DNA of 64,000 bases, taken from NCBI GenBank assembly GCA_963777315.1, contig CAVZQC010000004.1, forward strand, positions 192,001 through 256,000. Reading direction: 5' to 3'. The stretch's first letter is position 1. Each line of letters opens with the position of its first letter. Below, piece by piece: positions 1 to 64,000 of the stretch. The position numbers and the translations under genes are program-made. The DNA is from Vulcanimicrobiota bacterium (GTDB taxonomy: Bacteria; Vulcanimicrobiota; Vulcanimicrobiia; Vulcanimicrobiales; Vulcanimicrobiaceae). The notes under the pieces are model-generated. The model did not search any database. It saw only the letters and a program-made list of their open reading frames with translations, and was not told the origin of the DNA.

Positions 1-444
1 GTACCTCGTGAGGAGCTCGAACGCCACAGACGATTACCGGAAAGCATAGAACGATCCATTACTGCCGCGACGACACCCTGGCCTTCGTCTGGAGAGGCTC
101 GCGACGTGGTCGCTCTGATAAACGATAAAACGGCGCTGCGAATCGGCCGGCTTTGCGGTTCCCGTGAACGTTTTATCGTAGTGCAGTTCGAAGAAGCATA
201 TCGCCACGAGGATTTCTCCCGCGCTATCAAGCGGTACCGGTTCACGCGGCGAGAGCTGGATGTCATAACGCTCATGCTGCAAGGCTTGGGAGCCGAGGAG
301 ATCGCCGAAAGGCTGTGCATTTCCAGCACTACGGTGATCGGCTACGTGAAAAAGTTGCTTCGAAAAACGAGCGCCAAGAATCGTGCCGATATGCTCGCCA
401 AGCTATTGGGTTGGACGATATCTAAAGCAGACACTAGCGACTGA
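1..444 (+). CDS. LuxR-family (GerE-type HTH) transcriptional regulator, 5'-truncated by the window edge
   Basis: Frame 1 is open from base 1 (VPREELERHRRLPESIERSIT...). The C-terminal HTH reads FTRRELDVITLMLQGLGAEEIAERLCISSTTV...KTSAKNRADML. Confidence 0.9.
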   Translation, partial: VPREELERHRRLPESIERSITAATTPWPSSGEARDVVALINDKTALRIGRLCGSRERFIVVQFEEAYRHEDFSRAIKRYRFTRRELDVITLMLQGLGAEEIAERLCISSTTVIGYVKKLLRKTSAKNRADMLAKLLGWTISKADTSD

Positions 445-458
445 CCTTATACGACGAC

Positions 459-491
459 CGCTAAACGAGCTGCCGCTCGATAGCGTCATTT
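459..491 (+). terminator. Possible weak intrinsic terminator hairpin
   Basis: cgcta-aa-cgagc-tgcc-gctcg-a-tagcg followed by tcattt, just after the stop codon at 444. Confidence 0.3.
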
Positions 492-543
492 ATGTGGGCC
501 ATTCTGATGCCGTAGAACAATCGCAGTGAAGCGTCTATCGTTT

Positions 544-589
544 ACCCCCTAAACACGGTAGAGCGTTCTCCAACTCTTCATGCTATGTT
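544..589 (+). promoter_or_regulatory. Degenerate island operator plus extended -10 upstream of the second LuxR gene
   Basis: ACCCCC-TAAACA-CGGTAG (544-561) lies 22 nt before TGc-TATGTT (584-589). The spacing matches the other operator sites but the sequence match is weaker. Confidence 0.4.
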
Positions 590-653
590 AACGACGTGCA
601 TCGGTAGATACCATCCTTGCACCTACGGGACGCACTACAGTTAGGATCGGTAT

Positions 654-1247
654 ATGCTCTGCTCATTGCCACGTTCCGCTTCCCAATCGGATCAAGCCTT
701 TACGAGCCTGTTGAATCAGCGTTCTCGACCCCACGTGCTGTTTTTTGACGAAGACGCGAATATCGCATTTGCCGACGCCGGCGCTTTAGCGCTGTTTCAG
801 GAACATTTCTGCTCCGTGGAGCACGAGGTGGCCGAAATGATTCGCAGCCGTGCGCAGAGCGATACGGCTTCGGAGCAATTGTTCGGTCCCATCGCTGGGC
901 GCATCTTGCGGATCGTTCCCCTCAATGGGCCGAACGGCACGCGTTTCTACGCGGCCTTTGTGGAGAACGAGGCACGCCGTGAAGATCTGAGCGACGCAGT
1001 GGCGCGGTTTTCTTTTACGCCCCGTGAAGTAGAGGTGTTGAACTGCATACTGAGCGGGATGAGCGCCGCAGAAATCGCTGAAGACCTGTGCATCGCGCAA
1101 GTGACCGTTTTCGATCATTTCAAGCACATCAGCCATAAGACGAAGGCGCGTAACCGTGCCGACATGCTGGCAAAGATTTTTAATTGGCAGCCCACCATCA
1201 AGAACAAGGATTTCGATGAATTCGGCGTGGACCGCAGGACGGTATGA
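654..1247 (+). CDS. LuxR-family regulator with an uncharacterised N-terminal (PAS-like?) domain
   Basis: FTPREVEVLNCILSGMSAAEIAEDLCIAQVTV...KTKARNRADML HTH. The stop overlaps the next start (ATGA). Confidence 0.92.
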   Translation: MLCSLPRSASQSDQAFTSLLNQRSRPHVLFFDEDANIAFADAGALALFQEHFCSVEHEVAEMIRSRAQSDTASEQLFGPIAGRILRIVPLNGPNGTRFYAAFVENEARREDLSDAVARFSFTPREVEVLNCILSGMSAAEIAEDLCIAQVTVFDHFKHISHKTKARNRADMLAKIFNWQPTIKNKDFDEFGVDRRTV

Positions 1248-2455
1248 GGGTCGCGTTCATCAATCACCACGGCGCCGTACCCGGCGGATCGGAGAGAAGC
1301 CTTGAGGTATACCTGCGTCGCGTGCCTCAGGGGATTGACCCGTTTGTGGTGTTGTTTGAGGACGGGGTGTATGCCGATCAGTTGCGGGCGCTGAATATTC
1401 CGGTGCACGTCGTACCGGCATCGCGGCGACTGATGTCTGTAACGCGCGCAGAGTTACACATCGGCGATGCGTTCGACGGAACGCGGCAGGTGCTTCTCGT
1501 GCGCAAATTGTTGAAGTCGCTCCACATCGACGTCGTCGTGACCAACACTATGAAAGCGCACGTCATCGGGGCCATTGCCGCTTGGTCGTGCAACGTCCGC
1601 GTCGTTTCTTGGTGGCACGATCTTCCGGAAGGACTATCACTCTGGATGCTTCGAGCCGTTAGCCGGCTATGCGCCGTGGAGCGGGTCGGCTGCTCGAGAG
1701 CAGTTGTACGGCGCTTTGCTTTGCCGCGTACGACAACGCTCGTCCCGCCGCTTGATCTTCGGCGCTTTGCCCAAGCTCCGCCGCGTGAGCATGCTAGAGC
1801 ATTGCTCGGTCTTCCGCAAGACAAACTGATTTTCTCGATTGTGGGCCGCATAGCCAGATGGAAAGGCCAAGATCGATTTCTACGCGCCGCGGCTCGCGTG
1901 TGCGCCGGCACGTCCAACGTGCATTTTGCGATCGTGGGTTCTGCGACATTTTCGCAAGATGGCGAGTTTACACCCGAGCTGGCAGAGCTTGCCGATAGGC
2001 TCGGTATTACGAATCGCGTTTCGTTCATACCGTGGCTTGACGATCCCAGGATTGCCTATGCTGCCAGCGATCTGATTTGCAATGCGTCGTCTGCCGAACC
2101 ATTTGGACGCACTTCCGCAGAAGCGGGCGCATGCGGCGTTCCGGCATTATGCTTCGACGACGGTGGCGCAAGTGAAGCAGTCTTATCGCCGGTCACGGGG
2201 ATGGCCGTTCCCGCCGGCAACATAGAAGCGTTTGCAGCGGCGATGATGGCCTACGCCGGCGATGCCGCCGCGTTGCGGCGCGCCGGCGCTGCAGCGCGTG
2301 TCTACGTCGAGCGCCACGATGCCGATCGGTTGGCAACGACCTTTTTTGAAGTCGTTGGCCGGGCGAGCCGCATGCCTCACCCAGCCCAGCCGCTAACCGT
2401 TCCGTCCGCTGCGCGAGTGGCGGAGGCACCTACACCCGTATCGGTAAAAGCGTAG
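1244..2455 (+). CDS. Glycosyltransferase family 4 (GT-B)
   Basis: N-terminal GGSERS, VGRIARWKGQD and the EPFGRTSAEA (E-x7-E) motif. Confidence 0.92.
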   Translation: MRVAFINHHGAVPGGSERSLEVYLRRVPQGIDPFVVLFEDGVYADQLRALNIPVHVVPASRRLMSVTRAELHIGDAFDGTRQVLLVRKLLKSLHIDVVVTNTMKAHVIGAIAAWSCNVRVVSWWHDLPEGLSLWMLRAVSRLCAVERVGCSRAVVRRFALPRTTTLVPPLDLRRFAQAPPREHARALLGLPQDKLIFSIVGRIARWKGQDRFLRAAARVCAGTSNVHFAIVGSATFSQDGEFTPELAELADRLGITNRVSFIPWLDDPRIAYAASDLICNASSAEPFGRTSAEAGACGVPALCFDDGGASEAVLSPVTGMAVPAGNIEAFAAAMMAYAGDAAALRRAGAAARVYVERHDADRLATTFFEVVGRASRMPHPAQPLTVPSAARVAEAPTPVSVKA

Positions 2456-2458
2456 AGT

Positions 2459-3839
2459 TTACGCGGGCACGCCGGCGTAGTCGATCCGCTGTGTTTTGGC
2501 GGCATCTGCTGCAACGGACACATTCCGGCGGGACAACCCGATGCCGACCGCTATCCAGAACAACGCTCCCTGTAGATTACCGTGAGAATCTAAGGAAAAG
2601 TCGAGAACGATCAGCATTGCCTGAAGTGCGAGAACGGCGGCCATGACGTCGCGTTGGGCATGGTCGCCGGCTTGCTTGGCTTTCCACCACGTTCCAAGCA
2701 CGAAGGCAAACGCCAAGAGCAGAGTGACAACATAGCCGGTAAAACCGGCGAAGCCCATTTCAGCCAAACGCGCCTGGAAGCCGCCGTCTATCGAGTACAC
2801 CTTTTCCGTGAAACTGGTCAGCTGCGACGCGGTTCCCGCTATGCCCAGGCCCTGGCCCGTCGGGTTGGCCACCGATTCCCCCAACAGTTCCGCCGTCGTT
2901 TCCCGGCGCGCGCTTACCGACCTGTCGGTGTCCAGATGTGAAAAGGTCTGCAACCGCAGCGCGATACTGTTTTGACCCGCTTGTATCGTCAGCCAAGGGG
3001 ATATGCACGCGAAGAACGTTGTTACGATAAGGCCGAACAGCACCAGTCGTGATGCCGTACGCCATGGCTTCCAGCTAAAGAGCAGATACACCACCATCGC
3101 AACCGCGAGCGCGACCCACGCGGACCGCACGAGCGTTAAAGAAAGTGCGATAACGCACGTGAAAACGGCTAGGAGCGGCCAGATGCGTCGTTCTTTCAAG
3201 CGATAAAGGTTGACCGCTATCGCGGCTGCCAGAAACGTGGCGCACGGTGTCGGTGAATTGAGGACGCTAAAGACGTGTATCGCAAAAGGACGAGCCAAGC
3301 CGTTCGTGATCATCCCGCTATTACGAGCAACGTGCTGCAACCAATAGACGTCCCATGGCGGCGGTGCCAGGAATTGATATATTCCGTAGACGCTCACTGC
3401 AGCGCCGACGACAAGCATGACGCAACCAAATCGATCGAATACGCTGACGGATGATTCGTTCCGGACGGAAAGCCAAAGAGCCAGGAATACCGGCGCCACG
3501 AACTGCAAAAAGTCGTAAAATGCCGGCTGCGCATTCCCTAGGAACCACGCAACCGTGCCTGCATATACAAAGTCTGCCGATCCAAGTCCAGGCTAGAAAT
3601 TGCACCCGGCGCGGTACGGCCCCGTAGCCGCGAAAGGTGACCGCGACGGCCAGGAAAAGAGCCCCGGCGAGCGGCACCAGGACCAGCAATTGAGATGCAT
3701 GGAAGGCGCTGTGCCAATCGACGAGCCGTCGAATCCCTGAATCAAAGACCCAAAAAACGAGTACGCCGACGCAATACCACCATATGAGACGGCTCACCGA
3801 ACTACCGTCGGGCGCGGCAAGCGTTGGTTTATGGTTCAC
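2459..3839 (-). pseudogene. O-antigen ligase/Wzy polymerase-like membrane protein, split by a +1 frameshift near 3575 (pseudogene or sequencing error)
   Basis: The N-terminal ORF 3321-3839 is hydrophobic up to FLAWTWIG. It continues as xFVYAGTVAWFLGNAQPAFYDFLQFVAP in the frame of ORF 2459-3508 if one base of GGCAGACTTT is removed. Wzy_C-like motifs: LTLVRSAW and NPTGQGLG...IDGGFQARLAEMG. Confidence 0.8.
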
Positions 3840-4469
3840 TTATCGCGACGAATGTTCCGTTGGCCGCGGGGGAAACGACGGCAGCGGTGGCTTGAGCGTT
3901 AGAGGCACCAGGTTTCGCGCCACGGTTTGTGCTGCGCCAGTCACCTGCACGCCTGCGCCGGTGGCCGGTCGCATCGCGATAACTCCGAGAAGGGTCGCCG
4001 ACACGCGCCGCAGCTGCGTCACGGTTTCTTCATCTTGCGGCGTGGCTTTGCGGCCCAATTGGACCGCGAGCAGTACCCCGCTGGCAAGCCGGCATAATTC
4101 TAATGACGTGCTATCGGCGGGTATCGGAGGGCACGCGACAATGAAGATCTCGTGCTCTGCTCGCACGTTTGCTACGAGCGAATTCAGCTCGCGTGTCGTG
4201 CCCGGCGCTTTAACGCACGTTCCTCCGAACGCGCGCAGCTCCACGTCGTCGGACACATCGCCCGGCTCACTGCCATACGAATCATCGCACAAGTTCAGGG
4301 CGGCGGTTGCGCGGCCGGCGGCCGCAAACGCGCGCGCCAGGCCGTATGCTAATTCGGCCTGGCGATCGCCGGCACACGCCGATGATACAACCATCATTGC
4401 CGAATTCGGTAGGCGTGCATCCAGCACGACCCGAAGCGATTGCAACGGCGAGTCGTTAGCATTAAGCAC
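3840..4469 (-). CDS. CpsD/CapB-like BY-kinase domain protein with degenerate Walker motifs
   Basis: A GTG start at 4469 follows a GGAG RBS. Fold landmarks MVVSSACAGDRQAELAYGLARAFA, IFIVACPP and GVLLAV...LLGVI. Lies directly after the co-polymerase gene. Confidence 0.75.
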   Translation of the reverse strand: MLNANDSPLQSLRVVLDARLPNSAMMVVSSACAGDRQAELAYGLARAFAAAGRATAALNLCDDSYGSEPGDVSDDVELRAFGGTCVKAPGTTRELNSLVANVRAEHEIFIVACPPIPADSTSLELCRLASGVLLAVQLGRKATPQDEETVTQLRRVSATLLGVIAMRPATGAGVQVTGAAQTVARNLVPLTLKPPLPSFPPRPTEHSSR

Positions 4470-4482
4470 GGTTAGTATCTCC

Positions 4483-5838
4483 TCATCCAATGACTCCCAG
4501 CACCGGAGAGCCATAAGCCTTTTCGATAGCCGCCGGCGTACGGAATCGACGATCGAGTCCTTCGAGTACAAAGGCAAGCGTTATCGCCACCCAAAGCGCA
4601 ACGACCATAATCGCGGCCATGATCAGCGCCGGCATGCTATAGGGAGAGCGCCCGGCATACGACGCGCGATCGAAGACCATCAAAGAACCTGTCGACGCAG
4701 CGGCGGCCCGATCCGCCAGCGTCGTTATGAGCCGGGTCGAGAGCAATTGATAGGCGTTTTCTGACGACGTCCGCTCCCGCCGTAAGGCGGCTACCGTCGT
4801 GCCCGTGACCGCCGAGCCTGTGAGCTGACTTTGCAGCTCCGTTATCGTGTTATTGATCTGTGCAAGCCTGGCGCGGTCGCTCGCCACCGCGGCATGGGCC
4901 CGGCTTTGTTCTGCCAGCGCAGCGGCATACGACTGCGTTGCAGAAAGCGACTCTTCTCCGATTCTCTTCTGGTCGCCGGAAAGCCCTAACTGCTCGTGGC
5001 CGATCATGCCTTGAAGTTGCACTCGGCCGGGATAGTCAGCCGTATATTGCGATTGTTCGCGGCGAAGTTGAGCCACGTCCCGACCGTACTGTTGACGCGT
5101 GCTGCTATAGACCGGATCCTCGCTGAGAAGCTGTTGGCGAGCCAGCGGAGCCATTTGGCTCGAGCGCAAGTCGGTGAGGCTCGTTTGCGATATCTCGCCG
5201 GATAATGTCGCCAGCAACTCATCCCGTTCGCTCTGCAAACGAACGAGCCGTGCATTTATCGATGTGTCGTCGCTGGCTCCGGAGCCGTCTTCGATGTACG
5301 GGTAGGCGGCGGTTAACCTTTGGAGCTGCGTGTCGATCTGCTTTAGCTCCTGCTGCCTACTCGCCAATTGCCGCTTCATATCGGCGCCCAGTGAATCAAA
5401 GCGGCTCGTGGCTATCTCGCGATAATACTGGACGACCTCTTCGGCAACCGCGTTTGCTCCTTTCACCGCCTGTTGCGGGGTGCGGCTGTCAAACGCAATC
5501 GTCATGACGTTTGAGTTCTGAAACACATCGACATGAATGCGTCGAAGTAGGGCTTCCGAGGAAATCGAGTGTCCCATGTCGCTTGAGACGCGATCCAGCA
5601 CCGTGTTCGTTTTTACCAGAAGCGGCAAGTCGTCGGACATCAACGGCTTAGCCATGGTGGTCGGAACGCCGGCTCCATCGTCGTTTGCGCCCGGCACCAT
5701 CAGCACGGAGGCGTTGGCGGTATAGGTGGCATGCCGCCGCAAGCCGCTGCCTAGGGCCAGCATAAGGCCCACGGCAAGCACGATCGCAACGCACAGGCGC
5801 TGGTTCCAAAGGGTCTCCAAGACCGATCTAACATCCAT
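4483..5838 (-). CDS. Polysaccharide co-polymerase (Wzz/GumC/Wzc N-terminal part)
   Basis: Two TM helices flank a long coiled-coil region. Ends LDRRFRTPAAIEKAYGSPVLGVI, typical of Wzc membrane modules. The ATG at 5838 has a GGAG RBS. Confidence 0.88.
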   Translation of the reverse strand: MDVRSVLETLWNQRLCVAIVLAVGLMLALGSGLRRHATYTANASVLMVPGANDDGAGVPTTMAKPLMSDDLPLLVKTNTVLDRVSSDMGHSISSEALLRRIHVDVFQNSNVMTIAFDSRTPQQAVKGANAVAEEVVQYYREIATSRFDSLGADMKRQLASRQQELKQIDTQLQRLTAAYPYIEDGSGASDDTSINARLVRLQSERDELLATLSGEISQTSLTDLRSSQMAPLARQQLLSEDPVYSSTRQQYGRDVAQLRREQSQYTADYPGRVQLQGMIGHEQLGLSGDQKRIGEESLSATQSYAAALAEQSRAHAAVASDRARLAQINNTITELQSQLTGSAVTGTTVAALRRERTSSENAYQLLSTRLITTLADRAAAASTGSLMVFDRASYAGRSPYSMPALIMAAIMVVALWVAITLAFVLEGLDRRFRTPAAIEKAYGSPVLGVIG

Positions 5839-5857
5839 AGAAAATCGCTCCACTGTG

Positions 5858-7009
5858 CTACACGCCCACTTCAACGGCGAGCGGAGAACTCTGAAGGTGC
5901 CCCGGAAACTCTAAGTGCTCCTCAGAACGCACGTAGGCGGCATACACGAGATTTTCAAATGCTTGCATAAAGCGAGCCTTGCTAAAGCGTTCCGCGTGAC
6001 GCCGAATAACGTGCGGCGAGAAGCTCATGCGTTCAAAGCCCTCGATCGCATCGGCAAACGCGTCGACGGTTTGTTCCGCCACCAGAATTCCGGTCGTCCG
6101 ATCGATGACCGTCTCGAGTGCGCCGCCCCGGCCGAACGCGATGACGGGCCGCCCGCAGGCATTGGCTTCAAGAATAGCCATCCCGAAATCCTCATGCTGG
6201 GGCGCAATCATCGCACGCGCGCCGCGCACGAGCTCTACCAGCCTCTGATCGGAAACGTGTCCCAGAAATTGCACGCATCCACCGTCCGGCGAATGGTCCT
6301 TTTTTTGACCTCCGACGACGATTAGCCGGCGCCCGAGTTTCCTTGCGGCTCCAACGGCAATATCGATGCGCTTGTACGGAACGGGCCGCGATGCAACCAG
6401 ATAGTAGTCGCCTGGGCGACCTTCAGGTTTAAATTTGTCCGTGTCGATCGGTGGATTGATAACCGTGCTCTCACGACCGTAGTGCTTAGCAATACGATTA
6501 CGCGTCTCGAAGCTGTTGGCAACGAAAGAGTCGACCCGCGAAGCGGTGATGTAATCCCATTGGCGCATGCGCGAGAGCAGCATGTCGGCCCCAAACCGCA
6601 TGGGTGCCGGCAACGCCCGCACATCGTCGTGCGTGCGTTCCCACAATGCGCGCATAGGCGTGTGACAATAGCAAATATGCGTCTGCCAGCCGCTTCGCAG
6701 CACGCCTTTGGCAGCGCAATGGTGAGAGGAGATGATGATGTCGTATGCGCTTATATCGAAGCTCTCGACGGCGGCGGGAAACAGCGGAAAGTACCATTTG
6801 TGATGCCGTTGAGCGCCGGGGAACGCGTTCAGAAACGACGGGCTTACCCGGGACTGGAGCGAACGTGGCCCGGACTGCGCAGAATAGAGCACCGAAAAAA
6901 TCGGCGCGTCCGGAAACAGCTCGGCAAGAGCCTCAACGACCCTCTCGGCGCCCCCGCGCTGCGTCATTGCGTCGGTAACTATAGCGATCCGCGGTCTGCT
7001 GTTTTTCAT
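5858..7009 (-). CDS. Glycosyltransferase family 4
   Basis: RGGAERV, YCHTPMR, SRPVPYKRID and EDFGMAILEANACGRPVIAFGRGGALE. Confidence 0.95.
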   Translation of the reverse strand: MKNSRPRIAIVTDAMTQRGGAERVVEALAELFPDAPIFSVLYSAQSGPRSLQSRVSPSFLNAFPGAQRHHKWYFPLFPAAVESFDISAYDIIISSHHCAAKGVLRSGWQTHICYCHTPMRALWERTHDDVRALPAPMRFGADMLLSRMRQWDYITASRVDSFVANSFETRNRIAKHYGRESTVINPPIDTDKFKPEGRPGDYYLVASRPVPYKRIDIAVGAARKLGRRLIVVGGQKKDHSPDGGCVQFLGHVSDQRLVELVRGARAMIAPQHEDFGMAILEANACGRPVIAFGRGGALETVIDRTTGILVAEQTVDAFADAIEGFERMSFSPHVIRRHAERFSKARFMQAFENLVYAAYVRSEEHLEFPGHLQSSPLAVEVGV

Positions 7010-7716
7010 CAGTACGCACCCCTGCCGTGAAGAACCACCGGCACGGTTTCAACGATGATCCGTAAATCGAGGCCAGGGGACCAACTATCGATGTAGCGAT
7101 TGTCCAGTCTGATCCATTCGTCAAATGCCACGTCCGAGCGTCCGGATATCTGCCAAAGACATGTAACGCCGGGTTTGACCGTCAACCGGCGAAACGCGGG
7201 CATATCGTAGTTGGCTACTTCGCTCGGCAAAGGCGGGCGCGGCCCGACCAGGGACATGTCCCCAATCATGACGTTCCATAGGTTTGGGATCTCGTCGATA
7301 CTATAGCGACGCAGAAAAGGGCCGATCGAGATCAGGCGCGGATCGCACTTTATCTTCAGAACCGGTCCGCTCACCTCGTTCAAACTGCGCATCTTTTCAT
7401 GGAGCAGGTGCGCACCGCGAACCATCGTTCGCAGCTTGTACATTCTAAAGATGCGGCCATCCTTACCGACACGCGGCTGTGAAAAGATCGGCGATCCTTT
7501 GGATACGAGCGCGATTGCGATGCCCGCGACGATGACCAGGGGTATGGTCACGATGATCAGCGCGAGGGCGAAAGTTGCGTCCATGACCCGTTTGTAGACG
7601 TGCCACATGGGGGGAACGACCGGGACGGCGACGCGCGACGGCAACAAGCCATAGATCAGGTGGTCCTGGCCGGCGTCCACCATGGGTACGATTGGGGGCT
7701 CATTTGCAATAAGCAT
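7009..7716 (-). CDS. Priming sugar-1-phosphate transferase (bacterial sugar transferase family)
   Basis: KRVMD, F(R)MYKLRTM, DPR, LRRYSIDEIPNLWNVMIGDMSLVGPRP and VKPGVTCLWQISGRSD. Confidence 0.95.
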   Translation of the reverse strand: MLIANEPPIVPMVDAGQDHLIYGLLPSRVAVPVVPPMWHVYKRVMDATFALALIIVTIPLVIVAGIAIALVSKGSPIFSQPRVGKDGRIFRMYKLRTMVRGAHLLHEKMRSLNEVSGPVLKIKCDPRLISIGPFLRRYSIDEIPNLWNVMIGDMSLVGPRPPLPSEVANYDMPAFRRLTVKPGVTCLWQISGRSDVAFDEWIRLDNRYIDSWSPGLDLRIIVETVPVVLHGRGAY

Positions 7717-7841
7717 TGCGCTAGCGCAGCCGCATCATCGCGCCAAATCCTTGCTTCCGGCGCAGTAGCGGGCTGCGAACGCATCGAGATTTTGCAAAAA
7801 GACTCATTTCAAAATCGTAGCTGATGTGCACTCGTTCGTAC

Positions 7842-7887
7842 ATCGTAGCATCGGCTTTCGTTGAGAATCATCCCTAGCAGGCGGGAT
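7842..7887 (-). promoter_or_regulatory. Island operator plus extended -10 for the leftward EPS operon
   Basis: ATCCCT-AGCAGG-CGGGAT (7870-7887). Minus-strand TGc-TACGAT at 7842-7847, gap 22 nt. Confidence 0.7.
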
Positions 7888-7931
7888 TTATCCGCCTGGT
7901 TTTGGCAGGGCTCTCTCCGGATGCGACGCCG

Positions 7932-7976
7932 ACCCCTAACGTTAGGGATGGGATGCCGCCGCCACCACGGTAGAAT
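7932..7976 (+). promoter_or_regulatory. Island operator plus -10 for the rightward GT operon
   Basis: ACCCCT-AACGTT-AGGGAT (7932-7949, containing the perfect palindrome CCCTAACGTTAGGG). TAGAAT at 7971-7976, gap 21 nt. Confidence 0.72.
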
Positions 7977-7985
7977 AGAAAGCGC

Positions 7986-9194
7986 ATGGGACCGCAATTG
8001 CGAGAAGTATTGCCGGTGACTGCACTATGTGCGCCGCCGGCCGGCGAAGCCACGCTTCTTTCGACGCTGCAAATTGGGCTCGTATGGTTTCCCGACGGTA
8101 TCGGAGGCGGCTCCAGCCGCTTTTTTTCAGAGATTACCGATCATTTGGTGGCCCAGAACGTCATGGTGCACGGCATCGTGGCCGGCAAAAGCTCCATAAC
8201 GACGCCGAGGCGCGATGGTATCCGGATCTTTTCCGCCTACGATGCACCGCTCATCGAACGCCTGCGCGCGGCGCGCGCAGCCGTACGAGAAACTCTTGCG
8301 ACATACCCTGTAAATGTCGTGGCATCGCACTTTGCGCTCTTCACCGCCCCATGTTTGGACGCTATCAACGATTTGCCCATGGTGCTGCATTTTCATGGGC
8401 CGTGGGCGGCAGAATCGCGCATAGAAGGCGCATCGCGATTCGCGACGTTGAGTCAATTCTTCGTTGAAAAGTTGGTGTATTCGCGTGCGCGAATCGCAAT
8501 CGTGCTCTCGGCTGCCTTTCGGGACGTGCTGCATCGCAGCTACGGCGTGCCGCTGGAAAACATCCGTGTAATTCCCGGTGGAGTCGACGTCGAACGATTC
8601 AATTTATCATGTTCGCGTGACGAGGCGCGATTGCGCCTGGGGTTGTCGTTGAGTCGCCCGCTCGTGGTAGTCGTCAGGCGCCTTGCCGAACGCATGGGCT
8701 TGGAAAATCTCATCGCCGGTTTCGCAGGCGTTAAGAAGGAACATCGCGACGTTGTCTTGGCGATCGTCGGCAATGGTCCCCTCGCCGATAGGCTCAAGCG
8801 TCAAGTGCGCGGGAGCGATCTCGCCGATTCCGTTGTGTTCGCCGGCAGAGTATCGGAAGAAGATTTACCGCTGTACTACCGTGCTGCGGATGTTTCCGTC
8901 GTGCCGAGCATAGCGCTCGAGGGTTTCGGCTTAGTGGTGGCTGAATCGCTGGCATGCGGCACACCGGCGATTGTAACGCCGGTCGGCGGCCTGCCTGAAG
9001 CCGTTTCCGGACTCTCAAATGCCCTCATTCTCGAAAACAGCGGCTGCGCAGCAATTACGTCCGGCCTTCGCGCGGCTCTGGCCGGTAGGCTGCAGCTCCC
9101 GGCCTCGGCAGAGTGCGCATCGTATGCGAGAGAACGTTTCAGCTGGCCGATCATCGCCAAACAGGTAAAGCGCGTTTACGGTGAGGTCGCGTGA
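7986..9194 (+). CDS. Glycosyltransferase family 4
   Basis: HFHGPWAAES, VIPGGVD, VRRLAERMGLENL and EGFGLVVAESLACGTP. Confidence 0.95.
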   Translation: MGPQLREVLPVTALCAPPAGEATLLSTLQIGLVWFPDGIGGGSSRFFSEITDHLVAQNVMVHGIVAGKSSITTPRRDGIRIFSAYDAPLIERLRAARAAVRETLATYPVNVVASHFALFTAPCLDAINDLPMVLHFHGPWAAESRIEGASRFATLSQFFVEKLVYSRARIAIVLSAAFRDVLHRSYGVPLENIRVIPGGVDVERFNLSCSRDEARLRLGLSLSRPLVVVVRRLAERMGLENLIAGFAGVKKEHRDVVLAIVGNGPLADRLKRQVRGSDLADSVVFAGRVSEEDLPLYYRAADVSVVPSIALEGFGLVVAESLACGTPAIVTPVGGLPEAVSGLSNALILENSGCAAITSGLRAALAGRLQLPASAECASYARERFSWPIIAKQVKRVYGEVA

Positions 9195-10117
9195 ATCTCA
9201 CGGCAATGGTACCGACCTATCGGCGTCCTGAGTACTTGCTGCGGTGTCTTCGCGCGTTGGAGCAGCAAACGCGTCCGGCAAATCAAGTGCTGGTCGTCCG
9301 GCGGGATTCGGACCTGGAAACGCAGCAGCTGTTCGAGCAGTCATCCTTTCAACTGCCCATACAAATCGTTACGGTCAATGCGCCGGGCCAGGTGGCTGCA
9401 CTGAACGCGGGACTGGCTGAGGTAGAGGGTGATGTCGTCGCTATAACGGACGACGACGCCGCACCGCACCCGGATTGGCTAGAGCGCATCGAACAACATT
9501 TCAAAGCGAATCCAAACATCGGCGGCGTCGGAGGGCGGGATTATATCCGCAACGGCCGGGTTTACGGCGAAAGCGCTATTGTCGGAAAAGTACAGTGGTT
9601 CGGCCGCGAGATCGGCAATCACCACCGAGGCGTCGGACCGGCGCGCTACGTCGATGTGCTAAAAGGCGCCAACATGAGTTATAGCATGAGCGCCATCCGC
9701 TCTTTTGAGTTCGATAGGCGGCTTCTCGGTGCGGGAGCCCAAATTTGTAACGACATGTCTTTTTCTCTTCGGCTGCGGCGGCGCGGCTGGCGGCTACTGT
9801 ACGATCCCGCCGTTGCGGTGGATCACTTTTGCGCAGAACGCCTGGACGACGACAAGCGCTTTTCCCGATCGCCGGCGGCGGTGCGGAATGAAGCGCACAA
9901 TGAAACCGTAGCCATCTTGGAATATTTGCCGTCAGCCCGATGGGCGGTGTTCTTAGCGTGGTCGGTCTTGGTCGGACACCGGAGTCTTCCCGGCGTGGTT
10001 CAGTGCCTGAGGTTTGCGGCCAAGGATCGGTCAGTATGGACCGCATTCAAGCCGGTCGTCCGCGGCCGGCTGCTGGGAGTCGGAACGCTGCTGCAAAGCC
10101 GAGCGTCGAAATCCTAG
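9191..10117 (+). CDS. Glycosyltransferase family 2
   Basis: VPTYRRP, ALNAG, the ITDDD (DxD) motif and KGANMS. Confidence 0.95.
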   Translation: MNLTAMVPTYRRPEYLLRCLRALEQQTRPANQVLVVRRDSDLETQQLFEQSSFQLPIQIVTVNAPGQVAALNAGLAEVEGDVVAITDDDAAPHPDWLERIEQHFKANPNIGGVGGRDYIRNGRVYGESAIVGKVQWFGREIGNHHRGVGPARYVDVLKGANMSYSMSAIRSFEFDRRLLGAGAQICNDMSFSLRLRRRGWRLLYDPAVAVDHFCAERLDDDKRFSRSPAAVRNEAHNETVAILEYLPSARWAVFLAWSVLVGHRSLPGVVQCLRFAAKDRSVWTAFKPVVRGRLLGVGTLLQSRASKS

Positions 10118-10156
10118 TACGCCGGGATTGCGTTTCGTTCGTCCCGGGCGCACGAT
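10111..10156 (+). promoter_or_regulatory. Island operator plus -10 in front of a small gene (probably leaderless)
   Basis: ATCCTA-GTACGC-CGGGAT (10111-10128). CACGAT at 10151-10156, gap 22 nt. The ATG follows 6 nt later. Confidence 0.55.
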
Positions 10157-10162
10157 GCTCGC

Positions 10163-10477
10163 ATGACGTATGGGCCATCTGGGGCGGCTCTGCCTTCCTT
10201 ACGCACCGGAGGCAGTGTATTTTTGTTGGACGGAAACGGCCGCGTGTTCGCCTGCCCACAAGACGCCTGTGCCCAAGAGTACCCCAAGTTGCCTTTCGGA
10301 TTGCAGAGTCTGGTGGATCGACTCATCGTGCAGTCGCGTGACATCTTTACAGCGGGTGAAGCCGACTTTACCATCGATTTTCCGCTCGCCGTTCGTATTT
10401 TTTCACTAGAACCCAAGTCCAGCCCCACTATCGCCCTATACGTTCAGAGCGCGCGCCGCCGTTCCGACAATCCGTGA
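10163..10477 (+). CDS. Small protein resembling the N-terminal domain of the island LuxR regulators, without an HTH
   Basis: VFLLDGNGRV...KLPFGLQSLVDRL...LAVRIFSL...IALYVQ aligns by eye with LVVLDYDYRI...RLPTSVEAAVRAL...LMVRTSVL...IAASLE of ORF 31581. Confidence 0.6.
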   Translation: MTYGPSGAALPSLRTGGSVFLLDGNGRVFACPQDACAQEYPKLPFGLQSLVDRLIVQSRDIFTAGEADFTIDFPLAVRIFSLEPKSSPTIALYVQSARRRSDNP

Positions 10478-10520
10478 ATTGCGGACGCATACAACGTAAG
10501 GGTCAGGAGCGTTACCCGCG

Positions 10521-11837
10521 ATGCTGACACGGATCCGCGCTCGCCTGGCGCGCATCATTCCGATCGGCCGTAGCGGCGTGAATGTCGCGCAGGTCGCGAT
10601 GCTGCGGTCTGTGACCCAGGGCGTGAATCTGTGCACCGGACTGATTACGGCGGCGATGCTCGGGCCGGCGGGCCGTGGGGAACAGGCAGCGCTCATCTTG
10701 GCTCCGACGGTCCTTGCAGGACTTGCGACCCTCGGCCTGCACGCGTCGCTGATCTACAACATCAAAGCAGACGCCGAGCACGAGCGGGAATACATCGCTA
10801 TCAATTTCGTGCTCACCTTCTGCGCGGGCGTGGCAGCAATGGCGATCGGGTGGTTCCTGGAGCCGATGTGGCTCTCGAAATACAGCACCGGCATCATAGA
10901 CCTTGCGCGCGTCTTTTTGCTGCTGACGCCGCTCATGACCGCATCGTTCACGTTTATCGCCGCGCTCGAGGCCCGCGGGCGGTTTGTTTTGGCGAACCAG
11001 TATGCGTATCTTCAGGCCCTTTGCACGTTGGCCATTCTCGGCGTCTTGGCTCTGACCAAGCACTTGACTCCGGGGACGGCCGCCGGCGCGTATGCCGTTC
11101 CATGCGCGTTCAGCTTCCTGTATCTTGGTGCCGTCGTCGTGCATCAAACGCATCCGCGTTTTACGCTTCGATTGAATCTGTTCGTGCGGCTGCTCCACTA
11201 CGGCTTGCGGTTCTATGGCGTGGACTTCCTGGGCGTGACCTCGGGCTATCTCGATCAGGTCATCATTGCGGCCATCCTCCCGCCTTCGGCGTTAGGCATC
11301 TATGTGGTCGCATTGAGCCTGTCGCGCGTGCTGACAGTGTTGCCTTCGGCTGCAGAGACCGTACTGTTTCCGAAGCTTGCTGCACGCCCATTGCAGACCA
11401 TCACCGAAGCAGTCGGTGTGGCCGTGAGGGTGCTCAGCTCGATAAATGCCGTTGCCGCCGTCTGCCTGGGTTTGCTTGGGCCACACCTGCTGACGCTCTT
11501 GTACGGCGCGAAGTTTGCCGCTGCAAGCGGCCCTCTTTTTATCCTGCTTATCGCGACCGTCCCCGCGAACGCCGTCGGGCTCTTGTATCAGTCGTACTCC
11601 GGAAGCGGGCGACCCGGCATGGTGACGATTATCCATGGCATCGGATTGGCGTTTTCGTTCGGTTCGATGCTGCTGCTTGTGCCTGTGTACGGTACGGTCG
11701 GAGCGGCACTCGCATTGCTGATCGCGGCGCTCGTGCGTCTGGGTTTCGTGCTGCTGGGGATGCCGCTGATTCTGAGAGTGCGCGTGCCCCGGCTTATCGT
11801 ATCCCGCTCGGATTTTGCTTGGATGAGAGGCCGCTAA
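10521..11837 (+). CDS. wzx: Wzx-like polysaccharide flippase (MOP superfamily)
   Basis: About 12 hydrophobic segments. LGPAGRGE, LDQVIIAAILPPSALGIYVVA and LVPVYGTVGAALA. Confidence 0.88.
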   Translation: MLTRIRARLARIIPIGRSGVNVAQVAMLRSVTQGVNLCTGLITAAMLGPAGRGEQAALILAPTVLAGLATLGLHASLIYNIKADAEHEREYIAINFVLTFCAGVAAMAIGWFLEPMWLSKYSTGIIDLARVFLLLTPLMTASFTFIAALEARGRFVLANQYAYLQALCTLAILGVLALTKHLTPGTAAGAYAVPCAFSFLYLGAVVVHQTHPRFTLRLNLFVRLLHYGLRFYGVDFLGVTSGYLDQVIIAAILPPSALGIYVVALSLSRVLTVLPSAAETVLFPKLAARPLQTITEAVGVAVRVLSSINAVAAVCLGLLGPHLLTLLYGAKFAAASGPLFILLIATVPANAVGLLYQSYSGSGRPGMVTIIHGIGLAFSFGSMLLLVPVYGTVGAALALLIAALVRLGFVLLGMPLILRVRVPRLIVSRSDFAWMRGR

Positions 11838-11840
11838 ATC

Positions 11841-13133
11841 ATGGACGTCTGCATTCCGCCACCCTTGCGCACTAGTAGCAGCGAGACGGCGGACCGCTAC
11901 GGTTCCGGCGCATTTCCTTGGACGGAAGTCGATCTGGAGACTCCCGAAGTGCGAGATCGCTGGATCGTGGAGGCACTATCCCTTTGGCAAGCTTCCCACG
12001 ATCGTTACCTCGACCAGCACGTGGAATGGATGCGATTTCTCGACCGGGAAGGCGAAGCCAAGATTCTTGTTTTCGAACTGCGGAACGAGAAAGGCTTGTG
12101 CGCGTACGCAGTCGTTCAGAGATGCTTGATGACCCAGATTTGGGAGGTCAGAGGGATCGCGCTTTGCAAGCGATCCGTCAAACGGCTGAGGATCGTCCGC
12201 AGCATTGTTGCCGATATCGAATTCGGAAGCGAGAATGCGGCCCGTGCACTAGCCGACCTGATCGTGCTTTTGCACGCCGCATTCCCCGCTTTGCCGATAT
12301 CTCTCGAAGGTCTTCGGCCCGAACCGGATCAGCGGATTGCGTGCAGTGACGAACGCGTGCTCTCTGTTTTCCTTTCGTTGAAACGGCGCCCGGATCAGTT
12401 GCATCATGCCGCCGACCTGCCGAAGCCTCCCCGCGGATACCTAGACCAGTTGAGCTCCAAGGATCGGCAAAACGTCAGGCGGCATGAGCGCAGGCTCCAA
12501 GAGCATTGTGACGGTGACGTCCGACTGGTGACCTACGAGGATGAAGCAGATGTGCAGACGTTTCTGGACGCCGCGCTTCCCATTGCAAGAATGTCGTATC
12601 AATATCGCGCGTATGGCGCCGGTCTGGCCGCGCAAAACGGCGTGCTCGAAAAGTATCGGGGCATGGCACGACGGGGCTGGTGGCGAGGCAATGTGCTGTA
12701 CTGTAAAGGCGAGCCCGTAGTATTCCTCTCAGCGTGCGAGATTGACGGGACATGTTTCGGAGACGAAATCGCATACGATCCCGCTTGGGCGGTATGGGGG
12801 GTAGGAATACATGCAATGGTTAGCCGCATTGAGGAACTGGTTAACCGGCCACAGCCGCCTGACCGTTTCGACTTCGGCCCGGGCGATTACGAGTACAAAA
12901 GACGATTGGTAAATTGCAGTTGGACGGAATGCTGCTACGATCTCGTTCCTAAAAACGTGCGAACGCTGGTGCCGTTCGTTGCCATTCATGCCGCTAGCCG
13001 CGGGACGGACGCCCTCCGTGCCGCCGTCAGAAAGTTGGGCATCCTCTCACGGAAAGAGTCTGTTCGTCGCAGCGGCCAATCAGCCAGTTCGAGCAAGCCA
13101 GGTTCGTCTGCGGATCCGGATTCTCGGCAGTAA
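11841..13133 (+). CDS. GNAT-family acyltransferase, CelD/BcsL (Acetyltransf_6)-like
   Basis: YLDQLSSKDRQNVRRHERRL, AYDPAWAVWGVG and FDFGPGDYEYKRRL. Confidence 0.82.
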   Translation: MDVCIPPPLRTSSSETADRYGSGAFPWTEVDLETPEVRDRWIVEALSLWQASHDRYLDQHVEWMRFLDREGEAKILVFELRNEKGLCAYAVVQRCLMTQIWEVRGIALCKRSVKRLRIVRSIVADIEFGSENAARALADLIVLLHAAFPALPISLEGLRPEPDQRIACSDERVLSVFLSLKRRPDQLHHAADLPKPPRGYLDQLSSKDRQNVRRHERRLQEHCDGDVRLVTYEDEADVQTFLDAALPIARMSYQYRAYGAGLAAQNGVLEKYRGMARRGWWRGNVLYCKGEPVVFLSACEIDGTCFGDEIAYDPAWAVWGVGIHAMVSRIEELVNRPQPPDRFDFGPGDYEYKRRLVNCSWTECCYDLVPKNVRTLVPFVAIHAASRGTDALRAAVRKLGILSRKESVRRSGQSASSSKPGSSADPDSRQ

Positions 13134-13151
13134 GCCGCGGCCGGAATACGC

Positions 13152-14712
13152 ATGCATCAAAGTGTTCCGGGGACTGCGGTGGATACTGCGGTAAGCACCA
13201 CACGGTGGCGCATCTGTTTTTGTGGCGTAGAGCCGGCATCGCCCTTTGGTGAGCTGCTCGCCGAAGCGGTTTCTGTGCCGGCCATGATTGTCGCTGACGG
13301 CGGCGTAAGTGCTGCGAGCGGCAAGTGGCGTGGGACCGTATTGGGAACCGCGCTGCAGTGGTGGGCCGGCGGCGCTGCTCCGAGTTCTGTAACGCCAAAC
13401 GAGGACGCTGCCGATGTTTTCATCGACTTCTTCGGCACGGAACCGGCCGGCACACCGCCGGGGCGTTTGTGGCGCCTTGTGGACGGCACGGGCGAACCGA
13501 TACTGAATCCGTTTTGCTTGGTGGAAACGTGCTGCCGAGCTCCGTTCGTCGCGTCTATTTTTCTCATCGAGCGTGGAACCGTCGACCTCGGTTGGACCGT
13601 GCTGGCGGAAGCGCATGTCGGGAATTGCCGCCGATACAGGGCGTTGCTCGACCGAGTGGCCCATATTGCAGCTCATCTGGTTGGCGCGGCTTTGCGCAAA
13701 ACCCGATCTGGCGGCGAAAAGACGTTCTGCGCAACGCCGAAGACTCGCCGGCGTTCCAGCGCGAGAATCGAAGCGCAACAGCTGAGAGCCCGCCTTGCTC
13801 GAACGGCGATAGTATTGCGCGAAACGGCATTGAACGAGTATTGGGCCATCGGCGTTCTTAATGCGCCCGCAGAGTCGTTGCTCCATTCACAAGCATTGCA
13901 TTCCGACCGCTGGATTGAATCGCCATCCCGCCGAACCTACTTTGCGGATCCGTTTCCGTGCCCTGGGCGATCGGACGTCATTTTCTGCGAGCGATATGAC
14001 TACCGCACCGCCCGCGGAGCATTGCGTAAGCTCACGCTCGACGATAAAACGGTAATCGGCGAAGAGCCGGTGGATCTGCGTATCAGTGATGGCCATTTGT
14101 CATACCCATTTCCATTCCCAGAGCAGGGGCGGGTATTTTTGCTTCCGGAAATGGGTGAATTTCGAAAGCTAGTCCTCTTTGAACTGGTTGCGCAGACTGA
14201 ACTGCGCGTTGTGTGTACCGTAGAGGAGGGTGCGCGCATCGCCGATGCGACCCTCTTCCGGCATGGCGAGTTCTATTGGATCGCTTACTGCGATCAGGAT
14301 TTCGGCACGCACGACAACCTGTGTCTACTATATTCGCGGCAGCTGAGAAGGCCCGTGGACGTCACACCCACGCAATCCGGTTAAGGTCGACGTCCGCTCT
14401 TCGCGGCCGGGAGGCACGCCGTTTTGGCTAAATGGAACGCTTCTTAGACCCGCCCAAGATTGCTCCGTCACCTACGGTGGTGCTTTGGTGCTGAACCGCG
14501 TGCGCGTGTGCAATCCCACTTCTTACGAAGAGGAGCCTATCGCCGTACTCAGCCCAGATCCGCGCGGCCGCTTCCCGCACGGTTTGCATACATTGTCGAT
14601 CGACGGAAGCCGAGTCGTATTCGACGGGAAGAGGCTCTTCCTCGATCCCGGCCGGTTTTGGAAGCGCGTACGGGCGCGCATCGCTCGCCATAGTGAAAGA
14701 GCAGTCAATACT
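13152..14712 (+). pseudogene. GINT1 N-terminal-like beta-propeller protein with a +1 frameshift at ~14346
   Basis: FADPF, HLSYPF and LLPE precede the break. After removing one A (CAG CTG [A] GAA GGC CCG TGG) the frame continues GPWTSHPRNPVKVDVRSSRPGG...RPAQDCSVTYGG...HGLHTL. Confidence 0.72.
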
Positions 14713-15840
14713 ATGCGCATTCTGATGTCCATTCACCACCGGCTGGATCCGGATGCTGGGGCCCCCGGTGTTACCTGGCACCTGGCGAACGCCCTCCGAA
14801 ATCGGGGTCACACTGTTGACGTCCTGTCGTTCGAGCGTGTGCCGGGGCCCGAGCAGCTGAAGACGTACATCTATCCATGGTTCGTCGCATGGTTTATCGC
14901 AAAATACCCCCATTACGATGTTCTGGACTTATCTTCGGGAGACGGTTGGGTTTTTAGCGTTCTGGCAAAGATATGGCCGCGCAAGGCATCCCCGGCCATG
15001 GTCGCCCGCAGCCACGGTCTCGAGCACGTCGCCCATGAGGTCCGCCTCAAGGCAAACAGGGCAGGCGCTTACAAATTATCGTGGAGGTATCGAATCTACC
15101 ACGGCGGATTTCGATTATGGGAATGCGGCATGTCGTTTTCTCGGGCGCGCGCAGCGCTGTTTCTGAACGACGTCGATCTGCGGTATGCCGTAGATCACCT
15201 TACCGTCGATGCAAACCGGGCGGTCCGCGTGAGAAACGGGATCGCACAGCACTTTATCGAGAACGCGAAGTCGCTGCTGGGCGACAAGCGGCCAATCGAG
15301 GGGCCGAGAAACATTGCCTTCATCGGACGCTACACGAACATGAAGGGCAGCCGCTATCTGCGCCCGGCGATGCAATCGATTTTGCGCAAGCATAAAGATG
15401 CCGGCTTCGGATTGTTTGGGACGATGGCGAGTGTGGACGAGGTGCTCGCCGACTATCCGAGCGAACTGCGCGACCGCATCTTCGTCGCGCCGGCCTATAA
15501 GAACGAAGATCTTCCGCGTCTACTCGCGCCATACCACATCTTGGCCTTTCCTTCGCTGTCTGAAGGCTTTCCGGCTGCGCCGCTGGAGGCGATGGCGTGC
15601 GGCATCGTCCCTGTAGTGGCCGCTTCACCGGGCCCCATGTCCTACATCGAAAACGGCCATAACGGCATCGTCGTGCCGGTCGGCGACGCGAACAGATTGG
15701 AAGAAGAAATCCACAATCTATTGGAGGATGTTTCGCGCTGGAGCGACTTACGCAAGGCCGGTTTGGCGACGGCGGTACAGTATTCGTGGGATAGTGTGGC
15801 CCGCGACATGGAAAAAATATACCAGTGCGCGGCCATCTAG
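14713..15840 (+). CDS. Glycosyltransferase family 4 (in frame with the upstream propeller C-terminus)
   Basis: MRILMSIHH at the ATG at 14713. FIGRYTNMKG and PSLSEGFPAAPLEAMACG. Confidence 0.88.
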   Translation: MRILMSIHHRLDPDAGAPGVTWHLANALRNRGHTVDVLSFERVPGPEQLKTYIYPWFVAWFIAKYPHYDVLDLSSGDGWVFSVLAKIWPRKASPAMVARSHGLEHVAHEVRLKANRAGAYKLSWRYRIYHGGFRLWECGMSFSRARAALFLNDVDLRYAVDHLTVDANRAVRVRNGIAQHFIENAKSLLGDKRPIEGPRNIAFIGRYTNMKGSRYLRPAMQSILRKHKDAGFGLFGTMASVDEVLADYPSELRDRIFVAPAYKNEDLPRLLAPYHILAFPSLSEGFPAAPLEAMACGIVPVVAASPGPMSYIENGHNGIVVPVGDANRLEEEIHNLLEDVSRWSDLRKAGLATAVQYSWDSVARDMEKIYQCAAI

Positions 15841-15862
15841 TTATGCACGGCCCGTCTATCGA

Positions 15863-17215
15863 TTACGCGGAGACGTGTTCCACTTCTGTCGTTGTGGCTT
15901 TCGCGGTAGCCGCGCCGGCCCGGCCGACGCCGCAATAGAGCAGCCCCGCGCGCACGACATCTGCCGGTTCGAAGACGTTCGCCCCATCGAACAATACGTC
16001 GCCTCGCATCGCTGCGCGGACGACTGTTAGCGAGATGTTCTTGTACTGCGGCCATGCCGTCATAACGGCCACGGCATCGGCACCGCGAACGGCTTCCTCG
16101 GCGTGCGCCTTACAACTGACGTGCGTTGAAAGAACCGAACGGCGGAAGTTGTCTGAGGCCAAGGGATCGTGCGCACGTATCGTGGCGCCTTCGCCGAGAA
16201 GTGCCTCGATGAAACGCAGTGAAGGGGCACCGCGAAGGTCGTCCGTGCCGGCCTTGAAACTCAGTCCCAGCACGCAGACGCAACGCCTCCGCAGTCCGCC
16301 GAGCGCGTGGGAAAGAGCCGCGATACCCTTCTCTATTCGCCGGTCGTTTATGCGCAACGTTGCGGCCATCATTGGTGCGTCGACTCCCGCGCGTGCCGCG
16401 CTGTCGGCGAGCCCGCGCAGATCTTTGGGAAGGCAAGGGCCGCCGAAGCCCAAACCGGGCTGCAGGTATCCCCGGCCGATTCTGGCGTCCATGCCTACGG
16501 CATCAAGCACGTTGAGCACGTCGACTTGCAGCGCATCGCACAGATCGGCGACTTCGTTCGCAAATGAGACGCGCAGCGCAAGGTAAAAGTTGGAAATCGA
16601 CTTGATCAGCTCGGCTGCCTGAATGTCCGTCACGATGATCGGAGCCTCTAGTGAGGCATACACGTCCTTCAGGATTGCCGCATCTTGCGCGCACCGCGCG
16701 CCGATGACGATGCGATCCGGCTCCAAAAAGTCCGCGACGGCGGATCCTTCGCGCAAAAACTCGGGGTTCGAGACCATCGTAACTCGGACGTCGACGCGCG
16801 CAGCGGATTGAACGATGGAAAGCAGTCGTTCGTTGGTGCCCGGAGGTACGGTCGACTTGCTCACGATGCAGACGTCCGACGTTAGCGTACGGCCGATTTC
16901 CTCCGCTGCGTGAAGCGCGTCCGCCAAATCAACTGTACCATCAAATTTCTGCGGCGTTCCGACGCAAAGAAAGATCACGCTTGCGTCTGCGAGCCCATCT
17001 TCGATGGAGCTGGAGAAGGTAAGCGCTCGAGAATCGACGGCTTCAGTCACCAATTCGGCCAGCCCCGGCTCAAAAAACGGCAGCCGGCCGGCGTGCAGCG
17101 TCTGCAAGTAGAACGGACTGCGTTCGATGCACGCCACGAGGTTACCCAGATGCGCCAAACAGGCTGCAGTGACTAGCCCGACGCGCCCTGCGCCTATGAC
17201 AGCGATTTTCTTCAA
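15863..17215 (-). CDS. ugd: UDP-glucose/GDP-mannose dehydrogenase family protein
   Basis: IAVIGAGRVG, LCVGTP, KSTVPPGT, SNPEFLREGSA, GFGGPCLPKD and GLSFKAGTDDLR. TTG start after a GAGGA RBS. Confidence 0.93.
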   Translation of the reverse strand: MKKIAVIGAGRVGLVTAACLAHLGNLVACIERSPFYLQTLHAGRLPFFEPGLAELVTEAVDSRALTFSSSIEDGLADASVIFLCVGTPQKFDGTVDLADALHAAEEIGRTLTSDVCIVSKSTVPPGTNERLLSIVQSAARVDVRVTMVSNPEFLREGSAVADFLEPDRIVIGARCAQDAAILKDVYASLEAPIIVTDIQAAELIKSISNFYLALRVSFANEVADLCDALQVDVLNVLDAVGMDARIGRGYLQPGLGFGGPCLPKDLRGLADSAARAGVDAPMMAATLRINDRRIEKGIAALSHALGGLRRRCVCVLGLSFKAGTDDLRGAPSLRFIEALLGEGATIRAHDPLASDNFRRSVLSTHVSCKAHAEEAVRGADAVAVMTAWPQYKNISLTVVRAAMRGDVLFDGANVFEPADVVRAGLLYCGVGRAGAATAKATTTEVEHVSA

Positions 17216-17264
17216 CGTTGTCCTCACAGCAGCCGGAATGAGCCTGGGCACCCTGGCAACCTCG

Positions 17265-17313
17265 ATTGTAATGCTCATCGGCGATGCGGCTAAATCCCTG
17301 ATTTCAGGGATTT
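17265..17313 (-). promoter_or_regulatory. Best-matching island operator plus -10 for ugd
   Basis: AAATCCCTGA-TT-TCAGGGATTT with perfect 10-bp arms (17292-17313). Minus-strand TACAAT at 17265-17270, 23 nt from the 18-bp core. Confidence 0.75.
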
Positions 17314-17396
17314 CTCCCCATTGCAGATATTGGTACGAACCTATATATGGTCGACGAGGGCCAAATACCGGCCCCCGCCGGCCGAGGGGTTTTACT

Positions 17397-18150
17397 ATGA
17401 TCGCGTACGGTAGCGAGCTTGCGGAGCGCTTTTCCAACCCGGTAATGCGCGCCGGAGTGCGCATGCTCGGAAGCTACGATCTCGGTGCACGCGTTCGCTT
17501 TGCCGCCGTGAACCGCGCACTGCGAGCATTACCGGCTCCTGCTCGCATACTCGACGTCGGATCCGGGCTCGGACTGCTCAGTTTCGCGATGCACCGCGTT
17601 TGGCCGAGCGCGACGATCGTGGGTACCGACATCGATCCAGGCTCGTTTACAACTGGCGCGGGAAATGGCCGGGCTGCAAAAAGTCGACGACCGCGTTACC
17701 TTTGCGCGAGTCGACGAGCAACAGGCATCCTCACAATACGACGTCGTAACTTGCGTCGACGTGCTCGAGCACGTGGAAGACGACGAAGCATTTGTCGCGG
17801 CCCTGTTCGCCGCGACGCGCCCCGGCGGCCGGCTCGTGCTGCACGTGCCGGCGGCTGCGAAAAAGCGGTATCTCGCGCAGTTCCCGGAGCAGCCGGACCA
17901 CGTTCGTCCGGGATATAGCGCGGACGCACTCGTTGCGTTGTTGCGCCGCGTAGGCTTCACGGAAGCGCGGGTCCGTTTTACGTTTGGCCCGCTGGGAGCG
18001 TTCGGGTGGGAAGGCTGCGAACTCGCGCGCCAGGGCCGGCTCACCGCTCGCGTACTGTTGCCGTTCTGGTATGCCTGCGCGATAGTGGATTCACTTCACG
18101 CACCTGCGCGGGGAAACGGTGTGCTTGCGGTTGCCCGAAGGCCCGCATGA
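17397..18150 (+). pseudogene. Class I SAM-dependent methyltransferase with a +1 frameshift at ~17640
   Basis: ILDVGSGLG...GTDIDP. Removing one G (CCA [G] GCT CGT TTA CAA) gives ARLQLAREMAG...DVVTCVDVLEHVEDD...RPGGRLVLHVP. Confidence 0.82.
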
Positions 18151-19488
18151 AACGCGAAAGCTCACGGCTTCGATCAGACTACTGACGCGTAACCGAAACG
18201 TTCCATGGACGGGCCAAAGCGTTGTGACCGAGATCGAACCTTTATCCGCGAATTTCGTCACGCTTATTGAGCGCACCGATGCAGGCAAGGTCAGCATGAA
18301 CATCTTGGTGACGGGCGCATAATCCGTACGTGTGGTCTGGTTCCAGAGCTGCGTTCCGAGCCAGGGGACCAGGATGTAGGTTCCATCGGATTTTTGGAAG
18401 AGCACCTGGTGCATGGCCCCGGTGGAATCGCCCGTTAACGAGTAAGCCAGCGGAGTTCGCGGAGAGCTTCCGCTATCGGCAAAATACTCCATCAATTGGC
18501 CGATCCGCCGCCAGACGAGCTTGGGTTTGAGGCGCAGATTGATAAGGCCGTATTGAGCGCACCGCCCGCTCGGGAATTCATCGAGGAGCTCGTACGAATA
18601 CACGCGCACGCCCTTCTCGATGTGCAGCAAAAGGTCTCGGGGAAAGTAACGTTCCTGCGTAAGCTGGTCCACCGAACCGTTCTTGCAAGCGGCGGTGGTA
18701 TCGGTGTTCCAGCCGTCCGATTCCGTTCCCACGAGCGGCTCGCTGCCCACGAACGCTTTGCAGCCTGCCTGGAAGTTGGGATAGTAGTTCGCCATGCTGA
18801 GCTCGGGCGTTTGCGTGCCGTTGACTTCATCGTGAACGGCACAGTAAGTTGTGTAGTTGCCGATACGTGGATAGCTCTCGTAGGATTCCGAACTGGCCAT
18901 AGCGGGACTGAAGATCGACACCGATTGTGAACGCAGATTCCAAATGAGCGGAACCCATTTCGCGACCACATAGCGCGGGCCCAACCCGGGCGCCGTTCCC
19001 AACCACGTGCAGTCTGCCGGCTTATCGTCGCACTCGTTGGGGCCCTCGTAGGCCTCAACCGCCGTAGATGCCAATCCCAACGCGCCGGAATAACCGCCTA
19101 GGCACGTGCCGTGGCATCCCGTAGTGTCTTTCGTCCAGCCCATCCATGGGTCCGTGATGATATCGAACCTAATGCCTGCGGAGGCCAATTGGTTAAAGCG
19201 TGTCTTCCAATTCCCCGTGCAGAAAGTGCTCGCTGTTCCCCAATTACAGAAACCGTCGCGGACGTGCTTGATCCGCGACTCGAGGAGCAGCGGCGACCAA
19301 GCACGGTATTCGAGATCATAGCGGGAGCCGGCAAAGTTCAGGTGGGTGTTTACGCCGATGGAGTCGTTGAAGGCTGCAGCGGCCACCGGCTTGACCATAG
19401 ATACTCGGACGCCATTACCGGCGTGCGCGAAACACGTCGTTGCGGAAAGAGCGACACACACGATGCCGATCGCTACGGTTCTTTTCAC
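18091..19488 (-). CDS. Secreted clan GH-A-like glycoside hydrolase, paralog 1 (cleavable signal peptide)
   Basis: Signal peptide VKRTVAIGIVCVALSATTCFAHA. NDSIGVNTH, IKHVRD, EGPNEC (putative acid/base) and GTESDGWNT (putative nucleophile). Confidence 0.7.
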   Translation of the reverse strand: MKRTVAIGIVCVALSATTCFAHAGNGVRVSMVKPVAAAAFNDSIGVNTHLNFAGSRYDLEYRAWSPLLLESRIKHVRDGFCNWGTASTFCTGNWKTRFNQLASAGIRFDIITDPWMGWTKDTTGCHGTCLGGYSGALGLASTAVEAYEGPNECDDKPADCTWLGTAPGLGPRYVVAKWVPLIWNLRSQSVSIFSPAMASSESYESYPRIGNYTTYCAVHDEVNGTQTPELSMANYYPNFQAGCKAFVGSEPLVGTESDGWNTDTTAACKNGSVDQLTQERYFPRDLLLHIEKGVRVYSYELLDEFPSGRCAQYGLINLRLKPKLVWRRIGQLMEYFADSGSSPRTPLAYSLTGDSTGAMHQVLFQKSDGTYILVPWLGTQLWNQTTRTDYAPVTKMFMLTLPASVRSISVTKFADKGSISVTTLWPVHGTFRLRVSSLIEAVSFRVSCGPSGNRKHTVSPRRCVK

Positions 19489-19534
19489 TGAGTTCTCGCT
19501 ATAGCAAATAGACGCCGCGACGGGCGACGAGTCC

Positions 19535-19582
19535 ATTGTATGCTCCGCGGGGACTGCGCAGAATCCCTGAACGTTGGGATTC
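19535..19582 (-). promoter_or_regulatory. Island operator plus -10 for GH paralog 1
   Basis: GAATCCC-TGAACGTT-GGGATTC (19561-19582). Minus-strand TACAAT at 19535-19540, gap 22 nt. Confidence 0.72.
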
Positions 19583-19658
19583 GTTCGCCGCCTTCCAGGC
19601 GACCGAACCAATCGCGCGAAACCCCTTTGGTTCGGACACACGTAGGTAACCGGCGAAG

Positions 19659-20501
19659 ATGACGATTGCGGTATGCGTTGTAACTCGAAACCGCCCGGCG
19701 ATGCTCGAGCGGTGTCTTTACGCTGTCCAGCACGCGCAACGCAGGCCGGACTTGCTGCTGGTATCGGATGATTCCAGTGACGAGAGCCGGAGCGCCGCGA
19801 CCAGAGCTGTGACTACCGAGCACGCAGTGGCGTATCTAGCCGGCCCACGTCGCGGCGTTTGCGCAAACCGCAATAACTGCCTGCACCTGGCTGCGAACAG
19901 CGACGTAATCGTGTTTTTGGACGACGACACGTTGCTCGAACCGGATTTTCTTGCCAACGTTGAACGTGCTTACAGCGATATGCGGCAGAGCAAAGCTTGC
20001 AAGACGATACTGGTCGGTGTGAGATATAATGAGCACGGCAAACAAGAACTGCCCTCGCGGCTCAATTTTCGCGGGTATTTCGAACCTGCCGAGAACCCGC
20101 ACGTCGCAGGAGCCAGTTACTCAGCGTACCCAACGGCCTTCTTTGCCGGCGAGAAGTGGGACGAAAATATCTACTATGGTTATGAGGACGCCGAGCTGAG
20201 CCTGCGCGCCCTTGAACGAGGGTACGAGCTCAAGTTTAGCCCGAACCTCAAGGCCCTTGATATTGGAAGAGAAGGCTCATTGGATATTTCACTTCAGTCG
20301 GAAAGAGTTCTTTTGGAAAGCGCTCGCCTCTATGTCGGGGTAAAGCGATACTTACGCATTAGCCGCGACCTGCCGCGTCTCGCCGGTTTTGTAATACTTT
20401 ACGTGACGCACCTCGCCGCACACCTATTGCGCACACGCGCATTGAGCCAATTTCCAGCGATCGTCAGGGCCGCGAAGCTCGAAACGTTGCTGAAGCAATA
20501 A
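19659..20501 (+). CDS. Glycosyltransferase family 2
   Basis: VVTRNRP, VSDDSSD, VFLDDD and YGYEDAELSLR. Confidence 0.92.
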   Translation: MTIAVCVVTRNRPAMLERCLYAVQHAQRRPDLLLVSDDSSDESRSAATRAVTTEHAVAYLAGPRRGVCANRNNCLHLAANSDVIVFLDDDTLLEPDFLANVERAYSDMRQSKACKTILVGVRYNEHGKQELPSRLNFRGYFEPAENPHVAGASYSAYPTAFFAGEKWDENIYYGYEDAELSLRALERGYELKFSPNLKALDIGREGSLDISLQSERVLLESARLYVGVKRYLRISRDLPRLAGFVILYVTHLAAHLLRTRALSQFPAIVRAAKLETLLKQ

Positions 20502-20550
20502 TAACGGCGTTGCTGACCGCGCTCGCGGTCGTTGATGCCTTACGATAATG

Positions 20551-20580
20551 AAAAAAGGAGGGGCCGGCGTGGCCCCTCCT
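20551..20580 (-). terminator. Rho-independent terminator
   Basis: AGGAGGGGCC-ggcgt-GGCCCCTCCT stem with an adjacent A-run (U-tract on the minus strand), 22 nt past the stop of 20603..22090. Confidence 0.85.
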
Positions 20581-20602
20581 CGTTACACGAAGTTGTTCCC
20601 GT

Positions 20603-22090
20603 TTAGCTGTGGAAGGCGATCGCTTCCACGAGGCTGCTGACCTGCAGCGAGACCTTCCCGTTGCTTACGGAGTGCGTCGTTGTATTCTCGGCTCCGCGAT
20701 CTCCGAACGTCGTCACCGCGACCGACGTTACGGTGGAGGGTACGCTCAGCGTCAGGGTTTCCGTCGTTGGCGCGTAGTCCGTGAGCGTCGAATAGTTCCA
20801 TATCTGCGTCCCGAGCCACGGAACCAGTATGTAAGTGCCGTCAGACTTTTGGAAGAGTACTTGGTAAAGCGACTTGGTGGTGTCGCCGGTCAGCGCGTAG
20901 GCGACAGGCTTACGCGGCGAGGTCCCGGTGTCCGCGAAATAGGTCATCAACTGTCCAATCCGCGTCCAGACCAACTTCGGTTTGAAGTTGAGATCGAGCA
21001 AGCCGTACTGGTAGCATTGCCCGTTCGTGCCTTCATCGATCAGCTCGAACGGATACACGCGCACCCCCTTCTGGATGTGCAGCAGGAGGTCGCGGGGGAA
21101 GTAACGCTCTTGCGTCAGCTGATCTGCAGCGCCATTGTGGCATTTCCCGGCGCCGCCCGAGATATCGGTGTTCCAACCATCCGACTCGGTCCCGACGAGC
21201 GGTTCGTTGCCGACGAAGCTCTGACACCCCTTCACATAGTTGGGATAGTATTGGAGCATCGTGAACTCCGGCGTCTGGTAGGCGTTGACCTCATCGTGAA
21301 TCGCGCACGCGTTCGTGTAGCTGCCAATTTGCCCGTAGTTGAAATATGAATTCGAGCCCGCCATGGCGGGCGAGTAGATCTGCACGCTCGATGAACGCAA
21401 ATTCCAGATCAGGGGGCTCCACTTGGACACTACGTACTGCGTCGTCAGACCGGATTTAGGTCCGAGCCACGTGCAATCGACCCAGCCGACATCGCACTCG
21501 TTCGGCCCCTCGTAGGACTCGACGAGGTTGCTTGGAAGGCCCATCGCCGCGAGATAGCCGTCTAGACAGGTACCGTGGCACCCCGTTGTACTTGTGGTCC
21601 AGCCCATCCACGGATCGGTGATGGCATCGAACCGGATCCCGGCATTATAAAACGCTAGAACGCGGGTTTTCCAAGTCCCGGTGCAGTAGCCGCTCGCCGT
21701 TCCCCAGTTACACAGAAGGTCCCGAACATGCTTGATCTTTGAGCCGAGCAGGAGCGGCGCCCAGGTGTTGTAGTTTTGATCGTATTTTGTAAATTGCAGG
21801 TGCGTGTTGACGCCGACCGAGTCGTTGAAGGTTGAGGCTGCCAAGGGCGTGATGCATCCGCTCGCGCACGGCGTAGCGGTTGCTGCCGGCGTAGCGGCTC
21901 GGACTGTGCGGGTGGAGCTTTGTGTCGTGGTGGTGACGCTAGCGGCAGGCTGCCCGCTGTTGACGGTGCCGGACGCTTGATCGGGCAGCGGGCTGGGGTT
22001 TTCCGAACCGGCGCACGCCGATAAGGCAAGCGCCGCGCCTAAGATAAGAGGCAGAAGGGCAATGGAAAAGACACGTTTATTGTCGCGCAA
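20603..22090 (-). CDS. Secreted clan GH-A-like glycoside hydrolase, paralog 2 (lipoprotein)
   Basis: Lipobox LALSAC and a Ser/Thr linker. NDSVGVNTH, EGPNEC, GTESDGWNT and YQVLFQKSDGTYILVPWLG. Confidence 0.75.
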   Translation of the reverse strand: MRDNKRVFSIALLPLILGAALALSACAGSENPSPLPDQASGTVNSGQPAASVTTTTQSSTRTVRAATPAATATPCASGCITPLAASTFNDSVGVNTHLQFTKYDQNYNTWAPLLLGSKIKHVRDLLCNWGTASGYCTGTWKTRVLAFYNAGIRFDAITDPWMGWTTSTTGCHGTCLDGYLAAMGLPSNLVESYEGPNECDVGWVDCTWLGPKSGLTTQYVVSKWSPLIWNLRSSSVQIYSPAMAGSNSYFNYGQIGSYTNACAIHDEVNAYQTPEFTMLQYYPNYVKGCQSFVGNEPLVGTESDGWNTDISGGAGKCHNGAADQLTQERYFPRDLLLHIQKGVRVYPFELIDEGTNGQCYQYGLLDLNFKPKLVWTRIGQLMTYFADTGTSPRKPVAYALTGDTTKSLYQVLFQKSDGTYILVPWLGTQIWNYSTLTDYAPTTETLTLSVPSTVTSVAVTTFGDRGAENTTTHSVSNGKVSLQVSSLVEAIAFHS

Positions 22091-22404
22091 TGTGATGACC
22101 TCTCATGGATTACGACTCGGGCGAACACCACTAACTGCGCGGTGTCGGGTCGAGCTCTTTGGGCTTCCGTGCTGCCCTGCGGTTGCAGACGGTAAATTTG
22201 CGCTACTATTCAATAGCGCGCGCAGGCTCCGCGGTTGGCCTTTTTGCGGCTACGGGTACTAAGTCCTATTGCGGTCCGCGAAGTTAATATGATCCTCTCG
22301 TCGTTTGGTCTTCCTGTTAAGAATCGGTTGGGGGCCCGAGGCGCCTTTAGTTTGGCGACCGTTTCTTTACAAACCCTACACAAGCGATACCGGCCGGCTT
22401 GATG

Positions 22405-24153
22405 CTAGACATGGAAGGCGACGGCTTCAACTAAGCTGCTCACGGGCAGTGCGAATGCGCCATTGCGGCCGGACACGGAGATGACCGTCTGCGAGCCGCT
22501 GTCGCCAAACATCGTGACCTTTATGGAAGACACGCTTGCGGGCAGCGTCAGCGTCAGCGTTTCGGTCGCCGGCGCATAATCCGTGAGGGTTGTATAGTCC
22601 CAGAGCTGCGTTCCGAGCCAGGGCACCAAGATGTACGTCCCGTCCGATTTTTGAAAGAGCACTTGATACAGGCTTTTCGAGGTGTCGCCCGTGAGCGCGT
22701 AGGCGAGCGGTGTGCGCGGCGAGATTCCGTTGTCCGCAAAGTAGTTCATCAACTGGCCGATTCGCGTCCAGACGAGTTTGGGCTGAGAGTTTAAATCGAG
22801 CAGGCCGTACTGATGGCAGTTTCCGTCCGCAGAATCGTCCAGCAGCTCGTACGGATAGACGCGCACGCCGTGCTGAATGTGCAGCAGCAGATCGCGCGGG
22901 AAATAGCGCTCTTGCGTGAGCTGATCGACCGCGCCGTTGCTGCATTTACCGCCGCCGCCGGATATGTCGGTATTCCAGCCGTCCGATTCTGTGCCGGCGA
23001 GGCCTTCGTTGCCGACCAGATGCGCACAGCCCGCCACGTACGCCGGATAATACTGCGTCATGGTGTACTCGGGCGTCTGGAAGCCGTTCACTTCATCGTG
23101 AACCGCGCACGCATCGGTATCGTTCCCGATGTAGGTGTAATTATTGTACGAGGCCGATCCCGCCATGGCGGGGCTGTACACGCGAACGGACGACGAGCGC
23201 AGCGTCGCGACGTACGGCATCCATGCCTGAAAGACGCTATCGACGCCGGCTGTCGTCGAGGGGTAGACCGTGTTGCCGACGGTGTTGCAGGTGTTATTCG
23301 CATACTCGTCATCGCACTCGTTCGGGCCTTCGTACGCTTCCACTGAATCGCTCGGCAGACCGAGCGCCGGGAGATAGCCGCCGGTGCAGGTGCCGTGGCA
23401 GCCGGTGCTGGCCGCCGTCCAGCCCATCCACGGATTCGTGATGAGATCGAAGCGAATTCCGGCGTTGTAGAAGGCTTCGTAGCGCTGCGTAAACGCGCCG
23501 GTGCAAAACGTGCTCTGCGTTCCCCACGGACAAAACGTGTCACGCACATGTTTGATCCGTGAATTGAGCAGCAACGGCGCCCAGTTCGCGTAATTCAGAT
23601 CGTAGCGCGAGCCTTGGAACGCGAGGTGCGTATTGACGCCGATCGAGTCGTTGAAGGTCGCGGCTGCGAAGGGCGTAACGCACCCGCTTACGCACGGCGG
23701 ATCGATAGGCGCTGCGGTGGGCGTTGCGGTGGGCGTAACGGTCGGCGTAACGGTCGGCGTAGCGGTGGGCGTAACGGTCGGCGTAGCGGTGGGCGTAACG
23801 GTCGGCGTTGCGGTGGGCCTAACGGTAGGCGTCGCGCTGGGCGCTGCGGTCGGCGTTGTAGAGGGCGTAACGGATGGTGCAACGCTCGGCCTGGGTGAGG
23901 GAGTCGCCGTCGTTGCCGACGATGCTTGCGGACTTGGCGTAGTCGTCGGCGCGGGCACCGAACTTGGCGCAGTCGTCGGTGCCGGTGCGGAGCTTGCCGC
24001 CGTCGTTGGTTTCGGACTCGCTGTCGCTTGCGGCTGCTGTTTACCGTTCGTATCTGCCGGGATCAGTTGCGTACCGGCGCCGGACCCTCCGCATGCCGAC
24101 AGCGCAACGAGCGCCATAAGCATTGCCACGGTGGATTTTATGGTACATTTCAT
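22405..24153 (-). CDS. Secreted clan GH-A-like glycoside hydrolase, paralog 3 (lipoprotein with long Pro/Thr linker)
   Basis: Lipobox VALSAC and a linker of more than 100 PT-rich residues. Same catalytic-domain motifs as paralogs 1 and 2. Confidence 0.75.
   Translation of the reverse strand: MKCTIKSTVAMLMALVALSACGGSGAGTQLIPADTNGKQQPQATASPKPTTAASSAPAPTTAPSSVPAPTTTPSPQASSATTATPSPRPSVAPSVTPSTTPTAAPSATPTVRPTATPTVTPTATPTVTPTATPTVTPTVTPTATPTAAPIDPPCVSGCVTPFAAATFNDSIGVNTHLAFQGSRYDLNYANWAPLLLNSRIKHVRDTFCPWGTQSTFCTGAFTQRYEAFYNAGIRFDLITNPWMGWTAASTGCHGTCTGGYLPALGLPSDSVEAYEGPNECDDEYANNTCNTVGNTVYPSTTAGVDSVFQAWMPYVATLRSSSVRVYSPAMAGSASYNNYTYIGNDTDACAVHDEVNGFQTPEYTMTQYYPAYVAGCAHLVGNEGLAGTESDGWNTDISGGGGKCSNGAVDQLTQERYFPRDLLLHIQHGVRVYPYELLDDSADGNCHQYGLLDLNSQPKLVWTRIGQLMNYFADNGISPRTPLAYALTGDTSKSLYQVLFQKSDGTYILVPWLGTQLWDYTTLTDYAPATETLTLTLPASVSSIKVTMFGDSGSQTVISVSGRNGAFALPVSSLVEAVAFHV
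23711..23830. repeat. Coding 12-nt tandem repeat (P-T-A/V-T units)
   Basis: About 10 units such as GGCGTAACGGTC, GGCGTAGCGGTG and GGCGTTGCGGTG. Confidence 0.9.
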
Positions 24154-24283
24154 TCCGGAGCAAAGCCTTGTTCACAGGCGCAGCCGCCGCATTATCGGCG
24201 CACAGGTATATTCGGCAAACGCGCACGGGAATTAAGCGGCGCTCCGCGCCGGCAATGTAGACTTGTCAGTAAGGAAATTCGCT

Positions 24284-25087
24284 ATGGCATCGATTGCCCA
24301 CGACTTCAGCATGCGGCCGGAGACGGTTGCTATGTCCGCCGATGAGGGCTTCAGGTACCTCTTCCCGCCCGAGAAGGCGATCTTGGACGAGCTGGTCGGT
24401 AGTGGGCTGGGCGAAATGTCGATGCTCGACCTCGGTGTGGGCGCCGGAAGAACCACCGCCCATTTTCAGCCCCTCGTCCGCCGTTACGTTGGTTTGGATT
24501 ATTCGCCGCCGATGCTGGAGGCGTGTGCCCGGAGGTTTCCGGACGGGATTCCGAACGGGCGCTTCGTCTTAGGCGATGCGCGCGATCTCCAAGCATTTGA
24601 GCCTGCTTCTTTTGATTTCGTCCTGTTCAGCTACAACGGTCTGGATTCGGTTGACGTATCTGACCGCGAAGTCGCCCTGCGCGAGGTCAGGAAAGTTCTA
24701 AAAGATGACGGGCGGTTTTGCTTTTCGACTCACAACATCGACTGGCGCGGACTGATGTCGTGGTCCGGTGTTCGGAATATTGCGGCGCAAATACGAAGGC
24801 CGAAGGCGCTCATCCCCGCTTGCATCAGGCAATATACCATGCGGCGCGAGAATCGGACGTGGAGCCTAAAGCGGCGAATCAATGAGATCAGGAGCCGCGG
24901 ATCCGGCATTTTCTTTGAGGGTGCGGTGCACCAGCACTATACGACCCACGAGCATCAGCTTGCTCAGCTAAGGCGTTGCGGCTTCGATCGGATCCGGGCG
25001 TTCTCCGGAAACGGCATAGAAACGAATGCCGCCGCCGAACTGAACACCGGTTTCCAGATCTATTATTTGGCGCGGGCCGCCGACTGA
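24284..25087 (+). CDS. Class I SAM-dependent methyltransferase
   Basis: MLDLGVGAGRTT, YVGLDYSPPML, GDARDL and FDFVLFSYNGLD. Start uncertain (24263 TTG or 24284 ATG). Confidence 0.9.
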   Translation: MASIAHDFSMRPETVAMSADEGFRYLFPPEKAILDELVGSGLGEMSMLDLGVGAGRTTAHFQPLVRRYVGLDYSPPMLEACARRFPDGIPNGRFVLGDARDLQAFEPASFDFVLFSYNGLDSVDVSDREVALREVRKVLKDDGRFCFSTHNIDWRGLMSWSGVRNIAAQIRRPKALIPACIRQYTMRRENRTWSLKRRINEIRSRGSGIFFEGAVHQHYTTHEHQLAQLRRCGFDRIRAFSGNGIETNAAAELNTGFQIYYLARAAD

Positions 25088-25108
25088 CGCAAATCGCCTG
25101 CTCGCTCT

Positions 25109-25154
25109 ATCCCTATCTCTTGGGATGGACCGCCGGGTACAGGCTCGGTAAGCT
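25109..25154 (+). promoter_or_regulatory. Island operator plus -10 for the NRPS-P450-GNAT operon
   Basis: ATCCCT-ATCTCT-TGGGAT (25109-25126). TAAGCT at 25149-25154, gap 22 nt. Confidence 0.72.
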
Positions 25155-25295
25155 CAAGCCGTACGGACGTTCGGGCGTAACACGCATCTGGTCGATGGCA
25201 CGTATGTGCTCCTACCGGCTGCCGCTTCCTACGAACGAGTTCTCGTATTGCTGCCGTCGTCGTTTACGGCAGCCGGCTACAGTAAAGGGTGGAAT

Positions 25296-27125
25296 GTGGG
25301 CACGTTCGTTTTGCAAGGCAAACGATTGCCGGAGCAAAATATCTTCAAAATCGAAAACCGCTCGAATGCGGTTTCTCGTAGAATTTCGCGGTGCGCTGCG
25401 GGAGCGCCCGAACGTATTGCAGTCGCCGACGGAACCGCGCAGCTCACCTATCGTGAGCTCGAGCGCCGCTCCGACTACTTGGCCGCGCGCCTTCAAGAAG
25501 CGGGCGCGGCGCCGAATCGCTGCGTCGGAGTCTATGTAGAACGCTCGGCAGATTTTATCGTCGCCGCACTCGCCGTGCTAAAAAGCGGCGCTGCCTATGT
25601 TCCGCTCGACCTTTCCACGCCCCCAGAACGAGCGGCATTCATTTTAGAGGACGCCGGCGCTTTCGCGCTTATCACCCAGCCGGGCACGCCGAGTCCGGCT
25701 TCAGGCCGGCGGCATGTGATCGAGATGGACGATTGGAGCGCGACATCTCGCAGCGCCTTTGCAAAGGTTGAGCTCGACGCCGCAAACTTAGCGTACGTTA
25801 TCTACACATCGGGCTCGACGGGCAAACCCAAAGGCGTTGAGATAACCCATGGCAATCTTTCGAATTTGGTGAATTGGCATCAGTCCGAATTCCGCGTCAC
25901 GTCGTCAGACCGCGCGAGCCAGGTCGCGGGCCTTGGGTTCGATGCGTCGGTTTGGGAGATCTGGCCCTACCTGACGGCCGGTGCGAGCGTGTGCGTCGCG
26001 GACGAATTGACCCGCCGCTCGCCCGAGGCACTTCGTGACTGGATGGTCGCGGAGAAGATCACGATCGGTTTCGTGCCGACGATTGTAGCCGAGCAGCTGC
26101 TCCACATTGACTGGCCCGACGAGACGAGCCTTAGCATTCTGCTGACCGGGGGCGATACGTTGCACGCTCGCCCGGCACCAAAGTCGCCGTTCCGCGTGGT
26201 AAACAATTATGGCCCAACGGAATGCACGGTGGTGGCAACGTCAGGCGCCGTGTCTTCGCACGGCGACGATGGCGCACCGCCGTCCATCGGCCGTCCCATC
26301 GCCAATGCGACGGCGCTGATCCTTGACGAAGCATTGCGTCCGGTCGCGGCAGGCGAAGTGGGAGAACTGTGCATCGGCGGCGCGCTCGTTGGCCGGGGAT
26401 ATCGTAATCTGCCCGAACTGACGGCAAGCCGATTTGTGGACTATCTATCTGCGTCCGCGGATCCGCTGCGCATCTATCGAACCGGCGACCGCGCGCGATT
26501 GCTGCAAAACGGAGAAATCGAATTCCTCGGTCGTCTCGACGATCAGGTGAAGATTCGCGGGCACCGCATTGAGTTAGGAGAAATTGCCGCGCACCTGGAT
26601 CGTTGTCCCGGAATCGAATGGAGCGCCGTTTCGGTGAAGGATCTCGGCGCTCGAGGGCTTTCGCTTGTCGCTTACATCGTTTTAGTCGACAAGGCAACCC
26701 TTGCCGCCGCCGGCGTACGCCAATTTCTTGCAACCTATCTCCCGGATTACATGGTGCCCGAGTTTTTCGTGGTAATGTCGGAGCTGCCTGTGACGGCGAG
26801 CGGAAAGCTGGATAGATCTGCTCTTCCGGAGCCCTGCGTGGATAATCTCTTGCCGTATGATCTCGCGGCCGACGGTACGGCTAATGCGGGCGGCAGTGAA
26901 CTGCAATGCCAGATAGCGGCATTGGTCGCAACACTGTTGCGCCGGCCGGCGATTGACGTCGACGAAAATTTCTTCATGATAGGTGGCCATTCGATGCTCG
27001 GCGTGCAACTGATCGCCCAAATTCGCGATAAGTTCGGCGTCAAAGTCACGCTGCGGCAGCTGTTCACCGCACCGACGATCGCCGCCTTGTCGCAGGAAGT
27101 TGCAAGGCTGAAACAGCCGGCGTAA
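25296..27125 (+). CDS. Stand-alone NRPS adenylation-PCP didomain, predicted to activate leucine
   Basis: Core motifs LTYREL, AYVIYTSGSTGKPKG, FDASVWE, NNYGPTE, GELCIGG, YRTGD, GRLDDQVKIRGHRIELGEI and SGKLDR. PCP motif FFMIGGHS. No C or TE domain. Start uncertain (ORF open from 25206; GTG 25296 follows an RBS-like AAGGGTGGA). Confidence 0.95.
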   Translation: MGTFVLQGKRLPEQNIFKIENRSNAVSRRISRCAAGAPERIAVADGTAQLTYRELERRSDYLAARLQEAGAAPNRCVGVYVERSADFIVAALAVLKSGAAYVPLDLSTPPERAAFILEDAGAFALITQPGTPSPASGRRHVIEMDDWSATSRSAFAKVELDAANLAYVIYTSGSTGKPKGVEITHGNLSNLVNWHQSEFRVTSSDRASQVAGLGFDASVWEIWPYLTAGASVCVADELTRRSPEALRDWMVAEKITIGFVPTIVAEQLLHIDWPDETSLSILLTGGDTLHARPAPKSPFRVVNNYGPTECTVVATSGAVSSHGDDGAPPSIGRPIANATALILDEALRPVAAGEVGELCIGGALVGRGYRNLPELTASRFVDYLSASADPLRIYRTGDRARLLQNGEIEFLGRLDDQVKIRGHRIELGEIAAHLDRCPGIEWSAVSVKDLGARGLSLVAYIVLVDKATLAAAGVRQFLATYLPDYMVPEFFVVMSELPVTASGKLDRSALPEPCVDNLLPYDLAADGTANAGGSELQCQIAALVATLLRRPAIDVDENFFMIGGHSMLGVQLIAQIRDKFGVKVTLRQLFTAPTIAALSQEVARLKQPA

Positions 27126-27138
27126 TGCAATCGTACCG

Positions 27139-28377
27139 ATGATCGATAGCGCGGCTCAAGTCCCCTTAAGTCTCTACCACTTACTCGATCCGCAGGTGCT
27201 GGCGAACCCGTATCCGCTCTATCGCCGCCTTCGTACCGAAGATCCCGTTCATTGGGATCCCTACCTCCATGCTTGGATCGTCACGCGATATCAGGACGTC
27301 ATTACGGTCCTGACTCGGTTTTCCGCCGATCGCACGCCTTCCCCGGAATATTTCGAGCGGCTGGGTGCCCCCGAAGTGAGCCCGATAGCGACGGTGATGG
27401 TCAAGCAGATGCTGTTTATGGATGCGCCGGCACACACGCGCCTGCGCACGCTTGCGGCGCCCGCCTTCATGCCGGCGCGCGTACACGTGCTGCGCGATCA
27501 CGTCCGGCAGATCGCGAGCAATCTCATCGACGACATCGTGGCACGCGGCTCCGGCAAAATGGACCTTTTGGCCGACTTCGCCGAGCCGTTTCCCGCGATC
27601 GTGACGGCCGAGTTGCTGGGCGTGCCCGTGGAAGATCACGTCCGGCTGAAAGACTGGTCGGGGACGTTCGCCGGAATGCTTGGAAACTTTCAGCACAATC
27701 CCGAACGGCTCGGGGACGTGCTGCAGGCTGCCCAAAACTTGACCGCATACTTTCAAAACGCGATCCTCGAACAACGCAAGAACCCAAGGCCGGGATTGGT
27801 CGACTCGCTGATGACCAGCGAAGTCGACGGCGATCGCCTGACCGACGAAGAGGTCGTTGCAAACTGCATCGTCACGATGGTCGGCGGCCAGGAAACGACG
27901 ACGAATCTGATCGGCAACGGCATGCTCACGCTGTTGCGTAATCCGCAAGCCTTGGCGCGCCTTCGCAGCGAGAACGAGATCGTGCCCGCGGCGGTCGAAG
28001 AACTGCTGCGCTATGAAAGCCCCAGCCAGCACACCGCCCGTTTAGCGCCGCGTGACGTAGTGCTCGGCGGAAAGCAGATTCGCAAAAGGGACGCGGTGAT
28101 CGCGGTGATGGCCGCGGGCAACCGCGATCCGGAGCGATTCCCGCAGCCCGACCGCCTCGACTTCGATCGATCGGACAATCGACACCTCGCGTTCGGATGG
28201 GCGGCACATTTCTGTTTCGGCGCGCCGTTGGCTCGGCTCGAGGGACATATTGCGTTTGAAACGCTCTTGCAGCGATTTCCGGTGCTGCGGCTCACAAACG
28301 AGAACCTTGCGTGGCGTGAAAACCTCGGACTGCGCGGTCTGAGATCGCTGCCGCTTTCGTACGAAGCCAAGCCATGA
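27139..28377 (+). CDS. Cytochrome P450
   Basis: DAPAHTRLR, I-helix VGGQETT, the EELLR (ExxR) motif and heme motif HLAFGWAAHFCFG. Confidence 0.97.
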   Translation: MIDSAAQVPLSLYHLLDPQVLANPYPLYRRLRTEDPVHWDPYLHAWIVTRYQDVITVLTRFSADRTPSPEYFERLGAPEVSPIATVMVKQMLFMDAPAHTRLRTLAAPAFMPARVHVLRDHVRQIASNLIDDIVARGSGKMDLLADFAEPFPAIVTAELLGVPVEDHVRLKDWSGTFAGMLGNFQHNPERLGDVLQAAQNLTAYFQNAILEQRKNPRPGLVDSLMTSEVDGDRLTDEEVVANCIVTMVGGQETTTNLIGNGMLTLLRNPQALARLRSENEIVPAAVEELLRYESPSQHTARLAPRDVVLGGKQIRKRDAVIAVMAAGNRDPERFPQPDRLDFDRSDNRHLAFGWAAHFCFGAPLARLEGHIAFETLLQRFPVLRLTNENLAWRENLGLRGLRSLPLSYEAKP

Positions 28378-29519
28378 GCTTTCAGGTCAAAAATATGCCG
28401 CCGGCCGGGGCTGCGGCTCTTGCGCCGCCCAAGCTTCGGCCGGCCCGTTTCGACGATTACGAAGGCATCCGCAGGTTGGTCTTGGAGCACTCTACCGAAT
28501 TCGCGGCCGCCGAAGACTGGCGCCATTACTGGGCCGACAATCCCGTCTACCAACGTCTCGGCAGTGGGACGCCCATCGGCTGGGTGTTGCACACGCAAGC
28601 CGGCGGCATCGTCGGCACGCTCGGCAGCATCCCGTCACTGTATACGTTCCGCGGTCAGGACCTGATCGCGGCGACGGGGCAGTCGTGGTATGTCGCGGCT
28701 CCATACCGTGGGCTGGCGCTCGAGCTGATGGCCGAGTATTTCGATCAGCCCGTCGATTTGTTTATCGGCTCCACGGCGGGTTCGATGGCGAGTGCGACGT
28801 GCAGCGAGCTCTATGCGCGGATCCCATTGGGTCAGTGGGACACGAAGTCATATTGCGTAACGCGATATCGCTCGTTTGCCGCGCGAGCGCTGGACAAGCT
28901 GCACGTGCCGCTCGCGGGTTTACTCTCGCATCCCGCGGGTGCCGGACTTTGGCTCAAGGATGCTATCCGCAGGAAACCGGTCTGTGCCGTCCCACGTTCC
29001 TTCGCCATCGACGCCATGGATCGGTTCGACGCGCGTTTCGATGATTTCTGGGGTGAGCTCGTGCGGCAAAATCCGGAGAAATTGCTTGCAGAGCGGTCTC
29101 TTGCGGCGCTTGCGTGGCATTTTGGCCCAGCCATTCGCAATGGTCTGTTATGGATTTTTACCGCATCGAAAAATAAACGGATGCGAGGTTACTGCATCGT
29201 GCGGCGGCGAGAATATTCGACGCCCGGGGTTCGGCGCATGCGCCTAGTGGATTATCAGAGCATCGAACCGGAAGTGGACCTTTTACCGTGCCTGCTTGAT
29301 GCGGCGGTGCGGCGCTGCACCGCAGAAGATATTTATGTCCTAGAAAACATCGGCGTGGGCATGCCCAAAATGCGCGCTTTTGACGACTATGCCCCGTACC
29401 GCGTACGGTCGGATAGCTGGCCCTTCTTTTACCGCGCGGCCGATCCGGCGCTCCACGCAGAGCTGCTTCAGCCCCGTTTTTGGGACCCGTCGTCCTTCGA
29501 TGGTGATGCGAGTTTGTGA
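28374..29519 (+). CDS. Uncharacterised protein with a probable tandem GNAT fold, paralog A
   Basis: LRPARFDDYEGI at the start and WYVAAPYRGLA (motif A-like). Translationally coupled to the P450 (ATGA). Confidence 0.6.
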   Translation: MSFQVKNMPPAGAAALAPPKLRPARFDDYEGIRRLVLEHSTEFAAAEDWRHYWADNPVYQRLGSGTPIGWVLHTQAGGIVGTLGSIPSLYTFRGQDLIAATGQSWYVAAPYRGLALELMAEYFDQPVDLFIGSTAGSMASATCSELYARIPLGQWDTKSYCVTRYRSFAARALDKLHVPLAGLLSHPAGAGLWLKDAIRRKPVCAVPRSFAIDAMDRFDARFDDFWGELVRQNPEKLLAERSLAALAWHFGPAIRNGLLWIFTASKNKRMRGYCIVRRREYSTPGVRRMRLVDYQSIEPEVDLLPCLLDAAVRRCTAEDIYVLENIGVGMPKMRAFDDYAPYRVRSDSWPFFYRAADPALHAELLQPRFWDPSSFDGDASL

Positions 29520-30712
29520 ACCAATTCACAGGCACGACGCCGGATATCGGAATAGGATCGGCCCAGCCGCAAGCACATCGCGCTGCTAGCCTTCGGCCCG
29601 CGACTCTGGACGATTACGAAGACATTCGGCAACTGGGCTTAAGCTATTCTTTGGACGTTCCATCGGTGGAGGACTGGCGAAGTCTTTGGCGCGACAATCC
29701 GCTGCGGAACCGCTCGGGAAACGATTTCCCGATCGGCTGGGTGCTTGAAACGCAGGCCGGTGAGATGGTCGGCACGATGGGGACGGTTCGATCGCTGTAC
29801 AAATTTCGCGGGGACGATCTCATATCGGCAGCTTCACGAGCGTGGTTCGTAAAAGCTCCCTACCGCGGATTTGCTCTGCGGCTGATGGACGAGTATTTAA
29901 ATCAACCCGGGGTTGACCTATTCATCAACAACGCCGTCAGCGTTCCGGCGCTTGAGTCGTTCAGCCAATTCTGCGAACGGATACCGCTGGGTGAATGGGA
30001 CAGCATGTCCTATGGGGTGACCGGCCATCGCGCGTTTGCGCAAAAAGCTTTGGAGAGGGCGCGCGTCCCCGTCAGCGGATCGCTGGCGTATCCCGTGGGC
30101 GCCGCGCTGTGTTTGAAAGATGCTGCCCGCAATACGCCGCTTCCCAAGAGCGCTCGTGCGTTTACCATCGAAGTCACGGACCGTTTCGATTCCCGGTTTG
30201 ACGCGTTTTGGAACGAATTGCTTGCGCAAAAGCCGGAAAAGCTCTTGGCCGAAAGAAGCAGCCGCGCCCTTTCGTGGCATTTCGGTGCACCGATGCGCAG
30301 AGGGAATCTGTGGGTTCTTACGGCGTCCAAAAACGACCGCCTGCGCGCGTATTGCACCTTGACGGCACAAGATCACGCGTTCAGGCTTCCGGCTCTGCCC
30401 CATGGTGATACGCAAGGCATCAGCGCTATGCGTTTGGTCGACTACCAAAGCATCGAACCGGAAGCAGATGCGCTGCCGGCGCTGCTCGCGGCGGCACTTG
30501 CGCGATGTGCCCAGGAAGGCTTTTGCATCCTTGAAAATCTCGGATGCGGCGTGCCGAAGATGCGCGCTCTTGACGACCGGCTTCCCTACCGCAAAACGCT
30601 TTCGAACTGGAAATTTTTTTACCGGGCAGCCGATGCGCGCCTCGACGCCGAACTACGTGAGCCCAGGTTCTGGGATCCGTCCGCGTACGACGGGGATGCG
30701 AGTTTCGAATAA
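29516..30712 (+). CDS. Uncharacterised protein with a probable tandem GNAT fold, paralog B
   Basis: LRPATLDDYEDI and WFVKAPYRGFA. Collinear with paralog A through FWDPSxYDGDAS. Coupled by a GTGA overlap. Confidence 0.6.
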   Translation: MNQFTGTTPDIGIGSAQPQAHRAASLRPATLDDYEDIRQLGLSYSLDVPSVEDWRSLWRDNPLRNRSGNDFPIGWVLETQAGEMVGTMGTVRSLYKFRGDDLISAASRAWFVKAPYRGFALRLMDEYLNQPGVDLFINNAVSVPALESFSQFCERIPLGEWDSMSYGVTGHRAFAQKALERARVPVSGSLAYPVGAALCLKDAARNTPLPKSARAFTIEVTDRFDSRFDAFWNELLAQKPEKLLAERSSRALSWHFGAPMRRGNLWVLTASKNDRLRAYCTLTAQDHAFRLPALPHGDTQGISAMRLVDYQSIEPEADALPALLAAALARCAQEGFCILENLGCGVPKMRALDDRLPYRKTLSNWKFFYRAADARLDAELREPRFWDPSAYDGDASFE

Positions 30713-31429
30713 CGTGCCGGCGCTCAGCCACTGAACGGGCAGTGAACCCGGGGCGTGTTGGGAGCGGATGGCCGTGGCGGCGATATGGTCTTTTGATGGA
30801 TGATGCAGCGTAAAATGCCAGCCGTCGATGGATGCCGGCTCACCATTTCCATCGAGCCCGATGGTGAATCGCTCCTCCCCGCTGCCCAGTCCGCGACCCA
30901 TGCCTTTAAGGCACGCTTCCTTCAACACCCACAGTTTGAAGAATCGCACGTTGCGCTCAGGCTGAGGTAAAACCGTCAGGCTCGCGCGCTCCGGCTCGGA
31001 AAGAAAATTGCGAGCGATAAGGTCGATATCTGCGGTGCGTGAGATCTTCTCGACGTCCACGCCAACCTCGCCCGCGCGGCTCAATAGGCAAACCACCATA
31101 CCTTCCGTATGCGCTATATTGAACTGCAGAGACTTGAAAGCTGAAGGTTCGGCGATCTGCGGTTTGCCGAACTCGTTTTCAGCGAAACGCCATTCGGCCG
31201 GATCTACCGCGGCGTACTCTGAGAGAGACAATCGGCCTAACGCGCGGCCGGTGAGATACCTATGCCGCAGCTCCGGCGCGCGTAATGCTGCGTAATGCGA
31301 TTGCTCTGTTTTTGAAAGCCAGGACGAACAGTGTTCGTGCAGCGCAGGCGGGGAGATGTGATCCGGGTTAACATGCCATGCATGCGCATCCAGCAGCAAC
31401 TTGTCCAAATATAAGCGCTTGGCCGGCAT
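30653..31429 (-). CDS. Sfp-type 4'-phosphopantetheinyl transferase
   Basis: FGKP, LQFNIAHTEG, VGVDVE and FFKLWVLKEACLKGMGRGL. Confidence 0.93.
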   Translation of the reverse strand: MPAKRLYLDKLLLDAHAWHVNPDHISPPALHEHCSSWLSKTEQSHYAALRAPELRHRYLTGRALGRLSLSEYAAVDPAEWRFAENEFGKPQIAEPSAFKSLQFNIAHTEGMVVCLLSRAGEVGVDVEKISRTADIDLIARNFLSEPERASLTVLPQPERNVRFFKLWVLKEACLKGMGRGLGSGEERFTIGLDGNGEPASIDGWHFTLHHPSKDHIAATAIRSQHAPGSLPVQWLSAGTLFETRIPVVRGRIPEPGLT

Positions 31430-31580
31430 ATGGCTAGGTTCGCCGTCCGAGGGCTCACGTCTTTAGCAGCGCTGGGTAGCCTCGACGAGCTCCCGCTTGC
31501 CCGCTTTCTTGTTCATCCATCGGACGTGCAAGCCCTTTGTAAGGAGCATGTAACGCGGGTGTGCTAGCCTCGGCTGAACG

Positions 31581-32165
31581 ATGGCTGGTGCATCCGAACC
31601 GAGAAAAACCGGTGCTTCGGTGGAGCGCCACGCTGCGGTGTTGCACGAGCGGGGTGCGCCTTGCTTGGTGGTGCTGGATTATGACTACCGCATTATTACT
31701 GCCGAACCTCGCCTAGACGTCGTTTTGGGCGAGGTCGGGCTGACCGAGCGCGCCCTGGACCGGCTTCCCACGTCGGTAGAGGCGGCAGTACGGGCATTGA
31801 CTGCGTCAATCATCGACGGTAGCGATCCTGTAGATGCCGCAACGCCGGTACCGGGCTTAATGGTACGTACTAGCGTCCTTACCGGACCTACCGGTATGTG
31901 CATCGCCGCGTCGCTCGAGCGCCTTCGCACGCGCGATCCGCTGAACGGAGCGGCCGCGCGCTTTCGCCTGAGCCCGCGCGAAGTTGAAGTGCTCGAGCTT
32001 ATTTTGCACGGCCTCGAGGCTCGCGACATTGCCGCGCGCCTGCATATCGCCGAATCCACCGTCGGCGAATACTATAAACATCTCTATCTGAAAATCGGCG
32101 TGCGAAGCCGTGCGGCGCTTGTTGCGCGGATCTTCGATTACCGGGAAAATACATCCCGAGCGTAA
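31581..32165 (+). CDS. LuxR-family regulator with the same N-terminal domain
   Basis: LSPREVEVLELILHGLEARDIAARLHIAESTV...KIGVRSRAAL. TGc-TAGCCT -10-like element at 31565. Confidence 0.92.
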   Translation: MAGASEPRKTGASVERHAAVLHERGAPCLVVLDYDYRIITAEPRLDVVLGEVGLTERALDRLPTSVEAAVRALTASIIDGSDPVDAATPVPGLMVRTSVLTGPTGMCIAASLERLRTRDPLNGAAARFRLSPREVEVLELILHGLEARDIAARLHIAESTVGEYYKHLYLKIGVRSRAALVARIFDYRENTSRA

Positions 32166-32198
32166 GGTATAGGCAGCACGGCATATTCGCGGTAGCTT
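32153..32198 (+). promoter_or_regulatory. Island operator plus -10 before the HTH-less small gene
   Basis: ATCCCG-AGCGTA-AGGTAT (32153-32170). TAGCTT at 32193-32198, gap 22 nt. The ATG at 32206 follows 7 nt later. Confidence 0.58.
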
Positions 32199-32205
32199 GG
32201 CGTTA

Positions 32206-32562
32206 ATGGGCAGCACGCAACCAGACAATAGGCGAGAAACGCCGTTTCGCCGGTTTCTCATTCTGGATGCCGACTATCGCATCGAGTACATGAACGATTT
32301 CCCGAGGTACATGTCCGCGGGCGTTTCGGAGTTGACGGACCGTTTGCCGCGCATTTTGGAGCGCGCTGTACGCCTGCTGACGGCATCCTGGGGCGGCCGC
32401 CATGTATTGTGTCCCGAACGGCGGTGCATTATGGCGTCGGGTCTCGCCATGCGCGTTTTCGTGCTGACCGGCGCGCCTGCTCAGCGCATTGGAGTAGCGT
32501 TCGAGTCATATCGCGTACGCATGGAAGACGGGCTGGACCCGGTCGGCGCGCTTACGTACTGA
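32206..32562 (+). CDS. Stand-alone copy of the LuxR N-terminal domain (no HTH)
   Basis: FLILDADYRI...DRLPRILERAVRLLTASW...GLAMRVFVLTG...IGVAFESYRVR closely parallels LVVLDYDYRI...DRLPTSVEAAVRALTAS...GLMVRTSVLTG...IAASLERLRTR of the preceding gene. Confidence 0.78.
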   Translation: MGSTQPDNRRETPFRRFLILDADYRIEYMNDFPRYMSAGVSELTDRLPRILERAVRLLTASWGGRHVLCPERRCIMASGLAMRVFVLTGAPAQRIGVAFESYRVRMEDGLDPVGALTY

Positions 32563-32571
32563 CCGCGCAGC

Positions 32572-33075
32572 ATGACAAACAGGGCCCGGGCGCGATACGA
32601 TGCATCGATGCTCCGTTTGCAAATCCGCCTTGCGCGGTTCGAAGACGCCCCGTTCATCGTCGGATTGGCTCACCGTTTCGCGGAGAGCGACATTCCGCCA
32701 TGGCGCACGCGCGACGAGATCGTCACCGGCACCGAACGGCAATTGTTGCGGGCTCTGAAGCGCGGCGACGAGCGGCAATCAACGATCTTCATCGCAGAAA
32801 ACGGCGCCGAGCCGGTGGGTTTCGCGTGGGCGCTCATGATTGAAGACTTTTACACGGGAGACCTGGTCGGCAAAATATCCGAAATTGCCGTCACGCAAAA
32901 CGGACGGGGCGCCGGCCGTGCACTGATGCGGGCCTGTGAAGACTGGGCTCGCGAGCGAGGCGCGCGCCTCGTCGTCTTAAACGCCCTGGAAGGCAATGCT
33001 CGCGCTAGAGAGTTTTACCGCCGGCTCGGGTATGGCGCCGAGTACACGATGTTCGCCAAGGAGCTCGTTACCTAG
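32572..33075 (+). CDS. GNAT family N-acetyltransferase
   Basis: ISEIAVTQNGRGAGRALM and GNARAREFYRRLGY. Confidence 0.9.
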   Translation: MTNRARARYDASMLRLQIRLARFEDAPFIVGLAHRFAESDIPPWRTRDEIVTGTERQLLRALKRGDERQSTIFIAENGAEPVGFAWALMIEDFYTGDLVGKISEIAVTQNGRGAGRALMRACEDWARERGARLVVLNALEGNARAREFYRRLGYGAEYTMFAKELVT

Positions 33076-33170
33076 GATTGCCGATGCGATTCGTATGCAC
33101 CGCCGAAGAAAAACAGCGACATGATGATCATAAAGCCGATGCAGACCACGAAAACCAGCGGTAGAGTCAT
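33072..33170 (-). CDS. Possible 32-aa single-pass membrane peptide
   Basis: MTLPLVFVVCIGFMIIMSLFFFGGAYESHRQS fills the gap after the YoaK-family gene. Confidence 0.45.
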   Translation of the reverse strand: MTLPLVFVVCIGFMIIMSLFFFGGAYESHRQS

Positions 33171-33192
33171 ATCAGGGCACTCATTACGCGAA

Positions 33193-33933
33193 TCATGCGG
33201 CGGACTCTTGCTCGGCTCGGTCGAGGGGCTCCTTGGTGAGCGGGGAAGCCGCATCGTAGCCGATGAGCAGGAGCAGTATGCCGATCGGCAACCAAAGCGC
33301 CACCGTGCCATGTGTCAGCTTGATCAGCGCGCCGGCGACGCCGCCGATCGCGAACGCCATCCAGATCGCGCCGTAAAATAAGCCATCGGCGAAGTGCTCG
33401 CGCGCGCGCCCGTCGCCGGCCATGGCCGAGCGTATGCCGTCGACCGCTCCTTGCATCGTGTTCGTGAGCATGCCGGTCACGAACGTAGTGTGCACCCGAT
33501 GCTGCCCAACTTGCCGCAGTATGGCGTTTTGGATTCCCATCGCGCCCGCGGGGAAAATTACCATCCACTGCTGCGCGGGCCGGGCCAGTACGAAGAACGC
33601 CACCAGCAGCGCGACCTCGCACGCCGCGATGATCGAAAACATCCGCATGACCTTCAACCAAACCAGGACGTAGGTCAGCGCAAAGCCGACTGCAATTCCC
33701 CCGCAGAATACGACGATCGGTTCAAAGTGCCGCCAGGCTTCCCGCCAGCGGCCGGATGCGACGTAGATCGTCAAGCCGACGGTGTTGCCGCTCATATGTG
33801 AAGTGAAAATGTGATAGAGCAGCAGATAGCCGATGCCGTCGACCGCACCCGCAACGAAAGACAACGCCAACGCAATCCATGAATGGCGGCGGGAAAGCTG
33901 CCGTTCGCTATGCTGGGGCTGCGATGTGGGCAC
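33193..33933 (-). CDS. YoaK/DUF1275 family membrane protein
   Basis: LSFVAGAVDGIGY, FTSHMSGNT, AMGIQNA and TTFVTGMLT. Confidence 0.88.
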   Translation of the reverse strand: MPTSQPQHSERQLSRRHSWIALALSFVAGAVDGIGYLLLYHIFTSHMSGNTVGLTIYVASGRWREAWRHFEPIVVFCGGIAVGFALTYVLVWLKVMRMFSIIAACEVALLVAFFVLARPAQQWMVIFPAGAMGIQNAILRQVGQHRVHTTFVTGMLTNTMQGAVDGIRSAMAGDGRAREHFADGLFYGAIWMAFAIGGVAGALIKLTHGTVALWLPIGILLLLIGYDAASPLTKEPLDRAEQESAA

Positions 33934-33970
33934 GCGGTTATGGTACCCGTGCGCCGGGAACGAATCTCTT

Positions 33971-36900
33971 ATGCGGACAGCTCCTCTGCCTCATGACGTC
34001 GGGCGCTTGGAAGCGCAGCTGCGCGAGGCCGTCACCGGTGAAGTGCGTTTTTCGGACGGCGATCGCGCGATGTACGCGTTCGATGCGTCGGTATATCGCC
34101 AGGTCCCGATCGGCGTGGTGATTCCACGCAACGCCGACGATATCGAGCACGTGCTTGCCGTGTGCCGTTCGCACGGCTCACCGGTGCTCGGACGCGGCTG
34201 CGGCACCAGTCTAGCGGGTCAATGCTGCAACACCGCCGTGATTATCGATACGTCCAAATACATGAACAAGATTTGCGACGTCGATCTGGAGAGCATGACG
34301 GCGGTGGTGCAGCCGGGCGTGATCTGCGATTCACTGCGTCATGCTACGCTTCCGCGCGGGGTGGTGTTCGCTCCGGATCCTGCCACGCACGACCACTGCA
34401 CGATCGGCGGCATGATCGGCAATAACTCCTGCGGCACGCACGCACTGCAGGGCGGCCGCACCGCAGACAACGTGTACGAATTGGAGATCGTGACCTACGA
34501 CGGCTTGCGCATGACCGTCGGAGCCACGCCGCCCGCGCAGTTGCACGAGATCATTTCGGGCGGCGGCCGCCGTGGACGGATCTACGGCGAGCTCAAAGCG
34601 CTCATCGAGAAGTACGCGCCGGCCATACGCAAGAGGTTTCCCGACATTCCGCGGTTGGTGTCCGGCTACAGCTTGGACATGCTGTTGCCCGAAAACGGAT
34701 TCAACGTCGCGCGAGCGCTGGTCGGCAGCGAGGGAACGTGCGCCATGACGCTGCAGGCGAAGCTGCGATTGGTTCGTCAGCCTCCGAAGAACGCGCTGGT
34801 CGTGTTGGGTTTCCCCGATTTGGGCAGCTCCGGCGACATGGTGCCGCTGCTCCTGGAGCACTATCCGATTGCCATCGAATTTTTCTCCAGCCACGTCATC
34901 GCCAACTTGGATCGCAAGCAGCTCAATTTCGGCGGCCGGTACATGCTGCCCGAAGGCAAAGAGTTCGTCGTGGTGCAGTTCGGCGGGCAGACCCAAAAAG
35001 AAGCCGACGCCATGGCCGAACACCTGCGTACGCGCGTGAGCGCGATGCGCGCCGGCCCGCACTTCAAACTGATCGAGGATAAGCAAGAGCAGGAAGCGGT
35101 TTGGGAGATCCGGCGCCACAGCGCGAGCACTGCGCGCATGCCCATCGGAATGGGCGGTCACGGCGGATGGCCGAATTGGGAAGATGCGGCGCTCGCGCCC
35201 GAACGTTTGGGCGACTATCTGCGGGACTTCGAAAAACTGCTCGACAAATTCGAGTTTGAAGGCACGTTCTACGGCCACTGGGGCCAGGCATGCATTCACT
35301 GCCGGATCGATTTCAAGTTTCGCACGGCCGACAACGTCAAAACGTTCCGCGCGTTCATGGAGGAAGCGACCGATTTGGTCGTTTCGTACGGCGGCATCCC
35401 GTCGGGCGAACACGGCGACGGTCAGGGCCGCGCGGAACTGCTGCCCAAAGCGTACGGCGAAGAGATCATTACGGCATTTCGTGAATTCAAGGCGATCTGG
35501 GATCCGAAAAACAAGATGAATCCCGGCAAGTTGGTCGATCCGTATCCGCTGGACACGAACCTGCGCGAGGGCACCGATTACACGCCGCTCGACTTCAAGT
35601 CCCACTTTCAATTTCCGCAAGACAACTTCAGTTTCATGGAAGCCTCCAATCGCTGCTTCGGAATCGGCAAGTGCCGCCATCTCGAAGGCGGCACGATGTG
35701 TCCGAGCTTCATGGTCACGCGCGAAGAGAAAAACTCCACGCGGGGCCGCGCGCGGCTGCTGCAGGAGATGATGGACAAGGGCGGCCCCACGAAAAACACG
35801 TGGAAAAACGACGCCGTCAAAGATGCGCTGGACTTGTGCCTTGCATGCAAGGGATGCAAAGGCGATTGCCCGGTTCAAGTCGACATGGCGACCTACAAAG
35901 CGGAATTCCTTTCCCATTACTACGAAGGCCGGCCGCGGCCCGCGGCAGCGTACGCGATGGGGCTGATTCCGGTGTGGGCACCGCTCGCTTCGCAATTGCC
36001 CGACATCGTGAACGGCGTACTGTCCACTCCGCTGCTTTCGGATGCGCTCAAAGCGTTGGGGGGGATTTCGCCGCAGCGCGAACTGCCGCGCTTTGCGACG
36101 GTGCCGTTCGATCGCTGGTGGAGCAGCCGCACGGCCTCGGGCGGCGTTCACGCAAAGCACGCTGAGGGGGGCGGGCGTGTCGTACTGTGGGCGGACACGT
36201 TCAACACGTACTTTACGCCAGAAGTGGCTATCGCCGCCGTTCAAGTGCTCGAAGATCTGGGCTACGAGATCGTGGTCCCCCAATCGCGCGTGTGCTGCGG
36301 ACGCCCGTTCTTCGACTATGGGTTCTTGACGCTCGCCAAGACGTATTTCAAAAATGCGATCGCGACGATGGAGCCGTTCCTGCGCGACGGTACGCCGATC
36401 GTGGGGCTCGAGCCGAGTTGCATCGCCGCGTTCCGCGACGAACTGATCAACATGTTTCCGAACGATCTCGACGCACAACGACTGTCGCAGCAGACGTACA
36501 CGCTGGCGGAATTCTTGGAGCTCAAAGGCGGCGAATGGCAATGGAAAGTGCCCAAACTGCATAAGCGCGCCCTGGTGCAAGTCCACTGCCATCAAGCCGC
36601 CGTCATGAAGTTCAAGTGCGAACGATCGGTGATGGAAAAGATCGGCTTGGAGGTCGAGGTTCCGGATTCGGGCTGCTGCGGAATGGCCGGCAGCTTTGGA
36701 TACGAGGCCGGAGAGCGCTACCGCGTTTCCCAGGCGTGCGGCGAGCGTTCGATTTTGCCCAAAGTGCGCGACGCGTCGCAATCCACGCTGATCGTCGCCG
36801 ACGGTTTCAGCTGCCGTCATCAGATCGAGCAAGGCGCGCAGCGGCAGCCGCTGCACCTGGCCCAAGTTCTGCGAATGGCGCAGCGCCGTCGAGAATCCGA

Positions 36901-37021
36901 CGGCGCCGGCGCTTTCGACGGCCTTGCGCGTAGAACGCATCTGCGTGAGGCGGCCATTGGCGCAGGCGCTGCGACGCTGTTGGCCGGTTCGCTTGCCATA
37001 TTGACCCGGAGGACACAATGA
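33971..37021 (+). CDS. FAD-binding and Fe-S-binding oxidoreductase (YdiJ/GlcD-GlcF fusion type)
   Basis: RGCGTSLAGQ, GGMIGNNSCG, GSEGT, SGEHGDG, CFGIGKC...MCPS, CLACKGCKGDCP, CCGRP and CCGMAGSFG. Confidence 0.92.
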   Translation: MRTAPLPHDVGRLEAQLREAVTGEVRFSDGDRAMYAFDASVYRQVPIGVVIPRNADDIEHVLAVCRSHGSPVLGRGCGTSLAGQCCNTAVIIDTSKYMNKICDVDLESMTAVVQPGVICDSLRHATLPRGVVFAPDPATHDHCTIGGMIGNNSCGTHALQGGRTADNVYELEIVTYDGLRMTVGATPPAQLHEIISGGGRRGRIYGELKALIEKYAPAIRKRFPDIPRLVSGYSLDMLLPENGFNVARALVGSEGTCAMTLQAKLRLVRQPPKNALVVLGFPDLGSSGDMVPLLLEHYPIAIEFFSSHVIANLDRKQLNFGGRYMLPEGKEFVVVQFGGQTQKEADAMAEHLRTRVSAMRAGPHFKLIEDKQEQEAVWEIRRHSASTARMPIGMGGHGGWPNWEDAALAPERLGDYLRDFEKLLDKFEFEGTFYGHWGQACIHCRIDFKFRTADNVKTFRAFMEEATDLVVSYGGIPSGEHGDGQGRAELLPKAYGEEIITAFREFKAIWDPKNKMNPGKLVDPYPLDTNLREGTDYTPLDFKSHFQFPQDNFSFMEASNRCFGIGKCRHLEGGTMCPSFMVTREEKNSTRGRARLLQEMMDKGGPTKNTWKNDAVKDALDLCLACKGCKGDCPVQVDMATYKAEFLSHYYEGRPRPAAAYAMGLIPVWAPLASQLPDIVNGVLSTPLLSDALKALGGISPQRELPRFATVPFDRWWSSRTASGGVHAKHAEGGGRVVLWADTFNTYFTPEVAIAAVQVLEDLGYEIVVPQSRVCCGRPFFDYGFLTLAKTYFKNAIATMEPFLRDGTPIVGLEPSCIAAFRDELINMFPNDLDAQRLSQQTYTLAEFLELKGGEWQWKVPKLHKRALVQVHCHQAAVMKFKCERSVMEKIGLEVEVPDSGCCGMAGSFGYEAGERYRVSQACGERSILPKVRDASQSTLIVADGFSCRHQIEQGAQRQPLHLAQVLRMAQRRRESDGAGAFDGLARRTHLREAAIGAGAATLLAGSLAILTRRTQ

Positions 37022-38865
37022 GCACCACCAAGATCGGGGCCGAAGTCATGGTCGAGCGCCTCATGCAATGGGGCGTGGACACGATCTTCGGATTGCCCGG
37101 CGACGGCATCAACGGCTTCATGGAAGCGCTGCGCAAACACAAGGACGACATCCGCTACATTCACGTGCGGCACGAGGAAGTCGGCGCCATGGCGGCCGTC
37201 GGTTACGCGAAGTTTACGGGAAAACTCGGCGTGTGCTTTGCGACTGCCGGACCGGGGGTCGTTCACATGATGAACGGAATGCTCGACGCGAAGTCCGAGC
37301 AGGCGCCGATTCTGGTTATCGGTGGAATGGCCTATCACGATCTGCAGGGCACGGACTATTTACAGGACATTCCCTCGGATCGCATCGTCGCGCCGCTGTG
37401 CGTGTACAGCGAGCGCATCATGGGGCCGCAGCACATCCATAACGTCGTCGATTTCGCAATCCGAAGCGCGCTCGGCATGCGGGGCGCAGCATACGTGGGC
37501 TTTCCCATCGATTATCAAGCCGCCGACGCCGAGGGCGGCAGCCGCTCGCACCGCAACATCAAAGGCCATACGTCGACCAACCTGCATTCGTACAAACGCG
37601 TTCCGCAGCGCGGCGAAGTCGAGGCGGCTGCGCGGCTGTTCGAAGGCAAGAGCAAGATCTGCATTTTAGCCGGCGCGGGAGCGCGCGGATGCCGCAAGGA
37701 GCTCGAGCAACTCGCCGAGCGGCTGGGCGCACCCATCGTCAAGGCGATGCTGGGCAAGGACTGCGTTCCCGACGACAGCCCGTATACCACCGGTTCCATC
37801 GCTTTGGTTGGAACGCAACCCTCGCAAGAAGCGATGAAGGGCTGCGAACTGCTGCTGATCGTCGGAAGCACGCTGCCGTATTTGGAATTCTATCCCAAAC
37901 CGGGACAGGCCGACATCGTGCAAATCGACGACAAGCCCGAGCGGCTCGGACTACGCGCGCCGGTTTCCTACGGCCTGTGCGGGGACGCTAAACTTACGCT
38001 GCAGATGCTGATCAATCACGTTCCACGCAACGACGATCGTTCGTTCCTCAAGCACGCCCAGGAGGGAATGAAGCAGTGGTGGGCGCTGATGGAAGAGCGC
38101 GGCACCCGGGACGCCGTTCCGATGCGCCCGCAGGTTCCGGCCTGGAGCCTGTGGCCGCACTTGGATGACGACGCGATCGTCTGCGGAGACTCGGGCACGG
38201 TTACGACGTGGGCCGCGCGCCAAATCAAAATTCGCGAAAATCAGTTGTTTTCGTTTTCGGGCACGAACTGCTCGATGGCCGCAGGCTTGCCGTACGCCAT
38301 CGGTGCGCAGGCCGCGTATCCGGGACGGCAAGTAGTCGCATTTACCGGAGACGGTTCGATGACGATGCAGCTGGGTGATTTCATCACGTGCGTGCAGCAC
38401 GATCTGCCGGTAAAGATTTTCGTGCTTCGCAACGACACGCTCGGATTGATCAAATGGGAGCAGATGGTGTTTTTAGGCAACCCCGAGTACGGCGTGCGCT
38501 TTGCGCCGATGGATTTCGTGAAGTTCGCCGAAGCCTGCGGCGCCAAAGGTTTTCGCATGGCCGATCCCAAGACCGCGGGCGACGTAGCCAAACAAGCGCT
38601 CAAACATCAGGGCCCTGCGATCGTGGAGTGCGTAGTCGATCAGCACGAGCCGCCCATGCCCGCCAAGGTCACCAAAGATCAGGCAGTGCACATGTATCAG
38701 GCGCTGGCCGAAGGTTCCCCCAATCGCAAGCGAATCGCGCTTACGATCGTGGGAGACGTGTTGGAGGAAAGCGGCTATGAGGCAAGCCCCGCGCACGTCA
38801 TTCCCAATCCCATTGGAAACGCGGCCAAGAAAGTGTTCGACATGCTCAGTACGCCCAAGGACTAG
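37018..38865 (+). CDS. Thiamine pyrophosphate-dependent pyruvate oxidase (PoxB/YdaP-like)
   Basis: IFGLPGDGING, VRHEE, TAGPG and the TPP motif TGDGS...LRND. Confidence 0.9.
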   Translation: MSTTKIGAEVMVERLMQWGVDTIFGLPGDGINGFMEALRKHKDDIRYIHVRHEEVGAMAAVGYAKFTGKLGVCFATAGPGVVHMMNGMLDAKSEQAPILVIGGMAYHDLQGTDYLQDIPSDRIVAPLCVYSERIMGPQHIHNVVDFAIRSALGMRGAAYVGFPIDYQAADAEGGSRSHRNIKGHTSTNLHSYKRVPQRGEVEAAARLFEGKSKICILAGAGARGCRKELEQLAERLGAPIVKAMLGKDCVPDDSPYTTGSIALVGTQPSQEAMKGCELLLIVGSTLPYLEFYPKPGQADIVQIDDKPERLGLRAPVSYGLCGDAKLTLQMLINHVPRNDDRSFLKHAQEGMKQWWALMEERGTRDAVPMRPQVPAWSLWPHLDDDAIVCGDSGTVTTWAARQIKIRENQLFSFSGTNCSMAAGLPYAIGAQAAYPGRQVVAFTGDGSMTMQLGDFITCVQHDLPVKIFVLRNDTLGLIKWEQMVFLGNPEYGVRFAPMDFVKFAEACGAKGFRMADPKTAGDVAKQALKHQGPAIVECVVDQHEPPMPAKVTKDQAVHMYQALAEGSPNRKRIALTIVGDVLEESGYEASPAHVIPNPIGNAAKKVFDMLSTPKD

Positions 38866-38877
38866 CGCGCGCTGGGG

Positions 38878-39252
38878 CTAGCGAGAAGCAGACTCGAAAA
38901 CCCGGTACGCCGAAAACTTGCCGTCGGGATCCAAGCGCACCACCACGTTCATCGATCCGCCGGCAAAGGCGGCGCGGTAGGTGTACTCGTTTTTGCGGGG
39001 ATTGTTGTTGACGAACGTTAGGCCGCGATAGTCGCCCAGTTTGTGCATCTGGTCGGACAGTATGCCCACTTCGGTGCGAGTCACTTGCGCCTTCAGGCCG
39101 TCGTCGAAATTTTGCGTGAGCGCGTTCACGTCGTCGTTATAGACCGCCTTGGTGGCGCCGTCGACGGTTCCTTGAACTCCACCGCCCTTGCCGCCTGCGC
39201 ATGCGGCCAGCGCGAGCGCTAGGCCCACGCCGGCCGGCAATGCGAATCGCAC
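38878..39252 (-). CDS. Small lipoprotein of unknown function
   Basis: Lipobox LALAAC. The GTG start abuts the upstream stop codon. Confidence 0.7.
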   Translation of the reverse strand: MRFALPAGVGLALALAACAGGKGGGVQGTVDGATKAVYNDDVNALTQNFDDGLKAQVTRTEVGILSDQMHKLGDYRGLTFVNNNPRKNEYTYRAAFAGGSMNVVVRLDPDGKFSAYRVFESASR

Positions 39253-39783
39253 CTACAGATTGCCCCAGCCGTAGGAGATCATGGCGACGTCGTTCGAGCG
39301 CGCTCGCGTCGATGCAACGTGGCGGGTCGACGAAACGCGGCGAGTCGATACAACGTTGCGGCGCGGCGCGGAGCGCGCGTGGTGCGCCGGCGCTGCATAC
39401 GCGACTTGGTGCACGGCGAATCCCGCTCCGGAAGCCATTGCGAGCTGATGGCGCTGCTGTTCGATGACGTTGTGCTGGTATGCCACCTCGCGCTTGAGAT
39501 CGACGATCTCCGCGATGGAGTTGTCATACGCGCGTTTTTCGCTGCTGTAGGCCGCCCAAGCGTCGTTGCTTTCGGACTGCAGCTCGGCCTGGCGGCGCGC
39601 GTCTTCGGCGTACCGTTCGTGCACTTTGCGGTTGTGCTGAATCACCAGATAGGTGGCCGCGCCGACCCCCAGCAGTATGTTGCGCGTGCTTGCCGCACCG
39701 TTGGCCAGTGCGGGAGCCGCTGGGACGGCCACGGCGAGCATGGCGGCTAGGGTGGTTCCGGCGATTGCCCGTGTGATGGTCAT
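39253..39783 (-). CDS. Secreted or membrane protein with a coiled coil, unknown function
   Basis: AAGGAG RBS before the ATG at 39783. Signal peptide ending PALA, a hydrophobic segment, a heptad region and an Arg/Ser/Thr-rich tail. Confidence 0.7.
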   Translation of the reverse strand: MTITRAIAGTTLAAMLAVAVPAAPALANGAASTRNILLGVGAATYLVIQHNRKVHERYAEDARRQAELQSESNDAWAAYSSEKRAYDNSIAEIVDLKREVAYQHNVIEQQRHQLAMASGAGFAVHQVAYAAPAHHARSAPRRNVVSTRRVSSTRHVASTRARSNDVAMISYGWGNL

Positions 39784-39799
39784 GTATCCGAACTCCTTC

Positions 39800-41926
39800 T
39801 CATCGCGTACAACGAACGGCGCGCTCGTCATTGTTCCCGTTTCCGACCGGAAGCGACAAACCAAGCGCAACCATAGCAGGCGTACCGTAGCGATCGATGC
39901 TCGACAGGTAGCGAGCGCCGGTCAGATTCTCAGCAGTGATGGTAAAGGCGGCTCCGTCTGCCAGCGGTATCCGCACGCGCGCGCCCACAAGCACCGACGT
40001 CCCAAGCGGCTGGGTGTTGAGGTCGTCGGCATAAGTCTGTCCCAGGTATGAAAGCGATGCGCCGACCCCGACCGAGCCCCATGCCGCCGCATAATCGACC
40101 GACGCCGACTGCTGGGGCACGTATTGCAACCGTTTGGCCAGCAGTACCGCCGGTCCGCCGCTCACGCGCGCGTTCTGATCGGTGAACCATGCCGCAACGC
40201 GGCCGCACTTTCCCGCGGCGCGCGTGTAGCTGACGGTGTAGCCGTCGGTTTGCGTACGCGCAACGTTGCTGCGCAACTCGTGCGAGGGGTCGATCGTACG
40301 GAACATGATCGCGTCGTTGACGCGAGTATCGAACACGTCCAGCGCCAAACGCGCGTTCGCATCGGCGTAGTCGAGTCCGGCGGACTGCGTGCGGCTTCGC
40401 TCGGGGACCAGCTGCGGGTTGGGCTGATAGGCCACATTGCCGATGAAGTAGCCGCGAACCAGTTCGTTCAGAAACGGCGGCCGGAAGCCCGAGCCGGTCG
40501 ATGCACGCAGCGCGAGCATTCGGGACAGACTGTAGCGAAGCGCAACGCGCGGCGAGATCCTCGCATCGGCGCGCGAAGGCGGGATTATGGCCGGCACGCC
40601 GCCGTTTGCGGCGTTGAGCAGCTGCTCGCCGTACGAACGCACCGAATCCACGCGCACGCCGCCAATGGCTTCAAAGCGAGCCGCGCGCCACGTCTCCTGT
40701 ACGGCAGCGCCTGCGAGATTCTGCGATCCGCTGCCCGCATTTTGAAACGCACCTCCCGTGCCGTATTGCAGCGCTTCGCCGCGCACGTGCCGCGCGTCCG
40801 CACGAATTTGGAACGTTGACCGACCGCTTGCGACCGTCCACGATACCGAACCACCGTTTTCGTTGGTCGGAACGTCTTGAACGTAACGCAGAACGCCCGG
40901 CTGGGTTGGAAAGCGATCGGCGATATTCACGATGAAGGCCGTGCGCTCGAAAGCCGTTGCCTGCAGACGGCCTTGCGAGCTCGAATGCGTGTAGCGCAGG
41001 TCCGTTTGCGCAAGGCGGCGCGCAAACGTGTAGTTGGAGCGTCCTTCGAATTGATCGTCCCAAGCGTTGCGCCGGCCCACTTCGATGGCATCGCTATTGC
41101 CGGCACGGTACCGCACTCGCAGCGACGCCATGCTCGCGTCCGACTGCGCGGGCGCATCGATCGAACTTTGATAGGCCGGCGGAAGATCCCAATACTGCAT
41201 CCTCTGCTGCTCCACCCGAACGGATGCGCCCACGCGAGGCGTTATCCAAGCGCTTGCGCCGGCGGACTGGCGACTGTAGTCCTGCGTGCCGGCGGTGAAA
41301 GCGACGCTGCCCGCTGCTGCCGTACCGGTTAACGCGGGCGGACCAAACGTTTGCAGATCGAGCACGCCGCCGACTGCGCCCGCGCCGTACAGTGCAGAAC
41401 CGGCTCCCAGCAGCAGCTCGGCGCGCTCGATGTCGTCGGCGGGATACGCCGCCCAATCGACTTGTCCGCCGAAACCGTCCTGCGCCGGAATGTCGTCCGC
41501 AAGAACCAGTCCGCGATCGTTGCCCGCGCCGGCAAAAGAAACGCGCAGCAAGCCGTAATTGGAGAACATGCTGTTGCTGCGGGTGCGATCGAACCCGGGC
41601 AGGCGGCGCAACAGCGCATCGCCGGTCGTCGCTTCGGCGGATTCCACTGCCGCCCGATCGAGCACGGAGGCTGCGACCGGTAAGGTATGAAGCGTTTGAT
41701 TCGAGCCCGTGGCGACGCGCACGGCGGCAATGACGGGCAGCGCACGCACCAGCATAATCGTACGAACCTGGGGAGTTATGACCACCGTGCGCGGTTCGAA
41801 ACCGGGCGCCGTCGCGCGCGCTTGCTTGGCGGAAACCATTACGACGGTTGCGCCGGCAATGGGCTTGCCGTTCTCGTCGACGACCACGGGCGCGGCCGAA
41901 GCGGCGGCCAAAAGGGCTACCGCCAT
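39800..41926 (-). CDS. TonB-dependent outer-membrane receptor
   Basis: Plug motifs LLRRLPG and IERAELLLGAGSALYGAGAVGGV. Barrel motifs GFRPPFLNEL, PNPQLVPERS and AENLTGARY. Start approximate. Confidence 0.88.
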   Translation of the reverse strand: MAVALLAAASAAPVVVDENGKPIAGATVVMVSAKQARATAPGFEPRTVVITPQVRTIMLVRALPVIAAVRVATGSNQTLHTLPVAASVLDRAAVESAEATTGDALLRRLPGFDRTRSNSMFSNYGLLRVSFAGAGNDRGLVLADDIPAQDGFGGQVDWAAYPADDIERAELLLGAGSALYGAGAVGGVLDLQTFGPPALTGTAAAGSVAFTAGTQDYSRQSAGASAWITPRVGASVRVEQQRMQYWDLPPAYQSSIDAPAQSDASMASLRVRYRAGNSDAIEVGRRNAWDDQFEGRSNYTFARRLAQTDLRYTHSSSQGRLQATAFERTAFIVNIADRFPTQPGVLRYVQDVPTNENGGSVSWTVASGRSTFQIRADARHVRGEALQYGTGGAFQNAGSGSQNLAGAAVQETWRAARFEAIGGVRVDSVRSYGEQLLNAANGGVPAIIPPSRADARISPRVALRYSLSRMLALRASTGSGFRPPFLNELVRGYFIGNVAYQPNPQLVPERSRTQSAGLDYADANARLALDVFDTRVNDAIMFRTIDPSHELRSNVARTQTDGYTVSYTRAAGKCGRVAAWFTDQNARVSGGPAVLLAKRLQYVPQQSASVDYAAAWGSVGVGASLSYLGQTYADDLNTQPLGTSVLVGARVRIPLADGAAFTITAENLTGARYLSSIDRYGTPAMVALGLSLPVGNGNNDERAVRCTR

Positions 41927-41972
41927 CAACAAGCAAGCGGGGCCGCTGCGGTGGTTAGGCAAAGTCAACCAT

Positions 41973-42887
41973 ATGAATACCCACGATCGCATCGGCATCG
42001 TCGGCACGGGCCGCATGGGCGCGAATATCGCCAGGCGCCTCAAAGACGTGGGATATGCGATTAGCGCCTTGTACGACGTTCGCTCCGAGAGCGCGCAGGA
42101 AATCGCGCGGGAAACGGGCGGCGAGGCCAGCGCGACGCTCGCGCGCGTCACCGAGCTGAGCGAGGTCATCGTAACGGTCGTTAGCGACGACGCCGCAATG
42201 TACGAGGTCTTCGCTGAATCGGGCGATTCATTGCTTGAGAATGTCCGCGGAAAATATTTCATCAACTGCGCAACGATATCGCCGCACGTTCATGTCGACG
42301 TTCAACGCTTGTGCGAAGAGCGCGGAGCGCACTCGATTGAAGCCTGCATGGCAAGCTCGATTCCGCAAGCGCGCCAGGGCACGCTCTACCTGATGTGCGC
42401 AGGGCGAAAGGAAGATTTCGAGCACGTACGTCCGCTGCTTGAAAGCATGAGCTCGTCGCTGCGTTACATCGGCGCGGCGGGCACGGCGGCGCAAGTCAAA
42501 GCCTTGGTCAACATGGTGATGAACGTCAACACCGCCGGACTTGCCGAAGGCCTGGGGTTAGGCGATGCGCTCGGCCTGGATTTGACGATGCTGCGCGAAG
42601 TGTTCGCTCAAACCGGTGCCGCCTCGCGCGTGCTGGAAACCGACGGCGCCGACATGCAGAACCGCGATCACGAATGTTATTTTTCCGCGGCGCACGCCGC
42701 CAAAGATTCGGGTATCGCGGTCGCGCTGGCCGGCCGGCTCGGCCTGGACGTGCCGCTGGCCCAATCCACGCGCGATCAGTACGAGCGGATGAAAGGCGCC
42801 GGACTTGGCGAACTGGATAAATCCGCGGTGTCGGAGTTGACGTTCACACAACGCCGCCCGCTCGCAACGCAAGAAAGGACCTCATGA
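41973..42887 (+). CDS. NAD(P)-dependent oxidoreductase, 3-hydroxyisobutyrate dehydrogenase family
   Basis: IGIVGTGRMGANIARRL, VKALVN and AAKDSGIA. Confidence 0.9.
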   Translation: MNTHDRIGIVGTGRMGANIARRLKDVGYAISALYDVRSESAQEIARETGGEASATLARVTELSEVIVTVVSDDAAMYEVFAESGDSLLENVRGKYFINCATISPHVHVDVQRLCEERGAHSIEACMASSIPQARQGTLYLMCAGRKEDFEHVRPLLESMSSSLRYIGAAGTAAQVKALVNMVMNVNTAGLAEGLGLGDALGLDLTMLREVFAQTGAASRVLETDGADMQNRDHECYFSAAHAAKDSGIAVALAGRLGLDVPLAQSTRDQYERMKGAGLGELDKSAVSELTFTQRRPLATQERTS

Positions 42888-43354
42888 TGATGACAACCGG
42901 CGACAAAGTCGTCCCGATCATCAGTTCCCTGACCGTAGGACCGCTGGGCGTACCGCAACTGCCTCGTCTATGGACGAAACTCACATTGGCCGCGGCGGGA
43001 CGCTTGCCGGAGGGCTACTCCGAGTGCGGACAAGGCTTCGATCAAATGGTCCTGACGAATCTGCACTTGAATCGCGACGAAGTCGTTCAATACGTCCGTG
43101 AGAACAAGCCGACGTACGTCGAGTTCGAGCAATGGGTGCTGGATAAGAACAACGGACGCATCGACCCGCAAGACGTCGCAAACATCGATCGGTCTATCCG
43201 CGAATACCGGCACAGGGACGAATTGAGTCAGTCGATCCGCACCTCGTGCGGCATAACGGACGCGGGCGTCAAAGACGGCGCAACGCTCAATCTGTTGGAA
43301 GACTTGAACGATCTGCACGCCCAGACCACCGGAAAGCAGGCGGCCAGGCAGTAA
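42884..43354 (+). CDS. Hypothetical protein, DUF5069-like
   Basis: GPLGVPQLPRLWTK...GRLPEGY...GQGFD pattern. Coupled by an ATGA overlap. Confidence 0.6.
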   Translation: MMMTTGDKVVPIISSLTVGPLGVPQLPRLWTKLTLAAAGRLPEGYSECGQGFDQMVLTNLHLNRDEVVQYVRENKPTYVEFEQWVLDKNNGRIDPQDVANIDRSIREYRHRDELSQSIRTSCGITDAGVKDGATLNLLEDLNDLHAQTTGKQAARQ

Positions 43355-43371
43355 GCGCGTATAGCCTGCGC

Positions 43372-44190
43372 GTGATACATACCGAAGAACGTATCAGGCT
43401 CGACGACGGCGCCGAAACGATTCTCGAGCGATGGGGTTCGAGCGGCCCCGTGTTTTTGTGCGTGCACGGTATGACCAGCTCGCGCAAATCGTGGGAGCGG
43501 TTTGCCCTGCATTACGCCGAGCGAGCGCGCATCTATGCCTACGATCAGCGCGGCCACGGCGATTCGGCGAACGTGAGCGGCCCGATGATGCTGCATCGCG
43601 CGCTGCTGGATTTGTACAACGTCATGGATGCGCTGCCCGAGCCGGTAGATACGCTGGCCGGCCATTCTTGGGGCGGCGCGGTGGCGATTTTGGGAGGCAG
43701 GCGTTTCGACGTGACCGGCGTGGTCGCGGTCGACCCGATGATTCGGCAAGCCGACAACCCCTGGTACGATGAGTTTCTTGCCGAGCTCAAAGCGCTCTTC
43801 GCGCACAAAGGCGCAGCGCGAGACGCCAAAGTCGAGCAAGACTACGGTAAACTGGGCTGGGGACGCATCGACGTCGAGCGCAAAAAGCATGCGGTTCGCA
43901 ACATGACGGCGCTTCCCATAGAGCGGCTGCGCGACGAAAATCCGCCCGAAACCTGGGACCTGCGCCGCGATCTGGACGAATATCCCAAACCGCTGTTGCT
44001 CGCAGTTGCCGATCCGTCCGGCAGCGTCGTGACCCTCGAGGATCTCAAATACGTGCGCGAGCACGGGGGCCCGAACGTCGCCATCCGCGTGTTCGAAGAC
44101 CAAGGTCACAACCTTCACCGAACCGCGTTCGACCGCTTCGTTGGGGAAGTCGACGTTTTTCTGGAACGCACGGTGCCCTTATCGTCCTAG
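43372..44190 (+). CDS. Alpha/beta-fold hydrolase
   Basis: VHGMTSS, DQRGHGDS, the GHSWGG nucleophile elbow and GHNLH. Confidence 0.92.
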   Translation: MIHTEERIRLDDGAETILERWGSSGPVFLCVHGMTSSRKSWERFALHYAERARIYAYDQRGHGDSANVSGPMMLHRALLDLYNVMDALPEPVDTLAGHSWGGAVAILGGRRFDVTGVVAVDPMIRQADNPWYDEFLAELKALFAHKGAARDAKVEQDYGKLGWGRIDVERKKHAVRNMTALPIERLRDENPPETWDLRRDLDEYPKPLLLAVADPSGSVVTLEDLKYVREHGGPNVAIRVFEDQGHNLHRTAFDRFVGEVDVFLERTVPLSS

Positions 44191-44211
44191 GCGGCAGCCA
44201 AGCAGCCGAAC

Positions 44212-44240
44212 TTGCATGGCAGGGCGGCGCGCTGTACAAT
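44212..44240 (+). promoter_or_regulatory. Sigma70-type promoter of rpoC
   Basis: TTGCAT-17 nt-TACAAT. Confidence 0.8.
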
Positions 44241-44405
44241 ATCCGCCTGTGCCCCGCACCCGATAAATAGACGTCCGACGGCCCGCATGCGGGTCTATCG
44301 GAGTTTCGGCCGGCCTATGGCAACGGTGGGACCCCTTACGTGACCACGTGAGATGAGGCGCCCTGCGTAAGCTGCGGACGGTGGCGGCGGCCTCGGGAAG
44401 ATACA

Positions 44406-48236
<3,831 letters not shown>

Positions 48237-48242
48237 AAACTT

Positions 48243-48275
48243 CGTTACCCTGAGCCTTCAAGGCTCAGGGTGGCG
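48243..48275. terminator. Strong hairpin after rpoC (terminator-like or REP-like)
   Basis: Perfect inverted repeat ACCCTGAGCCTT-C-AAGGCTCAGGGT (48247-48271), extendable with G-U pairs. No U-tract. Confidence 0.6.
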
Positions 48276-48292
48276 GGGGGAACGACGCGGCA

Positions 48293-48628
48293 ATGATCGT
48301 AAGTTGCATTCGTATGGTGCACCTCTCGCCGGCGCCGGCAGTGTCCGCGTCGCCGCAGCCCTGCTATCGCGACGCAAAACCAACATACATCTCCGAGCCG
48401 ATCTATCCGCGCGGGTACTATCCCGACAAGGCGGACGTCACGGTCCGCTTGGTGATCGGTCCCGACGGTAACTTGTCGGGCGGCGGCGTCTTGCAATCCA
48501 GCGGCATCGCCGCCTTCGATGCCTCGGCCATTCAAGCGGCCGAATTATCGCGCTTCGAACCGAAGATCGTCGATTGCAAACCGGTCACGGCGACGTACCT
48601 TTTCCGCGTGACCTTCCGGCCCCGTTAG
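48293..48628 (+). CDS. TonB C-terminal domain protein
   Basis: EPIYP, VTVRLVIGPDG and LQSSGIAAFDASAIQAA...RFEP. Confidence 0.78.
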   Translation: MIVSCIRMVHLSPAPAVSASPQPCYRDAKPTYISEPIYPRGYYPDKADVTVRLVIGPDGNLSGGGVLQSSGIAAFDASAIQAAELSRFEPKIVDCKPVTATYLFRVTFRPR

Positions 48629-48631
48629 ACG

Positions 48632-49336
48632 CTAACTCGTCAGCGCGATGCGAATCGCGTGCCCCATCCACAACGCGCTGATCAGTCCGGCAATCAGCAT
48701 CAGAACGGTGAACATGACCGGCGAGGCGCCTAAAACGAACGCGATGCTCATCGTGAACGCCATGAATACGCGCAAAGCGAATTCGGCCAGCAGCAGCGCG
48801 CCCCAGCAGAGCGTCAATGTTCGAATGCCGCGCCGGAAATAGGACGACCGCCAGAGCACTTCAAAACGTCCCGCGGGCAGCGCCTCATTGGCGGTGAGGA
48901 ATTCGCGAACGATGTAATATCCCAGCGGCTTTTTGAACAGCAGCGGCGATATCAGCAGCACCAAACCCAAAATTCCCGTTACGAACGATTCGCGCACGAG
49001 CAGCAGCCGCTGCCCTCCTCCCAGAAGCGCGCCCACGACGCCCGCGATCAAGCCCACGAGCACGATGAGGCCGACGATGTCGAAGCTGCGCCGCCGCACG
49101 AAATTCAATACGTTGGAAATGACGGGAACGAGCGAGGCGCCCAGCAGCGGCAGCACGCTCGTTTTGGCAAAATGCGGAAGCAGCAAGTAATAGACGAGCA
49201 TCGTTCCGCCGACGTCCAAAATCAGCGTGGGGATGAGAGCCCGAAAGCTCGCCAAGAGAAACCGCTGCGGCGCTTTGGCCGCTTCGTGCGGGTCTTCTAC
49301 GGGCGGTTCGGGCGGCGCAGTCGGCGGTGAAGTCAT
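48632..49336 (-). CDS. VC0807-like membrane protein
   Basis: About six TM segments. RLLLVRESFVTG, KPLGYY and LTLCWG...EFALRV. Confidence 0.7.
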   Translation of the reverse strand: MTSPPTAPPEPPVEDPHEAAKAPQRFLLASFRALIPTLILDVGGTMLVYYLLLPHFAKTSVLPLLGASLVPVISNVLNFVRRRSFDIVGLIVLVGLIAGVVGALLGGGQRLLLVRESFVTGILGLVLLISPLLFKKPLGYYIVREFLTANEALPAGRFEVLWRSSYFRRGIRTLTLCWGALLLAEFALRVFMAFTMSIAFVLGASPVMFTVLMLIAGLISALWMGHAIRIALTS

Positions 49337-49389
49337 GCGATCCGGTTCACGCTGCAGCTGTTGAGCATCGTCGCGGCACGGTCCTGTGT

Positions 49390-50421
49390 TTATGGCGGTA
49401 TGAAGAATAGACCGATAATGCCGACGCCGTAAAGAACCAGAACCAGAATCGAATCGAGTCCTGCGCCGAGCAGCATCTTGGTGGATCGCAGAATGACGCC
49501 CACGCAGTATACGGCCGTCAGCAGCGCGCCCAGGGCGGTCAAGTACAGATCCGGTCCCTTCGCGTCGGGCAACAGCGCCTGTCCGCTCAGCAGCGTTCCA
49601 AAGAGAAACAGCACCGGCAAAAATGCATTGCCGCCGACGATATCGCTCATCGCGAGCTCGTACCGCCCCGCGCGTACGGCGTACAGACCGGTCGTCACCT
49701 CAGGCAGCGCCGTAACTGCCGAGAGCACCGTTGCACCGAACAATATGCCCTGGAAGTGAATCCGATCCGCCAGCACGGCACTGCACAGCTCCAATCCGGC
49801 GCCGGCGGCCAGCGTGGCGAGCGCTGCGATGCCGAACAGCGCGAACACCGTACCGATCGAGCGTCGCTGCGGGTGTACGGCCGGGGCCGCCTCGGCAATT
49901 TCCTCGCGGGCAACGCGCCAGGCTTTGCGCTCTTCGTTGTGGCTGACGATCCAAAGACCGGCAATCCACGTGAGCAGAATGGCGATTTCCGCCGGCGTCA
50001 TGCGCGCGAAGATCAGCGATCGCGGCGAAAGTGCTCCCAAAATGCAGAACATCAGGATCGCGACCAGCACGAGTCCTTCCAGCACGATCGTCAATGACGA
50101 AACGGTCGCGGTGAGCGGACGTTTTCCGCGCAGTCCCGGTCCGTCGAGCAAGACCAGAACGACCGTTTGAATCGCGATGCCGCCCAAGATATTGCCGACC
50201 GCAACCGACAGACTGTGACTGAACACGGATCCGGCAACGATTGCGACCTCGGGCAGATTGGTCGCGATTGCCAGCAGCAGCGCGCCGCCCATTCCTTCGC
50301 CCCAGCCGAAATGCGCGTCGATCGCGTCGGTCGTTGAAGAGAGTATGCTGCCGGCCCACCAGACGAGGGCGCCGGCACACGCAAACAGCCCCACGATGAC
50401 CCATGTGGCGAGCCCCGACAC
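49390..50421 (-). CDS. Sodium:calcium (CaCA) antiporter family protein
   Basis: Alpha repeats LAIATNLPE...VGNILGG and VTALPE...DIVGGN. Confidence 0.88.
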   Translation of the reverse strand: MSGLATWVIVGLFACAGALVWWAGSILSSTTDAIDAHFGWGEGMGGALLLAIATNLPEVAIVAGSVFSHSLSVAVGNILGGIAIQTVVLVLLDGPGLRGKRPLTATVSSLTIVLEGLVLVAILMFCILGALSPRSLIFARMTPAEIAILLTWIAGLWIVSHNEERKAWRVAREEIAEAAPAVHPQRRSIGTVFALFGIAALATLAAGAGLELCSAVLADRIHFQGILFGATVLSAVTALPEVTTGLYAVRAGRYELAMSDIVGGNAFLPVLFLFGTLLSGQALLPDAKGPDLYLTALGALLTAVYCVGVILRSTKMLLGAGLDSILVLVLYGVGIIGLFFIPP

Positions 50422-50427
50422 GCGCGA

Positions 50428-51417
50428 TCAGCGCCAGAAGCGATACAGATACGCGCTGACGGCGAGATTGGCGCCGAACACCCCCATGATGCCGTAGCCC
50501 AAGGTCGAGAACGACAGCCATCCCGTCATCGCCGAAAGCGGCGAAGCGCCCATCCGCATGCCGATTGCCGCCAATGCTTCCGCGCCGCCGATGAATAGCG
50601 CGATCACGATGGACAGCAGCGTCATATTGAAATTGTAGAACAGTTTGCGGGCCGGTTGGACGTACGCCCAGCCGTACGCGCCGAGCATGGCCACACCTTC
50701 GGTCGTGTCGACGAGCGACATTCCGGCGACGAAGAGCGCGGGAAGCAATAAGATGTACGTGACGGGCATGCCTCCCGCGCCGGAGGCAGCCGAGATCCCC
50801 AGCAGCGCTATCTCGGTCGCCGTATCGAATCCCAGTCCGAATAAAATCCCCAGCGGGTACATGTGCCAGCTTTGCGTTACGAGACGCAATGCGGGCCGCA
50901 GGAGGCGCGCGAGCAGACCGCCGCCCGTATTGAACTCGACTTCTTTTTCTGTGCCGCCTTTGCCGCGAACGAGCTCGAGCAACACCACGACGTTCGCGCC
51001 GGCAATCGCAAGCAAAAACAAAGCGGAAACCGACGTGCCGACGATTGCGCCGACCGATTGCAAGCCCGGTAAGTGCCCCTTGAGGGCGACGCCGAACGCG
51101 GCTACGATTGCGCTTAACACGAACACGATCGTCGAGTGTCCGAGCGAAAAGAAAAAGCCGACGGCGACCGGACGCTGGCCGGCGTGCATGAGTTTGCGCG
51201 TGGTCGAGTCGATGGCTGCGATGTGATCGGGATCGACCGCGTGCCGCAATCCCAGCACGTACGCGGTCACACCCAGCGCCAGCAGCAACGGGTATCGCTG
51301 CGCGGCTGCAATGAGCGCGATCCATGCACCGCCGTTCAGGAGCGCCAGTATCGCGTAAACCGCGATTAAACGAGCACGCGTTTGTGCGCTATGCGCCGGT
51401 CCAAAAAATCGATCCAC
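50428..51417 (-). CDS. hoxN: High-affinity nickel/cobalt permease (NiCoT, HoxN/NixA family)
   Basis: GLRHAVDPDHIAAID, FSLGHSTIV and LFGLGFDTATE. Confidence 0.93.
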   Translation of the reverse strand: MDRFFGPAHSAQTRARLIAVYAILALLNGGAWIALIAAAQRYPLLLALGVTAYVLGLRHAVDPDHIAAIDSTTRKLMHAGQRPVAVGFFFSLGHSTIVFVLSAIVAAFGVALKGHLPGLQSVGAIVGTSVSALFLLAIAGANVVVLLELVRGKGGTEKEVEFNTGGGLLARLLRPALRLVTQSWHMYPLGILFGLGFDTATEIALLGISAASGAGGMPVTYILLLPALFVAGMSLVDTTEGVAMLGAYGWAYVQPARKLFYNFNMTLLSIVIALFIGGAEALAAIGMRMGASPLSAMTGWLSFSTLGYGIMGVFGANLAVSAYLYRFWR

Positions 51418-52037
51418 TCATCTACGCCCTCGCCGGTTCTGGTTGAAAGTTCCAGAACGGGCAGCTCCGGGTTGACGCGCGCGATGTTGGCCAGCGCCGC
51501 GGCGCGGTCGAAGGCCGTGGCGGCGGCCAAATCGGTCTTTGAAATCACGGCGACATGCGAAGTATTGAACGCCAGCGGGTACTTCAAGGGCTTGTCTTCG
51601 CCCTCGGTGACCGAGAAAAGCACGACGCGCAGATCTTCGCCCAAATCGTACTCTGCAGGACAAATCAGATTTCCTACGTTTTCAATTGCCAGCAGGTCGA
51701 CGTCGCCGGTGACGAAGTCTTCGAGCGCGGCGGTGATCATCTGCGCGTCGAGCCGGCATTCCGCCCCGGTGGATATTTGCTTGACCGGCGCCCCGCTACG
51801 CGCCAGGCGCAGAGCGTCGTTTTCGGTGGCTTGGTCGCCGACGAGCGCCGCCACGCGATAACGCGCGCTAAGCCGGCGCAGCGTTTCCTCGATCAGCGCG
51901 GTCTTTCCCGAGCCGGGGCTGGACAGCGCGTTGAGAACGTAGGTTCCTTTTTGCGCGAACCGCCCGCGCAGTTCATGCGCCAGCGTGCTGTTCTTGCGAA
52001 GAATGCTCTGCTGCACTTGCACCAGCCGCAGCGTCAT
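51366..52037 (-). CDS. hypB: Hydrogenase nickel-insertion GTPase HypB
   Basis: SSPGSGKT, ENVGNLICPAEYDLGE, SVTEGEDKPLKYP and SKTDL. Confidence 0.96.
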   Translation of the reverse strand: MTLRLVQVQQSILRKNSTLAHELRGRFAQKGTYVLNALSSPGSGKTALIEETLRRLSARYRVAALVGDQATENDALRLARSGAPVKQISTGAECRLDAQMITAALEDFVTGDVDLLAIENVGNLICPAEYDLGEDLRVVLFSVTEGEDKPLKYPLAFNTSHVAVISKTDLAAATAFDRAAALANIARVNPELPVLELSTRTGEGVDEWIDFLDRRIAHKRVLV

Positions 52038-52380
52038 AAATCACCTCCATTGCCGTAATGTGCAGTTCGCGGCCGCGCGTGATGACGGAAGACGAGGTCC
52101 CGCACACCGGGCAAACCGGAATCGTCCCGTTCGCGACGGTGCGCTCTAAACCGCACGGCGCGCACGATATCGCCAAAGGCACGTGCTCGATGTGCAGTGC
52201 AGCGCCTTGAGCTGGCGTGCCGTCTATTGCTAAATCCCATGCAAAGGTAAGCGCGTCCGGCACGACGCTCGTGAGTACGCCCACCTGCAGGTAGACTTCG
52301 CACACGCGCTCGATGCGCGCGCGTGCCGCTTGCTCGCAAACCTCCTCGGCAATTGCCAATGCAATTGAGGCCTCATGCAC
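51973..52380 (-). CDS. hypA: Hydrogenase nickel metallochaperone HypA
   Basis: GTG start giving (M)HEASIA. CAPC...CPVC and GREL. Confidence 0.93.
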   Translation of the reverse strand: MHEASIALAIAEEVCEQAARARIERVCEVYLQVGVLTSVVPDALTFAWDLAIDGTPAQGAALHIEHVPLAISCAPCGLERTVANGTIPVCPVCGTSSSVITRGRELHITAMEVIYDAAAGASAAEHSSQEQHAGA

Positions 52381-52486
52381 GCCTGCACTATTCCCAAATA
52401 AACAGCGAGCCCATCCAAAGGATGTTTTTCCGTATGCGGAAAGGTTGCAAACAAAGTTGGGTAAGGACAACGCAGGAGGTGGCGCT

Positions 52487-52972
52487 ATGGCAGACGCCGT
52501 GAGCGTATTAAAGGAGCAGCACGTTGAAGTCGACGGTCTCATGATGAAGATCGAGCGCGTGCAGGATCCCACGCTGCGGTCGCAAGTTTTTCGCACCATC
52601 GACACCAACCTGCGCAACCACGCGCACATCGAAGAAACGATCTTCTATCCGGAGTTCAAAAAGCGTGCGCGCAATCACTCGCAAAGTGAAGAGGTCGACG
52701 AGAGCCTGGAGGAGCACGCCGAGGTAAAGGCCACGCTCGAAGCGCTCGAAAAGACGGACCCGCGCGACCAATCATTTGTAGCGGGACTGCAAAAGCTCAA
52801 GCGGCTCGTCAAGCACCACGTCGACGAAGAAGAGCACGGCATGCTGCGCCAAGCGCCCAAAATTTTCAGCACGCGCGAGCTCGACGACATGGGCTTTCTC
52901 ATGGAGGAAGCTTTACGGCAAGCGTCGCCCGTCTACGAGATGAGCGGCCCTGCGCCACCCCAGCGTTCGTAA
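52487..52972 (+). CDS. Hemerythrin (HHE) domain protein
   Basis: AGGAGG RBS. LKEQH...HAHIEETIFYP...EEH...HHVDEEE. Confidence 0.9.
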   Translation: MADAVSVLKEQHVEVDGLMMKIERVQDPTLRSQVFRTIDTNLRNHAHIEETIFYPEFKKRARNHSQSEEVDESLEEHAEVKATLEALEKTDPRDQSFVAGLQKLKRLVKHHVDEEEHGMLRQAPKIFSTRELDDMGFLMEEALRQASPVYEMSGPAPPQRS

Positions 52973-53011
52973 GATCGGGATCGATTCTCCAACTCACACC
53001 GGAGGCCGCCA

Positions 53012-54046
53012 ATGCCAAAAACACTTCCTCCCGTTCCGGAAATCAATCTGCTGTGGATCAACGCAGGCTTGAGCTGCGACGGCGACTCGGTTTCGCTGAC
53101 CAACGCAACGCTGCCCAGCGTTGAAGAGATGGTCATGGGCGCGATCCCGGGCCTTCCCAAGCTCAACGTGTATTGGCCGATCGTGGCATACGAAGTCGGC
53201 AGCGACTTCATGCAGGCGTTCTTCAAGGCCGAACGCGGCGAAATGGATCCGTTCGTTTTGGTCGTCGAAGGTTCCATCCCCAACGAAAAAATCAAGAGCG
53301 AGGGCTACTGGTCCGGATTCGGCAACGACCCGGCTACCGGGCAGCCGATCACGGTTTCCGAATGGCTCGATCGGTTGGCACCCAAAGCGCTCGCGGTTCT
53401 CGCGGCCGGAACGTGCGCCACGTACGGCGGCATTCATGCGATGTACGGCAATCCGACGGGCGCGATGGGCGTGCCCGACTATTTGGGCTGGGACTGGAAA
53501 TCGATTGCGGGCGTACCGGTGATCTGCGTTCCGGGCTGCCCGGTGCAGCCCGACAATTTGGCCGAAACGCTGCTGCACGTTTTACGCATGGCCGGCGGCA
53601 AGGCGCCGCTGATTCCGCTCGACGAAATGCTGCGGCCGAAGTGGCTGTTCGACAAAACGGTGCACGAGGGCTGCGATCGCGCGGGCTTCTACGAAGAAGG
53701 CAATTTCGCAAACGAATACGGTTCGCCGAAATGCTTGGTGAAGATCGGCTGCTGGGGGCCGGTGGTCAAATGCAACGTTCCCAAGCGGGGCTGGATGGAC
53801 GGCATAGGCGGCTGTCCGAACGTGGGCGGCATTTGCATGGCATGCACCATGCCCGGATTCCCCGACAAATACATGCCGTTCATGGATGAGCCTCCGGGCG
53901 CAACGCTTTCGACCACGCTGGTCACCGGTTACGGCCGGTTCATCCGCACGATGCGCAGCTCGACGATCCATACCGGCGACAAGGAGCCCAAGTGGCGCCA
54001 TAAGGGCGACGTCCTCACCACGGGATACCAGCCCAAAGCCTACTGA
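53012..54046 (+). CDS. hhyS: Group 1h [NiFe]-hydrogenase small subunit
   Basis: LWINAGLSCDGDS, GTCATYGG, PGCP, HEGCDR, CLVKIGCWGP and GGCPNVGGICMACTMPGFPD. No Tat leader. Confidence 0.93.
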   Translation: MPKTLPPVPEINLLWINAGLSCDGDSVSLTNATLPSVEEMVMGAIPGLPKLNVYWPIVAYEVGSDFMQAFFKAERGEMDPFVLVVEGSIPNEKIKSEGYWSGFGNDPATGQPITVSEWLDRLAPKALAVLAAGTCATYGGIHAMYGNPTGAMGVPDYLGWDWKSIAGVPVICVPGCPVQPDNLAETLLHVLRMAGGKAPLIPLDEMLRPKWLFDKTVHEGCDRAGFYEEGNFANEYGSPKCLVKIGCWGPVVKCNVPKRGWMDGIGGCPNVGGICMACTMPGFPDKYMPFMDEPPGATLSTTLVTGYGRFIRTMRSSTIHTGDKEPKWRHKGDVLTTGYQPKAY

Positions 54047-54084
54047 TTTTTCTCGCTTTCGCTTAAAGACAACGGGGAGCCGCC

Positions 54085-55875
54085 ATGGCGATCAAAGACT
54101 TTCCATCAGCAGCACAAGACACCGGCGGAAGACAGCTGGTGGAGATGTCGTGGGATCCGATCACGCGCATCGTTGGAAATCTGGGCATTTACACGAAGAT
54201 CGACTTCAAGCAAAAAGAAGTTGCGGAGTGCTACAGCACGTCGTCGATCTTCCGCGGCTACAGCGTGTTCATGCGCGGCAAGGATCCGCGCGACGCCCAC
54301 TTCATTACCAGCCGCATCTGCGGCATCTGCGGCGACAATCACGCATCCTGCTCGGTCTACTGCCAGAACATGGCCTACGGCGTCGAAACGCCGCCGATGG
54401 GTGAAGTGATCATGAACTTGGGCGAGTCCGCGGAGTACATGTTCGATCACAATATCTATCAAGAGAATTTGGTCGGGGTGGACTTTTGCGAGAAGATGGT
54501 GCGCGAAACCAATCCCGGCGTGTGGGAAAAAGCCAAGACCACCGAGGCGCCGCACGCGTCCGAGCACGGATACCGTACCGTTGCGGACATCATGACCGCG
54601 CTCAACCCGTTCGAAGGTGAAATCTATCGGTTAGGCCTGGTGAACAGCCGTCTGACGCGAGAGATGTTCTGCTTGATGGAAGGGCGCCACGTTCATCCGT
54701 CGACGCTCTATCCGGGCGGCGTGGGCACCATGGCGGTGCAGCAGACGTTCACCGATTATTTGGTGCGCCTGATGCGCTACATCGAGTGGATGAAGGTCTG
54801 CGTTCCGCTTCACGACGATCTGTTCGATTTCTTCTATGAAGCGTTGCCCGGTTACGAGCACGTCGGCGAACGCCGCGTGCTGCTGGGATGCTGGGGCGCG
54901 CTCAACCACGAAGGCGAGTGCGACTTCCAGTATCGTCACATGACCAAATGGGGTCGCCAAATGTGGGTGACTCCCGGTGTCGTCGTGGATGGAAAGCTCG
55001 TCACCAACGATTTGGTCGACATCAATTTGAATTTGCGGATCCTGTTGGGTCATTCGTATTATCTGGATTGGGAGCAGCAGGAGAAGCTGGTCGATCGCGA
55101 TCCGCTGGGCAATCCCGTCGACGCGCGCCATCCCTGGAACGCGCGCCAGATTCCGGCGCCGAAAAAGCGCGACTTCGGCGGGCAGTATAGCTGGGTGATG
55201 TCCCCGCGCTGGTTCCACGACAACCAGTATCTCGCGCTCGACACCGGCGGCGGTCCGCTCGCGCGGCTGTGGTCGACGGCGCTGTCGGGACTGGTCGACA
55301 ACGGCTACGTCAAAGCCACCGGCAACAGCGTGGAAATGACGCTGCCCAAGACGGCGCTCAAACCCGAGATGAAACTCGAGTGGAAGATTCCCAAATGGAG
55401 CAACGCGATCGAACGCGACCGCGCGCGCACGTACTTCCAAGCGTATGCAGCGGCGTCCGCGATGTATTTTTGCGAAGTGGCGCTCGACTTGCTGGCAAAG
55501 GGCGAGACCAAAACTTGGAGCGCGTTTAAGGTCCCCAAGGAAGCGATCAGCGTGGGATTCACCGAAGCCGTGCGCGGCGTCCTCTCGCATCACATGGTGA
55601 TCCGCGACGGCAAGATCGAAAACTACCAGCCGTGGCCCCCGACGCCGTGGAATGCCAGCCCGCGCGACAGCTACGGCACACCCGGTCCGTACGAAGACGC
55701 CGTGCAGAACACGCCGATCTTCGAGGAGAACGGCCCCGATAGTTTCAAGGGCATCGACATCATGCGCGCGGTGCGCAGCTTCGATCCGTGCCTGCCGTGC
55801 GGCGTACACATGTACTTGGGAGGCGGTAAGACGATCGAACGAATACACACGCCTTTCGCCGCCGCCGAGGCTTAG
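54085..55875 (+). CDS. hhyL: Group 1h [NiFe]-hydrogenase large subunit
   Basis: WDPITRIVG. L1 motif TSRICGICGDNH. L2 motif RSFDPCLPCGVH plus a cleavable tail. Confidence 0.95.
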   Translation: MAIKDFPSAAQDTGGRQLVEMSWDPITRIVGNLGIYTKIDFKQKEVAECYSTSSIFRGYSVFMRGKDPRDAHFITSRICGICGDNHASCSVYCQNMAYGVETPPMGEVIMNLGESAEYMFDHNIYQENLVGVDFCEKMVRETNPGVWEKAKTTEAPHASEHGYRTVADIMTALNPFEGEIYRLGLVNSRLTREMFCLMEGRHVHPSTLYPGGVGTMAVQQTFTDYLVRLMRYIEWMKVCVPLHDDLFDFFYEALPGYEHVGERRVLLGCWGALNHEGECDFQYRHMTKWGRQMWVTPGVVVDGKLVTNDLVDINLNLRILLGHSYYLDWEQQEKLVDRDPLGNPVDARHPWNARQIPAPKKRDFGGQYSWVMSPRWFHDNQYLALDTGGGPLARLWSTALSGLVDNGYVKATGNSVEMTLPKTALKPEMKLEWKIPKWSNAIERDRARTYFQAYAAASAMYFCEVALDLLAKGETKTWSAFKVPKEAISVGFTEAVRGVLSHHMVIRDGKIENYQPWPPTPWNASPRDSYGTPGPYEDAVQNTPIFEENGPDSFKGIDIMRAVRSFDPCLPCGVHMYLGGGKTIERIHTPFAAAEA

Positions 55876-55882
55876 CGCGCCG

Positions 55883-56719
55883 GTGGCGGACGATCTGCTG
55901 CGTGAGTCCAGTGAACGCGTCGAAACGCTGCTGCAGCGGTTCGACGCGTTTCCGCCTGCAACGGGCGCGCGCACCGACGCCGGCGAATTGGTGCGGATCA
56001 TTTCGGCTCTGTACGGCGAGGCGCTCGCGCGCATCGGCCGAACGCTGCGCGAGCAGCTGGGCGATTCTGCGCAGGGCGTGCTCGAGCAATGCTGCAGCGA
56101 TCCGCTCGTTGCCAGCCTGATGATCGCGCACGGCCTGCACCCGGTCCCTTTGGAGGAGCGGGTCCGGCGGGCGATCGATTCCGTGCGGCCGTACATGCAA
56201 TCGCACAAGGGCGACGTAGAGATTCTCTCGATCGACGAAGACGTCGTCGAACTGCGCTTGCACGGAACGTGCGACGGATGCGCTTCCTCGCAGGCCACGC
56301 TCAAGCTCAACGTCGAGCGCGCGATCTTTGCGGCGGCGCCCGAGATTTTGGAAGTGCGCGCAGACGGCGCCGTCGCTTCGGTTCCGGAAATCTTGCCTTC
56401 GGTCAGCCGTTGGAGCGAAGTTTCCGCTCCGGCCGATATGCGCGCCGCCGAAGTCCGTTCGGTGCACGTCGACGACGTCGGCGTTCTGCTGATGCGTGAT
56501 GCCGGCACGTGGTACGCGTACCGCGATCGCTGTCCGATTTGCTTGGACGCCGTGCGGTCCCCGCAGCTCGTTTGGCCGCTGCTGTCGTGCGGCGCCTGCG
56601 GCCACTCGTTCGACGTCGTGCACGCCGGACGATCGCCGCAGAACGGCAGCGCGCTAGAGCCGTTGCCGCTGAGCGGGGACGATGAGCGGCTGCGTATCGC
56701 CGTTCCAGTTGGGGCATAG
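55883..56719 (+). CDS. NifU-like protein with a C-terminal Rieske-like domain
   Basis: HGLHP, VRPYMQSHKGDVE and GTCDGCASS. YAYRDRCPIC...CGACGHSFDV. Confidence 0.85.
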   Translation: MADDLLRESSERVETLLQRFDAFPPATGARTDAGELVRIISALYGEALARIGRTLREQLGDSAQGVLEQCCSDPLVASLMIAHGLHPVPLEERVRRAIDSVRPYMQSHKGDVEILSIDEDVVELRLHGTCDGCASSQATLKLNVERAIFAAAPEILEVRADGAVASVPEILPSVSRWSEVSAPADMRAAEVRSVHVDDVGVLLMRDAGTWYAYRDRCPICLDAVRSPQLVWPLLSCGACGHSFDVVHAGRSPQNGSALEPLPLSGDDERLRIAVPVGA

Positions 56720-56728
56720 AGCGCCGCC

Positions 56729-57352
56729 GTGAGTTTTTCGCTGACTAAACTCCTGGGTGAACCGCGCAAATCCGGGGGCCCGACGTGCGAAATTTGCGCA
56801 TCGCCGCTGGAAGATCGGCACGGGCATGCAGTCGACACGGCGGATCGGCGGCTGCTGTGCACGTGCTATGCGTGTACGCTGCTTTTCGCCGCGCCCGGTG
56901 CGGCACGCGGACGGTTCAAAATCGTGCCCAAGCGATACGAACCGGTCCCCTCGCCGCTCTTCAGCGACGCACAGTGGGACGCGTTGGGCATCCCGATTGG
57001 CCTCGCATTTTTTTTTGAAAACAGCGTCGATAATCGCGTGACGGCGTTTTATCCCGGTCCGGCCGGCGCAACGGAATCGCAGTTGCCGCTGCAAGCGTGG
57101 CAAGAGCTGCGCGCACGCGAGCCGCTCATCGATTCGATGCTGCCCGACGTTGAAGCCGCGCTGGTGTATCGCCCTAGAGGGCGTGAGTCGCAGTCGTATA
57201 TCGCGCCTATCGATGCCTGTTACGAACTGGTCGGCTTGATCCGCTCGACGTGGAAAGGCCTGGACGGGGGCGATGCCGTGCAAAATGCGGTCGAGGGCTT
57301 TTTCCAACGGCTCGCTTCGCTGGCTGAAGGCACGATCGAGGGCGGAGTATGA
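56729..57352 (+). CDS. Group 1h hydrogenase-associated conserved protein (DUF5947-like)
   Basis: CEIC...H.H...LLCTCYAC, IPIGLAFF, FYPGPAGATES and PIDACYELVG. Confidence 0.8.
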   Translation: MSFSLTKLLGEPRKSGGPTCEICASPLEDRHGHAVDTADRRLLCTCYACTLLFAAPGAARGRFKIVPKRYEPVPSPLFSDAQWDALGIPIGLAFFFENSVDNRVTAFYPGPAGATESQLPLQAWQELRAREPLIDSMLPDVEAALVYRPRGRESQSYIAPIDACYELVGLIRSTWKGLDGGDAVQNAVEGFFQRLASLAEGTIEGGV

Positions 57353-57972
57353 ACTCGCTGCAGTTTTCCGTGGCGAGCGTAGCGGCACAGCAGCGCGTCG
57401 CGTCGCCGACGATCGTGTTCCGGCTGCGAATCCGCTGCGACGGCGAGCCGGTCGAGGCGATGGTGCTGCGCGCACAGCTGCGGATCGAACCGCAATGGCG
57501 AGCCTACGATTCGCGTCAGCAGTCGCTGCTCTACGATATGTTCGGAACGCCGGACCGTTGGGGCAAGACGCTGCATACGCTGGCATGGGCAGACATTCCG
57601 GTGGTCGTGCCGGCTTTCGCGGGCCAGACCGAAGTCGACGTCGGCGTGGCCTGCACGTACGATTTCGACGTGACGGCCACGCGCTATTTGAGCGCAGTCA
57701 ACGACGGCGAGATACCGGTTCGGCTGTTGTTCAGCGGATCGGTTTTTCGGCGATCGCCCGAAGGCTTTTCGGCCGAGCAGGTACCCTGGGAATGTGAGTG
57801 TGCGTACCGTATGCCGGCGAGCACCTGGCACGATGCAATGAAGGCGTGCTACGGCGATGCGGCGTTGATCCGCGTCGATCGGGAAACCTTCGATGAGCTG
57901 CACGCGTTCCGCGCGCGCAGCGGTCTCACCAGTTGGGAACATACGTTCACGCGGCTGCTGGAGCCGACATGA
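57349..57972 (+). CDS. Group 1h hydrogenase-associated conserved protein (DUF6084-like)
   Basis: QLRIEP, FGTPDRWG, CTYDFDV and LLFSGSVF. Confidence 0.8.
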   Translation: MNSLQFSVASVAAQQRVASPTIVFRLRIRCDGEPVEAMVLRAQLRIEPQWRAYDSRQQSLLYDMFGTPDRWGKTLHTLAWADIPVVVPAFAGQTEVDVGVACTYDFDVTATRYLSAVNDGEIPVRLLFSGSVFRRSPEGFSAEQVPWECECAYRMPASTWHDAMKACYGDAALIRVDRETFDELHAFRARSGLTSWEHTFTRLLEPT

Positions 57973-59081
57973 ATCATCCCGATCAAGCGCGCGCGATTGC
58001 GGATGCCGTACTCTACGAAGGGTTTCTGCTCTATCCGTACACCGGCAGCGCGCTCAAAAACCAAATGCCGTGGCAATTCGGCGTGCTCATGCCGCAGGGA
58101 TACTCGGATGCCAGCGAGCGGACCGCCATGCGCGCGCAGATGCCGGCCTTTAGGTTGGGCGACGATCCGCGCGTCGAGGTAACGGCGCGTTTTCTGCAGG
58201 TCGGCGCTAGCCCTGTGGAGCGGGAAGTGTCGCTGTCCGCAAAGCTCGTCCCGGGCACGACGATGCGGCCGTTTGCGATCGACGTGCTTTGCGGCCGGCT
58301 GACGCTCGACATCGCTGCGGACGGCGACTATTTACGCGTGACGCTTTCGCTGGAAAACCATGGGACCACCGCGCCGCAGGCCGATCGCAAGGAAGCCCTG
58401 CGCACCGCGCTCGTCAGTGCGCACGCGATTCTCACCGCGCACGACGGGGCATTCGTCTCGCTGCTCGATCCGCCGGACGCTGCCAAAGAAGCGGTCTCGC
58501 GCTGTGAAAACCAGGGCGTATTCCCGGTTCTGACCGGTGAACCGCGCGAAGGCGGCCGCACCGCGTCAACGATCTTTGCTTCTCCCATCATTCTCTACGA
58601 TTTCCCGGCTATTTCGGCGGCCAGCCGCGGGCAGACGTTCGACGCGACCGAGATCGACGAGCTGCTTTTGCTGAGCGTAGCGTCGCTCGCGGATCGCGAA
58701 AAACAGGAGGCACGCGCCACGCACGGCTTCGCGCGCGAGCTGGTGGAGCGGGCGGAAGCGCTCGACGCGCATACGCTGGGAACGCTGCACGGCAAGACGT
58801 CCGTTCAGCGGGAACCGGGCGATGAGAGCGTGACGATCGCCGGAGCGACGGTCCGCCCCGGTTCACGCGTGCGGGTGCACCCGCAGGGCCGAACCGACAT
58901 TTGGGACAGTTTCGTCGCCGGACGAACGGCGAGCGTGTGCGCCGTACACACGGACTTTGAGGGAAAGCGGTACGTCGGCGTGGTGTTCGACGACGACCCC
59001 GCGAGCGAGATGCACGAATGGTACGGTCGCTCGTTCATGTACGGCGCGCACGAGATCGAACCACTGGAATCCGCGCCATGA
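57969..59081 (+). CDS. Group 1h hydrogenase-associated conserved protein
   Basis: IADAVLYEGFLLYPY...KNQ..WQFG, SPIILYDFP and FDATEIDE. Confidence 0.8.
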   Translation: MNHPDQARAIADAVLYEGFLLYPYTGSALKNQMPWQFGVLMPQGYSDASERTAMRAQMPAFRLGDDPRVEVTARFLQVGASPVEREVSLSAKLVPGTTMRPFAIDVLCGRLTLDIAADGDYLRVTLSLENHGTTAPQADRKEALRTALVSAHAILTAHDGAFVSLLDPPDAAKEAVSRCENQGVFPVLTGEPREGGRTASTIFASPIILYDFPAISAASRGQTFDATEIDELLLLSVASLADREKQEARATHGFARELVERAEALDAHTLGTLHGKTSVQREPGDESVTIAGATVRPGSRVRVHPQGRTDIWDSFVAGRTASVCAVHTDFEGKRYVGVVFDDDPASEMHEWYGRSFMYGAHEIEPLESAP

Positions 59082-59584
59082 AAGCGCTGGTCGCCGGCTT
59101 CGGCAACGTCTTTTTCAGCGACGACGGCTTTGGGCCGCAGGCCGTCGGTTTGTACCGCGCTCGATGGGCCGAGGAGGGCGTGCGCGCACGCGACTTCGGT
59201 ATAAGCGGCATGCACTTAGCGCTGGAAATGCTCGAACCGTACGAGGTGGTCGTGGTCGTGGACGCGATCGCCCGCGACGAACCGCCCGGCACGCTGTTCG
59301 TAGTCGAGCCCGAATCGAGTCAAGCGCCGGCAGCGCCGGACGCGCATGCGATGGACGTGCGCGGCGTGTTGGCCCTGTACGAGCGGCTCAAGAATGAAAT
59401 GGAACCGTCCCGAAACCCGAAAATCGTGCTGGTCGGATGCGTGCCTGAGACCACGGCCGAAGGCATGACGTTAAGCCCTGCAGTTGCGCATGCTTTGCCG
59501 GCGGCGGCCGAACTGATACGCGACGTCGTAGTTCGCTGCGGGAACCTGGAACGCAACACGACTTCAACTGGAGCAATGCCATGA
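59078..59584 (+). CDS. Hydrogenase maturation endopeptidase (HupD/HyaD family)
   Basis: AGFGNVFFSDDGFG, DFGISGMHL, VVDA and DAHAM. Confidence 0.92.
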   Translation: MKALVAGFGNVFFSDDGFGPQAVGLYRARWAEEGVRARDFGISGMHLALEMLEPYEVVVVVDAIARDEPPGTLFVVEPESSQAPAAPDAHAMDVRGVLALYERLKNEMEPSRNPKIVLVGCVPETTAEGMTLSPAVAHALPAAAELIRDVVVRCGNLERNTTSTGAMP

Positions 59585-59844
59585 AAAAGAGACATGTTTT
59601 GGGCACGCTGGCCGGCGCGGCAGCCGCGTTTGCTTTCGCGCGCATGGGGATGAAGATGTCGCGCGATCTCAAGCGGTACGATCATCTGCGATCGCTTTCC
59701 AACGAAGGTCCCGTTATGCAGGAAACGCCCGAGATGCTCGCGCAAGTGCTCACGTACGAACGCCATTTCGTGAAGAATATCATTGCGTTCGTTCAAGCGG
59801 TGCCCAAAGACATTGCGCGGTACATGAAGATAGAGTCGATGTAA
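59581..59844 (+). CDS. Small membrane-anchored hypothetical protein
   Basis: N-terminal hydrophobic helix, ending KDIARYMKIESM. Coupled to both neighbours. Confidence 0.7.
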   Translation: MKKRHVLGTLAGAAAAFAFARMGMKMSRDLKRYDHLRSLSNEGPVMQETPEMLAQVLTYERHFVKNIIAFVQAVPKDIARYMKIESM

Positions 59845-60138
59845 ATGTGCCTTGCGATCCCCGGACAAGTCGTGGAATTTTCCAGCGAGCAGCCCATGCT
59901 CGCCAAGGTCGACGTGGTGGGCGTAAAGCGCAACATCAATATCGGGCTTTTGGCTGATGAACCGCTGGAGGTCGGCGACTGGGTGCTGATCCACGTCGGG
60001 TTTGCAATGAGCAAAATCGGCCAAGAGCAGGCGCGCGATCAACTGCAGATGATTGCGGCGCTCGGTGAGGACCGCCAAGCGATGGACGAAGTTCGCGGGT
60101 ACTCCTTTGCCGAGCAATCGGGCAGCGGCTCGGGATGA
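59845..60138 (+). CDS. hypC: Hydrogenase maturation chaperone HypC
   Basis: MCLAIPG and VGDWVLIHVGFAM. Confidence 0.96.
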   Translation: MCLAIPGQVVEFSSEQPMLAKVDVVGVKRNINIGLLADEPLEVGDWVLIHVGFAMSKIGQEQARDQLQMIAALGEDRQAMDEVRGYSFAEQSGSGSG

Positions 60139-60142
60139 CGAT

Positions 60143-61255
60143 ATGAAATACGTAGACGAGTTTCGCGATCCCGAGCTGATCGCCAACGTTGCGCGCGAAA
60201 TAACGCGCATTGCGGATCCGCAGATCCATTACCGCATCATGGAAGTATGCGGAGGCCATACGCATTCGATCTACCGCCATGGCCTGCGCGACGTGCTGCC
60301 CAAGAACATCGAGCTCGTTCACGGTCCGGGATGCCCGGTTTGCGTGCTTCCGATGGGGCGCATCGACGACGGGCTTTGCCTTGCCGATCGCCCAAACACC
60401 GTGTTGACCGCGTTCGGCGACATGATGCGCGTGCCTGGCACCAAAGGCACCCCCTTGGAGTACAAGGCGCGCGGCGCGGATGTGCGAATGGTGTATTCGC
60501 CGCTCGACGCGCTTCGAATCGCGCAAAACGAACCCGGTAAGCACGTATGCTTTTTTGCGATCGGCTTCGAAACGACCGCGCCGTCGACTGCGCTGACGAT
60601 CCTTCGCGCCAAGGCCCTGGGCGTCGAAAATTTCAGCGTGTTTTGCAATCACGTCACGATTTTGCCGGCGATCCGCGCCATCTTGGATTCGCCCGACATG
60701 CGTCTGGACGGATTTATCGGACCAGGGCACGTTTCGACGATAACCGGCTGCCGTCCGTACGAATTCATCGCGGGCCGGTACGGCAAGCCCGTCGTCATCT
60801 CGGGCTTCGAGCCGCTCGATCTGCTCGAAGGCATCCTGATGGTGCTGCGCCAGCTGAGCGCCGGTCAAGCCAAAGTCGAGAACCAATACCGGCGCATCGT
60901 TCCGTGGGACGGCAACAGCGCCGCTCTGCGTGCAATGTCCGACGTTTTCGAGCTGCGGCCGTACTTCGAATGGCGCGGCCTGGGATTCATTTCGCAATCT
61001 GCGCTGAAAATCAAGAGCTCGTATGCCAAATGGGACAGCGAAGCGCGGTTCGAGCTGCCCGGAGTGCGCGTCACCGATCCCAAGGCGGCCCAGTGCGGAG
61101 AGATCCTCAAAGGCGTTCTTTCACCGCCGCAATGCAAACTGTTCGCAAACGCCTGTACGCCGGAGCATCCCGTCGGCGCGTTGATGGTCTCGAGCGAAGG
61201 CGCGTGCGCTGCGTATTACAAATACGTCGCGCGCGTCGATGCGCTGTCCGTTTAA
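60143..61255 (+). CDS. hypD: Hydrogenase maturation protein HypD
   Basis: MEVCGGHTH, GPGCPVC, GFETTAP, GPGHVS and MVSSEGACAAYY. Confidence 0.97.
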   Translation: MKYVDEFRDPELIANVAREITRIADPQIHYRIMEVCGGHTHSIYRHGLRDVLPKNIELVHGPGCPVCVLPMGRIDDGLCLADRPNTVLTAFGDMMRVPGTKGTPLEYKARGADVRMVYSPLDALRIAQNEPGKHVCFFAIGFETTAPSTALTILRAKALGVENFSVFCNHVTILPAIRAILDSPDMRLDGFIGPGHVSTITGCRPYEFIAGRYGKPVVISGFEPLDLLEGILMVLRQLSAGQAKVENQYRRIVPWDGNSAALRAMSDVFELRPYFEWRGLGFISQSALKIKSSYAKWDSEARFELPGVRVTDPKAAQCGEILKGVLSPPQCKLFANACTPEHPVGALMVSSEGACAAYYKYVARVDALSV

Positions 61256-61260
61256 ATGCC

Positions 61261-62280
61261 GTGAAAACCCGGATAGCGCAAATCGAGATGGCCCACGGCG
61301 CGGGCGGTAAGGCAACGCGCCGTTTGATCGAAGGGATGATCGTTCCGGCGCTGGCAAATCCTACGCTCGAAGCGCTTTCCGATGCGGCGCTGCTTACGGT
61401 CAAAGGAGCGCGGCTTGCGACGACCGCCGATGGATTCGTGGTCAAACCGCTGCGTTTTGCCGGTGGGTCGATCGGCTCGCTCGCGGTGCACGGCACGGTC
61501 AACGATCTCGCCGTTTCGGGTGCGCGCCCTTTGGCACTCATGGCAACGCTGATCTTGGAGGCGGGGCTTCCCGGCGAAGTGCTCGAGCAAGAAATCGACG
61601 CGATGGCGCAAGCGTGCCGCACGTCCGGCGTGAACGTCGTGGGCGGGGATACCAAGGTCGTCGAGCACGGTATGGCCGACGGCATGTACGTCACGACGTT
61701 CGGAATCGGCATCGTCGACGAGCGCCTTACGCTCGGCCCGCAGAACGTCCGCGCCGGCGACCGCGTGCTGATATCCGGCAATATCGGCGATCACGGCATC
61801 ACGATCTTACTCGCCCGCGGTGAATTGGAGTTGGAAGCCGAGATCGCTTCCGATTCCCGTCCGCTCACGCCGTTCGTGGATGCGTTGTGCGCCAGGTCCG
61901 CCGCGGGTCTGCGCTGGATGCGCGATCCGACTCGCGGCGGCGTTGCAACCGCGCTCAACGAGCTCGCGCGCGAAACGCGCCTGGCGATCGTGCTCGAAGA
62001 AGAAGCAATCCCAGTGCGCGATGAAGTCCGCGGCGCGTGCGAGCTGCTCGGATTGGATCCGCTGCACATCGCCAACGAAGGCCAGTTCATCGCTATCGTG
62101 TCGCCGCACGAAGCCCAGGCCGCGCTCGAGTCGCTGCAGAGCGTACCCGGCGGCGAAGCGGCGCGAACGATCGGCGTGGTTGAAGACGCGCCGGCCGCAA
62201 CGGTGCTCACGCGCACGCGATACGGTGGGACGCGTGTGGTCGACATGCTGGTCGGCGATCCGCTGCCGCGTATATGCTGA
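61261..62280 (+). CDS. hypE: Carbamoyl dehydratase HypE
   Basis: MAHGAGG, GTVNDLAVSGA, GGDTKVV, RDPTRGG and C-terminal PRIC. Confidence 0.97.
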   Translation: MKTRIAQIEMAHGAGGKATRRLIEGMIVPALANPTLEALSDAALLTVKGARLATTADGFVVKPLRFAGGSIGSLAVHGTVNDLAVSGARPLALMATLILEAGLPGEVLEQEIDAMAQACRTSGVNVVGGDTKVVEHGMADGMYVTTFGIGIVDERLTLGPQNVRAGDRVLISGNIGDHGITILLARGELELEAEIASDSRPLTPFVDALCARSAAGLRWMRDPTRGGVATALNELARETRLAIVLEEEAIPVRDEVRGACELLGLDPLHIANEGQFIAIVSPHEAQAALESLQSVPGGEAARTIGVVEDAPAATVLTRTRYGGTRVVDMLVGDPLPRIC

Positions 62281-63476
62281 CGGTTCAGCACGGCGATAAG
62301 GCCGCCCAGCTCGAAGACTTCATTCGCCGGCGGATCTTGGAGCGCAACGAGCCGTGCGCGCAGTTCTTCGCGCGCGAAGCGCTGCCGCTGGCCCGAGCGT
62401 GCCGCGAAATGGCCACGCGTTTTTTAAACGGCGGCCGGCTTTTGGCGTTCGGCACTGGACCATACGCGACCGATGCGATGCACGTGTCGGTGGAGTTCAT
62501 CCATCCCGTGATCGTGGGCAAGCGCGCGCTGCCGGCGCTTGACGTGAGCATGGCGTGCGAGCCGTGGATCCGCAGCATTTGCGGGCCTGCCGACATCGCG
62601 ATCGCCTTCGGGCCGCCCGAAGGCGGTCCGGCCTTGTCTTCGGCCCTAGATGAGGCAAAAACGCGCGGCGCCATGACGATCGCGTTTCCCGGCGATGCCG
62701 CGGATTATGCCGTCGCCGCCCCGAGCAGCGACGTACACGTGCACCAAGAGCTCTTCGAGCTGCTGGGCCATTCGATGTACGAATCGGTACACGTCTTTTT
62801 GGAACACCAGGGGACGGATGCGGCATCGAGCGACAGCCAGGGTGAGGCCTCGTTTCTCTATCCGTTCCTTTCAACCCAGGAACGGCCCATCGAATCCGTC
62901 GTCGACGAGGTCGCTTCTTCGATTCAGACCAAAGCGCGAGACGCAGCCGCACTGCGCGAGCGGGTAGCCGCGCAGGAAGCGTCGGCAATTGCCGGCGCGA
63001 CGCGCGCGATTGGTGGACGCCTAGCTGCCGGGGGACGGATTCTGGCGTTCGGCAACGGCGGTTCGGCAACGGACGCGACGGACTTTGCGCTGGATTGCAT
63101 CATGCCCGAAAAGGGATGGGCGCCGATACCGGCCGTCTCGCTGGCGCTCGAACCGGCCGTAATAACGGCAACCGCAAACGACGTCGGAAGCGACCTGATC
63201 TTTCTGCGGCAGCTCATTGCCCAGTCGAATCCGAAAGACGTGGCATTTGCGTTCTCCACGAGCGGCGGTTCGCGCAACGTGGTGGCCGCGCTGGAAGAAG
63301 CGCGCAAACGCGGCTTGCTCACCGTAGCTCTGCTGGGATACGACGGCGGGGAGATCGCGCACCGCGGCTTGGCCGACGCGGCGATCGTCGTGCGCAGCGA
63401 TTACATCCCGCGCATTCAAGAAGCGCAGGGGACGATCTACCACGTCTTGCGCGAAGCGCTGGCAACTCCCCACTAG
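62274..63476 (+). CDS. Double SIS-domain (GmhA-like) protein
   Basis: Two repeats: GGRLLAFG...HVSVEFIHPVIVGKRALPA and GGRILAFGNGGSATDA...STSGGSRNV...PRIQE. Confidence 0.85.
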   Translation: MLTVQHGDKAAQLEDFIRRRILERNEPCAQFFAREALPLARACREMATRFLNGGRLLAFGTGPYATDAMHVSVEFIHPVIVGKRALPALDVSMACEPWIRSICGPADIAIAFGPPEGGPALSSALDEAKTRGAMTIAFPGDAADYAVAAPSSDVHVHQELFELLGHSMYESVHVFLEHQGTDAASSDSQGEASFLYPFLSTQERPIESVVDEVASSIQTKARDAAALRERVAAQEASAIAGATRAIGGRLAAGGRILAFGNGGSATDATDFALDCIMPEKGWAPIPAVSLALEPAVITATANDVGSDLIFLRQLIAQSNPKDVAFAFSTSGGSRNVVAALEEARKRGLLTVALLGYDGGEIAHRGLADAAIVVRSDYIPRIQEAQGTIYHVLREALATPH

Positions 63477-63482
63477 TATATC

Positions 63483-63713
63483 GTGCTCGAACTTTTTGGA
63501 ACCGCTTCCTGTCCCTACACCGCACAGCTGCGCGAAGATTTGCAGTGGCGCGGCGAGCAATTCGTCGAGCACGACGTGGACGGCGACGCGAGCGCGCTGG
63601 CCCGGATGCTGGAAATCGGCCGTGGAAACCGTACGGTTCCCCTGTTGGTTCGGGACGGAGAAGTCGTGCAAGTCGGCTATGAAGGGCGTGGCTGTTACGC
63701 GGGCGGCGGTTAA
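63483..63713 (+). CDS. Glutaredoxin-like protein
   Basis: SCPYT, EHDVD, RTVP (cis-Pro) and C-terminal GRGC. Confidence 0.8.
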   Translation: MLELFGTASCPYTAQLREDLQWRGEQFVEHDVDGDASALARMLEIGRGNRTVPLLVRDGEVVQVGYEGRGCYAGGG

Positions 63714-64000
63714 AGAGGCGCGCCGTCTGCACGTGCACGGCATCGTGCAGGGCGTCGGTTTTCGGCCCTTCGTCTACCGTCTGGCGAGCGAGTATGGAAT
63801 CACGGGATGGGTGCTCAACGGTGAGAGCGGGGTAGAAATTCACGCCGAGGGTGAGCGCGACGCGCTCGAACGGCTGCAGCAGGCTCTCGTACAACGTCCG
63901 CCTCCGGCAGCGCGCGTCGCCGGCGTAGAGGTTCGCTCCACCGAAATGCGCGGCTTCGATCGCTTCGAAATACATCGCAGCGAACGGCGCGCAACGCCCA
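63679..64000 (+). CDS. hypF: Carbamoyltransferase HypF, N-terminal acylphosphatase domain (3'-truncated by the window edge)
   Basis: Hand translation: VHGIVQGVGFRPFVYRLASEYGITGWVLN...GVEIHAEG. Start at 63679 (ATG) or 63688 (GTG). Confidence 0.92.
   Translation, partial: MKGVAVTRAAVKEARRLHVHGIVQGVGFRPFVYRLASEYGITGWVLNGESGVEIHAEGERDALERLQQALVQRPPPAARVAGVEVRSTEMRGFDRFEIHRSERRATP

Follow-up and report, generated by a model that had tools for sequence, protein, structure and literature searches.

The window, which is the whole stretch of 64,000 nucleotides that was analysed, lies on contig C4 of the 2.83 Mb genome under study (G000; the other G-numbers denote genomes of relatives) and contains a conserved dyad site whose distance to a sigma-70-type -10 hexamer is fixed. 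This predicted operator abuts the -35 region and is likely an activator site for PAS-LuxR dimers encoded in the same island. Six sites of the window form a GGGAT class, and the sites at 544 and 32153 carry a GGTA half adjoining the -10; LuxR2 likely reads the first class and LuxR3 likely reads the second. Taken as a whole, we consider probable a model of two operator classes in which LuxR3 would activate luxR2, LuxR2 would activate the EPS and NRPS genes, and PAS-only proteins would act as brakes. Coordinates of the features can be seen in Table 1.

Table 1. Predicted operators and genes of the island. Positions are counted from the first letter of the window. Column -10 denotes the hexamer, its position and its distance from the site. 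Column Bits denotes the score on the main matrix.
Feature	Position	Strand	-10	Bits	Remarks
luxR1, 3' part	1..444	+			Predicted PAS-like domain and LuxR HTH, helix TTVIGYVKKL; frame opens at G000:C4:191818
Predicted operator, degenerate GGTA class	544..561	+	TATGTT, 584-589, 22 nt		Faces luxR2; orthologous promoter in G181 (ATACCGT-agtc-ACGGTAG, 22 nt, TATGTT)
luxR2	654..1247	+			Predicted PAS-like domain and LuxR HTH, helix VTVFDHFKHI; Pfam GerE
Wzx/Wzy-type polysaccharide genes	1244..17464				Pfam, NCBIfam
Predicted operator, GGGAT class	7870..7887	-	TACGAT, 7842-7847, 22 nt	19.0	Faces leftward wcaJ-like, GT4, chain-length, wzy run; orthologous copy in G001, G060, G181, G315, G402
Predicted operator, GGGAT class	7932..7949	+	TAGAAT, 7971-7976, 21 nt	20.9	ATG 9 nt after -10; faces GT4 (7986) and GT2; orthologous copy in G001, G060, G181, G224, G315, G402
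Predicted operator, GGGAT class, weaker form (site 10111)	10110..10128	+	CACGAT, 10151-10156, 22 nt	10.4	ATG 6 nt after -10; faces PAS-only gene 1, probably also wzx and the genes after it; retained in G001, G060, G181, G315, G402
PAS-only gene 1 (104 aa)	10163..10477	+			N-terminal domain of the regulators without HTH; predicted leaderless
Predicted operator, GGGAT class	17294..17311	-	TACAAT, 17265-17270, 23 nt (22 in G001, G181)	20.8	Faces UDP-glucose dehydrogenase gene; the G224 copy lacks TAnnnT at 21-23
Three paralogous glycoside-hydrolase-like genes	18091..24153	-			Only the first has a site
Predicted operator, GGGAT class	19563..19580	-	TACAAT, 19535-19540, 22 nt	20.8	Faces glycoside-hydrolase-like gene 1; retained in G001, G181
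Predicted operator, GGGAT class	25109..25126	+	TAAGCT, 25149-25154, 22 nt	23.3	Faces NRPS (A-T), P450, two uncharacterised genes; retained in G001, G060, G181, G224, G315
A-T didomain NRPS, cytochrome P450, two paralogous uncharacterised proteins, opposite-strand PPTase	25206..31429				
luxR3	31581..32165	+			Predicted PAS-like domain and LuxR HTH, helix STVGEYYKHL
Predicted operator, GGTA class (mixed)	32153..32170	+	TAGCTT, 32193-32198, 22 nt		ATG 7 nt after -10; in last codons of luxR3; faces PAS-only gene 2; same layout in G001, G181, G278
PAS-only gene 2 (118 aa)	32206..32562	+			HTH-less homologue of LuxR3; predicted leaderless

All eight sequences of the original prediction were found where it had placed them, as were the hexamers at 21-23 nt, each on the gene-facing side of its site. 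The consensus had been given as ATCCCT-N6-AGGGAT; the 18-bp palindrome held, but its form is 7-4-7 (ATCCCTA-N4-TAGGGAT) and not 6-6-6. The centre, placed at -42/-43, came to -43.5 in six cases, the two other sites lying at -42.5 and -44.5. The site at 544, considered a weak copy, has its sequence and its -10, but scores -3 bits on the main matrix and was rejected as a copy of the main motif; its GGTA half belongs to the second class.

With at most one mismatch, ATCCCT-N6-AGGGAT occurs at 6 places in the whole genome, 5 of them in the window between 7870 and 25109, and each of 15 other spacer lengths (range 0-15) gave 0-3 genome-wide places. The near-perfect copies are enriched in the island relative to elsewhere. 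A matrix was trained on 15 sites from G060, G181, G224 and G402 and then run on G000; because the training sites were found using the originally predicted consensus, this test is independent in genome and not in motif. At 14 bits or more there were 11 matches, and TAnnnT stood at 21-23 nt from all 6 of those in the island. With the threshold lowered to 10 bits, TAnnnT was found at this distance in 6 of 8 island matches versus 0 of 36 outside matches, the background rates for contig C4, the island and its intergenic DNA being 2.3%, 3.6% and 7.4%, respectively. Altering the spacer of the matrix (1-3, 5-9) left 0-1 island matches compared to 6 for the spacer of 4.

Conservation was assessed against G060, G181, G224 and G402, which gave 14 orthologous promoter pairs. 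The left half-site was kept in 77/84 (92%) and the right half-site in 83/84 (99%), compared to 24/56 (43%) for the middle four bases and 98/280 (35%) for the upstream flank. Orthologous sites recur in six other genomes, and TAnnnT at 21-23 nt is absent at three of these sites (G224 GT4c, G224 ugd and G181 NRPS). A chance origin of the motif was rejected on island enrichment, -10 geometry and promoter conservation.

The five bases 3' of the site, which correspond to the -35 hexamer position at 17-nt spacing, were also kept in these pairs (54/70). The predicted -35 hexamers are poor matches to TTGACA. Weak -35 hexamers are expected of activator-dependent promoters. We also asked whether GGGAT could be a -35 element recognised by an alternative sigma factor and rejected this, since 21-23 nt is too long as a -35/-10 spacer and the distal half is conserved too. 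Contact with polymerase requires a near-fixed distance and blocking does not; the near-fixed 22 nt suits such contact and would be unneeded by a blocker. Together with the weak -35 hexamers, this makes it highly improbable that the bound protein touches the -35 region to block RNA polymerase, although the predicted -35 hexamer shares the final base of the site and CerM is described as a LuxR-type repressor in PMC11655674.

The polysaccharide genes behind these putative activator sites encode four GT4 and one GT2 glycosyltransferases, a wzy-like product, a chain-length protein, a priming sugar transferase, a flippase, a GNAT protein and UDP-glucose dehydrogenase. The glycoside-hydrolase-like genes had no Pfam, NCBIfam or PDB sequence match, and one of them had Atlas features of 0.96 to GH5/GH39/GH42 clusters. 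The operator had been said to link the whole island. Sites do stand before the EPS, ugd, hydrolase-like and NRPS genes, but many island genes have none of their own, among them luxR1, luxR3, the PPTase gene, the methyltransferase gene at 24263 and two of the three glycoside-hydrolase-like genes. The site at 10111 overlaps the last codons of the preceding gene (end 10117), and 4/5 of its orthologues read as a one-base-longer ACCCTM-N6-YGGGAT, with G181 retaining the shorter spacing.

All three LuxR proteins have PF00196 (GerE) above cut-off and share 33-36% pairwise identity. The LuxR2 model has a pLDDT of 83.7, and over residues 21-105 it aligns with the PAS chains 4ew7 (Z 8.7, rmsd 2.7, 84 aligned), 3a0v (8.1, 2.5, 78) and 7jl6 (8.0, 2.8, 85); the N-terminal domain of the regulators, of about 85 residues, is thus predicted to have a PAS-like fold. 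The Pfam search at E 1e-5 gave GerE only, with no autoinducer-binding domain, and members of the N-domain alignment did not match the Pfam autoinducer-binding domain at E 0.1. PAS_8 matched weakly in 4/53 rows of that alignment, and no receiver domain was found with Pfam. NCBIfam matches span the HTH region far below cut-off, no model passing its own, and comparing the N-domain sequence to solved structures gave no informative match. An Atlas search with the N-domain returned unnamed clusters at 0.93; two word-indexed protein searches yielded just 2 and 3 proteins. Within G000, 5/6 members of the PAS-LuxR family lie in the island. LuxR2, whose clade has 8 rows and a support of 100/100, is the sole family regulator found in every island locus, and luxR1 is in this position only in G000 and G001.

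The original prediction had local LuxR-HTH proteins activating the EPS, ugd, glycoside-hydrolase-like and NRPS genes through one operator as a single regulon. On the first point we infer the same; on the second, two classes were found among 11 loci, each co-occurring with a different regulator. The GGGAT class is in 7/8 loci with LuxR2 and 0/3 without, and the GGTA class in 5/6 loci with LuxR3 or a LuxR3-like gene and 0/5 without; the scanned regions were unequal (3.5-39 kb), G181 and G007 had supplied the GGTA consensus, and the kin pairs G000/G001 and G060/G315 are not independent, so that the table rests on fewer than 11 events. A site under the strict rule was absent in G216 (LuxR2) and G306 (LuxR3), which had only 3-mismatch or longer-spacer forms. 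The out-of-sample G278, with luxR3 in a locus without luxR2, has a perfect ATACCG-N6-CGGTAT in front of luxR3, and another GGTA site lies at the luxR3 end, ahead of a PAS-only gene. In G224, G216, G060 and G402, where luxR3 is not in the island, ATCCC...GGGG stands before luxR2 instead. The half-sites of the two classes (ATCCCT, ATACCG) differ at two positions.

Since 544 is degenerate in G000 and 32153 mixes both half-sites, heterodimers or cross-binding are possible. Carried further, LuxR2 and LuxR3 (and LuxR1), as homo- or heterodimers, would all read one degenerate operator as a single relaxed regulon. The joining of an ATCCCG half to a GGTAT half at 32153 in G000, G001 and G181 would suit this, as would the 7-4-7 layout and 22-nt spacing common to both classes and the identity among the proteins. 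We consider it unlikely, as no LuxR2-only locus has a GGTA site, no LuxR3-only locus has a GGGAT site, and the recognition helices differ consistently between the LuxR2 and LuxR3 clades.

A phylum scan for the site with its -10 gave a match in 28/401 genomes, and all 6 island genomes drawn match inside the island (4, 4, 5, 2, 2 and 1 matches). Outside the islands, 20 loci from 17/22 non-island genomes were followed up; only G176 and one G236 locus were near a family gene, and many of the remaining matches appear to fall within reading frames. A genome-wide regulon was rejected for G000, given the 0/36 outside sites with a -10. For LuxR1-like or long (about 340 aa) members of the PAS-LuxR family, a search with two consensus forms at 23 loci found no operator, the exceptions being the G224 LuxR2 locus and one G166 site without a -10; inspection by eye found none either. 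The binding protein could also be a regulator encoded elsewhere, such as a NarL-type response regulator, with the local LuxR genes being targets or bystanders: 7 of the 10 GerE-type matches in G000 lie outside the island, one GGGAT-type site of G060 is located away from its island and precedes a different, response-regulator-like gene, and the site of the response regulator SsrB has the same 7-4-7 tail-to-tail arrangement (PMC2837388). This is very unlikely, as none of the outside sites in G000 has a -10 and, in two families, the site goes together with both the island and the LuxR2 clade.

Two of the sites assigned to the island-encoded regulators face small genes that, by sequence, are homologues of the regulators' N-terminal domain without the HTH, and this arrangement is found repeatedly within the family. 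The original prediction had left these paralogues unremarked. PAS-only 1 matches the regulators as a profile (P 97.2%, E 4.7e-11), and its model (pLDDT 70.6) matches PAS chains at Z 6.2-6.8. BLASTP of PAS-only 1 versus LuxR3 had no match, the relation being visible through profiles. PAS-only 2 is 37% identical to LuxR3 over 95 aa (E 1e-7) and 23% to LuxR2 (E 0.13). Gene 1 is in 6/7 island loci and was not found in the G224 island; gene 2 adjoins luxR3 or a luxR3-like gene in G001, G181, G007 and G278. Intact short PAS-only genes are present in several genomes, and 34 of the best 150 family representatives are short and without HTH. In 7/10 cases of PAS-only genes the first ATG is in frame 6-8 nt after the -10, which supports the -10 calls; in G060 and G315 an out-of-frame ATG comes first, at 3 nt, followed by an in-frame ATG at 7 nt, and the G278 gene is not leaderless. 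The LuxR2 N-domain with PAS-only 1 had a weak complex score of 0.58 versus 0.08 for the best control, which a homodimer-like surface may explain; at least 60% of contacts were common to the runs and partner pLDDT was at least 67. The mark was reached by 116/157 solved and 2/215 mismatched pairs, with only 18 solved and both mismatches at 0.60 or lower.

That the PAS-only proteins inhibit their regulators is suggested by analogy, and we would put it slightly below an even chance. With operators and activators unchanged, they could instead be co-activators or independent ligand sensors giving positive feedback, for which RcsA with RcsB is a loose parallel. Partners that retain a degenerate HTH stand behind an operator-like site in G323, G016 and G176, and PAS-only 1 shares only about 20% identity with LuxR2 and retains its own invariant residues. 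We nevertheless hold this to be quite unlikely: an HTH-less partner cannot contact a half-site, and both halves are conserved; moreover, TrlR and CerN, two LuxR paralogues without an HTH that have been characterised, are inhibitors (PMC13043044, PMC11655674).

In the preferred model, island-encoded PAS-LuxR dimers would bind 7-4-7 sites abutting the -35 and activate transcription. LuxR3 would read the GGTA class and activate luxR2, and LuxR2 would read the GGGAT class and activate the polysaccharide, ugd, hydrolase-like and NRPS genes. Each activator would induce its own PAS-only relative, which may dampen it through inactive mixed dimers, a negative feedback. We infer binding, activation rather than repression, the order from LuxR3 to LuxR2, and the start sites.

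Comparison to known systems refers to the available portions of the cited papers. Streptomyces PimM, PteF and FscRI (PMC9774167) likewise are cluster-situated, with an N-terminal PAS and a C-terminal LuxR HTH, and recognise a palindrome in the -35 region with a GGGA core in the half-site; the likeness to PimM is drawn from the published description of architecture and site. However, their site is the 16-bp CTVGGGAWWTCCCBAG with GGGA first, whereas here the halves are reversed over an 18-bp span; their targets are mostly polyketide clusters and not a polysaccharide/NRPS island; and no PAS-only partner was found described in that portion of the paper, whereas one is present here. The site of SsrB in Salmonella SPI-2 (PMC2837388) is similarly an 18-bp degenerate palindrome, 7-4-7 and tail-to-tail, read by a LuxR-type HTH, that occurs repeatedly in the promoters of a single island and is conserved in its orthologous counterpart, but SsrB is a two-component response regulator and here a PAS-like domain replaces the receiver domain. 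TraR/TrlR and CerM/CerN (PMC13043044, PMC11655674) also pair a full-length LuxR-type regulator with an HTH-less paralogue, with an identity of 31% for CerM-CerN (PMC11655674), close to the 37% of LuxR3 and PAS-only 2. Those proteins bind AHL, whereas the shared domain here is PAS-like; and, unlike there, the partner genes lie directly behind the system's own predicted operators, two modules are stacked and inhibition is predicted. The suggested likeness to lux boxes holds for position, the box of LuxR being centred at -42.5 (PMC3376562) and the sites here at -42.5 to -44.5, but not for the 20-bp inverted repeat, which differs in length and sequence from the 18-bp 7-4-7 site, nor for the AHL-type autoinducer-binding domain (Pfam). 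Phage VqmA in complex with DPO (PDB 7dwm) combines PAS and LuxR-HTH as here (Z 9.9, 147 residues, rmsd 14.1), but with 17% identity to the LuxR2 model and a different domain arrangement. A literature search, which would miss a listing in a supplement, turned up no account of this site, nor of any LuxR regulon in Eremiobacterota.

It is possible, though doubtful, that these proteins represent an undescribed Eremiobacterota PAS-LuxR family of activator/brake modules stacked into a self-limiting pulse cascade. Each activator would have its own 7-4-7 operator and induce a leaderless PAS-only paralogue sequestering it. Two stacked modules, LuxR3 with PAS-only 2 and then LuxR2 with PAS-only 1, would give a pulse of modified exopolysaccharide, perhaps answering a small molecule from the co-regulated NRPS-P450 genes.

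The basic logic of a polysaccharide cluster controlled by a LuxR-type activator near -43 is already familiar. The system yields a predicted operator, candidate activators, promoter geometry and a target list for a mostly uncultured soil phylum, and two paralogues with different recognition helices and with half-sites that differ at two positions offer a natural way to probe LuxR-HTH specificity. Should the PAS-only proteins prove inhibitory, the antagonism by truncated paralogues that AHL receptors show would extend to PAS-LuxR proteins and would be a recurring, operator-wired feedback part.

All eight 18-bp palindromes of the original prediction, with their downstream hexamers, were found in place (see the table), and the palindrome observation is confirmed. 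The genome under study (G000; 2.83 Mb, completeness 89.9%) contains six sites with at most one mismatch, five of them within the polysaccharide/NRPS island. The genome was also scanned with a scoring matrix trained on four other genomes, which together supplied 15 sites; since these training sites were picked with the originally proposed consensus, the choice of motif is not independent. As for how common the motif is in non-island DNA, sites with a -10 are confined to the island: TAnnnT follows at 21-23 nt in all six island matches of at least 14 bits versus 0 of 36 outside-island matches of at least 10 bits. The background rate at that spacing is 2.3-7.4%, and at 7.4% the chance of six of six is about 2e-7 by our own arithmetic. 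Two island matches of 10-14 bits, 10111 (CACGAT) and 19074, have no TAnnnT.

Features of the window and their positions
Feature	Position	Strand	Remark
luxR1	1..444	+	3' part
luxR2	654..1247	+
luxR3	31581..32165	+
PAS-only gene 1	10163..10477	+	104 aa; faced by site 10111
PAS-only gene 2	32206..32562	+	118 aa; faced by site 32153
Palindromic sites	544, 7870, 7932, 10111, 17294, 19563, 25109, 32153		18 bp
Open reading frame	13152-14384		stop at 14384
Methyltransferase	~17465-18150		appears split over frames
Three paralogues	18091-24153		signal-like N-terminal segments; third with long Thr/Pro-rich linker
NRPS region	25206-31429		A-T didomain NRPS, P450, two paralogous proteins without family match, PPTase
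rpoC	44406
[NiFe]-hydrogenase cluster	50428-64000		nickel transporter, Hyp proteins, DUF5947 and DUF6084 genes

The most frequent TAnnnT spacing across sites is 22 nt, and three orthologous sites have no TAnnnT at 21-23 nt. Taking the -10 start as -12, the site centre lies at -43.5 in six of the eight window sites, which is near the proposed -42/-43. The island proteins and sites do not fit the lux-box/AHL type (lux box: PMC3376562). A -35 hexamer at 17-nt spacing would start on the last T of the site, and the predicted hexamers (TGATTC, TGGACC, TTCTGC, TTGCGT, TAGGCA) are poor matches. A site beside the -35 region is a typical position for an activator. TAnnnT also stands ahead of 12 of 46 tRNA genes, the random rate being 8.8%, and some of these genes have a TTGAC-like -35 as well, which indicates that ordinary sigma-70 promoters exist in this host.

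Orthologous genes in island relatives are preceded by recurring sites. In 14 orthologous pairs (versus G060, G181, G224 and G402), the half-sites are identical at 77/84 and 83/84 bases, position 7 in 11 pairs and position 12 in 13, compared to 24/56 for the middle four bases, 98/280 for the 20 bases upstream and 54/70 for the five bases directly after the site. The conserved halves and positions 7 and 12 around a variable middle give the consensus ATCCCTA-N4-TAGGGAT. This 7-4-7 layout is shared with SsrB (PMC2837388). The PimM-type PAS-LuxR protein is likewise a cluster-situated activator at the -35 region, which is the role predicted in the island, although the island sites do not match its operator (PMC9774167). 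When the phylum was scanned for a site combined with its -10, 28 of 401 genomes matched (tallies include the unpublished G262, on which alone no claim depends) and the backward control pattern gave 8 hits; all six island genomes in the draw match within the island, and there is no match in G216, where LuxR2 is present but the full island is not.

Site 544 was rejected as a copy of the main motif. The orthologous G181 luxR2 promoter reads ATACCGT-agtc-ACGGTAG followed by TATGTT, 22 nt away as in G000, and G000 keeps ACGGTAG there, matching a second class of ATACCG/CGGTAT type (GGTA class). The luxR3-like locus of G007 has three such sites with the same geometry. Two further LuxR3 orthologues (55-58% identity) are found in G278, where a perfect ATACCG-N6-CGGTAT stands upstream of luxR3 and another GGTA site lies at the end of that gene, ahead of a PAS-only gene, and in G306, with only a 3-mismatch site whose intact CGGTAT half lies 23 nt from TATAAT. 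When a single strict rule is applied to 11 loci, with one G181 site counted in both directions, sites of the ATCCCT/AGGGAT type (GGGAT class) occur in 7 of 8 LuxR2 loci versus 0 of 3 without LuxR2, and GGTA sites in 5 of 6 LuxR3 loci versus 0 of 5 without LuxR3, the loci being regions of unequal length from related genomes and site 32153 being mixed. The sites fall into two classes that co-occur with LuxR2 or LuxR3, which does not support a single regulon with one operator as originally proposed, and the earlier interpretation is partly supported in this refined form. Islands without LuxR3 carry ATCCC...GGGG forms upstream of luxR2, a sequence pattern that suggests autoregulation. G060 also carries, outside its island, a site of the GGGAT type that has TATAAG 22 nt away (L028:10641, G060:C3). 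It lies ahead of a LuxR gene that resembles a response regulator and is divergent from another family member; similar response-regulator genes are found upstream of partner-regulator pairs in G226, G230, G233 and G002.

LuxR1-3 have in common an N-terminal domain of ~100 residues that matches no Pfam family, with weak PAS_8 in 4 of 53 alignment rows. In the LuxR2 model (pLDDT 83.7), residues 21-105 match PAS chains at Z 8.0-8.7 and residues 112-177 match GerE/NarL HTHs. LuxR2 is the sole family regulator found in all seven island loci (orthologues 55-90% identical, clade support 100/100, helix VTVFDHF(K/T)HI). At an E-value of 0.001 or lower, a profile search with the N-domain finds 387 representatives. 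Among 150 classed (149 new ids and protein P0005), 111 have an HTH; of those lacking it, 34 are short, about five of these resembling truncated N-terminal halves of complete proteins, and 5 are long, two resembling chance matches. Five of the six family members of G000 are in the island; the sixth (G000:C1:235336-235950) has a different helix, STAIFHVKQL. Long members (~300-430 aa; P0028, P0029, P0052, P0054, loci L100-L121) have an extra domain before the PAS-like one, with no Pfam match.

The island (window 1-32.6 kb) contains three genes for GerE-type HTH proteins, Wzx/Wzy polysaccharide genes and ugd (Pfam/NCBIfam), three glycoside-hydrolase-like genes and A-T NRPS, P450 and PPTase genes. 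It lies between rpoB, found immediately beyond the left edge of the window, and rpoC. It recurs rearranged in G001, G181, G224, G060, G315 and G402 (the last seen for 10 kb per side). In each of the six islands seen in full, the NRPS region and the polysaccharide genes stay together. The A-T and P450 pair is reminiscent of carrier-bound amino-acid hydroxylation of the NovH/NovI type, and its product may decorate the polysaccharide. The three glycoside-hydrolase-like paralogues (18091-24153) have no match in Pfam, NCBIfam or PDB sequences and an Atlas likeness of 0.96 to clan GH-A clusters. The DNA similarity of the open reading frame to G060/G224 homologues seems to extend toward 14485-14560, a possible frameshift or assembly error. 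Estimated roughly from partial matches, rpoB and rpoC lie ~45 kb apart in G000 (window 1-44406 and L001:15173-19117). G001 has ~59 kb between them, G181 ~70 kb, G024 ~28 kb and G006 ~3 kb; in G005 they are not linked. In G306 this gap contains luxR3 and lacks the polysaccharide island, which suggests that the LuxR2 island was inserted into a LuxR3 locus.

Both PAS-only genes encode the N-terminal domain alone, and the model of the gene 1 product gives PAS-like matches at a middling Z of 6.2-6.8. Their ATGs lie 6-7 nt past the -10, also in orthologues except G278, a distance at which transcripts would be leaderless. Five other genomes retain PAS-only gene 1 together with its site. Partners with absent or degenerate HTH adjoin family regulators in nine genomes, with an operator-like site upstream in G007, G016, G176 and G323 and none seen in G002, G051, G226, G230 and G233. 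G001 has a third PAS-only gene (L002:16162-16486), divergent from luxR1 with a GGTA site beside its start; no counterpart was found in G000. Modelling the LuxR2 N-domain together with PAS-only 1 gave weak support for a complex (0.58; best control 0.08); homologous domains can pass via a homodimer-like surface.

Among the papers listed for Eremiobacterota with LuxR, for the half-sites with LuxR or for Eremiobacterota with regulation, titles and abstract openings contain nothing on this system. Given the co-occurrence of classes and regulators, LuxR3 would act on luxR2 and PAS-only gene 2 in G000, and LuxR2 on six GGGAT-class promoters. A co-activating role of the PAS-only proteins, loosely like that of RcsA for RcsB, is a less likely alternative. 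By analogy with TrlR (PMC13043044) and CerN (PMC11655674), the PAS-only proteins might, with slightly less than even confidence, serve as dominant-negative brakes on the regulators.

Follow-up and report, generated by a model that had tools for sequence, protein, structure and literature searches.

The question raised by this locus is what an NRPS-type A-T didomain without a condensation (C) domain accomplishes beside exopolysaccharide (EPS) genes, and by which route its carrier-bound product leaves the carrier. The window analyzed here, a 64-kb stretch of a 2.83-Mb genome (G000) that is 90% complete, holds an A-T didomain gene (25296..27125, + strand), a P450 gene (27139..28377, +), genes for two tandem-GNAT paralogs of an uncatalogued family (28374..29519 and 29516..30712, both +) and, in convergent orientation, a gene for an Sfp/HetI-type PPTase recognized by profile matches (30653..31429, - strand). 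All cassette ORFs were found intact, and 4-nt stop/start overlaps couple the P450 gene to paralog 1 and paralog 1 to paralog 2. This arrangement had been described in a first-pass annotation, along with the absence of C and TE domains at the locus, and both descriptions held; neither domain was found among the locus ORFs scanned with Pfam. The same annotation included a SAM methyltransferase gene (24263..25087, +), which is present upstream and adjoins the cassette but was rejected as a core part, being located 5' of the cassette operator and recurring in 1 of 75 related loci, plus a same-genus genome. Searches of the whole host genome and of five relatives carrying the module (91-97% complete) likewise found no condensation domain.

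The longest ORF for the A-T protein spans 25206-27125. Its start is likely the GTG at 25296, downstream of AAAGGGTGG, which gives a predicted product of 609 aa, as in the closest homologs. The only Pfam domains in the gene product were AMP-binding, AMP-binding_C and PP-binding, with the carrier Ser in GGHSML. The leucine-type pocket D-A-W-F-L-G-N-V-V-K, initially read by eye, was confirmed by alignment to McyB (PDB 8HLK), the best match to the pocket region, which shows the same nine pocket residues. The identical code was present in 40 of 42 full pockets from genome loci and in 26 of 28 pockets from metagenome loci. A preference of the A domain for another substrate, named earlier as a possible objection, was not seen in this sequence-level check, the pocket being near-invariant. 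The A-T protein thus likely loads L-leucine on its own carrier, as judged from the pocket code. The PPTase, whose gene was found in 20 of 52 module loci, would prime the carrier, after which Leu-S-PCP would form on the A-T protein.

The catalytic motifs of the P450 are intact, including the heme Cys (FGWAAHFCFG), ExxR and the I-helix Thr. Its best PDB sequence match was BioI (3EJB, E 1e-79), and BioI and PksS topped the 58 PDB matches listed (E<=1e-55); neither is a known amino-acid beta-hydroxylase. BioI acts on a carrier-bound substrate and cleaves ACP-bound acyl chains. The group to which the P450 belongs is very large (7918 of 8000 candidates at E<=1e-100) and many members are auto-labelled BioI, although the 'pimeloyl-ACP synthase' labels that databases attach to these homologs are likely over-annotation. 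By analogy, carrier-tethered leucine is the likely substrate for oxidation by this P450. Because stand-alone A-T plus P450 pairs are mostly beta-hydroxylases, beta-hydroxylation would be the default step.

The two GNAT paralogs are 55% identical to each other. Neither gave a Pfam or NCBIfam match at E<=0.01, and nothing significant was obtained in a profile search of PDB sequences. The evidence for their fold comes from the AlphaFold model of paralog 2 (pLDDT 91), which matched NMT (Z 19.7, rmsd 4.6 over 318 residues) and MAB_4324 (Z 19.3, rmsd 3.5 over 288 residues), with a Foldseek E of 2e-11. As modelled, paralog 2 is a tandem GNAT; the same fold is assigned to paralog 1 from its sister, and paralog 1 has no strongly hydrophobic segment. 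The GNAT-like fold suspected in the first-pass annotation was therefore recovered by structure prediction, without support from Pfam or NCBIfam. In the ESM Atlas, the family fell into clusters of 'hypothetical protein' only, some of which hold 13-26% Acetyltransf_1 members. Two other GNATs of the same genome were considered as relatives and rejected, namely the CelD-type GNAT of the EPS island (11841-13133; hhalign probability 0.5%) and the GNAT of the genome's second EPS locus (4.9%).

The canonical CoA P-loop, Q/R-x-x-G-x-G/A, is gone from the N-terminal lobe, the only lobe compared, in 216 of 223 aligned family members, and a second pattern gave the same result for that lobe in 195 of 198. 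An altered P-loop is described as characteristic of carrier-dependent GNATs in passages of PMC11685415, which makes the paralogs candidate carrier-dependent GNATs. A cognate carrier was indeed found in the cluster or fused to the GNAT. GNAT domains were found fused behind C-A-T-TE (P0134, P0142, L062, L064 and L069), behind KS-ACP (P0198 and L072, near-identical to each other) and behind a polysaccharide deacetylase (P0149). The C-A-T-TE-GNAT fusions show GNAT domains to be compatible with other release domains. A short P-loop is no proof that the leucine carrier is used, because the GNAT of one genome (G489) keeps it yet has no carrier nearby; GNAT homologs also occur in four genomes in which our query found no leucine A-T (G125, G132, G154 and G574).

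The five-gene cassette is common to soil bacteria of six phyla. Of 75 GNAT-led genome loci from these six phyla, 52 had an A-T plus P450 pair within 10 kb of the GNAT gene, and the GNAT gene directly followed the P450 gene in 52 of the 55 loci with a P450, counts taken over loci whose related genomes are not independent. Within the phylum, 301 genomes yielded the P450 in 20 cases, a strong GNAT match in 22 and both in 19, with the two genes adjacent in 18. The cassette, about 6 kb long, is also present in two records whose titles do not mark them as MAGs (Roseomonas sp. KE2513, L048; Actinomycetospora sp. TBRC 11914, L051). Plasmid records gave no GNAT matches and just two P450 matches, at 39-41%. 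The pairing of two GNATs, presented earlier as a feature of the module, did not generalize and is not essential; across 52 module loci, one full-length copy was present in 37, two in 11 and three in 2, and the remaining 2 had no full-length copy owing to frameshifts or truncation.

P450-led loci without this GNAT (L078, L081, L082, L094, L095 and L096) carried C-A-T-TE downstream of the same leucine A-T and P450. Because C-A-T-TE takes this position in GNAT-free loci, the GNAT and the C domain look like alternative exits. In Acidobacteriota, the same A-T and P450 precede dipeptide modules of the C-A-T-TE type; their second pockets vary, and the C domain following the pair has its HHxxxDG motif.

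The neighboring Wzx/Wzy island (1244..20501) comprises four GT4 and two GT2 genes, Wzy, Wzz, a priming transferase, Wzx, Ugd and the CelD-type GNAT. No CE4 deacetylase and no DegT/sugar aminotransferase was found among the island ORFs scanned with Pfam, so that a free amine acceptor or a source of amino sugar is not evident from the island. Three secreted glycoside-hydrolase-like paralogs are also encoded inside it.

A putative operator, the 18-bp palindrome ATCCC-N8-GGGAT, lies upstream of the cassette as an exact copy (25109..25126). Further putative copies were found between the divergent priming-transferase and GT4 operons (7870..7949; 7870 exact, 7932 with one mismatch), about 400 bp 5' of wzx (10111..10128, one mismatch), at the divergent junction of ugd and a methyltransferase gene (17294..17311, exact) and 5' of the GT2 gene at 19659 (19563..19580, exact). 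The earlier claim that the cassette promoter carries the same operator as the EPS promoters was thus corroborated, with 4 of the 6 exact copies in the 2.83-Mb genome located in the island and at the cassette. With up to one mismatch allowed, spacer 8 accounted for 11 sites in the window and the other spacers tried (4-7 and 9-13) for 0-4 each, for a motif that was first seen by eye and only then counted, and that the top matches of a repeat finder and an intergenic k-mer search missed. Since the motif is enriched in the window and spacer 8 is not enriched genome-wide (66 vs 49-81), it is local. The A-T gene also has it upstream in a genome of the same genus and in a different genus (G199, L007/L089). 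LuxR-type regulators encoded at 31581..32165 (+ strand), 1-444 and 654-1247 are candidate binders. A sigma-70 promoter and terminator scan gave results at chance level. From the shared operator we infer that the cassette and the Wzx/Wzy genes are co-regulated.

Of 40 long module loci, 30 had EPS genes within 10 kb, against 18% of own-genome windows, and 18 had a Wzx/Wzy/Wzz/Wza/priming gene, against 4.1%, with EPS profiles built from the same loci as were counted and a background of one genome. The corresponding figures in a held-out metagenome set were 6 of 11 and 4 of 11. In two loci (L012 and L013), the order was priming transferase-A-T-P450-GNAT-PPTase-Wza-Wzz-Wzx-Wzy, placing the cassette within an EPS operon, and the family was found in several unrelated types of EPS cluster. 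A CE4 gene was near 13 of 52 module loci, and among eight further family members whose neighbors were not selected for, a CE4 deacetylase gene was adjacent in six and nearby in a seventh. The proposed linkage of homologous modules to polysaccharide loci therefore stood as an enrichment but not as a rule, with 10 of the 40 long loci having no EPS gene. In these EPS-free loci, Pfam searches with 104 of the 209 unlabelled ORFs, a selected subset, detected no glycosyltransferase or Wzx/Wzy gene, and in all five genomes tested the priming transferase genes lay either on a different contig or at a distance above 500 kb. Taken together, the cassette is strongly linked to EPS genes, though not obligatorily.

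The EPS-free loci also fit a different product, a diffusible or cell-bound small molecule (an amide of oxidized leucine with a small amine, or N-acylated hydroxyleucine) that is co-expressed with EPS rather than placed on the polymer. The Acidobacteriota dipeptide modules fed by the same A-T and P450 point the same way, as does the small-molecule target of SbzI, a known carrier-dependent GNAT. We regard this as unlikely, though deserving of weight, given the several unrelated EPS cluster types, the mid-operon position in two loci, the GNATs fused to or adjoining polysaccharide deacetylases and the absence of any conserved exporter or small-molecule partner among the recurring neighbors.

The GNATs might also draw on another donor (acyl-CoA or fatty-acid ACP) to acylate EPS, with the A-T and P450 product leaving by hydrolysis or another enzyme and the genes linked only through a shared EPS locus. 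In three loci (L020, L024 and L025), a solo GNAT stands beside EPS genes in a genome that yielded no A-T or no P450, and one genome (G307) has the A-T and P450 among CE4 and GT4 genes with the GNAT on a separate contig. Set against these cases are the P450-GNAT adjacency and translational coupling, the lost CoA P-loop, the fusions behind carrier domains and the six genomes in which no C domain was found, which make this the least probable of the alternatives weighed here.

The reading that we prefer, at a probability of about one in two, is that an oxidized leucyl group is moved from the carrier to an EPS sugar. The P450 would hydroxylate the tethered leucine. The GNATs would then do the work of a C domain, acylating an acceptor in the cytoplasm prior to its flipping by Wzx; this acceptor is probably an amino group, carried either by a nucleotide sugar or by an Und-PP repeat unit. 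Each paralog may have a site of its own, or the two may work as a pair. Of the first-pass proposal that leucine is loaded, oxidized and GNAT-transferred to a sugar, the leucine pocket, the GNAT fold, the P-loop loss, the carrier and deacetylase fusions and the lack of any C domain found in six genomes support the predicted loading and transfer steps, whereas the acceptor and the P450 chemistry are predictions. The transfer logic could be right and the details different: the P450 might instead oxidize the gamma or delta position, N-oxidize or cleave a C-C bond as BioI does, or the acceptor might be a glycolipid or, as in Wbp/Vim, a sugar that links to protein. BioI as the best PDB match, the secreted glycoside-hydrolase-like paralogs and the fact that VimA builds a protein-to-LPS linker sugar (passages of PMC7468200) suit such a variant. 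We consider it distinctly improbable, as the Acidobacteriota product feeds a C domain with HHxxxDG, fitting an intact aminoacyl thioester, and as beta-hydroxylation is the established activity of most comparable pairs.

Transfer of oxidized leucyl to EPS would represent an undescribed mode of bacterial surface decoration; our literature search found no paper on the combination of A-T, P450 and GNAT with EPS genes. We put forward more tentatively, at somewhat less than even odds, that NRPS parts tailor a surface glycan across soil bacteria. The leucine A-T and P450 would make a hydroxyleucyl unit, and the tandem GNAT would be a carrier-to-polysaccharide terminal transferase, interchangeable with C domains and fused to NRPS/PKS modules, placing whole dipeptides or polyketide acyls on EPS in Acidobacteriota. 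If true, this would link natural-product assembly lines with exopolysaccharide tailoring, fields that are usually separate, name a new family of NRPS/PKS terminal transferases and supply a function for the very large P450 group described above. It would also lead one to expect amino-acid groups, hydrophobic or hydroxylated, on the slime made by soil phyla from which few members have been cultured; adhesion, phage binding and EPS turnover could all be influenced by them.

Among known systems, NikP1/NikQ, NovH/NovI and BpsD/OxyD are stand-alone A-T plus P450 cassettes that supply building blocks. The locus resembles the NikP1/NikQ type in its free-standing A-T adjoining a P450 with no C domain. 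It differs in that the locus lacks a type II thioesterase and the genome yielded no C domain, in its tandem-GNAT exit, in its EPS island setting and in a P450 whose nearest solved structures are BioI and PksS; compared with BioI itself, the partner here is an aminoacyl A-T and not a fatty-acid ACP. Canonical NRPS differ by their C domain, found neither in this genome nor in its five relatives (90-97% complete). On the basis of stand-alone A-T plus P450 beta-hydroxylases, PlyR was proposed for hydroxyleucine (passages of PMC3943440).

The SbzL/SbzG/SbzI system of altemicidin resembles the cassette in pairing an adenylation enzyme and a carrier with a GNAT, altered in its P-loop, that passes an acyl group to an amine, SbzI being carrier-dependent with a sulfamoylacetyl donor and a small dinucleotide acceptor (passages of PMC11685415). 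The Introduction of that source names no P450 step, and the cassette GNAT is a tandem-fold protein for which the PDB sequence search revealed no SbzI homology. In VimE/VimA of Porphyromonas and Tannerella, a CE4 deacetylase is followed by a putative N-acyltransferase that adds Ser or Gly to a surface-glycan sugar; this CE4-GNAT pairing recurs in the cassette's GNAT family and is absent from the window's island, and passages of PMC7468200 name no carrier, A domain or P450 for it. Neither paralog matched the FemAB-related TIGR03019 (no NCBIfam match at E<=0.01).

The Dlt D-alanylation system also moves a carrier-bound amino acid to a surface polymer without a C domain. The A-T protein scored 254 bits against a cut-off of 560 for the DltA model TIGR01734, and no MBOAT was found among the scanned ORFs, so that a DltA/DltC/DltB/DltD set was not recovered. 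With BtrO/BtrH of butirosin, the amino acid is hydroxylated on the carrier before transfer. In the lincosamide synthetase LmbC/LmbN-CP, a carrier-bound amino acid reaches an amino sugar without a C domain (PMC4351081); BtrO/BtrH are named in passages of PMC2922099. The transferases of the Dlt, LmbC/LmbN-CP and butirosin systems have MBOAT, mycothiol-related and papain-like folds, unlike the GNAT fold predicted here.

Our best reading of the cassette, held at a probability of about 0.5, is that its carrier would be primed and loaded with leucine, that the P450 would oxidise the carrier-bound leucine, and that the GNATs would pass the oxidised leucyl group to an EPS-pathway sugar in the cytoplasm. 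All five open reading frames were found, uninterrupted. The adenylation-thiolation (A-T) didomain (25296..27125, plus strand; likely starting at the GTG at 25296, giving 609 aa) returned only AMP-binding, AMP-binding_C and PP-binding Pfam matches, in agreement with the first-pass annotation, which had described an A-PCP didomain lacking condensation (C), thioesterase (TE) and reductase domains. Its pocket, with residues placed by motif, reads DAWFLGNVVK, the same leucine-type code as had been reported, and the top PDB match to this region, McyB (8HLK, E 1e-44), aligns with the same nine residues. Leucine is the established substrate of McyB module 1 and of the surfactin modules carrying this code. 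In the P450 (27139..28377, plus), whose closest solved relative is BioI, the heme Cys, ExxR and I-helix Thr are all retained across the top 120 homologs, and the PPTase (30653..31429, minus), earlier called Sfp-type, was typed as Sfp/HetI-like. At one related locus (L029:11175-12941), the A domain has no catalytic lysine (GEPD replaces GKLD), yet the operon is intact.

The two GNAT paralogs (28374..29519 and 29516..30712, both plus) are 55% identical. Their earlier description as GNAT-like found no Pfam or NCBIfam match but stood at the level of fold: the AlphaFold model of the second paralog (50-row alignment, pLDDT 91) has a predicted tandem-GNAT acyltransferase fold, matching NMT (Z 19.7), MAB_4324 (Z 19.3) and Eis proteins (Z about 17.7), with Fem ligases scoring lower (Z about 12.7). 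The family (518 representatives at E<=1e-30) has in its N-terminal lobe the motif V-x-x-x-Y-R-G-F-A-L, which falls two residues short of the CoA loop. The canonical CoA P-loop (Q/R-x-x-G-x-G/A) is missing from this lobe in 216 of 223 aligned rows, with rows under 330-340 aa excluded, and by a second pattern from 195 of 198 readable rows. According to PMC11685415, an altered P-loop is a hallmark of GNATs that depend on a carrier, SbzI and FeeM among them. Natural fusions place the GNAT domain behind C-A-T-TE, KS-ACP or polysaccharide deacetylase. These observations speak against the GNATs drawing on another donor, and the genomes with GNAT homologs speak for it (leucine A-T not found in four of five, the fifth having only 40-41% NRPS matches); we regard this alternative as quite improbable. 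Since a crude scan found a strongly hydrophobic segment in neither paralog, both are likely cytoplasmic.

A GNAT-led GTDB scan retained 75 loci, from the best 80 of 121 confirmed stretches, and A-T plus P450 occurred in 52 of them (Planctomycetota 15/18, Acidobacteriota 14/21, Eremiobacterota 9/20, Actinomycetota 9/11, Pseudomonadota 4/4, Chloroflexota 1/1). Two Pseudomonadota records (L004, L010) may be mislabelled, because the GNAT tree places both with Eremiobacterota. Complete pocket codes read DAWFLGNVVK in 40 of 42 cases. Nineteen loci, several of them short, lacked both A-T and P450; in ten such genomes searched, the P450 was present elsewhere in seven and not found in three. Labels of homologs assign the genome to Eremiobacterota/Vulcanimicrobiota. 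Across 301 genomes of this phylum the cassette has a patchy distribution, with a strong GNAT in 22 (25 counting three weak matches), the P450 in 20, and both in 19 (adjacent in 18). A similar EPS-type locus carries either the full cassette (L041, L093) or the GNAT alone (L020, L024, L025); the latter loci appear to have lost A-T, P450 and PPTase.

The island upstream of the cassette (1244..20501) is a Wzx/Wzy EPS locus. Of the module loci, 40 span 19 kb or more; at least one EPS gene was present in 30 of these, at least two in 24 and a Wzx/Wzy/Wzz/Wza/priming gene in 18, against backgrounds of 18%, 8.5% and 4.1% (2703 overlapping 21-kb windows, own genome), although the EPS profiles are circular, being derived from the same loci they score. 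For this reason, 75 metagenome loci were taken as a held-out set, where the three classes were found in 6, 5 and 4 of the 11 module loci that span 18 kb or more and in 9, 8 and 5 of the 24 that span 9 kb or more. In a quick tree of 91 GNATs, with short loci scored 'none', the 'core EPS' label spans the midpoint and requires 19 changes, so the link is neither fixed nor one inherited block; the window's two paralogs fall in separate starred groups of chiefly Eremiobacterota rows.

The palindrome ATCCC-N8-GGGAT occurs exactly at 7870, 17294, 19563 and 25109 (four of the six exact copies genome-wide), bearing out the operator earlier proposed as common to the cassette promoter and the glycosyltransferase operons. 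With one mismatch allowed, spacer 8 gave 11 window sites versus 0-4 at each of nine other spacers tried; no such excess exists across the whole genome. Copies also occur at matching promoters of two relatives, one from the same genus (G199) and one from another (L089/L007), and in L089/L007 the operator before the A-T is identical though the flanking sequence has diverged. Since copies are common to these promoters and conserved in both relatives, cassette and EPS genes are probably co-regulated. Three LuxR-type genes flank the island. Elsewhere, the L112 cassette sits inside another EPS locus with three copies, and L106 has one upstream of its A-T.

The proposed tie to polysaccharide loci thus held for most long loci and failed for ten of the 40, where EPS genes were lacking. 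Of 209 unlabelled ORFs, a selected 104 were put through a Pfam scan, and neither a glycosyltransferase nor a Wzx/Wzy gene turned up among them; in five such genomes tested the priming transferases lay on other contigs or >500 kb distant. These loci would suit a small-molecule product co-regulated with EPS, which we consider rather unlikely.

No C domain was found in the window's own genome (G000) or in five module-bearing relatives. In P450-led loci (L078, L081, L082, L094, L095, L096), a C-A-T-TE whose second pocket varies comes after leucine A-T and P450, the GNAT not being nearby; at L094:5035-10524 (minus), P450 and C-A-T-TE are naturally fused into one 1830-aa protein adjoining the leucine A-T, a priming transferase and Wzy. 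With C-A-T-TE in place of the GNAT, we infer that the A-T and P450 core makes an oxidised-leucine unit accepted by either a C domain or a tandem GNAT. A stand-alone condensation domain lies between P450 and GNAT in L157, L163 and L168. A larger conserved Acidobacteriota cluster (L060-L066, L069, L070, L171, L178, L180) comprises sulfotransferase, Wzy, GT4, CE4, A-T(Leu), P450, GNAT, C-A-T-TE (Cys-type TE motif GLCVNG in L060), second GNAT, sulfotransferase, luciferase-like monooxygenase, further A domain, formyltransferase and ACP.

As to the acceptor, no CE4 or sugar aminotransferase was found among the scanned ORFs of the window's EPS island; DegT genes and a VimE-like gene lie about 320 kb off, in a second EPS locus of the same genome. 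Eight further GNAT-family members (Acidobacteriota and Planctomycetota samples), with no A-T or P450 seen nearby, have a CE4 deacetylase adjacent in six cases, nearby in one, and GT4 in the remaining one. This CE4-GNAT pairing matches the VimE/VimA arrangement of PMC7468200: there an amine is proposed to be released by the CE4 enzyme, and the addition of Ser or Gly to a surface-glycan sugar is determined by VimA. A glycolipid or linker as acceptor, or other P450 chemistry, is improbable.

The second EPS locus (G000:C4, about 522-570 kb) holds two more carrier cassettes (L181:8479-12091, minus; L182:16424-18928, plus) near DegT aminotransferases and Wzy, one with FkbH, ACP and a VimE-like gene, the other with ACP, a class-II-synthetase-like amino acid:[ACP] ligase and a GNAT with a canonical-looking P-loop; their logic is that of the leucine cassette, in unrelated parts. 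In the window, three apparently secreted paralogs (18091-19641, 20603-22090, 22405-24153; minus), with no Pfam match and GH5/GH39/GH42 look-alikes in the Atlas (score 0.96), are possibly EPS-processing hydrolases, one bearing a Pro/Thr-rich 12-nt repeat at 23648-23923. A methyltransferase spread across two frames (17127-18150) and a GINT1-like gene apparently shortened relative to its relatives (13152-14480) may be assembly errors.

The cassette did not qualify as a Dlt system or, with no Condensation domain found in its genome, as a canonical NRPS, nor did the GNATs, with no NCBIfam match, as TIGR03019. Consistent with the first-pass annotation, a full-text search found no published description of the A-T, P450 and GNAT combination, although one may exist among the subscription papers, most of which lay beyond its reach. 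Every part has precedent: A-T and P450 pairs (PMC3943440), SbzI for the carrier-dependent GNAT step, VimA for sugar aminoacylation, and carrier-to-amino-sugar condensation (PMC4351081), for which butirosin enzymes are a further case (named in PMC2922099). The cassette would work much as these systems do, while differing from the usual A-T and P450 cassettes in having no release domain.
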